Under the pieces are notes generated by a model that ran no database searches, was not told the DNA's origin, and saw nothing but the letters and a program-made list of their open reading frames with translations. DNA of 64,000 nt from contig NIVC01000065.1 of assembly GCA_002269645.1 (NCBI GenBank), positions 62,001 through 126,000 on the forward strand, given 5' to 3'. The translations under genes were made by a program, and so were the position numbers. This DNA comes from Macrostomum lignano (Eukaryota). How positions within the stretch are numbered: position 1 is the first letter of the stretch; each line of letters starts with the position of its first letter. Shown here in pieces: positions 1-64,000 of this stretch.

Positions 1-145
1 TACGCGAATAGGGACTGAACTTTCTGTATTTAACAAAAACGTTTTGTGCTCTGAAAAGTCGCACCTCATTGCAGACCTTAATTTTATTTCTGAAGCTACG
101 AGTATAGACTTTACACTAAAGTAACTAACTCTCACCGAAGTTCTT

Positions 146-622
146 GGGAGCACGAGAAGTTCCCGCAGACGAATCGTTCGCCGAGATTTGCCCGTGGAGA
201 TTTGCCCGCCGAGATTTGCCCGCCGAGATTTTCCCGCCGAGATTTGCCCGCCGAGATTTTCCCGCGGTGCATTTGCCTGTGAGCGAATTTCCCGCGATGA
301 TTTGCCCGCTGAGGTTTGCCGGTAATGCATTTTTCCTGCAGAGCATTTGGCAGCTAGATTTTGTCTGTACGCTCGTATTATCCCCCCCCCCAAGAAAAAA
401 GTTATGAATTTGATATGAAGTTACGATGAAAACGTTTTGATCGTGTAAATCTCTTTATAAAGATTTATATGTACTAAGGATTGGGAAGGCAATGCAGACA
501 AAATCTGCCGGGTGGCCAAATGCGCTGCAGGAAAAAGAATTGCGGGCAAACCTCGGCGGGAAAAAACTCGGCGGGCAACTCTCTCGCGGGCAAATTGAAC
601 TGCGGCAAATCTCAATGGACCC
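146..622. mobile_element. Non-autonomous foldback/MULE-like element with tandem-repeat TIR arms
   Basis: Perfect 9-bp direct flanks GAAGTTCTT at 137-145 and 623-631. Termini are GGGAGCACGAGA and (reverse complement) GGGTCCATTGAGA. The left arm (14-bp GAGATTTGCCCGCC units to about 367) is the reverse complement of the right arm (about 495-620). Confidence 0.8.
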
Positions 623-699
623 GAAGTTCTTACCTAACTACCTAACTACCTCAAATCCTAGCCAACTCTCAGAACTGCGCTTCTACGTGCACATAGTAC

Positions 700-875
700 G
701 AGTACTAGTACGAGCTAGAATTGCAAGTCCGTGTGGTCTTTTCTAAATTTTGGCCAACGCTTTCTCTTTCATTGTTTCTGCTTATGCGTGTTTATTCGTC
801 TTGGAGAGTCTGGGGTAGACAGCTCTTCACTATGGGGAACAGCAGTTTTACCCTCGGCAACCTCAGTTGGATTTT
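700..875 (-). pseudogene. Degenerate terminal exon-like segment, paralogous to 6085-6245
   Basis: DNA similarity to 6085-6245. The minus-strand peptide SEELSTPDSPRRI here compares with SEELSTPDSLRRITQKAETIIEEALAKN* in the other copy. This copy is frameshifted. Confidence 0.35.
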
Positions 876-978
876 TATGAATTATCCTGGTGCCCTGTTA
901 AAGGCTAAAGGTAAGTGGGAAAAGTATGAAGGCTACTCGTGTCGCTGCCATCAATGCTGCGGAGCCCCTATAACTCAC

Positions 979-1244
979 CTTTCAGCAGCGCGGTCAGCTC
1001 AGACGGACATCCGGGTCCGCTCGCAGCAGCACCCGGCTGACGGTGGCCGAGCCGAAGCGACAGCACGAGCTGCAGCGGCTGAGTCATGCGGCCCAGCCTC
1101 ACCTCCCAGCTGCATCGCTGCGATGAGACGAGTCCGTACACCTCCCAGTGGTTGGTAAGCAGAGTCTCCGGCTGGTCTGAGTCAGCGTTCATTGAGAACG
1201 CTTTGATGCTGTCCTGGATGCAGTAGTGGTGAGCAGCCTCGATC
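979..1244 (-). pseudogene. Orphan copy of exon 1 (CUB-like) of the receptor family
   Basis: Same 266-nt length and splice sites (TTAAG| ... G|GTGAGT) as exon 10757-10492, and near-identical sequence. No in-frame exon 2 was found downstream. Confidence 0.6.
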
Positions 1245-1959
1245 CTTAAGAGTGGATTTCATTGCATTGCTTCCATCAGAAGAATGAATTTGAATAAAAT
1301 TTAGAATGCATGAAGGTTTAGAATCTGAATATGCAAAATGAGGCACTCTTGATTTGATGTGAGTTTTTAATATTGGAATTAAGTTAAGCGCTGTCTTATT
1401 CCAAAGGGAAGTTGCTATGAGAATGAAGATCCAGGATGTCGGTTCATCGTACGCACGTCGTACATACGGTTTGGCTACTGTTTGTAGTTAAGATCTATTT
1501 GTAAGTTTTATGTGAGTCACGTTCGTGTCTTCCACTGTGATGAAACTTTTCCAAGGTTGGCGGAAGACTATCAGAATAGCTGCAGAGTTTGATGCCGATA
1601 TGCAGAAGGATACTGCATACCACATTGGATTGTTGCTCTTCGGCCGGGGCGGATCCAGCAGAAGTTCATCATGAGATGAACAGGTTGATCAATCAGCATT
1701 GGTGTCCATTTAACTCCTGGGTCTTTCAGCCTGCTCTAGGAAGGCGGAGAGTTCCTTAGACCAGGGCAACCTTTGGAGACATGCCAATATGCAGACAGAG
1801 AGACGACTCTTGAAGCTGCATGCGGCGGGAACAACAAGGCAGGCAGACCTTGTCGAAGGCATTGTGCTGAATACTTGTGAATGATCCTGTTGTGTACCAT
1901 GCGTTGCTTCTCGTTGCATTCTCTAAGGGGGTGGGTGATGTTGTGTATGCGGCTTTTGC

Positions 1960-3788
1960 GGGTCTACGACAATTGACTGCCACAATTTGACTGCCACAAT
2001 TTGACTGCGATCAATTTGACTGCCGACAATTTGACTGCCGAGCAATTTGACTGCCACAATTTGACTGCCACAATTTGACTGCCACAATTTGACTGCGGCA
2101 ATTTGACTGCCGACAAAATGACTGCCGACAATTTGACTGCCACTATTTGACTGCCACAATTTGACTGCCACAATTTGACTGCGGCAATTTGACTGCCGAC
2201 AAAATGACTGCCGGGAAACTGATGCTCCTAAAGTTGAGCACTCTGTCACCCCTTTTAAGTTTATGCATGTAGTGAAATATTGCATTTAGAATGATGCAGA
2301 ACAGAATACATAACCTTTATAATACCACAAGCTGTTGAAACCCGCGGATTTTGAACCCGGGGAATTCCAATCCCAGGAACTATTAACCTCAAGAATCTGA
2401 GGTTAAACTCAAACAAAAACTTTTATCAGTCAGGATACAGTTAAAATAAAATAGAGTCATTCGTGTAAAATTAGGATTAGAGGCAAACATTAATATAGTT
2501 GGCTGGAGTACCGCGCAGAATGTCAGGAAAACTCTGGCCTCTACCTCTGCCTCTCCCTATGTCCCTTGCATCCTTTGAAACTTCCATCTTCTCTTCGGTT
2601 TTCTCACTTCTCTTTTGTCTCTAGTCTCTTTTCTCTCGTCTCTGCTCTCTCATCTCCCCTCTCTCATCTGTGACCTTTACTCTCTTATATTCGTATGTTC
2701 TCTCACCTCTCTCCTCTGTACTCTTCTATTTCCCCTCTTTTGACTCCTCTCTTTCCTTTCTTCTTTCTTCCCTTTTCTTCTCTTCCCTCTTCTATACTCT
2801 CTCATCTCTCCTTCCATCTCTCTCATCTCTCTCATCTCATCTCTTTCCTCTCTCCTCTTCCCTTTACTCTATCATCTCTCCTTTCTCCTGTCTTCTTTCT
2901 CAACTCTCTCTCATCTCTATATCTCCTCTTTTTCACTCCTCTTTCTCCCCCTCTTATCTCCTCTCTTCTCTATCCTTTCTAATCTCTCCTCTCGATCCTC
3001 TCTCATCGATCCTCTGTCTCATCTTTCCCCTCTTCTCTCCCCCTCTTCTCACCTTTACTCTTTCCTCTCCCTCCTCTCTCCCCTCGTCTCGCTTCTTCTC
3101 TCTGCTCTCTCCTCACCCCTTGTCTCCTCTTATCTTCTATCTTATCATTATTATCATTTCTCATGATTTAATAACGTAATCGTTCTGGGGCAATTAGCAG
3201 CCCTGATGGAAACTCTCCACCGTTTGCAGCTGTTTGCAGCAGTCTAACAACCAAGGAAATATGCATTTCTTAGGAGGCCATTTAAATTTTAAAGTACCTT
3301 TATGTGAAACTTAATGTTAAAATTTTCATGGTGCAACTAATTTAGTAGGATTCGTCATAACACATACATGCATGTATTGCTGAAAGGCAAATGTAGCTGG
3401 CATCTTCACTCGTAAAGAGCGAATGCTCGTCGTGCCTAAATACGATCAATGCATAGATTAAAAGGATGTACATGTAGTATTTGACGCAGTCATATTGTCG
3501 GCAGTCAAATTGCCGCAGTCATATTGTCGGCAGTCATTTTGTCCGCGGTCATTTTGTCGGCAGTCAAATTGCTCGGCAGTCAATTGTCGGCAGTCAAATT
3601 GCCGCAGTCATATTGTCGGCAGTCATTTTGTCCGCGGTCATTTTGTCGGCAGTCAAATTGCTCGGCAGTCAATTGTCGGCAGTCAAATTGCCGCAGTCAT
3701 ATTGTCGGCAGTCATTTTGTCCGCGGTCATTTTGTCGGCAGTCAAATTGCTCGGCAGTCAATTGTCGGCAGTCAATTGTCGTGCACCC
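1960..3788. mobile_element. Foldback/MULE-like element with minisatellite arms
   Basis: TIR GGGTCTACGACAATTGACTGC / rc GGGTGCACGACAATTGACTGC. Inverted ~15-bp repeat arrays at 1968-2215 and 3482-3780. 9-bp TSD GGCTTTTGC/GGCTTGTAC. The empty site is present in the paralog at about 11459. Confidence 0.9.
2545..3165 (+). repeat. CT-rich low-complexity tract inside the foldback element
   Basis: Near-pure pyrimidine plus strand with degenerate TCTC units. Confidence 0.9.
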
Positions 3789-4220
3789 GGCTTGTACGCC
3801 GGTTAGAGTTCTTGCGGTCTGATTGGCTGGGGGTTTGTCTGTCTGCCCAGACCGGCCTATAGACTGGGTGGGGGTTTGATGTTTGCTGAATCATGCTAGT
3901 TAGTTAGTTTAACTATTATATAAGTGCGCCTCACAAAGGCCTTTCAAGCCTTCGTGACTTTTCCTACCCTGCAATCGCTTCTCGCATCTACGAGTAGTTC
4001 ATTTGGCCACGCTGCCTCAAAGAACAACAGATATACTTGCTAAGGAATTCGTGTTTCCATTTAGATTAGCAATGTACGAGCGTACGAGCGTAGCTAGGTT
4101 CAGTCGGTGGCGGAATAGCTGGACGAACGGCATGCGAAATTCGGTGGCTGAATTTAATTGCCATAAATGCTATAAATATGCATGCGGTTTGTATGATAGC
4201 AGTTTGCTGAAGTAGAACTG

Positions 4221-4758
4221 GAAACAGGTTTTTTGCGCAAAAAAAACACAACGAAGATAGGAAGTTTTCATTTTTTCAGCACAAAATTTGTTTTGTTTTT
4301 GGTAGGAGGTAGATCCAGTGTTCATCTTTATATCTGTCTTATTGCTTTTATGTGTACATTTGCACGTGTCTTGTGTCTAAAAACCATTATAACCAATCAT
4401 TCTTCGCTGACTTTGTAACAAATATTTGTAACAGAGATGATAAAATAGATTCATAAAACCAAATATTAGAGCTGTGCAATGAATGCATTTTAGGTTTAGG
4501 TACAGGAAATGTACGTAGAATAAAAAATTAACATAGAATCCTAATTTTCTGATCGAAAAGCTTTATGAATATCGATAGAGCAATAAAAAAGGCGCAACAT
4601 ATCAAAAGATGAACACTGGATCCGCCTCCTATCAAAAGCAATAGCAATTTTGTTCTGAAAAAATGAAAATTTCCTATCTCCGTAGTGCATTTTTTCGGGA
4701 AAAAGTGCCTTCAAAAATTTTCCAAGAAACGAGGTTTCCCGTCCTACTTAAGTCGTCC
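4221..4758. mobile_element. Left-truncated copy of long-TIR MITE (full copy 11973-12549)
   Basis: Internal inverted arms. The right end CTACTTAAGTCGTCC is retained, and the first ~55 bp of the left TIR are deleted relative to the paralog. Confidence 0.7.
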
Positions 4759-5231
4759 ATGAGTTACTGTATTGAAATAATTGATGACTACAGATAATAT
4801 ATTGTGTGTGAGAACTTTATTAAGAAATAGCCTATTGGTCAACCCACATCCGGCCTATCAGTGAAGTTCGGCAGGCCCTAACCTTTTCCTACTACTCTAA
4901 CTAGCGTGTATATAAGTCTTTTGACACATTTGACTCATAAAGATAATTTCATAAAGTAAAATAATAAAGAAATTATAACTTTCAATACGTCAATTTCTGC
5001 CCAATTCTATAATTTTATTGTTGTATTTTTCCATCGCAAAGCCATAACTGTCTAATCGCTTTAATTAATTAATTTCGACACAGACTTACCTTAGAAGCAG
5101 CATAATGTAGATATTTGAAATCAGGTACAGCCGCTCCTTTTTAGCAACCTGTATTGATAGCGCACGGATAATGTTGCAAAGAAACATTGCCTTCTATTGC
5201 CTAAGCTAGCAGACCTCGTTCTGTATTTGGT

Positions 5232-6050
5232 AGTCCGTAGCATCTGTTAGACGGTCATTTTGTAGCTGAACAGTAAAATAATCTGTTCGGCCATCGGACG
5301 TACATGCATAGAAGGAACTTGAATACATGAATGTACATTGCAGCGTACTTTTCAATGTGGAACTTCCATTCTATACGAACAAGACGTACATTTTATACGT
5401 ACTTTGTTGCCACCCATGCACTGTTTAATGGGCAAGCTTCAAGGCGAACTAACTGCGTACGTAGTGAGCCATGTCTGTACTCTGAAGAACACCCAAAGAG
5501 GAACTTCCGGAGCACACTGTACATCTCTACGCGTCGGGGTAGAGATTGGAGAGCGTTGCTATGGGCGAGACTCCAAGAGTGCGGGGAGAAAGGTCCAGGC
5601 AAAATACCAAGACAACCACCCACAAGATAGACAGCACAAATTCTCCGTCCTCTCTCGTACCCGAATATGTATCGATTGCTCATAGCAGAAGAGGCATGGC
5701 CACTGAAGCTAGAAAATCTGACTTAGCTATTAATATTATTATATATAAGTTATATAACTCACCATGGGCCATGGGAGTAGTCAAGGACCAAACGCACCAA
5801 TGTTGTCCCATAGCTGCGAAGACGAAAAGGGAAAGGAAGTGAAGGAAGACAAATAAAGAGAGATAGAAGGAGAACAAGACAAAGGAAAAAGAGAAGCCTA
5901 TAAACTGATCAGGGTGGTCTTTGAGACATCTGGCTCTTGAAAATGGATGGCTTGATTAGCTTTATTAGCTAACTCTGCAGGTACGAGCTAGAGAATTCCA
6001 TAATTTACAGTGAGTGGGAATGAAGCACCGCTTTTGTTGCTCTGTTTTAG
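5232..6050. repeat. Duplication unit Y (partner 15736-16501 + 19337-19535)
   Basis: Direct similarity. The partner is split by the RTE insertion. Confidence 0.85.
5763..5813 (-). pseudogene. 51-nt exon of an unknown gene (relic), followed by a 54-nt intron
   Basis: Pyrimidine tract + CGCAG acceptor, CATG|GTGAGT donor and TTTTCTAG acceptor at 5709. Peptide YGTTLVRLVLDYSHGPC compares with HGKPLVILVFDHSHRPC in the Y copy. The downstream exon is frameshifted. Confidence 0.4.
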
Positions 6051-7151
6051 TACTTGTACGTGCGCACTGTACGAGTACGTGTCCGTGTACAAGTAGAACT
6101 GCAAGTTCGTGCGGTCTTTTTCTAATTTTTGGCCAACGCTTCCTCTATGATTGTTTCTGCTTTTTGCGTTATTCTTCGCAGTGAGTCTGGAGTAGACAGC
6201 TCTTCACTAAAGGTAGCACCAGAGTTTTACCCGCCGAGTTTTATCCACAATCAATGCTTTGCTTTCCTACTAATGAGTAGTCTGCCGCCACTCTATTCCA
6301 AATTCGAAATAGAAGATTAAAATGCAACAACTCGATAAGTCATTTGAGAACAGGCAAACATACAAGCAGGTTGTCTCAAATTAACTACAATTGTACGTAC
6401 AGCTCGTGGCAATGAAAGCATGTTCATGGTAAAGTTAAGAATATATTTTTGCTTAATTTGGATCTTAAACTCCACGATTCTTTAACACACTCGCACGCGA
6501 AGTACGCGAAATTCAGGCACGCAACTGCCGTTTCGTGAAGTGCTGGCCGATGGAATTTAGTCGGACCATAGCTGAACGACCGCAACTGAGGCTCTTATAT
6601 TGGTGAGAAGGACTTCGCTGCAGATGAAACCAACGGGCCCTCCTGAGCGACATCACTTCCATGAAAGTTTTTGGTCACCAGGTGCTAGCGGAATGGGCGG
6701 TCTCCGTGGCCAGGGCCGGATTTAAGGGGAGGGGGGCGGCCGGCCCCATTTTAGTGGCTGGCAATGTTGGCACCATTTTTCTTTGGACTGGCATTCCCAA
6801 ATATTATCAATATTCACAGCTATAATACGAGTGTAATTTGAACAAACGGAGTGATTGAATCCAAAACAGGAAAAAGACACTGGAGTGCCAGAAAACATAA
6901 GCGTAGAAATTGCCCGACTAACTCAATACTATAAGATCGATCAGGTCGTCATAAAAAGGTCCTCACCGCCTTCATTTTGCTCAGTATGGCACACCTGGTG
7001 AATATAATTTTGGCGCCCCTTTAGTGCATATATTACTAGCAGGTTGATCCGCTTCGCGGGTCCCAAACAGTTGTCCAAGCAAATCAGTTATGCTTCTTTT
7101 ATGTCTGACAGGACGCCTCTGTCAGGCGTCATAGAAGACATTCCCCTGTCA

Positions 7152-8595
7152 GTCATGACATCTCAGCAATTCCCCCGTGAGTCATGACATCTCAGCAATT
7201 CCCCCGTGAGTCATGACATCTTAGCAATTCCCCGTGATCATTGTCATCCCAGCAATTCCCCCGTGAGTCATGACATCTTAGCAATTCCCCGTGATCATTG
7301 TCATCTCAGCAATTCCCCCGTGAGTCATGACATCTTAGCAATTCCCCGTGAGTCTTGACATCTCAGCAATTCCCCGTGATCATTGTCATCTCAGCAATTC
7401 CCCCGTGAGTCATGACATCTTAGCAATTCCCCCGTGATCATTGTCATCTCAGCAATTCCCCCGTGAGTCATGACATCTTAGCAATTCCCCGTGAGTCTTG
7501 ACATTTCAGCAATTCCCCCGTGAGTCTTGTCATCTCAGCAATTCCCCCGTGAGTCATGACATCTTAGCAATTCCCCCGTGATCATTGTCATCTCAGCAAT
7601 TCCCCCGTGAGTCATGACATCTTAGCAATTCCCGTGAGTCTTGACATCTCAGCAATTCCCCCGTGAGTCTTGTCATTTCAGCAATTCCCCCGTGAGTCAT
7701 GACATCTTAGCAATTCCCCATGATCATTGTCATCTCAGCAATTCCCCCGTGAGTCATGACATCTCAGCAATTCCCCCGTGAGTCATGACATCTTAGCAAT
7801 TCCCCGTGAGTCTTGACATCTCAGCAATTCCCCGTGATCATTGTCATCTCAGCAATTCCCCCGTGAGTCATGACATCTTAGCAATTCCCCGTGAGTCTTG
7901 ACATTTCAGCAATTCCCCCGTGAGTCTTGTCATCTCAGCAATTCCCCCGTGAGTCATGACATCTTAGCAATTCCCCCGTGATCATTGTCATCTCAGCAAT
8001 TCCCCCGTCAGTCATGACATCTTAGCAATTCCCGTGAGTCTTGACATCTCAGCAATTCCCCCGTGAGTCTTGACATTTCAGCAATTCCCCCGTGAGTCGT
8101 GACATCTTAGCAATTCCCCATGATCATTGTCATCTCAGCAATTCCCCCGTGAGTCATGACATCTCAGCAATTCCCCCGTGAGTCTTGACATTTCAGCAAT
8201 TCCCCCGTGAGTCTTGTCATCTCAGCAATTCCCCCGTGAGTCATGACATCTTAGCAATTCCCCCGTGAGTCTTGACATTTCAGCAATTCCCCCGTGAGTC
8301 TTGTCATCTCAGCAATTCCCCCGTGAGTCATGACATCTTAGCAATTCCCCGTGATCATTGTCATCTCAGCAATCCCCCCGTGAGTCATGACATCTTAGCA
8401 ATTCCCCGTGAGTCTTGACATCTCAGCAATTCCCCCGTGAGTCTTGACGTCTCAGCAATTCCCCCGTGAGTCTTGACATCTCAGCAATTCCCCCGTGAGT
8501 CTTGACATTTCAGCAATTCCCCCGTGAGTCTTGAAATTTCAGCAATTCCCGGTGATCTTGATATCTCAGCAATTCCCCGTGATCTTGACATCTCT
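7152..8595. repeat. Minisatellite, ~28-30-bp unit (TGACATCTCAGCAATTCCCCCGTGAGTCA and variants)
   Basis: About 50 head-to-tail units with interspersed variants. Confidence 0.97.
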
Positions 8596-8993
8596 TGACG
8601 TGTCTGAATCAGCATTGTTTAGCAAAAATGGTAGTTTTAAATGTGCAGCACCCACAAGTTGAGAGCTAATTGAGGCACAGACAAAAGAAACGAAAAACAT
8701 ATTTTAACAACAAAAGCGATCAGAAAATGTGTGAATTACAAGCTACGAAATTAGCTCGTAAAAGTTGTATTTGCGTTTTCAGTGATAGAGGCAGTTAAAC
8801 AGACGCCATGAAAAGCATGCTGAAAGCAAGCGCTATATTTAGCACAGTTTAAGTAAACTCCAATATGGTACCAATCTATCACTGATTGATGGATGTTTGT
8901 AACAATTTATATGTGACACTGTCCCACCGGTTAAAGTATTTGCTGTGTGGCTTGCCTAGCGTTCAGTTTATTGCTCCTGCTAATAACTTTGTT

Positions 8994-10757
8994 TTACTGC
9001 TTTGAATTAGACTTTCGCTGCTTCAACTCCGAAGTCGTCAAATTCGTGTTTGGCGATACAAGGCATTCACTCTTCATCACGCAGAGCGCAGCAGGAACCT
9101 CTCCAGCGCTCATTCTTCTAGTTTGCTGTTCGACTCCTTCCGCATTAAATTGAGCTCGCCGACGACATCCAAATATTATCGCCGTGAGCAATCCAACTGA
9201 ACACAGAATGATCATAACTACGACTAGGGCAATAGAGCCATTTATAAACTGTTTTACCTGCAACTGCTGACTAAAAGTTTCATCCAGGAAACTTGTACAG
9301 TTCTTCGCACCTGCAGCAAGAGATTCATTCAAGGGGCTCTCGGGAAAGCTCAGCAGAGACCTGGCTGAGGAGCTGCAGCTCGAGAAGCTGAGCTGAGCAG
9401 TCGAGAATCCAGTAACCATCAGCGATGCGCACCCCACTGATTGACCAGAATCCCAAAGTCTTGGCTCCCTGCAGGTTCAGAAGGGGCTGATATGATGATT
9501 CTGCGAAGTTCAACGGCATTGATTCGATCACACTGCAGCACTTTTCCAATGTTGTCACTTACCTAACCAGAAGAAAAAGTTCTTGGGCATCTCTGGGGCT
9601 GATTGGGGCAGCTGAGCACGAGCCAGCGGCATTGTCAAGATAAAACATTGTGCTGGACGATACATTGTACAACAGTCCGACTCTGACTGGGACTTGGCTT
9701 AGGTCCAGAGGCATGAGGAATGGGTAGCGATGCTGTCTCTGTTTATCTGAAATATGCGTCCAAGGATACAATGCTGTGAACTTTTAATAGTAATGACAGA
9801 AGTATAAAACAGCTCAGCTCTGACATGCAACGACCAGCATGATCAGCAGCTCAGCACTGAGTACCCATGAGCAATGATCAGCATGAGCAGCAGCTCAGCA
9901 CTCACTGTACCCATGAGCAATGACCAGCATGAGCAGAAGCTCAGCACTGTACCCATGAGCAATGACCAGTATGAGCAGCAGCTCAGCACTCACTGTCCCT
10001 CATCAGCTCATCCAGCTGCTCCTTCCCGGAGATCGCAGCCAGCTCAACTCCAGTCCCGCTCAGATCCGACAGCCGCAGCTCCGAGTCGGAGATGAAGAGG
10101 CAGCGGCTCCGATGCAGCAGCATGTGCCTGCCGCAGAAGTCCTTCTTGGCCACCGCGATAGTCAGCTCGATGCGACCGCAGCTCGCGCTCGGCTCGGAGT
10201 CGCCCGTCGAGAACCGGACCGTCAGCAGCTGCGAGCTGCTCAAGCGATTCGGGTGAATTGTACTCAGTATTTGATATATAGTAAACGAGATCATTGGACA
10301 CAATCGCCACCAACCTTCTCATGACAGGTACAATCAGAGGCGCTTCTGGCAGCGAGGTCGCGTTGGTCCACTTTCTGACGAATGCGGATCCTGAATGAGG
10401 GAAGCAGAGGTTGTCAATGCAGAGCTTGCGCGTCAGTCATGTTAAACAGCCGCAGCTGTCAACAGTCGACACCTGTGGCTCAATCGCTCACCCTGCAGCT
10501 CCGCGGTCAGCTCAGACGGACATCCGGGTCCACTGGCAGCAGCACCCGGTCGACGGTGGCCGAGACGAAGCGACAGCATGAGCTGCAGCGGCTGAGTCAT
10601 GCGGCCCAGCCTCACCTCCCAGCTGCATCGCTGCGATGAGGCGAGTCCGTTCACCTCCCAGTGGTTGGTAAGCAGAGTCTCCGGCTGGTCTGAGTCAGCG
10701 TTCATTGAGAACGCTTTGATGCTGTCCTGGATGCAGTAGTGGTGAGCAGCCTCGATC
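8994..10757 (-). CDS. Single-pass membrane protein, CUB-like + C-type-lectin-like + TM (paralog A); signal-peptide exon not located
   Basis: Manual splicing gives one open frame over exons 10757-10492, 10390-10315, 10238-9994, 9773-9563 and 9468-8994 (intron phases 1,2,1,2). Motifs are QRCSWEVRL...GC and SSSQLLTVRFSTGD (CUB-like), FCGRHMLLHRSRCLFIS...LAAIS and VRVGL (CTLD-like), and TM SIALVVVMIILCSVGLLTAIIFGC followed by RRR. An AATAAA lies ~25 nt after the stop. Domain names are inferred from motif resemblance. Confidence 0.72.
9832..9993. repeat. 42-bp minisatellite (3-4 degenerate units) in intron 3 of paralog A
   Basis: Unit CTGTACCCATGAGCAATGACCAGCATGAGCAGCAGCTCAGCA, the same as at 28073-28372. 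Confidence 0.9.
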
Positions 10758-11972
10758 CTTAAGAGTGGATTTCATTGCATTGCTTCCATCAGAAGAATGA
10801 ATTTGAATAAAATTTAGAATGCATGAAGGTTTAGAATCTGAATATGCAAAATGAGGCACTCTTGATTTGATGTGAGTTTTTAATATTGGAATTAAGTTAA
10901 GCGCTGTCTTATTCCAAAGGGAAGTTGCTATGAGAATGAAGATCCAGGATGTCGGTTCATCGTACGCACGTCGTACATACGGTTTGGCTACTCTTTGTAG
11001 TTAAGATCTATTTGTAAGTTTTATGTGAGTCACGTTCGTGTCTTCCACTCTGATGAAACTTTTCCAAGGTTGGCGGACGACTGTCAGAATAGCTGCAGAG
11101 TTTGATGCCAATATGCAGAAGGATACTGCATACCGCATTGGATTGTTGCTCTTCGGCCGGGGCGCATCCAGCAGAAGTTCATGAGATAAATAGGTTGATC
11201 AGCATTGGTGTCCATTTAACTCCTGGGTCCTTCAGCCTGCTCTAGAAAGGCGGAGAGTTTTTTTGGACCAGGGCAACCTTTGGAGACATGCCAATATGCA
11301 GACAGAGAGACTACTCTTGAAGCTGCATGCGGCGGGAACAACAAGGCGGGCAGACCTTGTGCTGAATACTTGTCAATGATACTGTTGTGTATCATTCGTT
11401 GCTTCTCATTGCTTTTTATAAGGGGGGGGGCGGTGGGGGTGGGTGATGTTGTGTATGCGGCTTGTACGCCGGTTAGAGTTCTTGCAGTTTGATTGGCTGG
11501 GTGTTTGTCTGTCTGCCCAGACCGGCCTAGACCGGGTGGGGGTTTGATGTTTGCTGAATCATGCTAGTTAGCTAGTTTAACTGTAATATAAGTGCGCACC
11601 GGCCTTTCAAGCCTTTGTGACTTTTCCTACCCCGCAATCTCTTCTCGCATCTAGTTCATTTGGCCACGCTGCCTCAAAGAACAACAGATACTTGCTAAGG
11701 AATTCGTGTTTACATTTAGATTAGCAATGTACGAGCGTAGGTTTAGTCTGTGGCGGAATAGCTGGACGAACGGCTTTGCGTAAGCATGCCAAGTTCGGTG
11801 GCTGAATTGAATTACCATAAATGCTATACATATGCAGGCGGTTTATATGATAGCAGTTTGCTGACATTGAAGGAGGCGTCAGCCTCTCTAATGCTGCAGA
11901 CGGTCTCGTCTATCTATAGTGCTACATCAACTTTCCGGAAATTTCTAGAAGGTTAAATAGCAGTAAAACCAA

Positions 11973-12549
11973 GGACGACTTAAGTAGGGCGGGGCGGGAA
12001 ACTTCATTTCTTGGAAATTTTTTGAAGGCAGGTTTTTTCGCAAAAAAACACTAGGAAGATTGGAAGTTTTCATTTTTTCAGCACAAAAATTGTTTTTGCT
12101 TTTGAAAGGAGGCAGATCCAGTGTTCATCTTCGTGTCTGTCTTATTGCTTTTATGTGTACATTTGCAGCACGTGTCTTTTGCCTAAAAACCATTGAAACC
12201 ATCATTCTTAGCTGACTGTGTAACAGAGATGATAAAATAGGCTCATACGCTCGTAAAACCAAATATTTCGAGCTGTGTATGAGTTTTGGTACTGGAAATC
12301 GACGTAGAATAAAAAATTAACATACAATCCTAATTTTATAAACAAAAATTTTTATGAATATCAATAGAGCAATAAGAAAGGCACAACATGTCAAAAGATG
12401 AACACTGGATCTGCCTCCTATCAAAAGCAATAACAAATTTTGTTCTTAAAAAATGAAAACCTCCTATCTCCGTAGTGTATTTTTTCGGAAAACTTGCCTT
12501 CAAAAAATTTCAAGAAAGGAGGTTTCCCGTCCTTCTACTTAAGTCGTAC
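11973..12549. mobile_element. MITE with ~230-bp imperfect terminal inverted repeats
   Basis: GGACGACTTAAGTAG...CTACTTAAGTCGTAC termini, with arms complementary through CAGTGTTCATCTT/AAGATGAACACTG. No clear TSD. Confidence 0.75.
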
Positions 12550-13907
12550 AACAATATTTAGTCACAATAACTATTACTACTTCAGGAGTATAAATTTATT
12601 TAAATTGCAACGAATTAATTGATGACTACAGATAATATATTATGTGAGAACTTTATTGAGAAACCCACCTCCGGCCAATCAGTGAAGTTCAGCAGGCGCT
12701 AACCTTTTCCTACTACTCTAACTAGCGTGTATGACTAGCGTTTTGACACATTTGACTCATAAAGATGATTTCATAAAGTAAAGAAATAAAGAAATTATAA
12801 CTTACAGTACGTCACTTTCTGCCCAATTCTATAATTTTATTGTTGTATTTTTCCATCACAAAGCCATCCTTGTCTAATCGCTTCAATTACTCTTGTAATT
12901 AATTTCTACACAGACTTACCTTAAAAGCAGCATAATCCAGACATTTGAAATCAGCAGGAACAGCAGCATCTTTTTAGCAACCTGCATTGATAACGCACGA
13001 ATATTGATGCAAAAAAACATCAATAGAGAGACATTGCCTTCTATTGCCTAGCCAGCAGACTGCAATAGCTATCTAGTGCAGTTAACCCAGAAAATGGCTT
13101 TACTGAGAAAGGGAGGTGATTTTCCTGGAAAGGGAGTCAATTTTATATTTATAAATGTAATGGTGTACGCTCTGTAACGAGGAACTACAGGCTAAGTACG
13201 CAGCCATTTAAAATAGCACGGGACAGTGTGCGGAAGCGCGTTGCCTAGGGGATTCTGATGATTCAAAGCGGATGATTTCTAAAATGCCGCACAAAGCTAG
13301 GAAGAAAAATGGGCTGGAGCCTGGACCCAATGCTCAGACTTTCCTGTGGATAGTTGGGACGTTTCTTCGGCGACATTTTTTGCTGGAAACGGACTACCAC
13401 AGACCAAGGTTCTATTTTGGTCTCCGCAGTGCTAGAGGGGAACTGCTTAATTAGGAAGTTTCGTCACGCTAAATATGCGGAAGCGAAGCAAGAAACGAAT
13501 TCAAACATTAGAATCCAACCACAGGAAACTGTTTTTATGGCGATTCCGTTTCTGGCCCCTTCCTACGCAGGATTTTGGGCCCCTTGCTTCGTTTCGTGCG
13601 TAGCTTTTATACGCATGAGTAAGTGGACGGAAACGGACTGGGTCGTATTATGGGATTATATACGTATTTCTATCTAACAACACCATAACAACGGTACACA
13701 CAGGGTCACTCTTACTGCATACCAGGCTGTACAGTTCATACAAAATTTCATTTTTTCGAGCCTGTATAAAACCTGAACCTGCATTGGCAGACATAAACTC
13801 AGTAAACAGACAAATACGCAACACAAAAACTCATTTTCAGAACTGACAATTGAAATGACGCCAGCGACAGCGATTTAAACTTTCCAATTATAATGTTATC
13901 GATGCAT

Positions 13908-13911
<4 letters not shown>

Positions 13912-13994
<83 letters not shown>
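13912..13994. repeat. (TC)n microsatellite, about 41 units
   Basis: Direct observation. Confidence 0.99.
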
Positions 13995-13998
<4 letters not shown>

Positions 13999-14453
13999 AG
14001 TCGCCGGTAAGTTCCTATTACTAATTTGTGCTCTAATCGCCTTTGCTTATCCGGGGTTTGCCTATTTTCCATTGCTTGATTAGAGAGCTGATCCAATTTT
14101 GATACCGTAGCTTTTTGCTGTATTTTACTCAATAGTGAAGTCGCCTAATTGCCTGATTATTTGCCTAAGGGCCTAATTATTAACTATTAACTAACCTCAT
14201 CATTATCCACTCTTTCACCATCATTTCACTCATGGCTTGCTAAGGCTTTCTCCCGGGGTGGCAAAGCATAAGGAAGTTGGGTAAGCTAATGGCCTCTCCC
14301 CGTGCAAAGCCCTCCTGTGAGTGCGTGCTGCGGGGCCGTGTGTGCGTGCAGTAGAGGGATTAGCGAGTCCTGGCACAGAATGGCAGTAGGAAGGTTGCAA
14401 CCCCATGCTGACGCGTCCCTTCGCCCTGAGCAATCTAAACTATAGACAGTACA

Positions 14454-14896
14454 TGTTCGCCTCATACTACTCTTAGTAATCAAAGTCGCAAGTCAGCCTC
14501 GCTCACAGTCACAAAGGATCCCCTGCTGAGAAATCCTCCAGATTGAGCCCAGAGTTCCCGATCATGCCCCAAGCAGAGTCCCTGTACTCGGCTGCATGTG
14601 TCTCCCCTGTTAGCCTAAATCTCCTGGTAACCATCCCAGGCGGGGCTCTAGCCTCGATAGGTCTGGTAGTAAGATCCAGGTGCGCCAGGTCACATAGAGT
14701 GGTGGCAGCCACTCGGTCATACTATGACCGAGTGACCAACTATTGCACCTTGGCTACAGGTGGGGTCCATGTGGGTCCTTAGCCCTCTGGTCACAAAGCG
14801 CTACCAAAGCTATCAATCATGTGGGAGGGACAGTCTGGTGCTGGAGGTCCGTCAGGTCATTGCCCGGTCATAGGCAGCCTACGGAGGGCGGTTACA
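14454..14896 (-). mobile_element. Possible solo-LTR-like segment
   Basis: The minus strand starts TGTAACC and ends TTGATTACTAAGA...GAACA, resembling the end of 17040-18059. No TSD found. Confidence 0.3.
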
Positions 14897-14899
14897 TCA

Positions 14900-15484
14900 C
14901 TTTCATGCTATGAAAGTCCGATTTTTAAGTGCTTCCTGCTGTGAGCAGCATGAATTTGTTCGCATACCCTTGGCCATAGAAATACACACCGCATAGTGCT
15001 TCTATGCTCACTCAGAAGAAAGCCACAAGTACAGCTGATCAAGCACAGAGCTGCAAGACAGCAGCTGCAAGATTTGTTCCAGTCATGGACCCTAACATTC
15101 ACTCTACAGAAGGGCAGAGACACGCAATGTTTACACTCTGAAGTCTTGGTCAGAGATGCCCTGAAATTCACGAAAACCTGACCCGCATTCACGGTCCCGA
15201 TTCCATCAGTCGACGAACAGTTTACAGGTTGATTGAACAGTTCGAGGCTGGCTGCAGATATCAAAGGCCAACCACCTTTGGGTAAGTTGGCAAAACATAC
15301 TGCCGGCCAGCCTCGAACTGCTGTCTTGCAACTCTGTGCTTGATCAGCTGTACTTGTGGCTTTCTTCTGAGTGAGCATAGAAGCAAAATGTGGTGTGTAT
15401 TTCTATGGCCAAGGGTATGCAAACAAATGTATGCTGCTTACAGCAGGAAGCACTTATAAATATCGGACTTTCGTGGCATGAAAG
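14900..15484. mobile_element. MITE-like long inverted repeat (~165-bp arms, ~250-bp spacer)
   Basis: 14900-15064 is the reverse complement of 15318-15484 (e.g. AAGCCACAAGTACAGCTGATCAAGCACAGAG). Confidence 0.75.
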
Positions 15485-16501
15485 CTAAAATAAGCCGCTA
15501 ACTTTTAAGGCATATGATTTTTTAACACACATTATTAATTGTCGAAGCAAGCAAAAGTGACACTACTTCTGGGACACGTCTCGTATATTATTCCATAGAA
15601 TAAAAGCGGAGTGTGGAACCCAAGCACCTGAACAAAAATCCACAAAGTAGGCAGAAAACTATGTGTCTACTTCCGATAAGATCGGCTTTCGTGATTATTT
15701 TGCATTGGATCGCTAGTTTCCCGCCCGTATTTAGCAGTCCGTAGCATTGCCTATTTGCGTTCTTATGGAGTGGAAGTTCCCCTTTTCGATTTTTAACCGG
15801 AACAGTAAAATAATCTGTACGGGCATCAAGCGTACATGTATAGAAGGAACTTGAATACATGAATGTACATTACAGTGTACTTTTCAATGAGGAACTTCCA
15901 TTCTATACAAACAAGAATGGAAATAGAATTGTACTTTGTTGCCACCCACTGTTTAATGGCAAGCTTCAAGGCGAAATAACTGCGTAGTGAACCACGTCTG
16001 TGCTCTAAAGTGCACTCAAAGAGGAACTTCCGTAAGAGTTCCTTTTATTACACTGTACATCTGTACGCGTCGGGGTAGTTAGAGATTGGAGAGGGTTGCT
16101 ATGGGCGAGACGGGGGTCTGTGGGAGAGCGGGGTTTGGGGGGCAGAGCGTAGAGCCGGGCGAGCCGGCGAGGACTGAAGCATGGACTTCTACAAATGGCA
16201 TCTGGAACTCTTTCTCCTTCCTCTCTTATACCCGAATTCGTAGCATTCATAGAAATCCAGATCGGATCACGTGATTCCTATGTATCGATCGCTTATAGCA
16301 GAGAGCCAGGGAGCTGAAGCTACAAAATCCGACTCATATATTAATATATTGGATTACTTTATATATATATTACATTAGATTAGATTCGTATATTAGATAT
16401 ATATACCAAATATATATCTCGCCATGGGCGATGGGAGTGGTCAAAGACCAATATCACCAATGGTTTCCCATGGCTACGAAGAGGAAAAGGGGGAAGGAAG
16501 T

Positions 16502-17032
16502 ATATATACACTTGAAAGATTGTAGATTGTAGATTGAGACGCAGAGGGAGGCTCACAGAACAGGCGGGAGGGGCAGGCAGCAGCAGCCTGAGGGGTCAGC
16601 TCAAGCGCCTGCAAGTCAGCGATGAGGCAGTCAGTTAGAGTGGCAGTGTGGGCCTGGCGCAATTTGGTCGGCCGGTGCAGCATGGCCAAGGCCAGAGGGA
16701 CGGGCGTACCGCGACCCAGGGTCCGTAGGCAGTGGCCCAGCAGCATCTGTTGGCGCCGGCGCAGGGTGGCGCTCAGGGGCAGATCGGCAGGCGATCCGTG
16801 TAGTGCACGCCCAGCGCGTAGGGCAGCAGCGATCGGTAAAGCGCTTCCAGGGCTCGCTCTCGCGTTTCAGTTAGCGGCACAGCCTCCATGCCGTACAGCA
16901 GGATCGGCTCGACGGCCGCGCGGAACAGGCGTACCTTCTGCTGCAGGCAGTGCTGCACTTCAGTGCAGTGCAGGCTGCACTCCACGGCCATGACAGCGCC
17001 CAGGCCAGTGCTGCCACAGACGAGCTGCAGCG
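16502..17032 (-). mobile_element. RTE-clade LINE 3' end (post-RT region + short-repeat tail)
   Basis: KVRLFRAAVEPILLYGMEAVPLTETRERAL...LGVHY and RRRQQMLLGHCLR. The tail CAATCTACAATCTACAATC lies at about 16517-16537. Confidence 0.85.
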
Positions 17033-17039
17033 CATATAC

Positions 17040-18059
17040 TGTAGAGTAATATATCTCCCAGAAAAGTTATTTAAAATTGTTAATGTACTACTTATATAGT
17101 AGTAAAATGAAGAGCATGAATAAGGATATATATATATATACGAGATATATATTTGAATCAACCAATAGAAAGAGAGAAGAAATCTCGAGCATGCTAATTT
17201 TAGAAATCACCCAATCACGTGTGACCCGCGCTTGTCAGCTCAAACCCCAGGTGAGATGCATCACTCATGTGAACAAATCAAATGTAACTAAAAATAACTC
17301 AAATGCAGTAACCAATCTTGCGCTTTTACACTAAACCAATGGAGTAACTTTCTAACCTGCCATGTTTGACAGCAACCAAACCGTGACCCTTTGACAGTTG
17401 AGAAGTCGAACTCACCTGACCTCATGTGGGGGTCCGTATGCCTATAAATACAAGTGGTCTAGAGCGGACCGGAGCCTCAGATTTTGGACTCCAGGAGGAG
17501 CAGCTCCGAAGAGGAAGCCATCAGAGGACTTCCTAGCTAAACTCGCTCAAGTTCTTGCGGTAAGCCTTTCTCATTTGCGCCCGTTGGTTGAGACGTCTCA
17601 CTTGCGTTGAGTTAGAGTCTGTTGAGACTCTTGAGTCTATTGAGACTCCATTGGCAGTAGTCTCCAGAAGGACTACCCTGATAGATCTTAGTAGACTATC
17701 AGTGATTACCGGAGCTATACCTAGAGTGCATAGAGGCACTGCTAGAAGGAGAAGGCTTGGCTTAAACTGCAGTTAGGCGCAGGGTACCCATTGTTAATAC
17801 GAAGCTTCCTATTGGTCCGAACTACAGATACCGGCCGGCAAGAAGTCATTGAGGACAAAGAGGACCGGACCAGACACCGACGAGAGGCGCCCGATATACA
17901 AGACTTCGAAGGTCTAATAGCGAGAACAACTCTCAGGAAGAGATAAACCGATCAGTACTCGAGGTAATAAATACCTTCATTTGATTACTGGGTTGCCTAG
18001 CTAAAGAGCTAGAAGTGATTGTTCCTTGATTACTAAGAAAGACTTGGTAGTAAGGAACA
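17040..18059 (+). mobile_element. LTR-like ~1-kb segment at the RTE inversion junction
   Basis: TGT...ACA termini, several CCAAT boxes, TATAAATA (~17442), a GTAAG donor-like site and AATAAA (~17967). No TSD. Confidence 0.45.
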
Positions 18060-19336
18060 CATCAATACGCCCATCGGATTGAAGCCTTCATCGAAGAGGC
18101 TGTGAGCGAAATCCAACTCACAACTGACAACTGCCGCCATATTGCTGCTTGGAGGACCATCAACCAGCTGACTGGTAGGTAACCCAGGCCCAACACCATC
18201 GTCGGCGCTGATTCCAACGAGCACTGCAAGGCCCTGCTGGCCACCTAGGTGTTCAACGCGGCCGCTCCAACTGCGCCTCTTCTGCCAATCCCAGACTTCG
18301 CTCCAGCCCAGCCAGGCGCCTTCAACACCGGCCCCATCACTGCAGGCGAAGTTGACCGAGCACTGAGGACCATGCGAGCTGATGCCGCCGCCGGGGTGGA
18401 CGCCATCCCTCCCAGGGTCCTGAAGCTGCCCGAGCTCACCCCGATCATCACCTGCCTGCTGAACAAGCACTGCAGCCTTGGAGGCAACGAGACCGCCTCA
18501 GCTCCTCAGCAATCGCGCACATCCAAGATTGTCTCCATCACGAAGAAAGGCGCCTCCACCAGCTTGGACAACCAGCGGGGCATCGCGCTGGAATGCACAA
18601 CGCCGAAGCTGCTGAACGCGATTCTGCGCAACCGCCTCCTGCCCGGCCTCAGCCCGCTGCTGCTGAGCCTCCAAGCGGCTTCCGCCCGGGCAGGTCCACC
18701 ACCGAGCAGGTTGCCACCATCCGCTCTGTCATCGAGGCCTGAAAGACCCGCCAGCGCTCCGTGTCAATCATCTTCGTCGACTTTCGCAAGGCGTTTGACT
18801 CGGTGTCCAGGCCTGCGATCGCGTGGCTTCTATCTCGTTATGGCGTACCTGCTGCGCTGGTGAGCGCGGTGATGGACATCTACCGCGACTCCAGGGCTTT
18901 TGTCATGTCGAGCGACGGCCCCACAGAAGAGTTCAGCACCAGCTCAGGCGTCCTTCTGGGCGACACGCTGGCTCCTCTGCTCTTCCTCGTGGTTGTGGAA
19001 TACGTGCTTCGGCGGTCCCTCCACGAGAATGACAGCTACTTGCTGGTCCCACGCCGAAGCTCACCCTGCTGTTTCGCTTCCTGCTCTCGCGTATGCTGAC
19101 GACATCGCGCTGGCTCTGCCGCGATCCAGCTGCTGCCCAGCGCGCTCTCACAAGGCCCTGCGACGAGGGTGCCCGTGTTGGGCTGCTGGTGAACGCTCGC
19201 AAGACGGAGGCGCTGCACGTGGGCACGAATACCGCCTTAACTTTCACGCTGCCCAATGGAGACCGTATCGCGGTGTGCGAGGACTTCTGGTACCTCGACG
19301 CCCTGATGATGAGCCCCGATGCGATTGTCTCCGACA
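18060..19336 (+). mobile_element. RTE-clade LINE reverse transcriptase fragment (frameshifted)
   Basis: AAGVDAIPPRVLK, NQRGIALECTTPKLLNAILRNRL, IIFVDFRKAFDSVSR, GVLLGDTLAPLLF, LAYADDIAL and LLVNARKTE are non-LTR RT motifs. Confidence 0.93.
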
Positions 19337-19534
19337 GGAAAGGAAGTGAAGAAAGACTAAGGGAGACGGATGAAAGGAGAACAAGACAAAGGAAAAAGAG
19401 AAGCCTAAAAACTTTGAGACACCTGGCTCTTTAAAATAGATTGGCTTGATGCCAGGATTAGCTAATGCTGCAGGTAGAGCATTTCATAATTTACAGTGAG
19501 TGGGAGTAGAGCACCGCTTCTGTTGCTCTGTTCT

Positions 19535-19798
19535 AGACAAAGGAAGCTTAGAGGTGTGCTGGGCTGTTTTGCTGATGGAACGGAGACCACAGTGTGACTG
19601 TGTAGCAAAATGATGGTGGAGCTGCTGAAGTTCACTGGAGCCCCTGACCCCGCAGAAGTCCATGGACAAAAGCAAGTCCACCAGCAGTTTTGCGAGTGCT
19701 AAGTCTGTATGGAAACTTGAAGGAGTCACCAATGATCCTGGCAGCCTTCTGCTCGACATGGTTCAATAAATTAAGATGGGACTGACTGGCAGATCTCC
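19535..19798 (-). mobile_element. CR1/L2-group LINE 3' ORF2 fragment
   Basis: LWRSASQSHLNLLNHVEQKAARII...STRKTAGGLAFVH...PLSRT is the typical post-RT tail of CR1-group elements. Confidence 0.65.
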
Positions 19799-20689
19799 AT
19801 AAAAGGGAACTTTGTTTAATTGTCAAATATTAGTAATGGAACATGTGGTAAACACAGTAAATTAAAAAATGTAAATGTGCATTTTTTCAAAACAGTACTA
19901 AAAATAGTTTAAAGAGATGAAAATATTGCAAAAATGTAGTTTTTTAAAATGAAAGTAGTTTAAGACAGTTAGAGTATTGTATCTTTACTACTGACAGTAG
20001 GCACACGAATATTTGTACAGTACGTTTGACCATTGATTACTTCGAAGTTTGCAGTGAATCTCCATGTCGTTCAATAAACTATGTCGAAATTTAAATCTTT
20101 CGTTATTTTTTTTAAATTAACATTCGTGATTGTCAACTTCAGGTCCTACATGTAGTTGCATGCTATTCGATTAAGCTAGATCTAGTTCGATGTAGATTCT
20201 AGAAGGACGAGGACAAGACTAAGACGTTCCGTTTTTTAAGAACAAAAATTGACGGCTCACCTGTCAACAAAAAATACTCTTAAAGATAGGAAAAAAATCT
20301 TTATTCACCTAAAACTTTGTGACTGCATTTGACTGTATTTGGCCGTTATATCCCGGAGCTTTTCTTGTATTTGCTTTATTTAGTCTGTTGGGAGACGGGG
20401 GTCCAAGTTGATGCGCGATTGTCGAACGATAAGCTTTACGGCTTGTAAACAATAAAATTATTTGGCAATGAAGTATAAGTAGTGAGCAGTGTAGGCGATC
20501 TTAGAATGTTGTTGAATGTTGATTTGGACTTTTATTTATTTATTACCATTAATGAACTACTTATAAGTACTGCAGGCATGCACATGCTACTAAATAGTCG
20601 ATAACCTAAAAAATGCTTAAAAATACATTTGCATTTTTATTTTAAAACACTTTAAAAGTTGTTAATAACACACCGGCAGCTGGTGCTCA

Positions 20690-20877
20690 TCAGTCAGCTT
20701 TGCGACAAGGCAGATTCCACACCTGATCGCAATTAAACACGACAGGTACGGGAGCTGGTGGAAAGGCGAATTTTGAAGAGATCTGGCGCGAGTAAACTCG
20801 ACCACCTGCTGAAGTTTTGAGACTCGGCTCGACGGTCTTCGATTGGGAATCCTTCGGTCTGAACTTTTTGAGGAAAT
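20690..20877 (-). CDS. Terminal exon of an unknown gene (tail with VYSRQI...AFPPAPVP)
   Basis: TTTTCCGCAG acceptor, phase 1. It reads (D)FLKKFRPKDSQSKTVEPSLKTSAGGRVYSRQISSKFAFPPAPVPVVFNCDQVWNLPCRKAD* and joins in frame to exon 21515-21468. Confidence 0.5.
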
Positions 20878-20976
20878 CTGCGGAAAATATGAAACAATAT
20901 ACAAAAATACAGCTTGTTATCGATATAAATGGATCATTTGCTTAAACTTTAAGATTCTGCACCAGGGAACTGTTAC

Positions 20977-21388
20977 GACCCTCTGTATCCTTCAGTCAGG
21001 AGTCTGTTGTGACACCCTGTATCCTTCAGTCAGGAGTCTGTTGTGACCCTCTGTATCCTTCAGTCAGGAGTCTGTTGTGACCCTCTGTATCCTTCAGTCA
21101 GGAGTCTGTTGTGACCCTCTGTATCCTTCAGTCAGGAGTCTGTTGTGACCCTCTGTATCCTTCAGTCAGGAGTCTGTTGTGACCCTCTGTATCCTTCAGT
21201 CAGGAGTCTGTTGTGACCCTCTGTATCCTTCAGTCAGGAGTCTGTTGTGACCCTCTGTATCCTTCAGTCAGGAGTCTGTTGTGACCCTCTGTATCCTTCA
21301 GTCAGGAGTCTGTTGTGACACTCTGTATCCTTCAGTCAGGAGTCTGTTGTGACCCTCTGTATCCTTCAGTCAGGAATCTGTTGTGATA
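20977..21388. repeat. 34-bp minisatellite x~12 (intronic)
   Basis: Unit GTGACCCTCTGTATCCTTCAGTCAGGAGTCTGTT, nearly invariant, with no spacers. Confidence 0.97.
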
Positions 21389-21467
21389 ACCTGCAGCCAA
21401 GATACCTTTCTGAGGTTGTGACTAAAGCTCGAATTGAAATAATAAGATTAATAAATATACTACTTAC

Positions 21468-21515
21468 CAGCAACTTTGCAATACAATCTTTCCATAAAGT
21501 TCATTGCGTAAGCAA
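21468..21515 (-). CDS. 48-nt symmetric phase-1 exon (VAYAMNFMERLYCKVA)
   Basis: TTGTAG acceptor, CTG|GTAAGT donor, in frame with 20877-20690. Confidence 0.4.
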
Positions 21516-22129
21516 CTACAAGCAGCATAAATATTGAAATATCAGATAATAGAATATTTTACGCAGTACAGAATGCCGCGGTATTTGCCTCTAGCGTCCT
21601 TGGCAGTGAAAAGAATGTTTTAATTTCAATATATTTATTTGCAACATTGAACTTACCACATGTGTATTTATATGTACATGAAAGGCCGTGCAGACCCCCC
21701 TCCCCCGGCCTAAAAATTGTACAAGCCACTTGCAGAACTGGTAGGGCTTTGATAATGGAGTGCTAAACAGTCAATTCTTTCACAAATGCTTCTACAACCC
21801 CCACCCCCACCATTCATAACACTGTCAGGGCTGGTATATTGCCGAACACTTTGAAATGCTTCCTTTGTATTATGCTCTTATCAGAGCAAAGTGGACCAAT
21901 GAGGCCCAAGTTTATTATTGCGCCGATCTCAAGTAAACAAGACGCAATTGTTAACGACTTTGCTGATTGTTGAGCACGTTTATTGTGTTTAATTTACCAG
22001 CAGAGTTTTTATAAAACTTTGTTGAGCGGAGGTGAGGTCACAGTCATTTAGGAGGGGGTCACAGTCCCCCAGGCCCCCTTTTTAGCAGGGATCGCGGTAA
22101 TCCTAATTATCCAGAGGCAATTAGTGGGG

Positions 22130-22480
22130 TCAGTACAGTCCTCCCCAGGTCATTCAAAAGGGGTCACAGTCCTCCCCAGGTCATTCAAAAGGGGTCACAG
22201 TCCTCCCCATGTCATTTAATGGTGGTCACAATTCTCCCATGTCATTCAATGGTGGTCACAGTTCTCCCCATGTGATTCAACGGGGTCACAGTCCTCCCCA
22301 TGTCATTCAATGGTGGTCACAGTTCTCCCCATGTCATTCAACGGGGTCACAGTCCTCCCCAAGTCATTTAATGGTGGTCACAGTCCTCCCCATGTCATTT
22401 AATGATGGTCACAGTCCTCCCCATGTCATTTAATGGTGGTCACAGTCTTCCCCATGTCATTCAATGGTGGTCACAGTCCC
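22130..22480. repeat. 31-bp minisatellite x~11
   Basis: Unit GGTCACAGTCCTCCCCATGTCATTCAATGGT. Confidence 0.95.
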
Positions 22481-22833
22481 CACTCCCCACCCAAATTATT
22501 TATTAAGGCTCAAAATCACAAATATGACTTCTCATAACTGTGCTTAGTTACATTTGAGTCTGTATTTGAAGCTCTCGAATTCAATAATTAACTGTACAAA
22601 ACCCGTGAGTGCATCATAATAAGTTTACCGGGTACATAGGGGCATAAAAGCAGAAAGGCTATGGAAAAGAATGGTTCAAAAACGCTGCATTTTAACAAAA
22701 TGCTTTGATAAATAAATAGGAAAGCAATTATTGTTGCACAAAATGAATTCACCCTATGAAACGGAACTACATGTATAGCAATTGAATAGTTCAGAAGTTG
22801 TACAGAAGTTGAACAATAACAATGCACTTCTTT

Positions 22834-23061
22834 TCAGCTGGGATTCGATTTTCTGCTCGACCAGAGCATGACGGGCACTGGGAAAGGTGGGAAGGCTCTG
22901 TAGCGAGCAATTTGGCTGGGATAAACTTGAACGGTGCTGCTGCTTCTGCTGCTGCTGTTGCTGCCTGCTGATAAACTGTTTGTGGATAATTTAGTAGCCT
23001 CTGGCTTTGACTCCTGCTTCTTCACAGCATCCGAATTTGTTGAAAGAAATTTTAGCTTCAT
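22834..23061 (-). CDS. Terminal exon paralogous to 20690-20877 (VYPSQI...AFPPFPVP)
   Basis: The ORF track peptide shares the motif with the manually translated 20.7-kb exon. Splicing to the upstream exon 23311-23187 is frame-ambiguous. Confidence 0.4.
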   Translation of the reverse strand: MKLKFLSTNSDAVKKQESKPEATKLSTNSLSAGSNSSSRSSSTVQVYPSQIARYRAFPPFPVPVMLWSSRKSNPS

Positions 23062-23186
23062 CTGTTGCAGCTTGCTTAGATGATTGATTGCAGACGATCT
23101 GAGATAACACAGGGGTTAAGTATCTGTGAATATTATAGTTAATCAATATTTTATAAGCTTTTACGATTATTGTAATTGTATCTTAC

Positions 23187-23311
23187 CTGAGGCCTTCGAT
23201 CGATATTCTATGAAGAATATTGGAAAGCACACTGCGATGTTTAGACTCTTCAGTTAGTCTGTAAAGCTCTTGGCCTGCTTGATTTATTATCGTTATAAAG
23301 CTTTCGTATTG
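23187..23311 (-). CDS. Probable internal exon of the same unknown gene
   Basis: TGACAG acceptor and CAG|GTAAGA donor, followed by a 63-nt AT-rich intron. The reading frame is uncertain. Confidence 0.3.
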
Positions 23312-24111
23312 CTGTCAGAGAATTTTTTATAGACGGCTTGTCTGGAGGACTATCGGATTGTAAAAATTTTCCATTGTGTACCCAAACACTGTACACTCAA
23401 TAATGGGCAGCCCACGGCAAGGCCAGGGGAAGTCCGCTGCTTTGCCTTGGGCAATCCTCCTAGGTTCTATTTTTAGACATGAGTATCGGACAGAGTTTGG
23501 TTGGTTCCCTTTCATCGGTTAGTCATTGGGCTAAACGTTTCACTAAAGAACGGCAGATGCTTTTCTATTCTTTCTTTCCAACTGAAGTGACTGACAGTTG
23601 CATGAAAAAGGCAGAAGTTTGCTCGCACTAAAAGTTCCACTCGTTTGCACAAAAAAGCATGTGCTTGTGCTGGTTCAGAAATTTGCTATTTAAGTAAACA
23701 GAGCGTGTTTGCAAAACTATTTCCTTTCAGTTCTAGTCATGTGATTTGACAAATTCTCAGACAAGTACAGGACAAGGACTTCTCTTAGCATGTATCTTGG
23801 ACTGGTACATGTATTCACTTATTTTTAGCGGTCCATGACCGCTTGCAAGCATGGCCTTTCAGCTTGCATTGCACTGCTTTCTATTTTACTCTGTTTCCTG
23901 TCATTCGATACTTTTTTATAGAACATGGGCTCGGCTCGGCGCTCTCTCTGCTTTTAGCTACTTCTATCGTGCATTATAGAAACAGCATAATGAAATTGTA
24001 TGTACATGTATACAGTAAAGTAGAGAATAAAGGCGTGGTGAGTCATAGCAGATAGAAGCCTCTTTATTTTTCTCTGAGCCATACCAGATACACTGATTGT
24101 TTTTAAGTAGT

Positions 24112-25320
24112 GGGGTGAGATTGTGAGAGTTTGGGTGAGACTGTTAGAGTTGGGGTGAGACTGGTAGACTGGGGATGAGACTGTGAGAGTTGGGTGAGAC
24201 TGTGAAAGTTGGGGTTAGACTGTGAGAGTTGGGGTGAGATTGTGAGAGTTGGGTTGAGACTGAGAGTTGGGGTGAGACTGGTAGACTGGGGGTGAGACTG
24301 TGAGAGTTGGGGTGAGATTGTGAGAGTTGGGTTGAGACTGAGAGTTGGGGTGAGACTGGTTGACTGGGGGTGAGACTGTGAGAGTTGGGGTGAGACTGGT
24401 AGACTGGGGATGAGACTGTGAGAGTTGGGTGAGACTATGAGAGTTGGGTGAGACTGGTAGACTGGGGATGAGACTGTGAGAGTTGGGTGAGACTGTGAGA
24501 GTTGGGGTGAGACTGGTAGACTGGGGATGAGACTGTGAGAGTTGGGTGAGACTGTGAGAGTTGGGGTGAGACTGGTAGACTGGGGGTGAGACTGAGAGTT
24601 GGGGTGAGACTGGTAGACTGGGGATGAGACTGTGAGAGTTGGGTGAGACTGTGAGAGTTGGGGTGAGACTGGTAGACTGGGGGTGAGACTGAGAGTTGGG
24701 GTGAGACTGGTAGACTGGGGGTGAGACTGGGAGAGTTGGGGTGAGACTGTGAGAGTTGGGTTGAGAATGGGAGAGCAGGTGTGAGACTGGGAGAGCAGGA
24801 GTGAGACTGGGAGAGCAGGTGTGAGACTGGGAGAGCAGGTGTGAGACTGGGAGAGCAGGTGTGAGACTGGAAGAGCAGGTGTGAGGCTGGGAGAGCAGGT
24901 GTGAGACTGGGAGAGCAGGTGTGAGACTGGGAGAGCAGGTGTGAGACTGGGAGAGCAGGTGTGAGACTGGGAGAGCAGGTGTGAGACTGGGAGAGCAGGT
25001 GTGAGACTGGAAGAGCAGGTGTGAGACTGGGAGAGCAGGAGTGAGACTGGGAGAGCAGGTGTGAGACTGGTAGAGCAGGGGTGAGACTGGGAGAGCAGGA
25101 GTGAGACTGGGAGAGCAGGAGTGAGACTGGTAGAGCAGGGGTGAGACTGGGAGAGCAGGAGTGAGACTGGGAGAGCAGGAGTGAGACTGGTAGAGCAGGG
25201 GTGAGACTGGGAGAGCAGGTGTGAGACTGGGAGAGCAGGGGTAAGACTGGGAGAGCAGGGGTGAGACTGTGAGAGCAGGAGTGAGACTGGTAGAGCAGGG
25301 GTGAGACTGTGAGAGCAGGA
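24112..25320. repeat. GA-rich minisatellite (10-bp mosaic grading into 20-bp GTGAGACTGGGAGAGCAGG[T/A/G] unit)
   Basis: Direct observation. It explains the 430-aa ORF. Confidence 0.96.
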
Positions 25321-25589
25321 ATGAGAATGGAATACGACTAAATTAATTGAATTGGAATACTCGGAGAACTGGGAGCTTGCAGACATATTTGCCACTGTCC
25401 AGTGTTTATATTTAATAACAGTCGATCCTTTAAATGGAGATGCAGAGTATAAAGGAATGAATTTTTGGATTTATAGTCAGAATCAGTCTGTGAGCAGTCC
25501 AGTTCAGCTGCTCATCAAATTCCGATGCAGAGCAACGAATTCACAGCCGCCAAATGCCGAAGCAGGCGAGCGGGTGGTAGGTAGGGAAT

Positions 25590-25812
25590 ACAAAATCCCG
25601 AGTTTTGCCAATCCCGGGATTCTCGGGATCGGGATATCCCGGACTTTGCCAATCCCGGGATTCTCGGGATCGGGATATCCCGGACTTTGCCAATCCCGGG
25701 ATTCTCGGGATCGGGATATCCCGGACTTTGCCAATCCGGGGATTCTCGGGATCGGGATATCCCGGACTTTGCCAATCCCGGGATTCTCGGGATCGGGATA
25801 TCCCGGACTTTG
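25590..25812. repeat. 41-bp palindrome-rich minisatellite x~5.4, possibly a TE subterminal relic
   Basis: Unit AATCCCGGGATTCTCGGGATCGGGATATCCCGGACTTTGCC, preceded by TAGGGAATACAAAATCCCG. Confidence 0.9.
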
Positions 25813-26131
25813 CCAGTAGACGTGCTTTTTTACATGCCAGTATCAGCTCAGGAAAATCCCACTTGATTGTGATGTAACCTGGGGAATGATAGCTCACAGA
25901 GATATGGCCCGAGGTACTGATACCAGGGTAGAAGAGGATCAGAACTCACCCTCCCAGAGGCACCCGCCCTAGATGGAGAACTGGTAGCTTGGGTTGTGGT
26001 CCGATAGCAAGGTCCCACTTCCCTAATCCCAACTATACGGCCAAGGAGTTTTGAAGGTAGGGACTGCTTAAAGTTCATGTAGTTCTGCCACCACCCCCTA
26101 TGCTGGGCATCTAAAGTGTATCCTGACAGAG

Positions 26132-26317
26132 CTAAGAAGTGAGTCCCCCCGCAACAGCCAACAAGAGCCAGTAGTCCCCAGCAACTAAACTGCAGCTCAA
26201 AGGCAGCTTTCCGGGGCACTCGATGATCCCGCCAGCTGGCAGGGCGGCAGCCCCCTGCTGAGCAGCCGCAGTCAGGCAGACCAGCAGCATCGCAGCCTGC
26301 AGTTTCCTGAAGTTCAT
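26132..26317 (-). CDS. Candidate first exon encoding a signal peptide
   Basis: GCCATG context. MNFRKLQAAMLLVCLTAAAQQGAAA has basic-hydrophobic-AxA structure. The donor is not resolved. Confidence 0.4.
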   Translation of the reverse strand: MNFRKLQAAMLLVCLTAAAQQGAAALPAGGIIECPGKLPLSCSLVAGDYWLLLAVAGGLTS

Positions 26318-26692
26318 GGCTGTCCTCTGCTACTGGAGAGAATGATGGCTGCTTTGCAAGAATTTTTTGGGAGATCTTGGTGCGGAAAAATTGCCTCTGA
26401 CCTGAGTCCATTTTATAGACTTCTCGAACCGTTTCTGCCTTCAGGTATTTGTTTTTTTCGACAATTATATTTTGCAGAAAGCTTTAAGAAATTGGACTAC
26501 TCTTTACAACTAAAAGAAATTTTTTTCCAAGTTTAGGGCAGTTTTTTGTTTATTTGAAATCTGCTTTTCTTCGCGCTTGTTCACCAACATCAAAGAACAT
26601 CAAAGACTGAAAATTCAGAAAAATTTTCTGACTAGCTTTCATTTGAACCGATAATTGATGGCGCATAAAAACTGAGGATCTGGGAAGGACGC

Positions 26693-26911
26693 CGCTACCC
26701 TCCCTGATCCTCAGAGTGCACCGCTTACCCTCCCTGATCCTCAGAGTGCACCGCTTACCCTCCCTGATCCTCAGAGTGCACCGCTTACCCTCCCTGATCC
26801 TCAGAGTGCACCGCTTACCCTCCCTGATCCTCAGAGTGCACCGCTTACCCTCCCTGATCCTCAGAGTGCACCGCTTACCCTCCCTGATCCTCAGAGTGCA
26901 CCGCTTACCCT
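26693..26911. repeat. 30-bp minisatellite x7
   Basis: Unit ACCCTCCCTGATCCTCAGAGTGCACCGCTT. Confidence 0.97.
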
Positions 26912-27277
26912 CTACTCCTCTAAATAAACTTAAGATTTTCCTACTTGCAGCATCTGCAATAATTAAAAAAGGCCATTACTATTCGAATATTAAAAAAATG
27001 TTCCGAGTAAACTTATGATGCCTAGCAACATATGATGTTATGCTGTATGGCAGTTTGAGTACAAGAATGATATCGCTTTTCATAAATACAATATGCACTG
27101 CACCTAGCTAGACCATATTTTCTAACAAGAGATTAAAAGGAAGACTGTTGCGTAAAAAGACACATAAAACAAAATTATGATAACGTCAGTTTAAACAGTC
27201 AGGTACTCGCGATACTTTTTCATATGGTACCAATCGTCTTTTTCCAGGACAAACATAGGGCGATTTAATTTCAACCA

Positions 27278-29136
27278 CTAAGATCTTAAAGGGATTCCAG
27301 ACAATGAATCAAAGGGTTTGGACCTTCTAGATCTGCGACGAGGTCCTTGTCGCTTTAAAGTTATAAATTTAACAGCAGCGACAAGAATCACGGCCAACAC
27401 TAGCAGTGAGGCTGTCACAGACACTATTAAAGCTATCAGATCAGTTTTATCTGAACTGTCCGTTTCTTTATCAGTTGATTCTTTAAAAATCACATGCTTG
27501 CTCAAATCTTTACAGCCGGTTATTGTGGATTCCAAGCAGTTGGAGTTGTGTTGCAAATCTTGATTGATTGGCTCAATTAGGAAGCTCAGCAACAGGTGCT
27601 GCGGCTGGTCGCAGTCAATGAATGACAATTTTAGTTTCTCCGAATCGTCAGGTTCAGCACTGATTGATGCGCAGTCTACCTGTGATGAAATGGACTGGTT
27701 CCTGGAATGATTAATTAGGTAATATGGTGTTTACATTTTCTTAAACAGGCAAGGACTGCCAAGAACAGCCAGGCATCACTCAGGTAGCCAAGAACTCAAT
27801 AAACAGTCTTTGTCATGAACTAAAAATCAAAGCCTGTACGCCCATTAAACGAAAAGCAACGAACCGTCGAGCAAGGGAATCCAAAGCAGCCCCAGTCGTG
27901 CTGAAATTCCCGATCACGCACGAACTGGAGCTCACTGACTGTCCAATCTGCGTCCATTGAATGATTTTGTTGCAACGAAACACCGCCACTCTCACAGGTC
28001 TGGTCAGGTTCAGCGGTCTGATGAATGGGTGCGCCTTCATTCTGTCACTATCTAAAATAACGGCGTTTATAGACTGTACCCATGAGCAATGACCAGCATG
28101 AGCAGCAGCTCAGCACTGTACCCATGAGCAATGACCAGCATGAGCAGCAGCTCAGCACTGTACCCATGAGCAATGACCAGCATGAGCAGCAGCTCAGCAC
28201 TGTACCCATGAGCAATGACCAGCATGAGCAGCAGCTCAGCACTGTACCCATGAGCAATGACCAGCATGAGCAGCAGCTCAGCACTGTACCCATGAGCAAT
28301 GACCAGCATGAGCAGCAGCTCAGCACTGTACCCATGAGCAATGACCAGCATGAGCAGCAGCTCAGCACTCACTGTCCCTCATCAGCTCATCCAGCTGCTC
28401 CGTCCCGGAGATCGCAGCCAGCTCAACTCCAGTACCGCTCAGATCCGACAGCCGCAGCTCCGAGTCGGAGATGAAGAGGCAGCGGCCCCGATGCAGCAGC
28501 ATGTGCCTGCCGCAGAAGCCCTTCTTGGCCACCGCGATGGTCAGCTCGATGCGACCGCAGCTCGCGCTCGGCTCGGAGTCGCCCGTCGAGAACCGGACCG
28601 TCAGCAGCTGCGAGCTGCTCAAGCGTTTCGGGTGGGTTTGACTTACCAATAAACATATTAAATGAGATCATTGGACAGAAACGCCACCAACCTTCTCATG
28701 ACAGGTACAATCAGAGGCGCTTTTGGCAGCGAGGTCGCATTGGTCCACTTTCTGACGAACGCGGATCCTGAATGAGGGAAGCAGAGGTTGTCAATGCAGA
28801 GCTTGCGCGTCAGTCATGTTAAACAGCCGCAGCTGTCAAGAGCCGTCCCGGTGGCTCAATCGCTCACCCTGCAGCTTCGCGGTCAGCTCAGACGGACATC
28901 TGGGTCCGCTGGCAGCAGCACCCGGCTGACGGTGGCCGAGGCGAAGCGATAGCACGAGCTGCAGCGGCTGAGTCATGCGGCCCAGCCTCACCTCCCAGCT
29001 GCATCGCTGCGATGAGACGAGTACGTTCACCTCTCTGTGGTTGGTGAGCAGAGTCTCAGGCTGGTCTGAGTCAGCGTTCATTGAGAACGCTTTGATGCTG
29101 TCCTGGATGCAGTAGTGATGGGCTGTCTCGACTGTG
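27278..29136 (-). CDS. Single-pass membrane protein, CUB-like + C-type-lectin-like + TM (paralog B)
   Basis: One open frame over exons 29136-28868, 28767-28692, 28617-28373, 28051-27865 and 27701-27278, with the same intron positions and phases as paralog A. The TM LIALIVSVTASLLVLAVILVAAVKFITL is followed by KRQGPRRRSRR. Confidence 0.72.
28073..28372. repeat. 42-bp minisatellite x7 in intron 3 of paralog B
   Basis: Homogeneous units starting directly at the exon-3 donor. Confidence 0.97.
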
Positions 29137-30189
29137 CTATGAAGAGATTTGAAGATAGTTGAAAGGTTTTGAACCTGTCCAATTAATTTGATGCAGTTGA
29201 TTTGGACTCTTTCTTCCACATTTTTCCTTTCTTGCAACATCATAATTTTAATTTAGTCGTCCAACCAATGCCAACAATTTGCATGAACTCACCTGATGTA
29301 CAGCGCTAAACTTAGCAACAATATTGTGAGCACTAGCGGCATCAATAAGCACATTTCAAGGTGTAGTAGTGTGAAAAAAAACTTGAACGCATTCGTTAAA
29401 CTGAAAGAGGAAGTTCAGATTTTTAGCCTCTATAATACGAGCGTACTTTAGAATGGTTTACATGCAATTTGTAGATACAGCGTACAGCGATTTGTGTGCG
29501 TAAGTTTTGTTCATTCTATGTATACATGCACATGTACTCCATGCCTGGTCAGTTTTTGTTCAACCTCGGTTCGAAACTGCCTGCATAGGGGAGGGGTATG
29601 TGAGAGCCGACATGAGGGCAAGACTTGCTATAGGTTTAGAACTTCGTGGCTGAATAAATGCGAGGCTCGCAGCTACTTGAACGAGCCGTAGCTCGCAAAG
29701 CAAGAAAGAAGGAAGGTCGTGCTTTCCTTGTACTCGTACTGCACAACCCTTATAAAGACTAAAATTAAATGTTTGCTCTAGATTCTAGAAATTTCCAATC
29801 CTCCGCCATGATTAATTTTGAACAGGAAATCACGTGATACGCTCGTAATGTTTCGAATTTTAACAATCCCTTACTGCATAAGGAAAAAGTATTTTACGTA
29901 ATTACTCATGCTGTCCACTTGAAATCTGCGTCACTCTTGATTAGAGGTCTTCAGCAGTGTTGGGCTCGAACCGAATCAAGGTAGTTGGTGGTGGTGGATC
30001 CAAGGACTTCTAGAATCTAGAGATAGCACTAGTTACTAACAAAATAGCTGGAACTGGCAAAGGTAAGTAAATACCCCTAGCAGATCCTATCTAGGAACGC
30101 CTGCAGCTTCGTCAGTGCGCGCACCTCGCTGAAGGCCTTAGTCTGAGACTCGTGGGCAGTCGCAAGCCGAAAAGACGAAGCCAATTCCG

Positions 30190-30410
30190 ACGAACTCGAT
30201 CTCCGTCCTCCGAAGCTGATGGCATTTGTCCTTGTTGGCCCATCAGGCCGGCTCTCTCCATTCGCTTCAGCAGAGCTTGCAGGCTTAAGCCGTGAGCAGC
30301 CTCCGTTGCTCCGTAGACGATGAAGTCGTCCAAGATGTGCTTGCTCCCCACTCCGGGCAGACTTGCTTCTACGTCATCCAGCATCCAGATTTCGGTGGAC
30401 TCACGTTGAG
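30190..30410 (-). mobile_element. Ty3/Gypsy reverse transcriptase fragment
   Basis: LPGV...ILDDFIVYGATEAAH...LQALLKRMERAGL is the YxDD region of a Gypsy RT, here degenerate. Confidence 0.72.
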
Positions 30411-30760
30411 AGCCATTCTCATCGCCATAGTTTGCTGAGCAGCTATGGACTGAACTGAACTAAGATTCAGTAATTCAATGAGCTACAGACCGCTTCAACG
30501 TATTTATACATTTACATGTGCTTGGCCTATATGAAAAAACTGACAAAGCGGTAAATTTATATTTACCAAAACCACAACTAAAATGCCTAGCAATTATTTA
30601 ATGCTCTACTAATAGTAGAAATATACGAAAAGTACGCTAAAAATAATCAATAAAATGTTTTCAATTTATTTATTGTGTCCTATTAAACTAATAGTTTTTT
30701 AGTCGCTGCACGGTAGCAACAACAATAATGGTATAAATACTCGTAATGCTGATTCGAGTT

Positions 30761-32314
30761 TCGAGCTTGTGAAGAATCGAGCTTGTGAATAATCGAGCTT
30801 GTGAAGAATCGAGCTTGTGAAGAATCGAGCTTGTGAAGAATCGAGCTTGTGAAGAATCGAGCTTGTGAAGAATCGAGCTTGTGAAGAATCGAGCTTGTGA
30901 AGAATCGAGCTTGTGAAGAATCGAGCTTGTGAAGAATCGAGCTTTTGAAGAATCGAGCTTGTGAAGAATCGAGATTGTGAAGAATCGAGCTTGTGAAGAA
31001 TCGAGCTTGTGAAGAATCGAGCTTGTGAAGAATCGAGCTTGTGAAGAATCGAGCTTGTGAAGAATCGAGCTTGTGAAGAATCAAACTTGTGAAGAATCGA
31101 GATTGTGAAGAATCGAGCTTGTGAATAATTGAGCTTGTGAAGAATCGAGCTTGTGAAGAATCGAGATTGTGAAGAATCGAGCTTGTGAAGAATCGAGCTT
31201 GTGAAGAATCGAGATTGTGAAGAATCAAGATTGTGAAGAATTGAGCTTGTGAAGAATCGAGCTTGTGAAGAATCGAGATTGTGAAGAATCGAGATTGTGA
31301 AGAATCGAGCTTGTGAAGAATCGAGCTTGTGAAGAATCGAGATTGTGAAGAATCGAGATTGTGAAGAATCGAGCTTGTGAATAATTGAGCTTGTGAAGAA
31401 TCGAGCTTGTGAAGAATCGAGCTTGTGAAGAATCGAGCTTGTGAAGAATCGAGATTGTGAAGAATCGAGATTGTGAAGAATCGAGATTGTGAAGAATCGA
31501 GCTTGTGTGAAGAATCGAACTTGTGAAGAATCGAGATTGTGAAGAATCGAGCTTGTGAAGAACCGAGCTTGTGAAGAATCGAGATTGTGAAGAATCGAGA
31601 TTGTGAAGAATCGAGCTTGTGAATAATTGAGCTTGTGTAGAATCGAGCTTGTGAAGAATCGAGCTTGTGAAGAATCGAACTTGTGAAGAATCGAGATTGT
31701 GAAGAATCGAGCTTGTGAATAATTGAGCTTGTGTAGAATCGAGCTTGTGAAGAATCGAGCTTGTGAAGAATCGAACTTGTGAAGAATCGAGATTGTGAAG
31801 AATCGAGCTTGTGAAGAATCGAGCTTGTGAAGAATCGAGATTGTGAAGAATCGAGCTTGTGAATAATTGAGCTTGTGAAGAATCGAGCTTGTGAAGAATC
31901 GAGCTTGTGAAGAATCGAGATTGTGAAGAATCGAGATTGTGAAGAATCGAGCTTGTGAAGAATCGAGCTTGTGAAGAATCGAGATTGTGAAGAATCGAGA
32001 TTGTGAAGAATCGAGCTTGTGAAGAACCGAGCTTGTGTGAAGAATCGAGATTGTGAAGAATCGAGCTTGTGAATAATTGAGCTTGTGAAGAATCGAGCTT
32101 GTGTGAAGAATCGAGCTTGTGAAGAATCGAGCTTGTGTGAAGAATCGAGCTTGTGAAGAATCGAGCTTGTGAAGAATCGAGCTTGTGAAGAATCGAGCTT
32201 GTGAAGAATCGAGCTTGTGAAGAATCGAGATTGTGAAGAATCGAGCTTGTGAAGAATCGAGCTTGTGAAGAATCGAGCTTGTGAAGAACCGAGCTTGTGA
32301 AGAATCGAGCTTGT
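30761..32314. repeat. 16-bp minisatellite x~96
   Basis: Unit GAAGAATCGAGCTTGT, with AGATTGT and TAATTG variants. Confidence 0.98.
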
Positions 32315-32879
32315 ATCTTCAGCTTGTGAAGCTTTGAACTTGCATAGAGCTTCCGTTACTCTAAGTAGTGGACGTCAAAAAAAGTGTTTGAAATCCGGGT
32401 AGACAGAAAATGAACTTCATTGTGAATTTGTTTCTTTTTAGCCTGGTATATTTATCAACAGCAGAGTGCACACATGGGATTAGACAAGCTTGTGCGTACG
32501 CAGTGGAGTTATGTACATTAAGATAGGTTTTAGTGCTGAAAAAGAACTGCAATTAAACATTTAGTAAACATAGAAAATATATTCATCATTTAAGCCATTT
32601 GAATAGATTAACTAAGCTATGTTAGTGTAGCAAAACACAGTTGTGTATGAATAAAAGTTCAAATTTGTTTAACTGAACCTGTGCAGAGCGCAACACGCAC
32701 TCGAGATAAGCAGGCTAAATAGGTTAAAAGTGCAAAGAAGGATATGGCAAATTTTTGTGCAAATTAGAACATTATGACTAGTTTTTTCTCAAGAGTAAAT
32801 TATTGGAAAGTAGAATCCTGCTTTAAACAGAATTCAAGTTCAAATAAGAAGTGGTCCGAGCTTTCGTTGCTAAAGAAGT

Positions 32880-33112
32880 CCATGGCTACAATAGTCCATG
32901 ACTACAATAGTCCATGGCTACAATAGTCCATGGCTACAATTGTCCATGGCTACAATAGTCCATTGCTACAATAGTCTATGGCTAAAATAGTCCATGGCTA
33001 CAACAGTCCATGGCTACAATAGTCCATGGCTACAATAGTCCATGGCTACAACAGTCCATGGCTACAATAGTCCATGGCTACAACAGTCCATGGCTACAAC
33101 AGTCCATGGCTA
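32880..33112. repeat. 16-bp minisatellite x~14
   Basis: Unit CTACAATAGTCCATGG. Confidence 0.96.
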
Positions 33113-33325
33113 GAACATTCCGATAGTGAAATATGTCCTCAGCAAAGTCTATACATACTACTGCGATGACTAAGTTTTGAATTTTTTCATTTTCTTGTTA
33201 TCAAATAGAATTCACCATCATAAGAATAAACGGTTAAAACAAACAAAATTTTTCGTATCAATCAACAAAATATGCGTTAAACTGTCCTGTAGTTAGAATC
33301 CACGATTGTTTTTGTTTGGAAAAGT

Positions 33326-34009
33326 TCACGGGTTCGAGTCTCCCTCGTCGGACGCAGCGGCGCCCATGATAGCTTCGATTGAATAGCCTCCGCTACCGCC
33401 TCCGGAACCGCCACCAATTCCACGGAATCGTTTGACTTCAGATGGAAACAGTGTCGATAGCTGTCTCTGATGCTGCTGCTGCTGCTGCTGCTGCTGTTGC
33501 TGATAAAACGCCATAGGAGGAGGAAAGGGCAGAGCGCTGTAGCCCCAGATCGACTGCGACGGCATCGGCGGCATCGGCGGAGGCATCGGTGGAGGCTGCT
33601 GGCGCTGCTCCCAAACTGCTCCGGTCGTAACGCCTTCGTTAGGGCCTCCATGCGGCAGGACCGAGCGCAGACCCTTCGCCCACATCAGCGGCCAGGTGGC
33701 AGCGGCGGCGGCCGCGGCGGCAGCAGCAGCTGCGGCGGTGGTTGAGCCAGTCGAAGTCAGATGCTGCTGCTGCTGCTGCTGCTGCTGGTTATTCAGCCAG
33801 GGATCGAAGGACTGTGAAGCGTTCAGCTGTAAGCTGGCGTGGATCGAAGACGACAGAGACGGCGGTAGGGGCGGCAACGTCTGTGCCAGCGGCGGCAGCG
33901 GCGGCGGAGGTGGCAGGCTCGGCATTGTCAGCATCGAGTGCGAGCGCTTCACCGCGCCAGAGCGACGGGCCTTGGCAGTTGAGACCGGAGCGTGCTTGCT
34001 TAGCGACTG
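33326..34009 (-). CDS. SKOR: SKOR/Fussel exon 2 (low-complexity P/Q/A-rich C-terminus)
   Basis: Pyrimidine tract + CCGCAG|CAG acceptor, phase 0, matching the exon-1 donor. Open to the stop at 33326. Confidence 0.7.
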   Translation of the reverse strand, partial: QSLSKHAPVSTAKARRSGAVKRSHSMLTMPSLPPPPPLPPLAQTLPPLPPSLSSSIHASLQLNASQSFDPWLNNQQQQQQQQHLTSTGSTTAAAAAAAAAAAAATWPLMWAKGLRSVLPHGGPNEGVTTGAVWEQRQQPPPMPPPMPPMPSQSIWGYSALPFPPPMAFYQQQQQQQQQQHQRQLSTLFPSEVKRFRGIGGGSGGGSGGYSIEAIMGAAASDEGDSNP

Positions 34010-34389
34010 CTGCGGATGGAGACGGCGTGGAGAGGTGCAACTGATGCAAAGGCTTTTGTCAGGATTTTGCATCCAACAACCAAATTAGAGACTCCCAATA
34101 ACGTTGAGGAGCTTTATTCTCGAACCATGTAGCATTTCGAGCATAACAAACATATCAAAAGGACATACAGAAAACAAACCTCTTGCATACATAACGCTGT
34201 CGCTGTGAGCCCCCGTGCGTAACTTCCTAGAGAACAACCGTCAATTGAGTCCCCGTGCATCACTTCTTAGAAAGCAAACAACCGTCAATTAAGTCCCCGT
34301 GCATCACTTCTTAGAAAACAACCATCAAGAGTTCCTTTATTGAACGAACTCCGAAAGAAGAGACGCCAATTAACAGTCCCTGAACTCAC

Positions 34390-35183
34390 ATTCTCCTCAT
34401 CTGATTTTTCCACAACAGGCGATTTATCACCACCGGCGATGCCGTCGCCTCCTCCAACGGAGGAGTTCACCTCTTCGTCCTCCCCCTCGGTCCCGCATCC
34501 GCCGCCGCCGCCGCCGCTACCGCCGCTACCGCCGGGTCCTCGACGCCGGGAACCGCCGTTGAACATGGCCTTGACATCCTCCCAGTTGTAGAGCAGCTCC
34601 CGGTCTGGGGCCGGGTCAGTTAGGCTCAGGTGCCGACGCCAGGCGTTGAAATTGGCTGCGTCTGGCTGGCGATAGCTCCTACCGTCCACCTGATGGCAGT
34701 GAAAGATGAACTTGTTCGGCGACAGGAACTGCTGGCAGTGGTGGCAGCGGATGCACTTGGCCCTGGAGCTGGTGTACCTGGCCGGGTAGAAGTAGCCCCG
34801 ACAGCCCCAGCCGCAGCTGTGGCTCACGTCAAAGCTGAACGATTCGGGCAGCTGAGGCACGGTGACGTCATCCAGAAACGATTTGACCAGCCGCTCCGCC
34901 TCCCGCCGAGTGATCATGCCGCACCGTCTGGACGACACTGGCATCGCGCCGGCCCGTCTGAGCAGCTCCAACTGCACTGGGTGCACTGGACGCAAGTGAT
35001 GCCCAGAGCGACTCGACGATTGTGGATCTCGTTGTAGGAGAACGATTTGAGCAGGGTGTTGGAGATCTGGGCGAGGCAGAGGCGTTCTTCGCCGTCCAGT
35101 TGGAGGGACACGATGTTGGAGCCGTACAGCTGAACAGTGCCGATCTGCTTGACTGCCTGCTGTTGAGCCTGTTGTTGCTGCAT
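34390..35183 (-). CDS. SKOR: SKOR/Fussel (Ski-family co-repressor) exon 1: DHD + SAND-like c-Ski SMAD-binding domain
   Basis: IVSLQLDGEERLCLAQISNTLLKSFSYNEIHNRRVALGITCVQCT-(PVQ)LELLRRAGAMPVSSRRCGMITRREAERLVKSFL, HSCGWGCRGYFYPARY..SRAKCI and DAANFNAWRRHL...WEDVKAMFNG are diagnostic of SKOR1/2. There is a 1-nt frameshift at 34979-34981. The donor is AAT|GTGAGT. Confidence 0.95.
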
Positions 35184-35223
35184 GTCTGCAAAGGGATAGG
35201 AGATCTGCTGTGCTGTGTCCTGA

Positions 35224-35862
35224 GCAGTGTCTACCCTATGCAGTGTCTACCCTATGCAGTGTCTACCCTATGCAGTGTCTACCCTATGCAGTGTCTACCC
35301 TATGCAGTGTCTATCCTATGCAGTGTCTACCCTATGCAGTGTCTACCCTATGCAGTGTCTACCCTATGCAGTGTCTACCCTATGCAGTGTCTATCCTATG
35401 CAGTGTCTACCCCATGCAGTGCCTATCCTATGCAGTGTCTATCCTATGCAGTGTCTATCCTATGCAGTGTCTACCCTATGCAGTGTCTACCCTATGCAGT
35501 GTCTACCCTATGCAGTGTCTACCCTATGCAGTGTCTACCCTATGCAGTGTCTACCCTATGCAGTGTCTATCCTATGCAGTGTCTACCCCATGCAGTGCCT
35601 ATCCTATGCAGTGTCTATCCTATGCAGTGTCTATCCTATGCAGTGTCTACCCTATGCAGTGTCTACCCTATGCAGTGTCTACCCTATGCAGTGTCTATCC
35701 TATGCAGTGTCTATCCTATGCAGTGTCTACCCTATGCAGTGTCTACCCTATGCAGTGCCTATCCTATGCAGTGTCTACCCTATGCAGTGTCTACCCTATG
35801 CAGTGCCTATCCTATGCAGTGTCTACCCTATGCAGTGTCTACCCTATGCAGTGCCTATCCTA
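35224..35862. repeat. 16-bp minisatellite x~40 directly upstream of the SKOR acceptor
   Basis: Unit CTACCCTATGCAGTGT. Confidence 0.98.
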
Positions 35863-36579
35863 CAACAGTCAGTCTCCTTTGCTTGGCTTATCAGAGCTCA
35901 TAATTTTTCAATTGCCAGGATTTCAGGAGATTTGGCGTAAAATTTCCCAATCTCCGCCCTCGCTCAGCTCATTCCGGCAGTTCGCTTCCCAAAAAATAAT
36001 TTGGCAGTCTGAGTGAATAATCGAGGCGGACTCAGCCTCGAGAAAGTTGATCCATGCGCTCTCGTCATCTTTCAGTTTCCATTCCCCGTCACTTTCTCTC
36101 TTCCCATCCGTTCCCGCTAGGAAGATCATCATTTACGACGCTGAATGGGGCGGAGTTCTGCTCTATCATTCTTTGTAAAAAAACCTCATCTACCATTGGA
36201 ATAATTGAATCAAACACAGGGATAGATAATTAAACAGGGAAACGGGAGCTGGAAAGGAATAAAAGAGCTGCCAAAATTGCTGCAGTGTCAGATTAAATAA
36301 TTGGTTTTGGTCGGTCGAAATGGATTTGTTATTAATTGGTAATTGCATTAGCGCGTAGGCCTGCATGGATTCCCTAAATAGTGTCAGCTTGTGGAATCCT
36401 CCACTTCATCCCCAGTCTCATCTGCGCCACTGACTTTTCCCGCCAAGTCAGTCAGTCAGTCAGTTTAGGAGGCATAGATGGGCAAGCAGTCACAACCATT
36501 CCGCTGGCTGCTGGGCACTCTGGGTGTACAGCGTCCCTGACTTTCGTATCGGAAGGCGTCGTCTCTAAATGATTTTCCA

Positions 36580-37410
36580 TCAGGTTCACTCATTTCATCC
36601 CAAGATTCTCTCATTTTCTTCAGATTCACTCATATCATCCCAAGATTCTCTCATTTTCTTCAGATTCACTCATTTCATCCCAAGATTCACTCATTTTCTT
36701 CAGATTCACTCATTTCATCCCAAGATTCTCTCATTTTCTTCAGATTCACTCATTTCATCCCAAGATTCTCTCATTTTCTTCAGATTCACTCATTCCCACT
36801 CATATTCACTCATTCCCCCCTCAGATTCACTCATTCCCCCGTCAGATTCACTCATTTCACTCAGTTTACTCATAGCCTCAGATTCACCCATTCCCCTCAG
36901 ATTCACTCATTTCAGCCTCAGATTCACTCATTCCCACTCAGATTCACTCATTCCCCCCTCAGATTCACTCATTCCGCCGTCAGATTCACTAATTTCACTC
37001 AGTTTACTCATAGCCTTGGATTCACCCATTCCTCTCAGATTCACTCATTTCAGCCTCAGATTCACTCATTCCCCCGTCAGATTCACTCATTTCACTCAGT
37101 TTACTCATAGCCTCGGATTCACCCATTCCTTTCAGATTCACTCATTTCAGCCTCAGATTCACTCATTCCCCCGTCAGATTCACTCATTTCACTCAGTTTA
37201 CTCATAGCCTCAGATTCACCCATTCCCCTCAGATTCACTCATTTCAGCCTCAGATTCACTCATTTCAGCCTCAGATTCACTCATTTCAGCCTCAGATTCA
37301 CTCATTTCAGCCTCAGATTCACTCATTTCAGCCTCAGATTCACTCATTCCCCCTCAGATTCACTCATTCCCACTCAGATTCACTCATTTCACCCTTAGAT
37401 TCACTCATTT
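36580..37410. repeat. Compound minisatellite (40-bp then ~21-bp units, core CAGATTCACTCATT)
   Basis: Direct observation. Confidence 0.93.
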
Positions 37411-38404
37411 AAATAAAAATTTCAGTCTTAGTCACGCTCATAAATCATACTTATTTCCCTATAGCCATGCATAGATAGAGTTAAGTTAGCTAATCTCGTT
37501 AAGTTTGCTGTCTTTGCTTTCAGTTTCTAATCACTCAGTGGCACCTTTGTTATTCTCTTGTATTTTCTAATCACGGAGGAGTGTTGCAACCCCCCCCCCT
37601 GCTGCTTGCGGCTTAGTCACTGATCAGCTTTCGCTTCGTGAAGTTTCTCACAGAAAGACAGAGACCCGCAGAAAAGTTGAAAAAGGTTTCTCAAAAGTTG
37701 ATTAGGTGAACAGGAACCATTTGCGAGATGGGCAACTGTCCATGCAGCACACGCAAGGATTAAAGTTTTAGCAGCTCCTGCACAGCTCAAAAAGGTGCCA
37801 ATTTCCTGTGCTGGTCTCTGGGACTTGGCTTATTGAAGGCTCATGTCGAGACCTGTGCTCAGAGTTTATTAATCACTGACTGAGTTCATCTGGAGTCATG
37901 CAGCCTCAGCTTAGGAATATTTCCGCTCTAACTTTCCGTCATCATCCGCTCCAAGTTTTTAGGGAAATCTTTTTAATCAAATAAATTTCCCGGCAAAAGA
38001 AGATTTAGTCAGGGATTAACTCTTTTATGGGGCCAGCTAATGCAAACAGAAAAACTGATTCAGAAATCGTTTTGTTGAGTTGAGCTCGCGGCTCGATTCT
38101 ACAAATGAAATCATTGGTGCATTGTTAAGCTTATTTTCAGGCTTTGAGGCCTTTTACAGGAACGCAATTAGCAAATCCAAGTGTACCGTGCTTAACTCCC
38201 AAACATGTTTCAATTATCCATAGACTTGACTTCACTGATCGAGCCAAAACAATTTTCATACTGTTCTGGCTTTTATCAGGAGGATTGGCCAACCGATAAG
38301 CTCTTTAATTAGCTCTATATAGAAACAAAGGAGAGTAGAAGAAGCTTTGCATCAAAATTTGAGTCCAAATTCAGAATTTGTAAGTTCGCATTAGCGCCAA
38401 AGAA

Positions 38405-38922
38405 ATGGGTGATCAGGCGCCATTATAGAAATAAGTGATCATGCGCCATAGAGATGAGTGATCAGGCGCCATAGAGATGAGTGATCAGGCGCCATAGAGA
38501 TGAGTGATCAGGCGCCATAGAGATGAGTGATCAGGCGCCATAGAGATAAGTGATCAGGCGCCATAGAGATGAGTGATCAGGCGCCATAGAGATAAGTGAT
38601 CAGGCGCCATAGAGATAAGTGATCATGCGCCATAGAGATAAGTGATCATGCGCCATAGAGATGAGTGATCATGCGCCATAGAGATAAGTGATCAGGCGCC
38701 ATAGAGATAAGTGATCAGGCGCCATAGAGATAAGTGATCAGGCGCCATAGAGATAAGTGATCAGGCGCCATAGAGATGAGTGATCAGGCGCCATAGAGAT
38801 AAGTGATCAGGCGCCATAGAGATAAGTGATCAGGCGCCATAGAGATAAGTGATCATGCGCCATAGAGATGAGTGATCAGGCGCCATAGAGATGAGTGATC
38901 AGGCGCCATAGAGATGAGTGAT
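38405..38922. repeat. 23-bp minisatellite x~22
   Basis: Unit GATCAGGCGCCATAGAGAT[G/A]AGT. Confidence 0.97.
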
Positions 38923-39629
38923 AAAAGTTTTTTTCGTGTCTTTTAGCTAACATTTCGCGCTGTAACCCTACTCTCCTGAACAAAGACCGCATCAAAAGGC
39001 TCAATATTGCTAAAACGAACATTTAATTGACTGACCCGCAGGAATTCAAGCACATTATTGAATTGTCATTTCTTATTCTGCAGGACGCGAGAGACAATTT
39101 AGACTGATTTTAACGACTCTTCCAGCCAGTTATTGAGAAATCAGAGAAACGCAGACTGGAGCATTGCAGATTCATAACACTTCTGACCGGATTTCGCCTG
39201 GTCAGACAACTGGTTCACATCTGAGCATTGCAGCCAAGTGTTTACTCAGTTAAATCTCCGTGATCCCCAATTTAACGATGTGTGAAACGCGCGCGGCCGT
39301 ATCGCGGTGCAGTCCTCATTTATATCCACTGATAATTTGTGTTTTATGACTTCTTGCACTGTCATGCACCACATGCAGTCATTGCCCCCTGAGTCCAATA
39401 CTTATGCCCATTGATATTTACAACACTTCCCTAATTAATGCAAATTATTCAGAAAATTCATAATTTTAGCGAGAATTAATTAGCATGAACGCATTGGGGC
39501 CTTCTTATAACTGAGATTTACTGTCTGTTATTTATTATTGTCACTTAACGCCTTAAGTTGAAATTAATGGGCCTGTGGCTTGAGCTGCATTATTAAAATT
39601 TGAGGTGATTAAGGGGATTCTTAGACCTA

Positions 39630-42355
39630 TTCAAGAGCGATTCTCTGGGGCGATTCTCTGGGGCGATTCTCAGAGGCGATTCTCAAAGGCGATTCTCAAA
39701 GGCGTTTCTCTAAGGCGATTCTCAGGCGCGATTCTCAGGCGCGATTCTCTGGGGCGATTATCTGGGGCGATTCTCTGGGGCGATTCTCTGGGGAAATTCT
39801 CTGGGGCGATTCTCTGGGGCGATTCTCTGGGGCGATTCTCTGGGGCGATTCTCTGGGGCGATTCTCAGAGGCGATTCTCAAAGGCGATTCTCTGGGGCGA
39901 TTCTCAGGCGCGATTCTCTGGGGCGATTCTCAGAGGCGATTCTCAAAGGCGATTCTCTAAGGCGATTCTCAGAGGCGATTCTCTGGGGCGATTCTCTGGG
40001 GCGATTCTCTGGGGCGATTCTCTGGGGCGATTCTCTGGGTGATTCTCTGGGGCGATTCTCTGGGGCGATTCTCTGGGGCGATTCTCTGGAGCGATTCTCA
40101 GGCGCGATTCTCTGGGGCGATTCTCAGAGGCGATTCTCTGGAGCGATTCTCTGGGGCGATTCTCTGGGGCGATTCTCTGGGGCGATTCTCGGGGCGATTC
40201 TCTGGGGCGATTCTCTGGGGCGATTCTCTGGGGCGATTCTCTGGGTGATTCTCTGGGGCGATTCTCTGGGGCGATTCTCTGGGGCGATTCTCTGGAGCGA
40301 TTCTCAGGCGCGATTCTCTGGGGCGATTCTCAGAGGCGATTCTCTGGAGCGATTCTCTGGGGCGATTCTCTGGGGCGATTCTCTGGGGCGATTCTCGGGG
40401 CGATTCTCTGGGGCGATTCTCTGGGGCGATTCTCTGGGGCGATTCTCTGGGTGATTCTCTGGGGCGATTCTCTGGGGCGATTCTCTGGGGCGATTCTCTG
40501 GAGCGATTCTCAGGCGCGATTCTCTGGGGCGATTCTCAGAGGCGATTCTCTGGGGCGATTCTCGGGGCGATTCTCTGGGGCGATTCTCAGGCGCGATTCT
40601 CTGGGGCGATTCTCTGGGGCGTTTCTCTGGGGCGATTCTCAGAGGCGATTCTCTGGGGCGATTCTCTGGGGCGATTCTCAGAGGCGATTCTCTGGGGCGA
40701 TTCTCAGGAGCGATTCTCTGGGGCGATTCTCAGAGGCGATTCTCAGGAGCGATTCTCTGGGGCGATTTTCTGGGGCGATTATCAAAGGCGATTCTCAGGG
40801 GCGATTCTCAGGAGCGATTCTCTGGGGCGATTCTCTGGGGCGATTCTCTGAGGCGATTCTCTGGGGCGATTCTCAGAGGCGATTCTCTGGGGCGATTCTC
40901 TGGGGCGATTCTCAGAAACGATTCTCTGGGGCGATTCTCAGAGGCGATTCTCAGGAGCGATTCTCTGGGGCGATTTTCTGGGGCGATTATCAAAGGCGAT
41001 TCTCAGGGGCGATTCTCAGGAGCGATTCTCTGGGGCGATTCTCTGGGGCGATTCTCTGAGGCGATTCTCTGGGGCGATTCTCAGAGGCGATTCTCTGGGG
41101 CGATTCTCTGGGGCGATTCTCTGGAGCGATTCTCAGGCGCGATTCTCTGGGGCGATTCTCAGAGGCGATTCTCTGGAGCGATTCTCTGGGGCGATTCTCT
41201 GGGGCGATTCTCTGGGGCGATTCTCGGGGCGATTCTCTGGGGCGATTCTCTGGGGCGATTCTCTGGGGCGATTCTCTGGGTGATTCTCTGGGGCGATTCT
41301 CTGGGGCGATTCTCTGGGGCGATTCTCTGGAGCGATTCTCAGGCGCGATTCTCTGGGGCGATTCTCAGAGGCGATTCTCTGGAGCGATTCTCTGGGGCGA
41401 TTCTCTGGGGCGATTCTCTGGGGCGATTCTCGGGGCGATTCTCTGGGGCGATTCTCTGGGGCGATTCTCTGGGGCGATTCTCTGGGTGATTCTCTGGGGC
41501 GATTCTCTGGGGCGATTCTCTGGGGCGATTCTCTGGAGCGATTCTCAGGCGCGATTCTCTGGGGCGATTCTCAGAGGCGATTCTCTGGAGCGATTCTCTG
41601 GGGCGATTCTCTGGGGCGATTCTCTGGGGCGATTCTCGGGGCGATTCTCTGGGGCGATTCTCAGGCGCGATTCTCTGGGGCGATTCTCTGGGGCGTTTCT
41701 CTGGGGCGATTCTCAGAGGCGATTCTCTGGGGCGATTCTCTGGGGCGATTCTCAGAGGCGATTCTCTGGGGCGATTCTCAGGAGCGATTCTCTGGGGCGA
41801 TTCTCAGAGGCGATTCTCAGGAGCGATTCTCTGGGGCGATTTTCTGGGGCGATTATCAAAGGCGATTCTCAGGGGCGATTCTCAGGAGCGATTCTCTGGG
41901 GCGATTCTCTGGGGCGATTCTCTGAGGCGATTCTCTGGGGCGATTCTCAGAGGCGATTCTCTGGGGCGATTCTCTGGGGCGATTCTCAGAAACGATTCTC
42001 TGGGGCGATTCTCAGAGGCGATTCTCAGGAGCGATTCTCTGGGGCGATTTTCTGGGGCGATTATCAAAGGCGATTCTCAGGGGCGATTCTCAGGAGCGAT
42101 TCTCTGGGGCGATTCTCTGGGGCGATTCTCTGAGGCGATTCTCTGGGGCGATTCTCAGAGGCGATTCTCTGGGGCGATTCTCTGGGGCGATTCTCAGAAA
42201 CGATTCTCTGGGGCGATTCTCAGGCGCGATTCTCTGGGGCGATTCTCTGGAGCGATTCTCTGGAGCGATTCTCTGGGGCGATTCTCCGGCGTGATTCTCT
42301 AGGTGATTCTCTGGAGCGATTCTCTGGAGCGATTCTCAGGGGCAATTCTCTGAGG
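39630..42355. repeat. 13-bp minisatellite (GGGGCGATTCTCT) with higher-order repeats
   Basis: Identical ORF-track peptides recur at 206-bp and ~1.04-1.07-kb spacing. Confidence 0.98.
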
Positions 42356-42892
42356 CCACCTAAAGATGATTGCCAATGGACAGATTCTAAGCAGCAAGCG
42401 TTTCTTAACGGCGATTCTCACGGGCAAATTTCACAGGTTATTTTTCGGGACAATTCTTAAGGGGTTGATGGAGTTTTTATGTGGCGATCTAACTATAGCA
42501 ATTCTGTTAGTTGGGGCGGTTCTTCTCTACAAATCCATAGAAAATCTGCTTTACCGAAAGCTCAATCTCAAGCCCTGGGACTTACCAAGTTTGACGAATA
42601 GGATAATTCAACTGAACTGCGAAAATGCAAAAAGTGAAATTTGTTGGTCAGAATTTTTTTAAATTCGTGGGTTTATCCGCTTCAAAAGTGGATGCAAGTC
42701 GCTTCTAGGGGGAGGGGGGCGAATTCAAACAAAAATTATCCCCTTATCCAAGGGTGACAGCAGATTGGGAAAACTATCCCACCGCGCCGACCAATGGGAT
42801 TCCGCGTCAGCTGCTCTCCCATTGGCTGGACTGAAATCCCCACAAGCAGATGCGCCTCCCGCACAACTCCCACTGAAGCATGGATTGCGAAT

Positions 42893-43822
42893 CGGACTGT
42901 AGATTCTGGCACTCCGACTGTAGATTCTGGCACTCCGACTGTAGATTCTGGCACTCCGACTGTAGAATCTGGCACTCCGACTGTAGATTCTGGCACTCCG
43001 ACTGTAGATTCTGGCACTCCGACTGTAGATTCTGGCACTCCGACTGTAGAATCTGGCACTCCGACTGTAGATTCTGGCACTCCGACTGTAGATTCTGGCA
43101 CTCCGACTGTAGATTCTGGCACTCCGACTGTAGATTCTGGCACTCCGACTGTAGAATCTGGCACTCCGACTGTAGATTCTGGCACTTTCACTGTAGATTC
43201 TGGCACTTTCACTGTAGATTCTGGCACTCCGACTGTAGATTCTGGCACTCCGACTGTAGATTCTGGCACTCCGACTGTAGAATCTGGCACTCCGACTGTA
43301 GATTCTGGCACTCCGACTGTAGATTCTGGCACTCCGACTGTAGATTCTGGCACTCCGACTGTAGATTCTGGCACTCCGACTGTAGATTCTGGCACTCCGA
43401 CTGTAGAATCTGGCACTCCGACTGTAGATTCTGGCACTCCGACTGTAGATTCTGGCACTCCGACTGTAGATTCTAGCACTCCGACTGTAGATTCTGGCAC
43501 TCTGACAATAGATTCTGGCACTCCGATTTATAGATTCTGGCACTTAGACTCTGTAGATTCTGGCACTTAGACTCTGTAGATTCTGGCACTTAGACTCTGT
43601 AGATTCTGGCACTTAGACTCTGTAGATTCTGGCACTTAGACTCTGTAGATTCTGGCACTTAGACTCTGTAGATTCTGGCACTTAGACTCTGTAGATTCTG
43701 GCACTTAGACTCTGTAGATTCTGGCACTTAGACTCTGTAGATTCTGGCACTTAGACTCTGTAGATTCTGGCACTTAGACTCTGTAGATTCTGGCACTTAG
43801 ACTCTGTAGATTCTGGCACTTC
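42893..43822. repeat. 21-bp minisatellite switching to a 23-bp variant
   Basis: GTAGATTCTGGCACTCCGACT to about 43500, then GTAGATTCTGGCACTTAGACTCT. Confidence 0.98.
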
Positions 43823-44510
43823 GATTCTCAAGGCTGAATCTCGAGGGCGATACAGTCTTGTATACACAATACAGATTATAGATCAAATCACATAGATATT
43901 GGTTTCCATCTACTAAGCCACTCTCTATTAGCAATAATCATATAACAGCATAATCCGCTGTGTGTATTTGGAACACGGTTTGTCATTAATGATTGCATAA
44001 TATCAGGGTGTTGTTATACTCAACAAAACTATATTATCAAATTTATAAAATTCTCATCTAGCGTCATAGCATATAATGCATGGCCCAGCATGGTTGGCTT
44101 GCCTTGCTCAAGACTGCACCTGGGGCCCCCCGAGTATACCAGCAGCTCAGTTTGTTATAAATGCACCATCGCAACCGCCTTTAATTCATGAGGGTCCGCC
44201 ACATTGTTTGGTCCCCTTAATGCGCATATAGCCATGCGCAAGTTGTCACGTCAATCTTCACTTTCTCTGTAAGCGCCTGCCAGTCTGTCTGTGCTAACCA
44301 TCTTCACCCAATTGAGCACAGGAGTGGCGGAGATCTTCCTTATATATTTATAACTCACAATACCCAACCGCCTGCCACGTGCCGTATTGAAACAGTATAT
44401 AAATTGAAGTGGTCATATTTGCCCAAGGATGTCTAATTTTGGTTCTATCTGGTCGGGTTTAGATTTAAATAAATTCGCACTAATTCGATTTAAATCATAA
44501 TCACCAAGGG

Positions 44511-44883
44511 GCGCCAGCACCAAGGGGCGCCAGCAGCAAGGGGCGCCAGCACCAAGGGGCGCCAGCACCAAGGGGCGCCAGCAGCAAGGCGCGCCAGCAC
44601 CAAGGGGCGCCAGCAGCAAGGCGCGCCAGCAGCAAGGCGCGCCAGCACCAAGGGGCGCCAGCACCAAGGGGCGCCAGCACCAAGGGGCGCCAGCACCAAG
44701 GGGCGCCAGCACCAAGGGGCGCCAGCACCAAGGGGCGCCAGCACCAAGGGCGCCAGCACCAAGGGGCGCCAGCACCAAGGGACGCCAGCACCAAGGGGCG
44801 CCAGCACCAAGGGGCGCCAGCACCAAGGGGCGCCAGCACCAAGGGGCGCCAGCACCAAGGGGCGCCAGCACCAAGGGGCGCCT
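44511..44883. repeat. 16-bp GC-rich minisatellite x~23
   Basis: Unit CACCAAGGGGCGCCAG. Confidence 0.97.
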
Positions 44884-45294
44884 GATATTTATGCCTAACT
44901 ACGACAGAGCCAGTTAAAAATTTGCTGCTTATCTGCCCACCTAGGGCTTCCAGTTCAAGTAGCAAGGAGGTCCCTGAAGAATACAGAACAAAGCCCCTCC
45001 GCCCACACTCCAGCCACCATAACGGATGAAGGACATAACAATTGTTGTGCGGACTTCCCTGCCTAGTAATTAAGGTGACCCCGTGTGTCCAAGCGTTTCG
45101 CAATATATGCATACTAGTGACGAGTAAAATTAATGTGGCCTGAATAATATCATATAGCTAATGTGGAGTAATTTTGCCAAAATTTTTAGCCTTACTTTCA
45201 TTGATGCTTATCGACTAATCCATTATGGACTGCGTCAGACTGCGTCCAGCTTGTTAGTGAACCGTTCTGAAACCCAATATTGTTCACCTACACA

Positions 45295-46250
45295 CGTTTA
45301 TAACAGGTGACATCCTTAATTTTTAACAGTTCACATTCCAAATCTGTTACAGGTAACATTCTTACTTTGTAACAGGGGACATCCCTAATTTGTAACAGGT
45401 GACATCCCTAATTTGTAACAGGTGACATCCCTAATTTGTAACAGGTGATATACCTAATTTGTAACAGGTGACATCCCTAATTTGTAACAGGTGATATACC
45501 TAATTTGTAACAGGTGATATACCTAATTTGTAACAGGTGACATCCCTAACTTGTAACAGGTGACATCCCTAATTTGTAACAGGTGACATCCCTAATTTGT
45601 AACAGGTGATATACCTAATTTGTAACAGGTGAAATTCCTAATTTGTAACAGGTGATATACCTAATTTGTAACAGGTGAAATTCCTAATTTGTAACAGGTG
45701 ATATACCTAATTTGTAACAGGTGAAATTCCTAATTTGTAACAGGTGATATACCTAATTTGTAACAGGTGACATCCCTAATCTGTAACAGGTGACATACCT
45801 AACTTGTAACAGGTGATATACCTAATTTGTAACAGGTGAAATTCCTAATTTGTAACAGGTGATATACCTAATTTGTAACAGGTGACATCCCTAATCTGTA
45901 ACAGGTGACATACCTAACTTGTAACAGGTAATATACCTAATTTGTAACAGGTGACATTCCTAATTTGTAACAGGTGACATTCCTAATTTGTAACAGGTGA
46001 CATTCCTAATTTGTAACAGGTGACATCCCTAGTTTGTAACAGGTGACATACCTAACTTGTAACAGGTGACATACCTATCTTGTAACAGGTGACATACCTA
46101 TCTTGTAACAGGTGACATCCCTAATTTGTAACAGGTGACATTCCTAACTTGTAACAGGTGACATCCCTAATTTGTAACAGGTGACATCCCTAATCTGTAA
46201 CAAGTAAAACTCTTTTGTAACAGGTAAAACTTTTGTAACAGATAAAATTT
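45295..46250. repeat. 23-bp minisatellite x~38
   Basis: Unit TGTAACAGGTGACATCCCTAATT. Confidence 0.97.
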
Positions 46251-46774
46251 TTTGTAGAAGCTAACACATTAAAAAGTACCGCAACTGTAGGCAGTCTTCT
46301 AAAAGTCTTCTAAAAACTTTGAAAAGTCTACAAAGTTCAAGCATCAATTTGTTATAACGCATCAAACAAAACGCCATTAATGAGTTTTATATGGCAGACA
46401 ATAAAACAGTGAAATTATTGCCGATATATATAAGCTTTCGCACTTTATCTAATAGGTATATACCTGTACCCATTAGGCGAACTAGGCATTGGGCTAAGGT
46501 TATGGAAACTCTTGTCTGTAGAATATAGCATATAAGCCAGAATTGTATGAATAAATAAGCATATTAAAATTTCAACTAACGACTGACAATAGTCGGCAAA
46601 ATGCATGCAATATATTCATTTAAAATTACTTTATTGATGAGTTTTAGTCTAGTCTTCACTCCGCGGGCAATTTTGCAGTGAGTTTTTGCCGCACAAATGC
46701 ACTTTTTAATCCTATCGTTTGTATAAGCTTTACTGAATTTTTTCTATAGGGTATAGGCACGTTGAAGAAATAGT

Positions 46775-49446
46775 ATATAGAGAGGAGAGAATAAATAGGA
46801 AAGAGGAGAAAGAAAATAGGGAACGAGAGAGTAGATAAGTAGAGAAGAGAGTAGACAGGTAGAGGAGAGAGTAGATAGGAAGAGGAGAGAGTAGATATTG
46901 GAGAGGAGAAAGTAGACAGGGAAGAGTAGAGAGTAGATATGGGAGAGGAAAGAGTAGATGGGAGAGGAGAGAGTAGATAGGGAGAGGAGAGAGTAGATAG
47001 GAAGAGGAGAGAGTAGATAGGAAGAGGAGAGAGTAGATAGGGAGAGGAGAGAGTAGATAGCGAGAGAAGATAGGAAAGGAGAGAGTAGATAGGAAGAGGA
47101 GAGAGTAGATAGGAAGAGGAGAGAGTAGATAGGAAAGGAGAGAGTAGATAGGAAGAGGAGAGAGTAGATAGGAAGAGGAGAGAGTAGATAGGAAGAGGAG
47201 AGAGTAGATAGGAAGAGGAGAGAGTAGATAGGAAAGGAGAGAGTAGATAGGAAGAGGAGAGAGTAGATAGGAAGAGGAGAGAGTAGATAGGAAGAGGAGA
47301 GAGTAGATAGGAAGAGGAGAGAGTAGATAGGAAGAGGAGAGAGTAGATAGGAAAGGAGAGAGTAGATAGCGAGAGAAGATAGGAAAGGAGAGAGTAGATA
47401 GGGAGAGGAGAGAGTAGATAGGAAGAGGAGAGAGTAGATAGGAAGAGGAGAGAGTAGATAGGGAGAGGAGAGAGTAGATAGGAAGAGGAGAGAGTAGATA
47501 GGAAGAGGAGAGAGTAGATAGGAAGAGGAGAGAGTAGATAGGAAGAGGAGAGAGTAGATAGGAAAGGAGAGAGTAGATAGGAAGAGGAGAGAGTAGATAG
47601 GAAGAGGAGAGAGTAGATAGGAAGAGGAGAGAGTAGATAGGAAGAGGAGAGAGTAGATAGGAAGAGGAGAGAGTAGATAGGAAGAGGAGAGAGTAGATAG
47701 GAAAGGAGAGAGTAGATAGGAAGAGGAGAGAGTAGATAGGGAGAGGAGAGAGTAGATAGGAAGAGGAGAGAGTAGATAGCGAGAGAAGATAGGAAAGGAG
47801 AGAGTAGATAGGAAGAGGAGAGAGTAGATAGCGAGAGAAGATAGGAAAGGAGAGAGTAGATAGGGAGAGGAGAGAGTAGATAGGAAGAGGAGAGAGTAGA
47901 TAGGAAGAGGAGAGAGTAGATAGGGAGAGGAGAGAGTAGATAGGAAGAGGAGAGAGTAGATAGCGAGAGAAGATAGGAAAGGAGAGAGTAGATAGGAAGA
48001 GGAGAGAGTAGATAGCGAGAGAAGATAGGAAAGGAGAGAGTAGATAGGGAGAGGAGAGAGTAGATAGGAAGAGGAGAGAGTAGATAGGAAGAGGAGAGAG
48101 TAGATAGGGAGAGGAGAGAGTAGATAGGAAGAGGAGAGAGTAGATAGGAAGAGGAGAGAGTAGATAGGAAGAGGAGAGAGTAGATAGGAAGAGGAGAGAG
48201 TAGATAGGAAGAGGAGAGAGTAGATAGGAAGAGGAGAGAGTAGATAGGAAGAGGAGAGAGTAGATAGGAAGAGGAGAGAGTAGATAGGAAGAGGAGAGAG
48301 TAGATAGGAAGAGGAGAGAGTAGATAGGAAGAGGAGAGAGTAGATGGGGAGAGGAGAGAGTAGATAGGGAGAGGAGAGAGTAGATAGGAAGAGAAGAGAG
48401 TAGATAGGAAGAGGAGAGAGTAGATAGGAAGAGGAGAGAGTAGATAGGAAGAGGAGAGAGTAGATAGGGAGAGAAGAGAGTAGATGGGGAGAGGAGAGAG
48501 TAGATAGGGAGAGGAGAGAGTAGATAGGAAGAGAAGAGAGTAGATAAGTAGAGAAGAGAGTAGATGGGGAGAGGAGAGAGTAGATAGGAAGAGGAGAGAG
48601 TAGATGGGGAGAGGAGAGAGTAGATAGGGAGAGGAGAGAGTAGATAGGAAGAGAAGAGAGTAGATAGGAAGAGGAGAGAGTAGATAGGAAGAGGAGAGAG
48701 TAGATAGGAAGAGGAGAGAGTAGATAGGGAGAGAAGAGAGTAGATATGGGAGAGTAAAGAGTAGATAGGGAGAGGAAAGAGTAGATAGGGAGAGAGGAGA
48801 GTAGACAGGAAGAGGAGAGAGTAGACAGGGAAGAGGAGAGAGTAGATATGGGAGAGTAAAGAGTAGATAGGGAGAGGAAAGAGTAGATAGGGAGAGAAGA
48901 GAGTAGATAGGGAAGAGGAGAGAGTAGATAGGAAGAGGAGAGAGTAGATAGGAAGAGGAGAGAGTAGATAGGGAGAGAAGAGAGTAGATATGGGAGAGTA
49001 AAGAGTAGATAGGGAGAGGAAAGAGTAGATAGGGAGAGAGGAGAGTAGACAGGAAGAGGAGAGAGTAGACAGGGAAGAGGAGAGAGTAGATATGGGAGAG
49101 TAAAGAGTAGATAGGGAGAGGAAAGAGTAGATAGGGAGAGAAGAGAGTAGATAGGGAAGAGGAGAGAGTAGATAGGAAGAGGAGAGAGTAGATATGGGAG
49201 AGTAAAGAGTAGATAGGGAGAGGAAAGAGTAGATAGGGAGAGGAGAGAGTAGATAGGGAGAGGAAAGAGTAGATAGGGAGAGGAGAGAGTAGATATGGAG
49301 AGGAAAGAGTAGATAGGAAGAAGAGCGAGTAGATATGGGAGAGTAAAGAGTAGATAGGGAGAGGAAAGAGTAGATAGGGAGAGGAGAGAGTAGACAGGAA
49401 GAGGAGAGAGTAGACAGGAAGAGGAGAGAGTAGATAGGAAGAGGAG
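46775..49446. repeat. 20-bp polypurine minisatellite (~2.7 kb)
   Basis: Unit GAGAGTAGATAGGAAGAGGA. It explains the 921-aa ORF. Confidence 0.98.
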
Positions 49447-49520
49447 GGGGCCGTAGCCCAGCGGTCTAGCGCAGGCTCTGGTGTGCCAGCGACCCAGGCT
49501 CGATTCCAAGTGCAGTCACA
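49447..49520 (+). mobile_element. tRNA-derived SINE head (or tRNA pseudogene)
   Basis: A-box TAGCCCAGCGG (49454-49464) and B-box GGCTCGATTCC (49497-49507) at tRNA spacing. The acceptor stem does not pair. Confidence 0.55.
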
Positions 49521-50160
49521 TTAAAACCGCATATTTCATCCATATCACCGGCCCCCATTTACTCAGGAGTCTGGAGAGTTTGAGCCTGAATTTTGAGAAA
49601 CTCCTCATCAAGTATATGCAATAATTGCAGCCTAAGCCATAAACCATTCAGGCTATGCAGGTACACCGACAGCTCTCGTATCTCAGTTTTAAATTTGCAG
49701 ATTTTTCGATTAGATATTGTTGAGGTTGAAAATCAATTTAGAAAATGCAGAACAACCTCTAACAGGAGATGCAGTGCAGGATTCAAAAGCCAGGTGACAG
49801 ATCTGATAATTGCTTTTAGAGGCTTGTAGAGCTGCAGAGTTGCACAAGATTGACAACTTGTTGAACTGGGCTTGAAACACGAGTTAGACTCAATTATGAC
49901 TAACTCATCATTTTGTTAAACCTGCTCTGATGATCTGATAAACTTTCACCAACTCATCTCACTCTTCTCGCCAATTATATCGGCTCAACGTTTCTCTCTG
50001 AAACGCAGCCTGTCTGTCTGGAAGAGACAGCAACACCCCCATTACAGCTTTGCTGGCTCCCGCGAAGGACCTGCACAGCATATAACTGTTGAAAAGTTGA
50101 AGGAATAAATTGACCATGCGCTGCTTTTTTGTTAAAATGCATTTACAAGCCCATGCTCAA

Positions 50161-52176
50161 GGACACACTTACAGCATCCCCAAAAACAGAATCCCCAATC
50201 ACAGAATCCCCAAAGACAGCATCCCCAAAGATAGCACCCCCAAAACTCAACATCCCCAAAAGACAGCATCCCCAAAGACAGCATCCCCAGACATAATCCC
50301 AAAGACAGAATCCCCAAAGACAGCATCCCCAAAGACAGCATCCCCAAAGACAGCATCCCCAAAGACAGCATCCCCAAAGACAGCATCCCCAAAGACAACA
50401 TCCCCAAAGACAGCATCCCCAAAGACAGCATCCCCAAAGACAGCATCCCCAAAGACAACATCCCCAAAGACAGCATCCCCAAAGACAGCATCCCCAAAGA
50501 CAGCATCCCCAAAGACAGCATCCCCAAAGACAGCATCCCCAAAGACAGCATCCCCAAAGACAGCATCCCCAAAGACAGCATGCCCAAAGACAGCATCCCC
50601 AAAAACAGCATCCTCAAAGACAGCATCCCCAAAGACAGCATCCCCAAAAACAGCATCCTCAAAGACAGCATCCCCAAAGACAGCATCCCCAAAGACAGCA
50701 TCCCCAAAGACAGCACCCCCAAAGACAGCACCCCCAAAGACAGCACCCCCAAAGACATCATCCCCAAAGACAGCATCCCCAAAGACAGCATCCCCAAAGA
50801 CAGCATCCCCAAAGACAGCATCCCCAAAGACAGCATCCCCAAAGACAGCATCCCCAAAGACAGCATCCCCAAAGACAGCATCCCCAAAAACAGCATCCTC
50901 AAAGACAGCATCCCCAAAGACAGCATCCCCAAAGACAGCATCCCAGTGACCGCAGTTCGCCAAGAAGGGTCAGGTGACCCGAGAAAAATCGCGGATCTGA
51001 ACTCAGGATTGCAATCAAAGTCCAGTTCTAGAAGCTGTGTGTGTGCTTCTCAACCAATATTGCATCAGGGATTGAACTCATATCTGGAACTGCATTCCTG
51101 AGATCTAGTCTAGATCTCAGTCTAGATCTAGTATTCCATGACAAATGTACATATGTAAAAAACTAAAGTGAAATTATTTTAGTATTTAGCTGCGTACAAC
51201 GCTGCAATAAATTTGGGGTGAGGATGTTGTCAGTGTGCGATAAGAAAAATTAACAATGTCCCGCATAGTGGCAATTAATTAATTTTGCAATATCCCTGCT
51301 TTCCTGGCCCCGTCTGTCTGCAGCTGCATGTTGCTAGGCCTTTGCAAAATCCCCTATGCTGCGGGATTGATGGGGTGCTGCCTTATTTATGCATGAGCGC
51401 ATTTGGGGAGTGCTGGACACTTTGGGTCTGGAGTGGCCTGTTGAGTGCCTTTTGCGCTGTCTTTTGGGTCCATTTGGGATTATGCCAAGGGGTGCTGTCT
51501 TTGGGGATGCTGTCTTTAGGGATGCTGTCTTTGGGGATGCTGTCTTTGGGGATGCTGTCTTTGGGGATGCTGTCTTTGGGTATGCTGTCTTTGGGGATGC
51601 TGTCTTTGGGGGTGCTGTCTTTGGGGATGCTGTCTTTGGAGGTGCTGTCTTTGGGGATTATGTCTGGGGATGCTGTCTTTGGGGATGCTGTCTTTGGGGA
51701 TGCTGTCTTTGGGGATTATGTCTGGGGATGCTGTCTTTGGGGATGCTGTCTTTTGGGGTGCTGTCTTTGGGGGTGCTGTCTTTGGGGATGCTGTCTTTGG
51801 GGATGCTGTCTTTGAGGATGCTGTTTTTGGGGATGCTGTCTTTGGGGATGCTGTCTTTGGGTATTCTGTCTTTGGGATTATGTCTGGGGATGCTGTCTTT
51901 GGGGATGCTGTCTTTGGGGGTGCTGTCTTTTGGGGTGCTGTCTTTGGGGGTGCTGTCTTTGGGGATTATGTCTGGGGATGCTGTCTTTGGGGGTGCCTTC
52001 TTTGGGGGTGCTGTCTTTGGGGATGCTGTCTTTGGGTATTCTGTCTTTGGGATTATGTCTGGGGATGCTGTCTTTGGGGATGCTGTCTTTGGGGGTGCTG
52101 TCTTTGGGGGTGCTGTCTTTGGGGATGCTGTCTTTGGGGGTGCTGTCTTTGGGGATGCTGTCTTTGGTACACACCC
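50161..52176. mobile_element. Foldback-type element: inverted 15-bp minisatellite arms around a ~540-bp core
   Basis: Left arm (CCAAAGACAGCATCC)n at 50170-50945, right arm (GGATGCTGTCTTTGG)n at 51490-52166. The right terminus rc is GGGTGTGTACC. The left terminus and TSD are not intact. Confidence 0.75.
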
Positions 52177-52719
52177 AAAGCAGGGAGTTCCCTTGTCTAG
52201 ATTGCAAAAGGCAAAATCCATGGCAGACACTGCAGTATTACAATAGAGTCAGAGACCGCCGGAGAGTGAGATGGGGATACCAGAGCAAAGCCTATAACAC
52301 ATGCCGGGAGCCATAGTGCCATATAATCATTACAGTCCACGCGCTCCCATCCCTCTGACTGCAGAGGGCAATTGTCGACAGAGCCCTATACTTTCCCCCA
52401 TGCTATACAGGTAGGCAGGGAGGTGGATTGATCCGCCAATATTAAACTCATCCTACAGTGTAATGCTCACCTAGTCGCAATAAAATAACTACAAACGCTA
52501 TAAACCAGGGAAGAGTTTTAAACAGAGGGAATTTTGTATGATCTGTTTAAAAATCCCAATTTTCTGTGACTGTCTGTCTGCCTGCCTGCCTGCCCCAAGT
52601 CGCTAATTTTTAATGGCACCAGTTTTTAGATGCATGCTGTCATGTGGAATTAAGGAAGCTATGCACATTGGTTTTGGGTGAGACTCTTGATTGGTTTTAG
52701 GATCCGTGTGAGATTCTCT

Positions 52720-53460
52720 GTTTTAAATATGATTGTGTGCGGTGAGATTCTCTCAGTCATGATGATGATTTTGTGCGGTGAGATTCTCTCAGTCATGATG
52801 ATTTTGTGGGGTGAGATTCTCTCAGTCATGATGATGATTTTGTGGGTTGAGATTCTCTCAGTCATGATGATTTTGTGGGGTGAGATTCTCTCAGTCATGA
52901 TGATGATTTTGTGGGGTAAGATTCTCTCAGTCATGATGATTTTGTGGGGTGAGATTCTGGGTGAGATTCTCTCAGTCATGATGATTTTGTGGGGTGAGAT
53001 TCTCTCAGTCATGATGATTTTGTGGGGTGAGATTCTCTCAGTCATGATGATTTTGTGGGGTGAGATTCTCTCAGTCATGATGATGATTTTGTGGGGTGAG
53101 ATTCTCTCAGTCATGATGATTTTGTGGGGTGAGATTCTCTTAGTCATGATGATGATTTTGTGGGGTGAGATTCTCTCAGTCATGATGATGATTTTGTGGG
53201 GTGAGATACTCTCAGTCATGATGATTTTGTGGGGTGAGATTCTCTCAGTCATGATGATTTTGTGGGGTGAGATTCTCTTAGTCATGATGATGATTTTGTG
53301 GGGTGAGATTCTCTCAGTCATGATTATGATTTTGTGGGGTGAGATTCTCTTAGTCATGATGATGATTTTGTGGGGTGAGATTCTCTCAGTCATGATGATG
53401 ATTTTGTGGGGTGAGATTCTCAGTCATGATAATGATTTTGTGGGGTGAGATTCTCTCAGT
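52720..53460. repeat. 33/36-bp minisatellite x~21
   Basis: Unit GGTGAGATTCTCTCAGTCATGATGATTTTGTGG with or without an extra GAT. Confidence 0.97.
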
Positions 53461-54057
53461 TAGACAAGAGAGTACCTGCAATATGCATGCATAGGCAATA
53501 AAGAAAAATCGTGCACAAAAAAGCAAACGCATTGCATGCGAACTCTTCTTAGTCTGCGATCGCAATCCAATCCGAAAGATTACTCGGTAGATTAGCCGCC
53601 ATCCGATACCTGCCAGCTGTAATTGCCGGAATTCTTTGACGCCTCAAACAGCTCTGATCCCATGACTCTGCGCTGATTAAAAATCCAAAGCCTCAAGTCC
53701 TATGGGCAGCCGCCCAGAAGGATTAGAAGAGCGGGGATATAGCTAGGGAATTAAAAAAATTAATTTCCGACCAAACTGTGGAGGCGGAGCGCATTAGCGA
53801 GATTTAGACTTGACTGCAGTGCTCACACGGATTCGATGTCATATTTTAGCGAATAATTAAAAGAAATTTTGGACATCTGATCACTGATCAGTTCCATTCA
53901 ACCGTACCCGCCTACTGCAAGTAGCCGAATATGATTGTGCGCACTTTATCCTATTGGTAATGTCGAATTCCCGTTTAAATAGGGAAAGCAATTATTTCTT
54001 AAATCCACTCTGTAAATGCAAACATTTTTGTTTAAATATATTCTTTTATTCCTGACA

Positions 54058-54330
54058 CCTAATGTACATTGGCGGGAAATTCCAACACCCACTCTGAATG
54101 TACATTGGAGGGAAATTCCAACACCCCACTCTGAATGTACATTGGAGGGAAATTCCAACACCCACTCTGAATGTACATTGGCGGGAAATTCCAACACCCC
54201 ACTCTGAATGTACATTGGAGGGAAATTCCAACACCCACTCTGAATGTACATTGGCGGGAAATTCCAACACCCACTCTGAATGTACATTGGCGGGAAATTC
54301 CAACACCCAACCCTAAATGTACATTGAAGG
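54058..54330. repeat. 36/37-bp minisatellite x~7
   Basis: Unit AATGTACATTGG[A/C]GGGAAATTCCAACACCC(C)ACTCTG. Confidence 0.96.
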
Positions 54331-55663
54331 GCCATTCAAACCCCACCATTCCACCAGTCCACGAAGCTCTATATAAATCAAAATCAAATAAATGACAAAC
54401 AACAATAAAACTAGTTCCGCAAATTTTCAGTCAATGAAAAAAGGAACTTAACACACACACAGGTTGTTTTGTTTCCGAAAAAATAATTGAAAATTTCCCT
54501 TTTGTCGGCATTTTTTAAATAATTATATTAATAATAGAGCAATATATGCACACGCGATGACACAATACAAAGGTTATAAGCTGGGACATTCGGACAGCCA
54601 AGGCCTGGAAATGGAAGCTTTAGTTATATATTATAGTGTTTCAAAATAAAAAAATAAAAATTGAGAGAAATGTCAAAGCAAACAGACTACTGATGAAGGT
54701 TTAGAGAGTCTGGAACAGACAGGTGCGCCAGGTAGAATTAAAACAATATAAAACCGGATTAAAACAGGCAAAGCAACGCATAGCAACTAGAATTGAATAA
54801 AACAAATGAAGGCCGTGCGTTGAAACTTCTGTGGCTGAGTAATAAAGAAACAAAGAGATATTTACGACTATTTAGGATGACATACAGCAAATAATTTCAA
54901 CTTGACAACTAAATGCAGCTGACATAGGAAAGCGTTTAGGAAAATAAACATATTTATTAATAACTGATTAAAAACAATGAAAAAATAAAGTCCAAACCGA
55001 TTAACTGATTAATTAAGGCTAAGCGGGTGAACTTCCCGATGGGGGGTGCTGAGGAAGGTGCGCCATAAAATACTGAAGCTGAGTTATGATTTATAAATAA
55101 TTTTATTATTTAAAGTCTGGCAACTTATGTGAAAATTTGTGTTTAAAAAAAGTTTTTGTCAAGCAAGCAATTATGATGCTTATGATACTACTATATCAGT
55201 GCCAGTAGTAGTAGTAGTAGGGTATGTACACGCAAGAAGTAGCTAGACAAGCCGGCTCAGCTGGTTAAGGGAGATTACAAGTACATATGCATATATATAA
55301 ATGTATCATAAAAACATGCACTGATAATTGAAGGCAATCAAAGCGCGGCTGGGACTAATAAAAGTACATATTGACATTAAAAAGCACACAACCGCACCGA
55401 CACAGGCAATTCTGTCATTGTCTGATAGAGCAACTGGAAGCAATTATACTAATGGGTTTTTTGCACAGCAACACAAACAGTGGCTTATGGATTTGATAAT
55501 TCGTTACGTGTACTACTAATAACAGAGATAAGTAGTGTGGTGTGTATGCATGGATGAAAAATTGAATCAAAATTTATTACAAGCTGAATGCAAACAAACT
55601 ATATCAAATTCGTGTAGAAATTAAGCGTTAAGTTTGTTAGACTGGGTCAGATAGTGTCAGCAC

Positions 55664-56312
55664 TCATGTCAGGATGGGGTCAGAGGACCTCAGGATTTTT
55701 GTCAGGATGGGGTCAGATGACTGAAAGATTCCCGTCAGGATGGGGTCAGACAATCCTAAGATTCCTGTCAGGATGGGGTCAGATGACTGAAAGATTCCTG
55801 TCAGGATGTCGAAGGTTTCTTGTCAGGATGGGGTCAGATGACTGAAAGATTCCGGTCAGGATGTCGAAGGTTTCTTGTCAGGATGGGGTCAGATGACTGA
55901 AAGATTCTTGTCAGGATGGGGTCAGATGACTGAAAGATTCTTGTCAGGATGGGGTCAGATGACTGAAAGATTCTTGTCAGGATGGGGTCAGATGACTGAA
56001 AGATTCTTGTCAGGATGGGGTCAGATGACTGAAATATTCTTGTCAGGATGGGGTCAGATGACTGAAAGATTGCTGTCATTATGGGGTCAGACAATCCTAA
56101 GATTGCTGTCATTATGGGGTCAGACAATCCTAAGATTGCTGTCATTATGGGGTCAGACAATCCTAAGATTCCTGTCAGGATGGGGTCAGACAATCCTAAG
56201 ATTGCTGTCATTATGGGGTCAGACAATCCTAAGATTCCTGTCAGGATGGGGTCAGACAATCCTAAGATTCCTGTCAGGATGGGGTCAGACAATCTCTAAG
56301 ATTCCTGTCAGA
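55664..56312. repeat. 33-bp minisatellite x~19 just beyond the CKAP5 stop
   Basis: Unit GTCAGGATGGGGTCAGATGACTGAAAGATTCTT, then a ACAATCCTAAG variant. Confidence 0.96.
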
Positions 56313-56434
56313 ATGGAATCAGACAATCAAAGAGTTACTATAAAACACACTGACAGTCTTGGGACACCGAAGAAAACCAACGGAAGAGTGGAACATAGAC
56401 AAATATTTAATAGTCCATGCAAAAACGCAAGCGC

Positions 56435-57325
56435 CTACTTTCTAACAGAATGCTGAGAGCCCCGCTTCACCCGATCCAATCGGGCCTTCAAATCCATGAG
56501 ATCCTGCGCGGACACCTGGCCGCCCGACTGTTGCCGACCAGCGGCCGCCGAGGAAGCATCTGGGGATGGCGCCGACAGATGCCGACTGCTCACAGTTGGC
56601 TGCTGTTGTTGGTGCTGCTGATTGTCATCCGAATTTGTTGACTGTTGCGACTGCAGTTGCTGCTGCTGCTGCTGCTGCTGACCAGACTGCTGCGAGCTCA
56701 GCTGATCCGCCTGTGTCAGATAGCTAGACTGGAACTTCTTCAACGAATCTAGCATCTCCTGAGCAGTGGGCAGCCGGGCGCCGGCAGCGCCAACTGTCAG
56801 CTGATCCGGTTGGCTGTGATTCAACAGGTGAGTCCGCTCGAACTCGCGCAGCTTAGCCAGCATCTCCGAGGCCAGCTGACCTCCGCTGCCCTTTGGCAGC
56901 TGGCCGCCTGTTGACATCAGGGCTGACACAGCCTGCTGCTGTTGCTGCTGCTGCTCAGCGGCTCGTAGCCGTTCCTTCTCAATACTGCGCAATCCCTGCT
57001 CAATATAGCGATTGAAAAATGCGCTAGCCTTGCTTAGATACGGCTTCAAATCCGTGTCCGGATTAGCCTGCTTAAAGTCGTAAAGCTCGTTGAGGCCCTC
57101 GCGAGTATTCTCTTTGGAGCCGATCTTTTTGAATATTTCAACCAGCTTCTCGTGCTTGGCTGACCGGCCCAGCTGGGGCGCTGGCTGTGACTGCTGCTGG
57201 CGTTGCTGCTGAGGCTGCTGATGAGGCTGCTGAGGCTGATGAGGCAGGCTGCGAAGGCAGCGGGCCAGATAGGCAGCCACCTGCGAGTCTTGACAGTTCG
57301 GTATCTGAGTCAGGTGGTGAGTCAC
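56435..57325 (-). CDS. CKAP5: CKAP5/ch-TOG/XMAP215 last exon (C-terminal TACC-binding region)
   Basis: CTCCAG|GTG acceptor. LVEIFKKIGSKENTREGLNELYDFK...YIEQGLRSIE and MDLKARLDRVK match the conserved ch-TOG C-terminus. Confidence 0.93.
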   Translation of the reverse strand: MTHHLTQIPNCQDSQVAAYLARCLRSLPHQPQQPHQQPQQQRQQQSQPAPQLGRSAKHEKLVEIFKKIGSKENTREGLNELYDFKQANPDTDLKPYLSKASAFFNRYIEQGLRSIEKERLRAAEQQQQQQQAVSALMSTGGQLPKGSGGQLASEMLAKLREFERTHLLNHSQPDQLTVGAAGARLPTAQEMLDSLKKFQSSYLTQADQLSSQQSGQQQQQQQQLQSQQSTNSDDNQQHQQQQPTVSSRHLSAPSPDASSAAAGRQQSGGQVSAQDLMDLKARLDRVKRGSQHSVRK

Positions 57326-57469
57326 CTGGAGATGTAAACAGAGTTGTTTTGCAGTGTGCGCGATTGCAGTTGCCTGGGTTACAGGTTGCTCAATAACTGA
57401 TGGGCTTCTTGCTAGTGACCTGTGTGTGAGCTTTGATATGCGACCTGCCTCTCTAATCTCACGCTGCTC

Positions 57470-57650
57470 AATCCATCCATTCTCAACCTCAAATCCATCC
57501 GATCTCACTCTTCAATCCGTCTAATCTCACCCTCCAATCCGTCGAATCTCACCCTCCAATCTGTCTAATCTCACCCTCCAATCCGTTAAGTCTCAGCTTC
57601 GTATCTGTCGAATCTTTTTTATATCCGTCTAATCTCACTTTTCTCTCTCA
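57470..57650. repeat. Short ~22-bp intronic minisatellite
   Basis: Degenerate TCTAATCTCACCCTCCAATCCG units. Confidence 0.75.
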
Positions 57651-57771
57651 CCCTAATATTAGTCTAATGGGTCTCTTTAACTACTGCTAATAATTAATTT
57701 ACGCAACATACCGACAGTAAAAAAACCCCACTAGCCCTCACCGCCCCCTCCCAGCCGTCACCCCCACTCAC

Positions 57772-58167
57772 ATCTCGGCCCTTCAGCTGGCACAGCTTAT
57801 GCAGCAGATTGGTGACCGCCCGCAGAGGGGCGTCGCCGTCAGGCTGCTGCCAGCTCTCCAAGGGGAAGCTGGTTAGAAAGGCGTTGCACTCAGCCAGTAC
57901 GGAGTCCCAATCGTATTCGGCCACGTGTTTGTCTAGTTCGCGAGTGATTCGCCAGAGGCATTTGATGTTCAGCTCAGTGAATAGCTGGGAGAAACCGACT
58001 CGATCCACGCATTCGTAGAGGGAGCGGAGCAGGCTGAGCAGCACCCGGGTGCGATCGGCGTTGGCGATGACGCTGGCGCATAGCTGGTTCACAGTGCGGT
58101 TCACGTGATCCGCGTCAGACGGGTCCAGCCGGGTCAGCGAGTCCGAGATCACCAGGGATATGGCCGA
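57772..58167 (-). CDS. CKAP5: CKAP5 exon (TOG6-like/C-terminal helical domain)
   Basis: CTCCTCCAG|TCG acceptor and GAT|GTGAGT donor. FTELNIKCLWRI...PLRAVTNLLHKLCQLKG. Confidence 0.9.
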
Positions 58168-58209
58168 CTGGAGGAGGGAGTGAAGGAGATTTTCTTCCTG
58201 TCTTCCCAA

Positions 58210-58690
58210 TCTTCATTCCTGAGCACCTCCGTTTCCCATCTTCATCCTTGAGCACCTCAGCTTCCCCTATATTCATCCCTGAGCACCTCAGCTTCCCATA
58301 TCTTCATCCCTGAGCACCTCAGCTTCCCCTATATTCATCCCTGAGCACCTCAGCTTCCCATATCTTCATCCCTGAGCACCTCAGCTTCCCCTATATTCAT
58401 CCCTGAGCCCCTCAGCTTCCCCTATATTCATCCCTGAGCACCTCAGCTTCCAATCTTTATCCTTGAGCACCTCAGCTTCCCCTATCTTCATCCCTGAGCA
58501 CCTCAGCTTCCCCTATATTCATCCCTGAGCCCCTCAGCTTCCCCTATCTTCATCCCTGAGCACCTCAGCTTCCAATCTTCATCCCTGAGCACCTCAGTTC
58601 CCATCTTCATCCCTGAGCACCTCAGCTTCCAATCTTCATCCCTGAGCACCTCAGTTCCCATCTTCATCCCTGAGCACCTCAGCTTCCCAT
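58210..58690. repeat. ~30-32-bp intronic minisatellite
   Basis: Unit CATCCCTGAGCACCTCAGCTTCCCCTATATT and variants. Confidence 0.95.
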
Positions 58691-58751
58691 CCTTATCTTT
58701 CAAAAAGAACTAAGCCTGTCATCATCACCCAAAAATGCTTGCATTGCATAC

Positions 58752-59186
58752 CTGAAACACAGACTTGAGCCGGTCTTTGCTGGCGCACTTAGCCAAGACG
58801 GCCACGTGAAACACGGTAGACAGACAATAGAGCAACGATCTCAGCAGATCGAGAGTGCCAACAGGATCTGCTGGCTCAGTGTTCAAGCTGATCTGATTGG
58901 TCACGGCTAGCAGGATGGGATCCACGTGACCGCTGAGCAATTTGCAGCGATCTTCGTCTAGCATTACTTCGATTAGTTGACGAACAGCTGAACAGACTAG
59001 CTTGGAATCTGTAGATGACACCTGGGTGATGACGTGAGTGATAGCCGTGAAAGCGTCTGGACTGCTCTTCAGTGTCAGGTCTTCCTCGGCCGGTTTGCGC
59101 CTGTTGTAGGAGACATGCATTGCCAGGTACAAAGCTTTATGCATTCCAGTCAGACATGGGTTCTCACTCATGATTCTTTGTCCCCA
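58752..59186 (-). CDS. CKAP5: CKAP5 exon (start of TOG6-like domain); acceptor 59186 or 59175
   Basis: AITHVITQVSSTD...LSGHVD, and a CAG|GTATGC donor. Confidence 0.85.
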
Positions 59187-59214
59187 CTGTAAGACCTTTC
59201 CGGTTTGTTAATTT

Positions 59215-59950
59215 TCCTGTTCTCCCTGTTCCTATGCTTCCTTGTTCCTGTGCTTCCTGTGCCTGTTCTCCCCTTTTCCTGTGCTTCCCTGTTCCTTTTT
59301 TCCCCTGTTCCTATGCTTTCCTGTTCCTGTGCTTCCCTGTTGCTGTTCTCCCCTGTTCCTGTGCTTCCCTGTTGCTGTTCTCCCCTGTTGCTGTTCTCCC
59401 CTGTTCCTGTGCTTCCCTGTTCCTTTTCTCCCCTGTTCCTATGCTTCCCTGTTTTTATGCTTCCCTGTTCCTGTTCTCCCCTGTTCCTGTGCTTCCCTGT
59501 TCCTTTTCTCCCCTGTTCCTATGCTTCCCTGTTCCTGTTCTCCCCTGTTCCTGTGCTTTCCTGTTACTGTGCTTCCTGTGCCTGTTCTCCCCTGTTCCTG
59601 TGCTTCCCTGTTCCTTTTTTCCCCTGTTCCTATGCTTTCCTGTTCCTGTGCTTCCCTGTTGCTGTTCTCCCCTGTTCCTGTGCTTCCCTGTTGCTGTTCT
59701 CCCCTGTTCCTGTGCTTCCCTGTTGCTGTTCTCCCCTGTTCCTATGCTTCCCTGTTCCTTTTCTCCCCTGTTCCTGTGCTTCCTGTGCCTGTTCTCCCCT
59801 GTTCCTGTTCTCCCCTGTTCCTGTGCTCCCCTGTTCCTTTTCTCCCCTGTTCCTATGCTTCCCTGTTCCTATGCTTCCCTGTTCCTGTTCTCCCCTGTTT
59901 CTGTTCTCCCCCGTTCCTGTGCTCTCCTGTTCCTGTGCTTCCTTGTTCCT
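59215..59950. repeat. CT-rich degenerate intronic minisatellite (CCTGTTCCTGTGCTTC-like)
   Basis: Direct observation. It explains the P/C/F-rich ORFs. Confidence 0.95.
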
Positions 59951-60128
59951 GTCCCCTGTTTCTATTTCTCTCTGTTCGTGTTCTTCCCCTGCGTAGATCG
60001 AGTTTCAAAGGACCCAAAGGCCGGATATTTCAAATGCGGGCCGCATGTGAAATTTTTCGACCCCGTCGAAGTGTCTGCGCTCCTAATTAGACAGTTCCCA
60101 TGTGAAAGAAAATTCTCGCCAAACTCAC

Positions 60129-60682
60129 GCCAACTTGGGAAACTCAACCGGCCGATTCATCTCCTCTTCCTCGGCGTTCATGTCGTACTCGGAGTCGCCT
60201 GGCACAACTGGCATCGGGTCCAGTTCCGGCGCTTCCAGCTGAAACATGCCGCCGCCGCTTCCGCCACCACCTCCGCCGCCGCCACCTCCGCGTCGGGTGA
60301 TTGTCGCTGAATTCACCTGAGCAGGCGCAGCCGACGCTGACGGCGCAGTCCCAGGTCGGCTTGTTGTCGCAGAATTCGAGCCAACCCCGCTAGATTTTGG
60401 CGGCGTCGATTCTCTAGCCGACGATGCCGGAATGTCGGCAGTTGAACCGGACAGAGCGCCGCCACTGGAGCCCTGCCTGCGTATCCGCTCCTCCAGCATG
60501 CTGCGATCTTTCTCTTGCATTGGTTCGACCATTTTCAGCAGCGGCTCGCCAATGAACCGATAGGCTACTAACAGAGTGTTGAGAGCGGCGTTGCGTACGC
60601 TATTGTCTCGGTCGCCAATCTGTTTGGCGATGGCTTTCATCGCCTGTGCTGGCGTGGGCTGGCAGACACCGATGCCTTGCAC
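60129..60682 (-). CDS. CKAP5: CKAP5 exon (end of TOG5 + linker)
   Basis: VCQPTPAQAMKAIAKQIGDRDNSVRNAALNTL...EKDRSMLEERI, with a CGCAG|GTG acceptor. Confidence 0.92.
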
Positions 60683-60734
60683 CTGCGGCCGGGTGATGGC
60701 GGATGGCTGGGTAGTTAGTTAAAGTTAGTTAGCT

Positions 60735-61440
60735 GATTCCCTCAGAATCGGCCCTTAGAATTGGAACTTAAAAACTCTGAGAATCGGCCCTTAAATTCCC
60801 TCAGAATCGGCCCTCGAATTCCCTCAGAATCGGCCCTCGAATTCCCTCAGAATCGCCCCTCAAATTCCCTCAGAATCGGCCCTCGAATTCCCTCAGAATC
60901 GGCCCTCGAATTCCCTCAGAATCGGCCCTCGAATTCCCTCAGAATCGGCCCTCGAATTCCCTCAGAATCGGCCCTCGAATTCCCTCAGAATCGGCCCTCA
61001 AATTCCCTCATAATCGGCCCCCAAATTCTCTCAGAATCGGCCCTTTCGGCCTTTAAATTCCCTCATAATCGGTCCTTAAATTCCCTTAGAATCGGTCATT
61101 AAATTCCCTCAGAATCGGCCCTTAAATTCCCTCAGAATCGGTCCTTAAATTCCCTCAGAATCGGTCATTAAATTCTCTCAGAATCGGCCCTTAAATTCCC
61201 TTAGAATCGGCCCTTAAATTCCCTCAGAATTGGCCCTTAAATTCCCTCAGAATCGGTCCTTAATTCCCTTAGAATCGGTCATTAAATTCCCTCAGAATCG
61301 GCCCTTTAATTCCCTTATAATCGGCCCTTAAATTCCCTCAGAATCGGTCATTAAATTCCCTCAGAATCGGCCCTTTAATTCCCTTATAATCGGCCCTTAA
61401 ATTCCCTCAGAATCCTTCATTAAATTCCCTCCGAATCGGC
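60735..61440. repeat. 23-bp intronic minisatellite x~30
   Basis: Unit AATTCCCTCAGAATCGGCCCT[CG/TA]. Confidence 0.97.
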
Positions 61441-61465
61441 CCTTAAATAACATGGAAAAACTCAC

Positions 61466-62056
61466 CTGTATAATTTTTCCCAACTCGTCCAGACACTCCT
61501 GCCTCTGCTTGGCACTCTTAGCGGCTAATCCGTCCATAAAGTACAGAAACAGCTTGCTGGCTGGATAGACTCGATTAGCTTTGCCAAACAGCGATTTCAC
61601 GTCGCGCCTGATGACATCTTTCGGCTCGCCCAATTTAATCAACAGATGCGGAAAGAATGCCTGGGCATCGCTGTCGTTGAGCAGCCATTCTCTGTCCATC
61701 ATCACTTGGAACAGGCGATTCAGATACTCTAAGCATCGCATCACCATGCTGGGATTAGTATCGTAGAATCGAGCAGCGGACCACTTCAATATGAGGTCAA
61801 CGTTGCACCTGTGACCTTCGGCAGCATCGTCGCCGCCATTGTCCAGATAGGCTGACAGACTCTCGATAGCTTTGATGTGCTGTCTGAAGTCCTGATGGAA
61901 CAGCTGGCCGAGTAGTTCGCTGCTGAATCCGGCGTCAGTCATTTGGCGTTGCAGCTGCTGAATGTGGTCGCGTTCGGGCTGGCCGCCACTGAAATCCCAG
62001 CGCAGCACCTTGCGCTTCTTCTCGTCAGATAGGCGCTGCTCGCGCATCTTGTTCAC
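61466..62056 (-). CDS. CKAP5: CKAP5 exon (TOG5 core, 591 nt, phase 0/0)
   Basis: KVLRWDF...DLILKW...RFYDTN...KLGEPKDVIRRDV...VYPASKLF...KQRQECLDELG, with canonical splice sites. Confidence 0.95.
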
Positions 62057-62149
62057 CTGCGGATTTGGGTTGCCATGGCGACGGGTGAAGTTTTGTAGCT
62101 TCTTAATTAGTGTTTCAGAGGCAAATTTTCGCCGAGGTCTTAAAACCGA

Positions 62150-63215
62150 TTCTTTAAGGACGATTCTTAATGAGGGCTTCAGGGGCGATTCTTAATGAGA
62201 GCTTCAGGGCGATTCTTAATGAGAGCTTCAGGGGCGATTCTTAATGAGGGCTTCAGGGGCGATTCTTAATGAGAGCTTCTGGGGCGATTTTTAATGAGGG
62301 CTTCAGGGGCGATTCTTAATGAGAGCTTCAGGGCGATTCTTAATGAGAGCTTCAGGGGCGATTCTTAATGAGAGCTTCAGGGGCGATTCTTAATGAGGGC
62401 TTCAGGGGCGATTCTTAATGAGAGCTTCAGGGCGATTCTTAATGAGAGCTTCAGGGGCGATTCTTAATGAGGGCTTCAGGGGCGATTCTTAATGAGAGCT
62501 TCAGGGGCGATTCTTAATGAGGGCTTCAGGGGCGATTCTTAATGAGAGCTTCAGGGGCGATTCTTAATGAGGACTTCAGGGCGATTCTTAATGAGAGCTT
62601 CAGGGGCGATTCTTAATGAGGGCTTTAGGTGCGATTCTTAATGAGAGCTTCAGGGGCGATTCTTAATGAGGACTTCAGGGCGATTCTTAATGAGAGCTTC
62701 AGGGGCGATTCTTAATGAGGGCTTCAGGGGCGATTCTTAATGAGAGCTTCAGGGGCGATTCTTAATGAGGGCTTCAGGGGCGATTCTTAATGAGAGCTTC
62801 AGGAGCGATTCTTAATGAGGACTTCAGGGCGATTCTTAATGAGAGCTTCAGGGGCGATTTTTAATGAGGGCTTCAGGGGCGATTCTTAATGAGAGCTTCA
62901 GGGGCGATTCTTAATGAGAGCTTCAGGGGCGATTCTTAATGAGAGCTTTAGGGGCGATTCTTATTGAGGACTTCAGGGGCGATTCTTAATGAGGGCTTTA
63001 GGGGCGATTCTTGACCGGGGCTTCAGGGGTGATTATTGACCGGGACTTCAGGGGCGATTCTTGACCGGGACTTCATGGGCGATTATTGACAGGGACTTCA
63101 GGGGCGATTCTTAATCAGGGCTTCAGGGGCGATTCTTAATGAGGGCTTCAGGGGCGATTCTTAATGAGGGCTTTAGGGACGATTCTTAATGAGGGCTTTA
63201 GGGACGATTCATAAT
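62150..63215. repeat. 24/25-bp intronic minisatellite x~42
   Basis: Unit GGGGCGATTCTTAATGAG[A/G]GCTTCA. Confidence 0.97.
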
Positions 63216-63266
63216 CATGGCATCAAGGCGATTCTTTTTCATTTTCGGTTGACTAATTTTGCACAC

Positions 63267-63776
63267 CTGAATAGGCGCAATAGGACCTGCATCCTCCGCA
63301 GCAGCGGCAGCAGCTTTTTTATCCGCGGCCGCAGACAGAGCCGCAGTCGAACCGGATTTCCGCTTCGAAGCGGCGCCGCTACCACCTCCGCCGCCGCCTG
63401 CAGACGAAGACTCCTCGCTAGCTCTAGTCGCCGATTTTTTAGCCCCGGCCGACGCATTTCGACTTGTCGACGTTGCCGACGAAGGCTTCGATGATGATGC
63501 AGCAGGCGGAGGTGGCGCCGGAGCCGGCGCTGGCGCTGCTGGCGCCTCGGCAGCGGCTTTCTCGCGCTCCTTGTCCAGTATGGCGCGCACATCGCCTTGG
63601 CTAGCCGGAGGCAGCTTCTTCCAGGCTCGCATAACCGAGTCCCAGCCGATGCAGATGATTATCGGTGCAATGGCCTCGGTGGCTTTTTTGCGCACGTCGC
63701 CGCTACGGTCGGATAAGCAGGTGAGAATTGTTGGCAGGCACTCTTTGAAGTCTGCCGGCAAAGGCTTCTTGTGCGC
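63267..63776 (-). CDS. CKAP5: CKAP5 exon (end of TOG4 + linker); upstream exons lie outside the window
   Basis: CLPTILTCLSDRSGDVRKKATEAI HEAT repeat, with CCAG|GCG acceptor and CAG|GTGTGC donor. Confidence 0.9.
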
Positions 63777-63829
63777 CTGGTTGAGGGATAACATATAGGT
63801 AGGTATATTAGCAGATTCTTAACTAGGTA

Positions 63830-64000
63830 GCCAGGCAGATAGATATGAATAGCCAGGCAGATGGATATGAATAGCCAGGCAGATAGATATGAATAGCCAG
63901 GTAGATAGATATGAATAGCCAGGCAGATGGATATGAATAGCCAGGCAGATGGATATGAATAGCCAGGCAGATGGATATGAATAGCCAGGCAGATGGATAT
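63830..64000. repeat. 22-bp intronic minisatellite (runs off window)
   Basis: Unit GAATAGCCAGGCAGATGGATAT. Confidence 0.95.

Follow-up and report, generated by a model that had tools for sequence, protein, structure and literature searches.

Mosaic tandem genes for putative membrane receptors share a homogenised exon and minisatellite in Macrostomum lignano

Three tandem genes of one family

The window, a 64,000-nucleotide stretch of the Macrostomum lignano genome, contains three tandem members of one gene family: A, which is partial, B and C (Table 1). Genes B and C are predicted to have six exons each, a signal-peptide exon followed by exons 1–5, and both open reading frames are intact (448 and 420 amino acids). 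Splice sites from exon 1 to exon 5 are canonical GT-AG, and the phases (1, 2, 1, 2) are identical in the two genes. An earlier note on this DNA had described two intact five-exon genes; those exons, their introns and phases are reproduced here, with a sixth, upstream signal-peptide exon in each. In gene B, this exon is joined to exon 1 by gene model P0007, which matches 10765–10493 at 98.9%. The exon-1 frame stays open ahead of the start codon given previously (10705 in B), and this stretch contains the first CUB cysteine (..AAHHYC..). Gene A continues in locus L002 and corresponds to P0001; its exon 2 differs in type from that of B and C.

Table 1 Features of genes A, B and C in the window.
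Feature	Positions	Strand	Remarks
A exon 1, alpha type	979–1244	−	Rest of A lies beyond the window start
A candidate signal-peptide exon	5089–5187	−	Homologous to that of B; P0007 residues 1–34, 71% identity
Gene B	8994–13020	−	
B exon 5, B-type	8994–9468	−	Predicted end of CTLD-like domain, stalk, TM helix, 55-aa tail, stop; from ORF and splice sites
B exon 4	9563–9746	−	184 nt; phase 1 in, phase 2 out; carries YPFLMPLDLSQVPVRVG motif
B intron-3 minisatellite	9827–9993	−	42-nt unit, 3.8 copies, 86% matches; TRF and pattern search
B exon 3, homogenised core exon	9994–10238	−	Predicted last CUB strands and N-terminal half of CTLD; CTLD profile matches map here
B exon 2	10315–10390	−	76 nt; type as in C
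B exon 1, alpha type	10492–10757	−	Acceptor cttaag|G; includes first CUB cysteine
B upstream intron segment	10758–11463	−	Homologous to A (A 974–1955 pairs with 10487–11463 at 93%)
B signal-peptide exon	12920–13020	−	MFFCINIRALSMQVAKKMLLFLLISNVWIMLLL; donor ag|GTAAGT, phase 2; from scan, conserved in A and P0007
Gene C	27278–29354	−	
C exon 5, C-type	27278–27701	−	Predicted end of CTLD-like domain, stalk, TM helix, 25-aa tail, stop
C exon 4	27865–28051	−	187 nt; weak donor cg|GTTCGT; carries HPFIRPLNLTRPVRVA motif
C intron-3 minisatellite	28073–28369	−	42-nt unit, 7.1 copies, all 100% identical
C exon 3, core exon	28373–28617	−	GC3 0.89
C exon 2	28692–28767	−	
C exon 1, alpha type	28868–29136	−	Acceptor catag|C; start codon of the earlier note at 29081
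C signal-peptide exon	29293–29354	−	MCLLMPLVLTILLLSLALYI; donor cag|GTGAGT, phase 2; outside the range of the earlier note

The peptide motifs quoted previously lie on the minus strand, at 9726–9676 and 9392–9375 in B and at 28031–27984 and 27628–27611 in C. The exon-4 junction of C (‘RR|NQSISS’) is backed by P0003, to which C exon 5 shows 93% amino acid identity; three public gene models (P0004–P0006) skip the C-type exon 4, truncating the protein. The signal-peptide exon of C has the same phase as that of the beta-type genes.

The family is lineage-restricted. Across 5.8 billion clusters and 1.84 billion representatives, credible matches came from M. lignano only, with no homologue detected in other organisms. 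The family is also old: exon 1 comes in two types, intron 2 in three and exons 4–5 in at least five, saturated at synonymous sites and with introns unalignable between types.

Family members are predicted to be type I membrane proteins with a signal peptide, a CUB-like domain, a C-type-lectin-like domain (CTLD), a stalk, a transmembrane (TM) helix and a short tail. These domain labels draw on a superfamily profile, for which 31 of 31 PDB matches are CTLDs (DC-SIGNR, E = 3e-4) aligned to the exon-3-encoded part, and on a mid-confidence AF2 model of a distant relative, P0020 (pLDDT 64, pTM 0.62), with Foldseek matches to CUB domains and CTLDs; the model of the family’s own P0003 has a pLDDT of 43. 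Homology between the window subfamily and that of P0020 extends through exons 4–5. The predicted order, an extracellular CUB followed by a CTLD, is also that of many nematode CLEC proteins and of attractin. The M. lignano proteins differ from these in that B and C match neither CUB nor Lectin_C in Pfam, even at E ≤ 10, and their CTLD has no EPN/QPD or WND sugar/Ca2+ motif and lacks the canonical outer disulfide (alpha1 Cys to C-terminal Cys). The predicted product of exon 3 runs from the last part of the CUB into the N-terminal half of the CTLD, which would place the mosaic break inside the CTLD; a boundary between a ‘CUB half’ and a ‘lectin/TM half’, as drawn previously, is not supported.

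Homogenised core and mosaic structure

Genes B and C are alike in their 5′ parts and diverged in their 3′ parts. A BLASTN self-comparison paired B 9810–10755 with C 28190–29131 (93.06% over 951 nt) and found no B–C match outside this tract. Identity is 92.9% in exon 1 (18 mismatches), 95% in intron 1, 96% in exon 2, 77.6% in intron 2 and 98.0% in exon 3, where the earlier count of about five substitutions is exact (5 of 245). ‘Almost identical’, as exons 1–3 and their introns had been called, suits exon 3, exon 2 and intron 1 and overstates exon 1 and intron 2; ‘recent’ likewise fits exon 3, at 2% divergence, better than exon 1 (dS 0.145). Over exons 1–3, dS is 0.088 and dN is 0.026. Exons 4–5, rightly described as unalignable as DNA, are saturated (pS 0.71), with 40% nucleotide identity in a codon alignment and 26–28% protein identity (BLASTP E = 1e-6). 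Since synonymous divergence is 0.09 in exons 1–3 against saturation in exons 4–5, and introns 1 and 2 belong to the shared tract, the data point to recombination between old paralogs. The proposal of gene conversion or module swapping between them is borne out, not as a single two-gene swap but as a family-wide core.

This core is exon 3 and the 42-nt minisatellite at its donor. We compared eight copies, from the window genes and two Mlig_3_7 loci, L001 and L002 (the latter from GCA_002269645.1, contig NIVC01000064.1), and found the core to be 95–98% identical, although long-read assembly polishing could make paralogous copies of exon 3 look more alike than they are. Exon 3 differs at 4–12 of 245 nt between copies, in a star-like pattern, and its variable sites are spread over codon positions 1, 2 and 3 (5, 7 and 9 sites), which argues for recent shared ancestry rather than protein constraint. 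Boundaries are sharp: homology of all copies starts exactly at the acceptor ..CAG|CTCGCAG and runs through the minisatellite (2.5–10 units), beyond which the copies are unrelated in sequence. In B, the array starts at the exon-3 donor, and its end marks the 3′ limit of homology with C (BLASTN tract end 9810). The exon-3 acceptor of genes B and C is a tandem GAGCAG; the other copies all use ..CAG|CTCGCAG, and with the latter acceptor exon 3 is probably 242 nt long. GC3 peaks in exon 3 (0.89, compared with 0.73 in exon 1, 0.43–0.51 in exon 5 and an overall GC of 0.47 in the window), and variable sites in exon 3 thin toward the minisatellite (16 versus 7, p = 0.047); both patterns are consistent with GC-biased conversion.

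Outside the core, the exon-1, intron-2 and 3′ types occur in incompatible combinations. The incongruent phylogenies anticipated in the earlier note were recovered: exon 1 of C groups with B (92% identity, versus values of 54% and 26% to the copy L1c), and its 3′ half groups with L1c (94% in exons 4–5, versus 40% to B). Informative sites divide 113:4 in exon 1 and 8:318 in exons 4–5 (Fisher p = 8e-90). Intron 1, exon 2 and intron 2 of C are closest to B, and the homology of its exon 1 with A, B, L1a and L2c begins at 29131. Gene C is a chimera of an alpha-type 5′ part and a C-type 3′ half that elsewhere follows a beta-type 5′ part. Gene B, too, is composite: exon 1 and the region upstream resemble A (the upstream intron segment has no homology to C), intron 1, exon 2 and intron 2 resemble C, the core resembles all copies, and exons 4–5 again resemble A (exon 5, 84% nucleotide identity to A and 40% to C). 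Homology blocks ending in the array join B with C in the window and L1d with L1b and L1c, and further such blocks pair L001 6237–10567 with 12219–16264 and L002 11796–17128 with L001 1–5167.

Probable ectopic exchange and its alternatives

The best explanation, to which we assign a probability of roughly 0.75, is ectopic gene conversion and unequal crossing-over, bounded by the minisatellite, in a tandem lineage-restricted family. Repeated ectopic (non-allelic) conversion would keep exon 3 and the minisatellite nearly identical in every copy. Larger exchanges, by unequal crossover or long conversion tracts, would repeatedly end where the minisatellite ends, re-assorting whole 5′ blocks (intergenic region, signal-peptide exon and exons 1, 2 and 3) with different 3′ halves. 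The position of the array at tract ends suggests that breaks or pairing within it may initiate these exchanges, and the 5′ limit at the exon-3 acceptor may reflect where homology between the ancient paralogs stops. With so few copies, conversion and crossing-over are indistinguishable.

It is unlikely that crossing-over alone produced the pattern. In that case, a small number of unequal crossovers or partial duplications would have broken within the intron-3 minisatellite, conversion would not be ongoing, and exon-3 similarity would simply record duplication age. Blocks of 3–5 kb, 93–97% identical and reaching from the intergenic region to the minisatellite, have been duplicated as units, and exon-3 divergence (2–5%) is close to theirs. 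However, exon 3 is 97–98% identical even between copies with an unalignable intron 2 and 54% identity in exon 1 (for example, B versus L1b), and a crossover in intron 3 cannot explain why, across three unrelated intron-2 classes, homology begins precisely at the exon-3 acceptor. The internal patch of B from intron 1 to intron 2 also differs in affinity from both flanks, and A and B agree at every position over the last ~300 nt before the exon-1 acceptor, inside an otherwise 93%-identical region.

Selection acting on uniformly ancient paralogs, with exons 1–3 under extreme purifying selection and exons 4–5 evolving fast, is very improbable. It would account for the lower dN/dS in exons 1–3 (0.3, versus at least 0.7 in exons 4–5), and exon 3, bridging two domains, may be structurally constrained, but synonymous divergence of 0.05–0.15 across the shared tract, a nearly identical intron 1, an intronic minisatellite common to all copies, the even spread of exon-3 variable sites over codon positions and the incongruent trees all oppose it. 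This reading, close to one named in the earlier note as contrary evidence, is contradicted by the dS and intron data. Between the 3′ half of B and its Mlig_3_7 counterpart, nonsynonymous and synonymous changes stand at 12:1; the 3′-half dN/dS is as compatible with relaxed constraint or decay as with diversifying selection.

An origin of the mosaic in assembly chimerism or consensus polishing of paralogous repeats is equally hard to credit. The genome is extremely repeat-rich, the family is tandem, and the assemblies differ locally: window and Mlig_3_7 agree at 99.75% in one part (L002 against window 5993–1) and at ~95.5% in the adjoining part. The junctions nevertheless recur in independent data. 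UniRef model P0006, built from another assembly, matches exons 1–3 of C at 100% and continues into C exon 5, countering the assembly chimera raised beforehand; P0007 matches the signal-peptide exon and exon 1 of B, and Mlig_3_7 reproduces A and B, with L002 covering A and the 3′ half of B. Every exon-3 copy has private substitutions, and reading frames and splice phases are unbroken across all junctions in B and C. Least probable of all is the independent insertion of exon 3 and the minisatellite into unrelated genes as a mobile or captured element, carried for instance by a transposon: all copies have the same two sharp boundaries and a pattern search found the array nowhere else in the window, but position, orientation and splice phase are always the same, flanking exons are homologous at the protein level, distant members without DNA-level similarity have an equivalent coding segment, and a non-exhaustive search saw no transposon hallmarks.

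Relation to known receptor families

Concerted evolution by ectopic conversion and unequal crossing-over is known from tandem receptor families, including primate KIR/LILR, rodent Ly49/NKR-P1 CTLD receptors, CEACAM/PSG and the Siglec ‘paired receptors’. The M. lignano genes resemble these in being tandem paralogs with one homogenised extracellular exon, divergent TM and tail regions, hybrid genes and incongruent trees. They differ in belonging to an unrelated, lineage-restricted family of another phylum, and in a unit of exchange that comprises a single exon bridging two predicted domains and an intronic minisatellite. Neither an ITIM/ITAM motif nor a charged TM residue is readable in the B and C tails, so nothing points to activating/inhibitory pairing.

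In the sea-urchin Sp185/333 (SpTransformer) immune gene clusters, microsatellites flank the genes and bound duplicated or converted segments. There, too, a mosaic tandem family is evolving fast, and its shared segments end at simple tandem repeats. The M. lignano repeat is a 42-nt minisatellite within an intron rather than a flanking micro-repeat, and its mosaic units are exons with conserved phases rather than ‘elements’ in one exon; for the M. lignano family, an immune or recognition role, as suggested in the earlier note, is a candidate function.

If the variable exons 4–5 encode the ligand-facing half of the CTLD, exchanges would bring recognition and anchor modules into new combinations while the scaffold stayed constant. 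The M. lignano family is a new and clear instance of a known evolutionary process, the ectopic homogenisation of receptor paralogs.

Shared and diverged halves of the receptor genes

Comparison of the window with itself using BLASTN recovered a single tract shared by the two complete minus-strand receptor genes, B and C (B 9810-10755 = C 28190-29131; 93.06% over 951 nt), with sharp limits at 10755/29131 on one side and at the end of a minisatellite on the other. The partial copy A, at the window start, matched both genes in the same search (A 974-1955 = B 10487-11463, 93.07%; A 974-1242 = C 28863-29131). Identity between B and C is 92.9% in exon 1, 95% in intron 1, 96% in exon 2, 77.6% in intron 2 and 98.0% in exon 3, where the earlier note's estimate of about five substitutions in 245 nt proved exact (5/245). 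Exons 4-5, which that note had described as unalignable as DNA, are indeed so, as are intron 4 and both flanks, and the 3' halves are 26-28% identical as protein (BLASTP E=1e-6). The original observation of a shared front and a diverged rear stands.

Divergence at synonymous sites follows the same division. Across exons 1-3 of B and C, dS is 0.088 and dN 0.026 (dS 0.145 in exon 1 alone and 0.05 in exons 2 and 3 together), versus pS 0.71 (saturated) and dN about 1 in exons 4-5. These values argue for recent common ancestry rather than constraint in the 5' part, which is young, and for weak or diversifying selection on the 3' halves. Between 3' halves of one type, dS and dN are 0.23 and 0.16 (A versus B) and 0.075 and 0.053 (C versus L1c, a copy outside the window). 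Just 5' of the exon-1 acceptor, A and B share approximately 300 nt at 100% identity (window 1245-1545 and 10758-11060) in surroundings of ~93%, which suggests that a short tract was converted very recently.

The peptide motifs reported earlier were located on the minus strand of the window, and the five exons were recovered with GT-AG sites and with identical phases in B and C. The description of both genes as intact was correct for the ORFs, which are unbroken (448 aa in B and 420 aa in C), but not for the exon number, as each gene has a sixth, upstream exon encoding the signal peptide. The exon 1 reading frame stays open 5' of the ATG first proposed and there includes the first CUB cysteine (..AAHHYC..). 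UniRef model P0007 links the signal-peptide exon of B to exon 1 ('MFFCINIRALSMQVAKKMLLFLLISNFWIMLLL/RIEAAHHYC…', slash marking the junction), and relatives with the second, beta type of exon 1 have a signal-peptide exon of identical phase. Another candidate first exon for B, at ~11.4 kb with TATA/CCAAT-like motifs and a short ORF, was ruled out: a 12-nt deletion in B removes the ATG of A, the donor is poor and P0007 favours the tabulated exon. Gene A was absent from the window 3' of its exon 1, because its intron 1 is ~1 kb long and the gene runs past the window start.

Features of the window and their coordinates (slashes in donors mark the splice site)
Feature	Window position	Strand	Description
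Gene C signal-peptide exon	29354-29293	minus	MCLLMPLVLTILLLSLALYI; donor cag/GTGAGT, phase 2, spliced to acceptor 29137/29136
Gene B signal-peptide exon	13020-12920	minus	Donor ag/GTAAGT, phase 2; kept in A
Gene C exon 4	27865-28051	minus	Donor weak, cg/GTTCGT
29-nt minisatellite	7140-8594		51 copies, intergenic between B and A
Overlapping ORFs	18033-19349	both	145-204 aa, upstream of B; no Pfam match
SKI/DACH-family gene	33326-34995 (33.3-35 kb)	minus	c-SKI Smad4-binding domain (E=1e-23) and SKI/SNO/DAC homology domain
XMAP215/TOG-like gene (probable)	56435-63794 (56-64 kb)	minus	ORF series with weak XMAP215/CLASP TOG and HEAT matches
Long minisatellite arrays	24500-25400, 30600-32000, 35100-35900, 39500-42400, 42750-43650, 45200-46200, 46700-49500, 50100-52200, 52650-53450, 55830-56450, 59150-60000, 62050-63100		Periods 13-25 nt

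Public gene models differ in their treatment of exon 4 of gene C. NCBI model P0003 uses its weak donor, and three models (P0004, P0005 and P0006) skip the exon, joining exon 3 to the exon-5 acceptor with a shifted frame that ends in 'RTSP[F/S]HHR' and a stop. The skip in three models and the weak donor therefore point to a possible secreted isoform of the C-type gene, which as predicted from the models may consist of the CUB domain and half of a C-type-lectin-like domain (CTLD). Identity of the window to the L002 locus (GCA_002269645.1, NIVC01000064.1) is 99.75% over 5993-1 and ~95.5% over 9990-5990, and exons 4-5 of B show 12 nonsynonymous changes to 1 synonymous relative to their counterpart in Mlig_3_7, the assembly from which L002 was drawn. 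The drop in identity and the 12:1 ratio could arise if the assemblies switch between haplotypes or homeologs at this point, or if B evolves fast.

A homogeneous core within mosaic genes

We extended the comparison from the window copies to loci L001 (NIVC01000065.1) and L002, which added five copies (L1a-d and L2c) and the remainder of A. Among eight copies, exon 3 shows 4-12 differences over its 245 nt, with a star-like distribution and with 5, 7 and 9 variable sites at codon positions 1, 2 and 3, and the core, consisting of exon 3 and a 42-nt minisatellite, is held at 95-98% identity where other parts of the family are saturated. Homology starts in every copy exactly at the exon-3 acceptor (..CAG/CTCGCAG) and continues through the minisatellite, which begins at the exon-3 donor and has 2.5-10 units per copy (7.1 units in gene C, 100% identical). 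On the 5' side of the core, three classes of intron 2 occur that are unrelated to one another, and at least five unrelated types (B, C, D, E and F) lie 3' of the array, all with intron phases, a transmembrane (TM) helix and the motifs 'P..RVG', 'C[AG]S', 'L.F..C' and 'SLLSF' in common. Exon 1 occurs as two types, with alpha copies 90-96% identical to one another and alpha versus beta at 54% nucleotide and 26-31% amino acid identity.

The 5' and 3' types occur in the combinations alpha+B (A and B), alpha+C (C), beta+C (L1c), beta+E (L1b) and alpha+D (L1a), which are mutually incompatible. Trees of exon 1 and of exons 4-5 are incongruent, as the earlier note had anticipated: informative sites in the trio C/B/L1c divide 113:4 versus 8:318 (Fisher p=8e-90), and identity matrices concur. 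Gene B is itself a patchwork, nearest to A in its upstream region, exon 1 and exons 4-5, nearest to C from intron 1 through exon 2 to intron 2, where A has another exon-2 type, and like all copies in its core. Four independent homology blocks terminate in the 42-nt array. GC3 is 0.89 in exon 3, 0.73 in exon 1 and 0.43-0.51 in exon 5 (B, C and L1c), against a whole-window GC of 0.47, and variable sites in exon 3 become sparser towards the array (16 versus 7, p=0.047); both patterns are consistent with GC-biased conversion tracts starting at or near the array, and are no proof of them.

Two shortened copies were also found. In L2c (L002 ~15454-17200), the array is fused directly to sequence resembling a B-like 3'UTR and exons 4-5 are deleted, and L1d (L001 ~18002-19441) starts mid exon 2, without exon 1, ~560 nt past the end of L1c.

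We propose, with a probability of about 0.75 for the whole explanation, that ectopic gene conversion holds exon 3 and the array homogeneous, and that 5' blocks would be joined anew to 3' halves by unequal crossovers, or by long conversion tracts, with end-points in the array. Gene conversion is recognized by low synonymous and intronic divergence with sharp limits, as found between B and C (dS 0.088 versus pS 0.71; intron 1 95%). The 5' limit at the acceptor would be accounted for most simply by homology-limited conversion between ancient paralogs. Crossovers operating without gene conversion are an unlikely substitute, as they leave unexplained both why the boundary sits at the acceptor in all three intron-2 classes and how the internal patch in B arose. 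We give very little credence to selection alone as the cause of the similarity, which is contradicted by dS, intron identity and the incongruent trees, and equally little to an assembly artefact, contradicted by gene models P0006 and P0007 and by L002. Movement of the core as a mobile cassette is the least credible reading, because its position and phase are constant and the protein sequences on either side of it are homologous.

Predicted protein architecture

Direct domain searches returned little. No Pfam family matched B or the 3' half of C at E<=10, hence neither CUB (PF00431) nor Lectin_C (PF00059), none matched the distant relatives at E<=0.01/10, and PDB sequence searches with subfamily-only profiles of the CUB region (A4) and the 3' domain (A3) gave nothing useful. 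UniProt calls several relatives 'CUB domain-containing', and the identical segment is elsewhere labelled FHA, PAZ or MHD. Protein searches matched the free-living flatworm Macrostomum lignano only, and an exhaustive HMMER search added further distant paralogs from this species, with alignments reaching through exons 4-5. Two bacterial YDG-repeat proteins among the representative-search matches (P0010 and P0013) were set aside as spurious.

A superfamily profile including the distant paralogs (A6) matched CTLDs in 31 of 31 PDB matches, including DC-SIGNR (8rcy_A, E=3.2e-4), CD69, antifreeze protein type II, CLEC4C and KLRs. These matches span just the N-terminal half of the CTLD ('C.RDML.FNG.CY..S...LA.F.S..E…F'), which exon 3 encodes in B and C. 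The structural evidence comes from an AF2 model of the distant paralog P0020, at ~20% identity to B and C (17-sequence alignment, pLDDT 63.7, pTM 0.62); AF2 of P0003 reached pLDDT 43 from a 4-sequence alignment. The P0020 model is all-beta across residues 22-148, the CUB part, and Foldseek matched this mid-confidence model of a distant paralog to the CUB domains of neuropilin (a1/a2), meteorin, Neto2, C1r (CUB2) and spermadhesin (E 4e-4 to 6e-3, prob 0.96-1.0, TMt 0.44-0.55). It also matched the CRDs of BDCA2, DCIR2 and CLEC4D, and snaclecs (prob 1.0, TMt 0.5-0.58, E about 2e-3), and the order of secondary structure fits a CTLD, with the C-terminal half at pLDDT 45-72. Within the CUB part, C9, C45, W47, C80 and C135 are invariant in alpha and beta types (alignment A4), giving four cysteines and a C-x-W motif. 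From the A6 matches, the Foldseek matches and these invariant residues, we predict with moderate confidence the architecture signal peptide–CUB–CTLD-like–stalk–TM–tail.

On this model, the exon 3/4 junction maps to CTLD helix alpha2, so that the core would bridge CUB and CTLD, and exons 4-5 would encode the CTLD loop/ligand side and the anchor. Direct reading of A-, B-, C-, D-, E- and F-type exons 4-5 revealed no EPN/QPD or WND motif (Ca2+/carbohydrate-binding), which leaves the word 'lectin' without functional support; both cysteines of the canonical outer disulfide, in alpha1 and at the C terminus, are also missing. Neither an ITIM/ITAM-type YxxL/I/V motif nor a charged TM residue is present in the TM helices and tails of B and C.

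Genomic setting and significance

The window is eukaryotic and minisatellite-rich, with a large share occupied by a dozen long arrays, several of them strongly strand-skewed; minisatellites probably also fill the introns of the ch-TOG/XMAP215-like gene. Arrays related to the 29-nt repeat (75-78%) occupy equivalent intergenic spots after L1a and L1b (L001 6989-7586 and 12972-13395), and this is therefore a second repeat common to family loci. The overlapping ORFs upstream of B sit at the edge of A/B homology (19337-19536 pairs with 5830-6050) and may represent a degenerate transposon insertion.

Literature searches found nothing on this Macrostomum gene family. Tandem receptor families are well known to undergo gene conversion and unequal crossing-over; new here is an undescribed family of predicted CUB–CTLD-like membrane proteins, so far found in M. 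lignano only. It offers a very clean natural case of exon-restricted concerted evolution, with a splice acceptor as one boundary and the end of a repeat array as the other, and makes it possible to test whether minisatellites initiate or bound ectopic exchange and whether receptor halves can be shuffled by it. M. lignano serves as a model of regeneration and is genetically tractable. Because the variable half is the presumptive ligand side, these proteins are reasonable candidates for recognition receptors, and we hypothesize an immune or recognition role for the family. We regard as a long shot the further idea that the core is an evolved recombination module, in which breaks in the array would regularly re-assort CUB fronts with CTLD-loop/TM backs, in the germline or even somatically in neoblast-derived tissues, to give individual-specific receptor repertoires for self/non-self, pathogen or mate recognition. 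If true, it would constitute a diversification system in a phylum without a known one.
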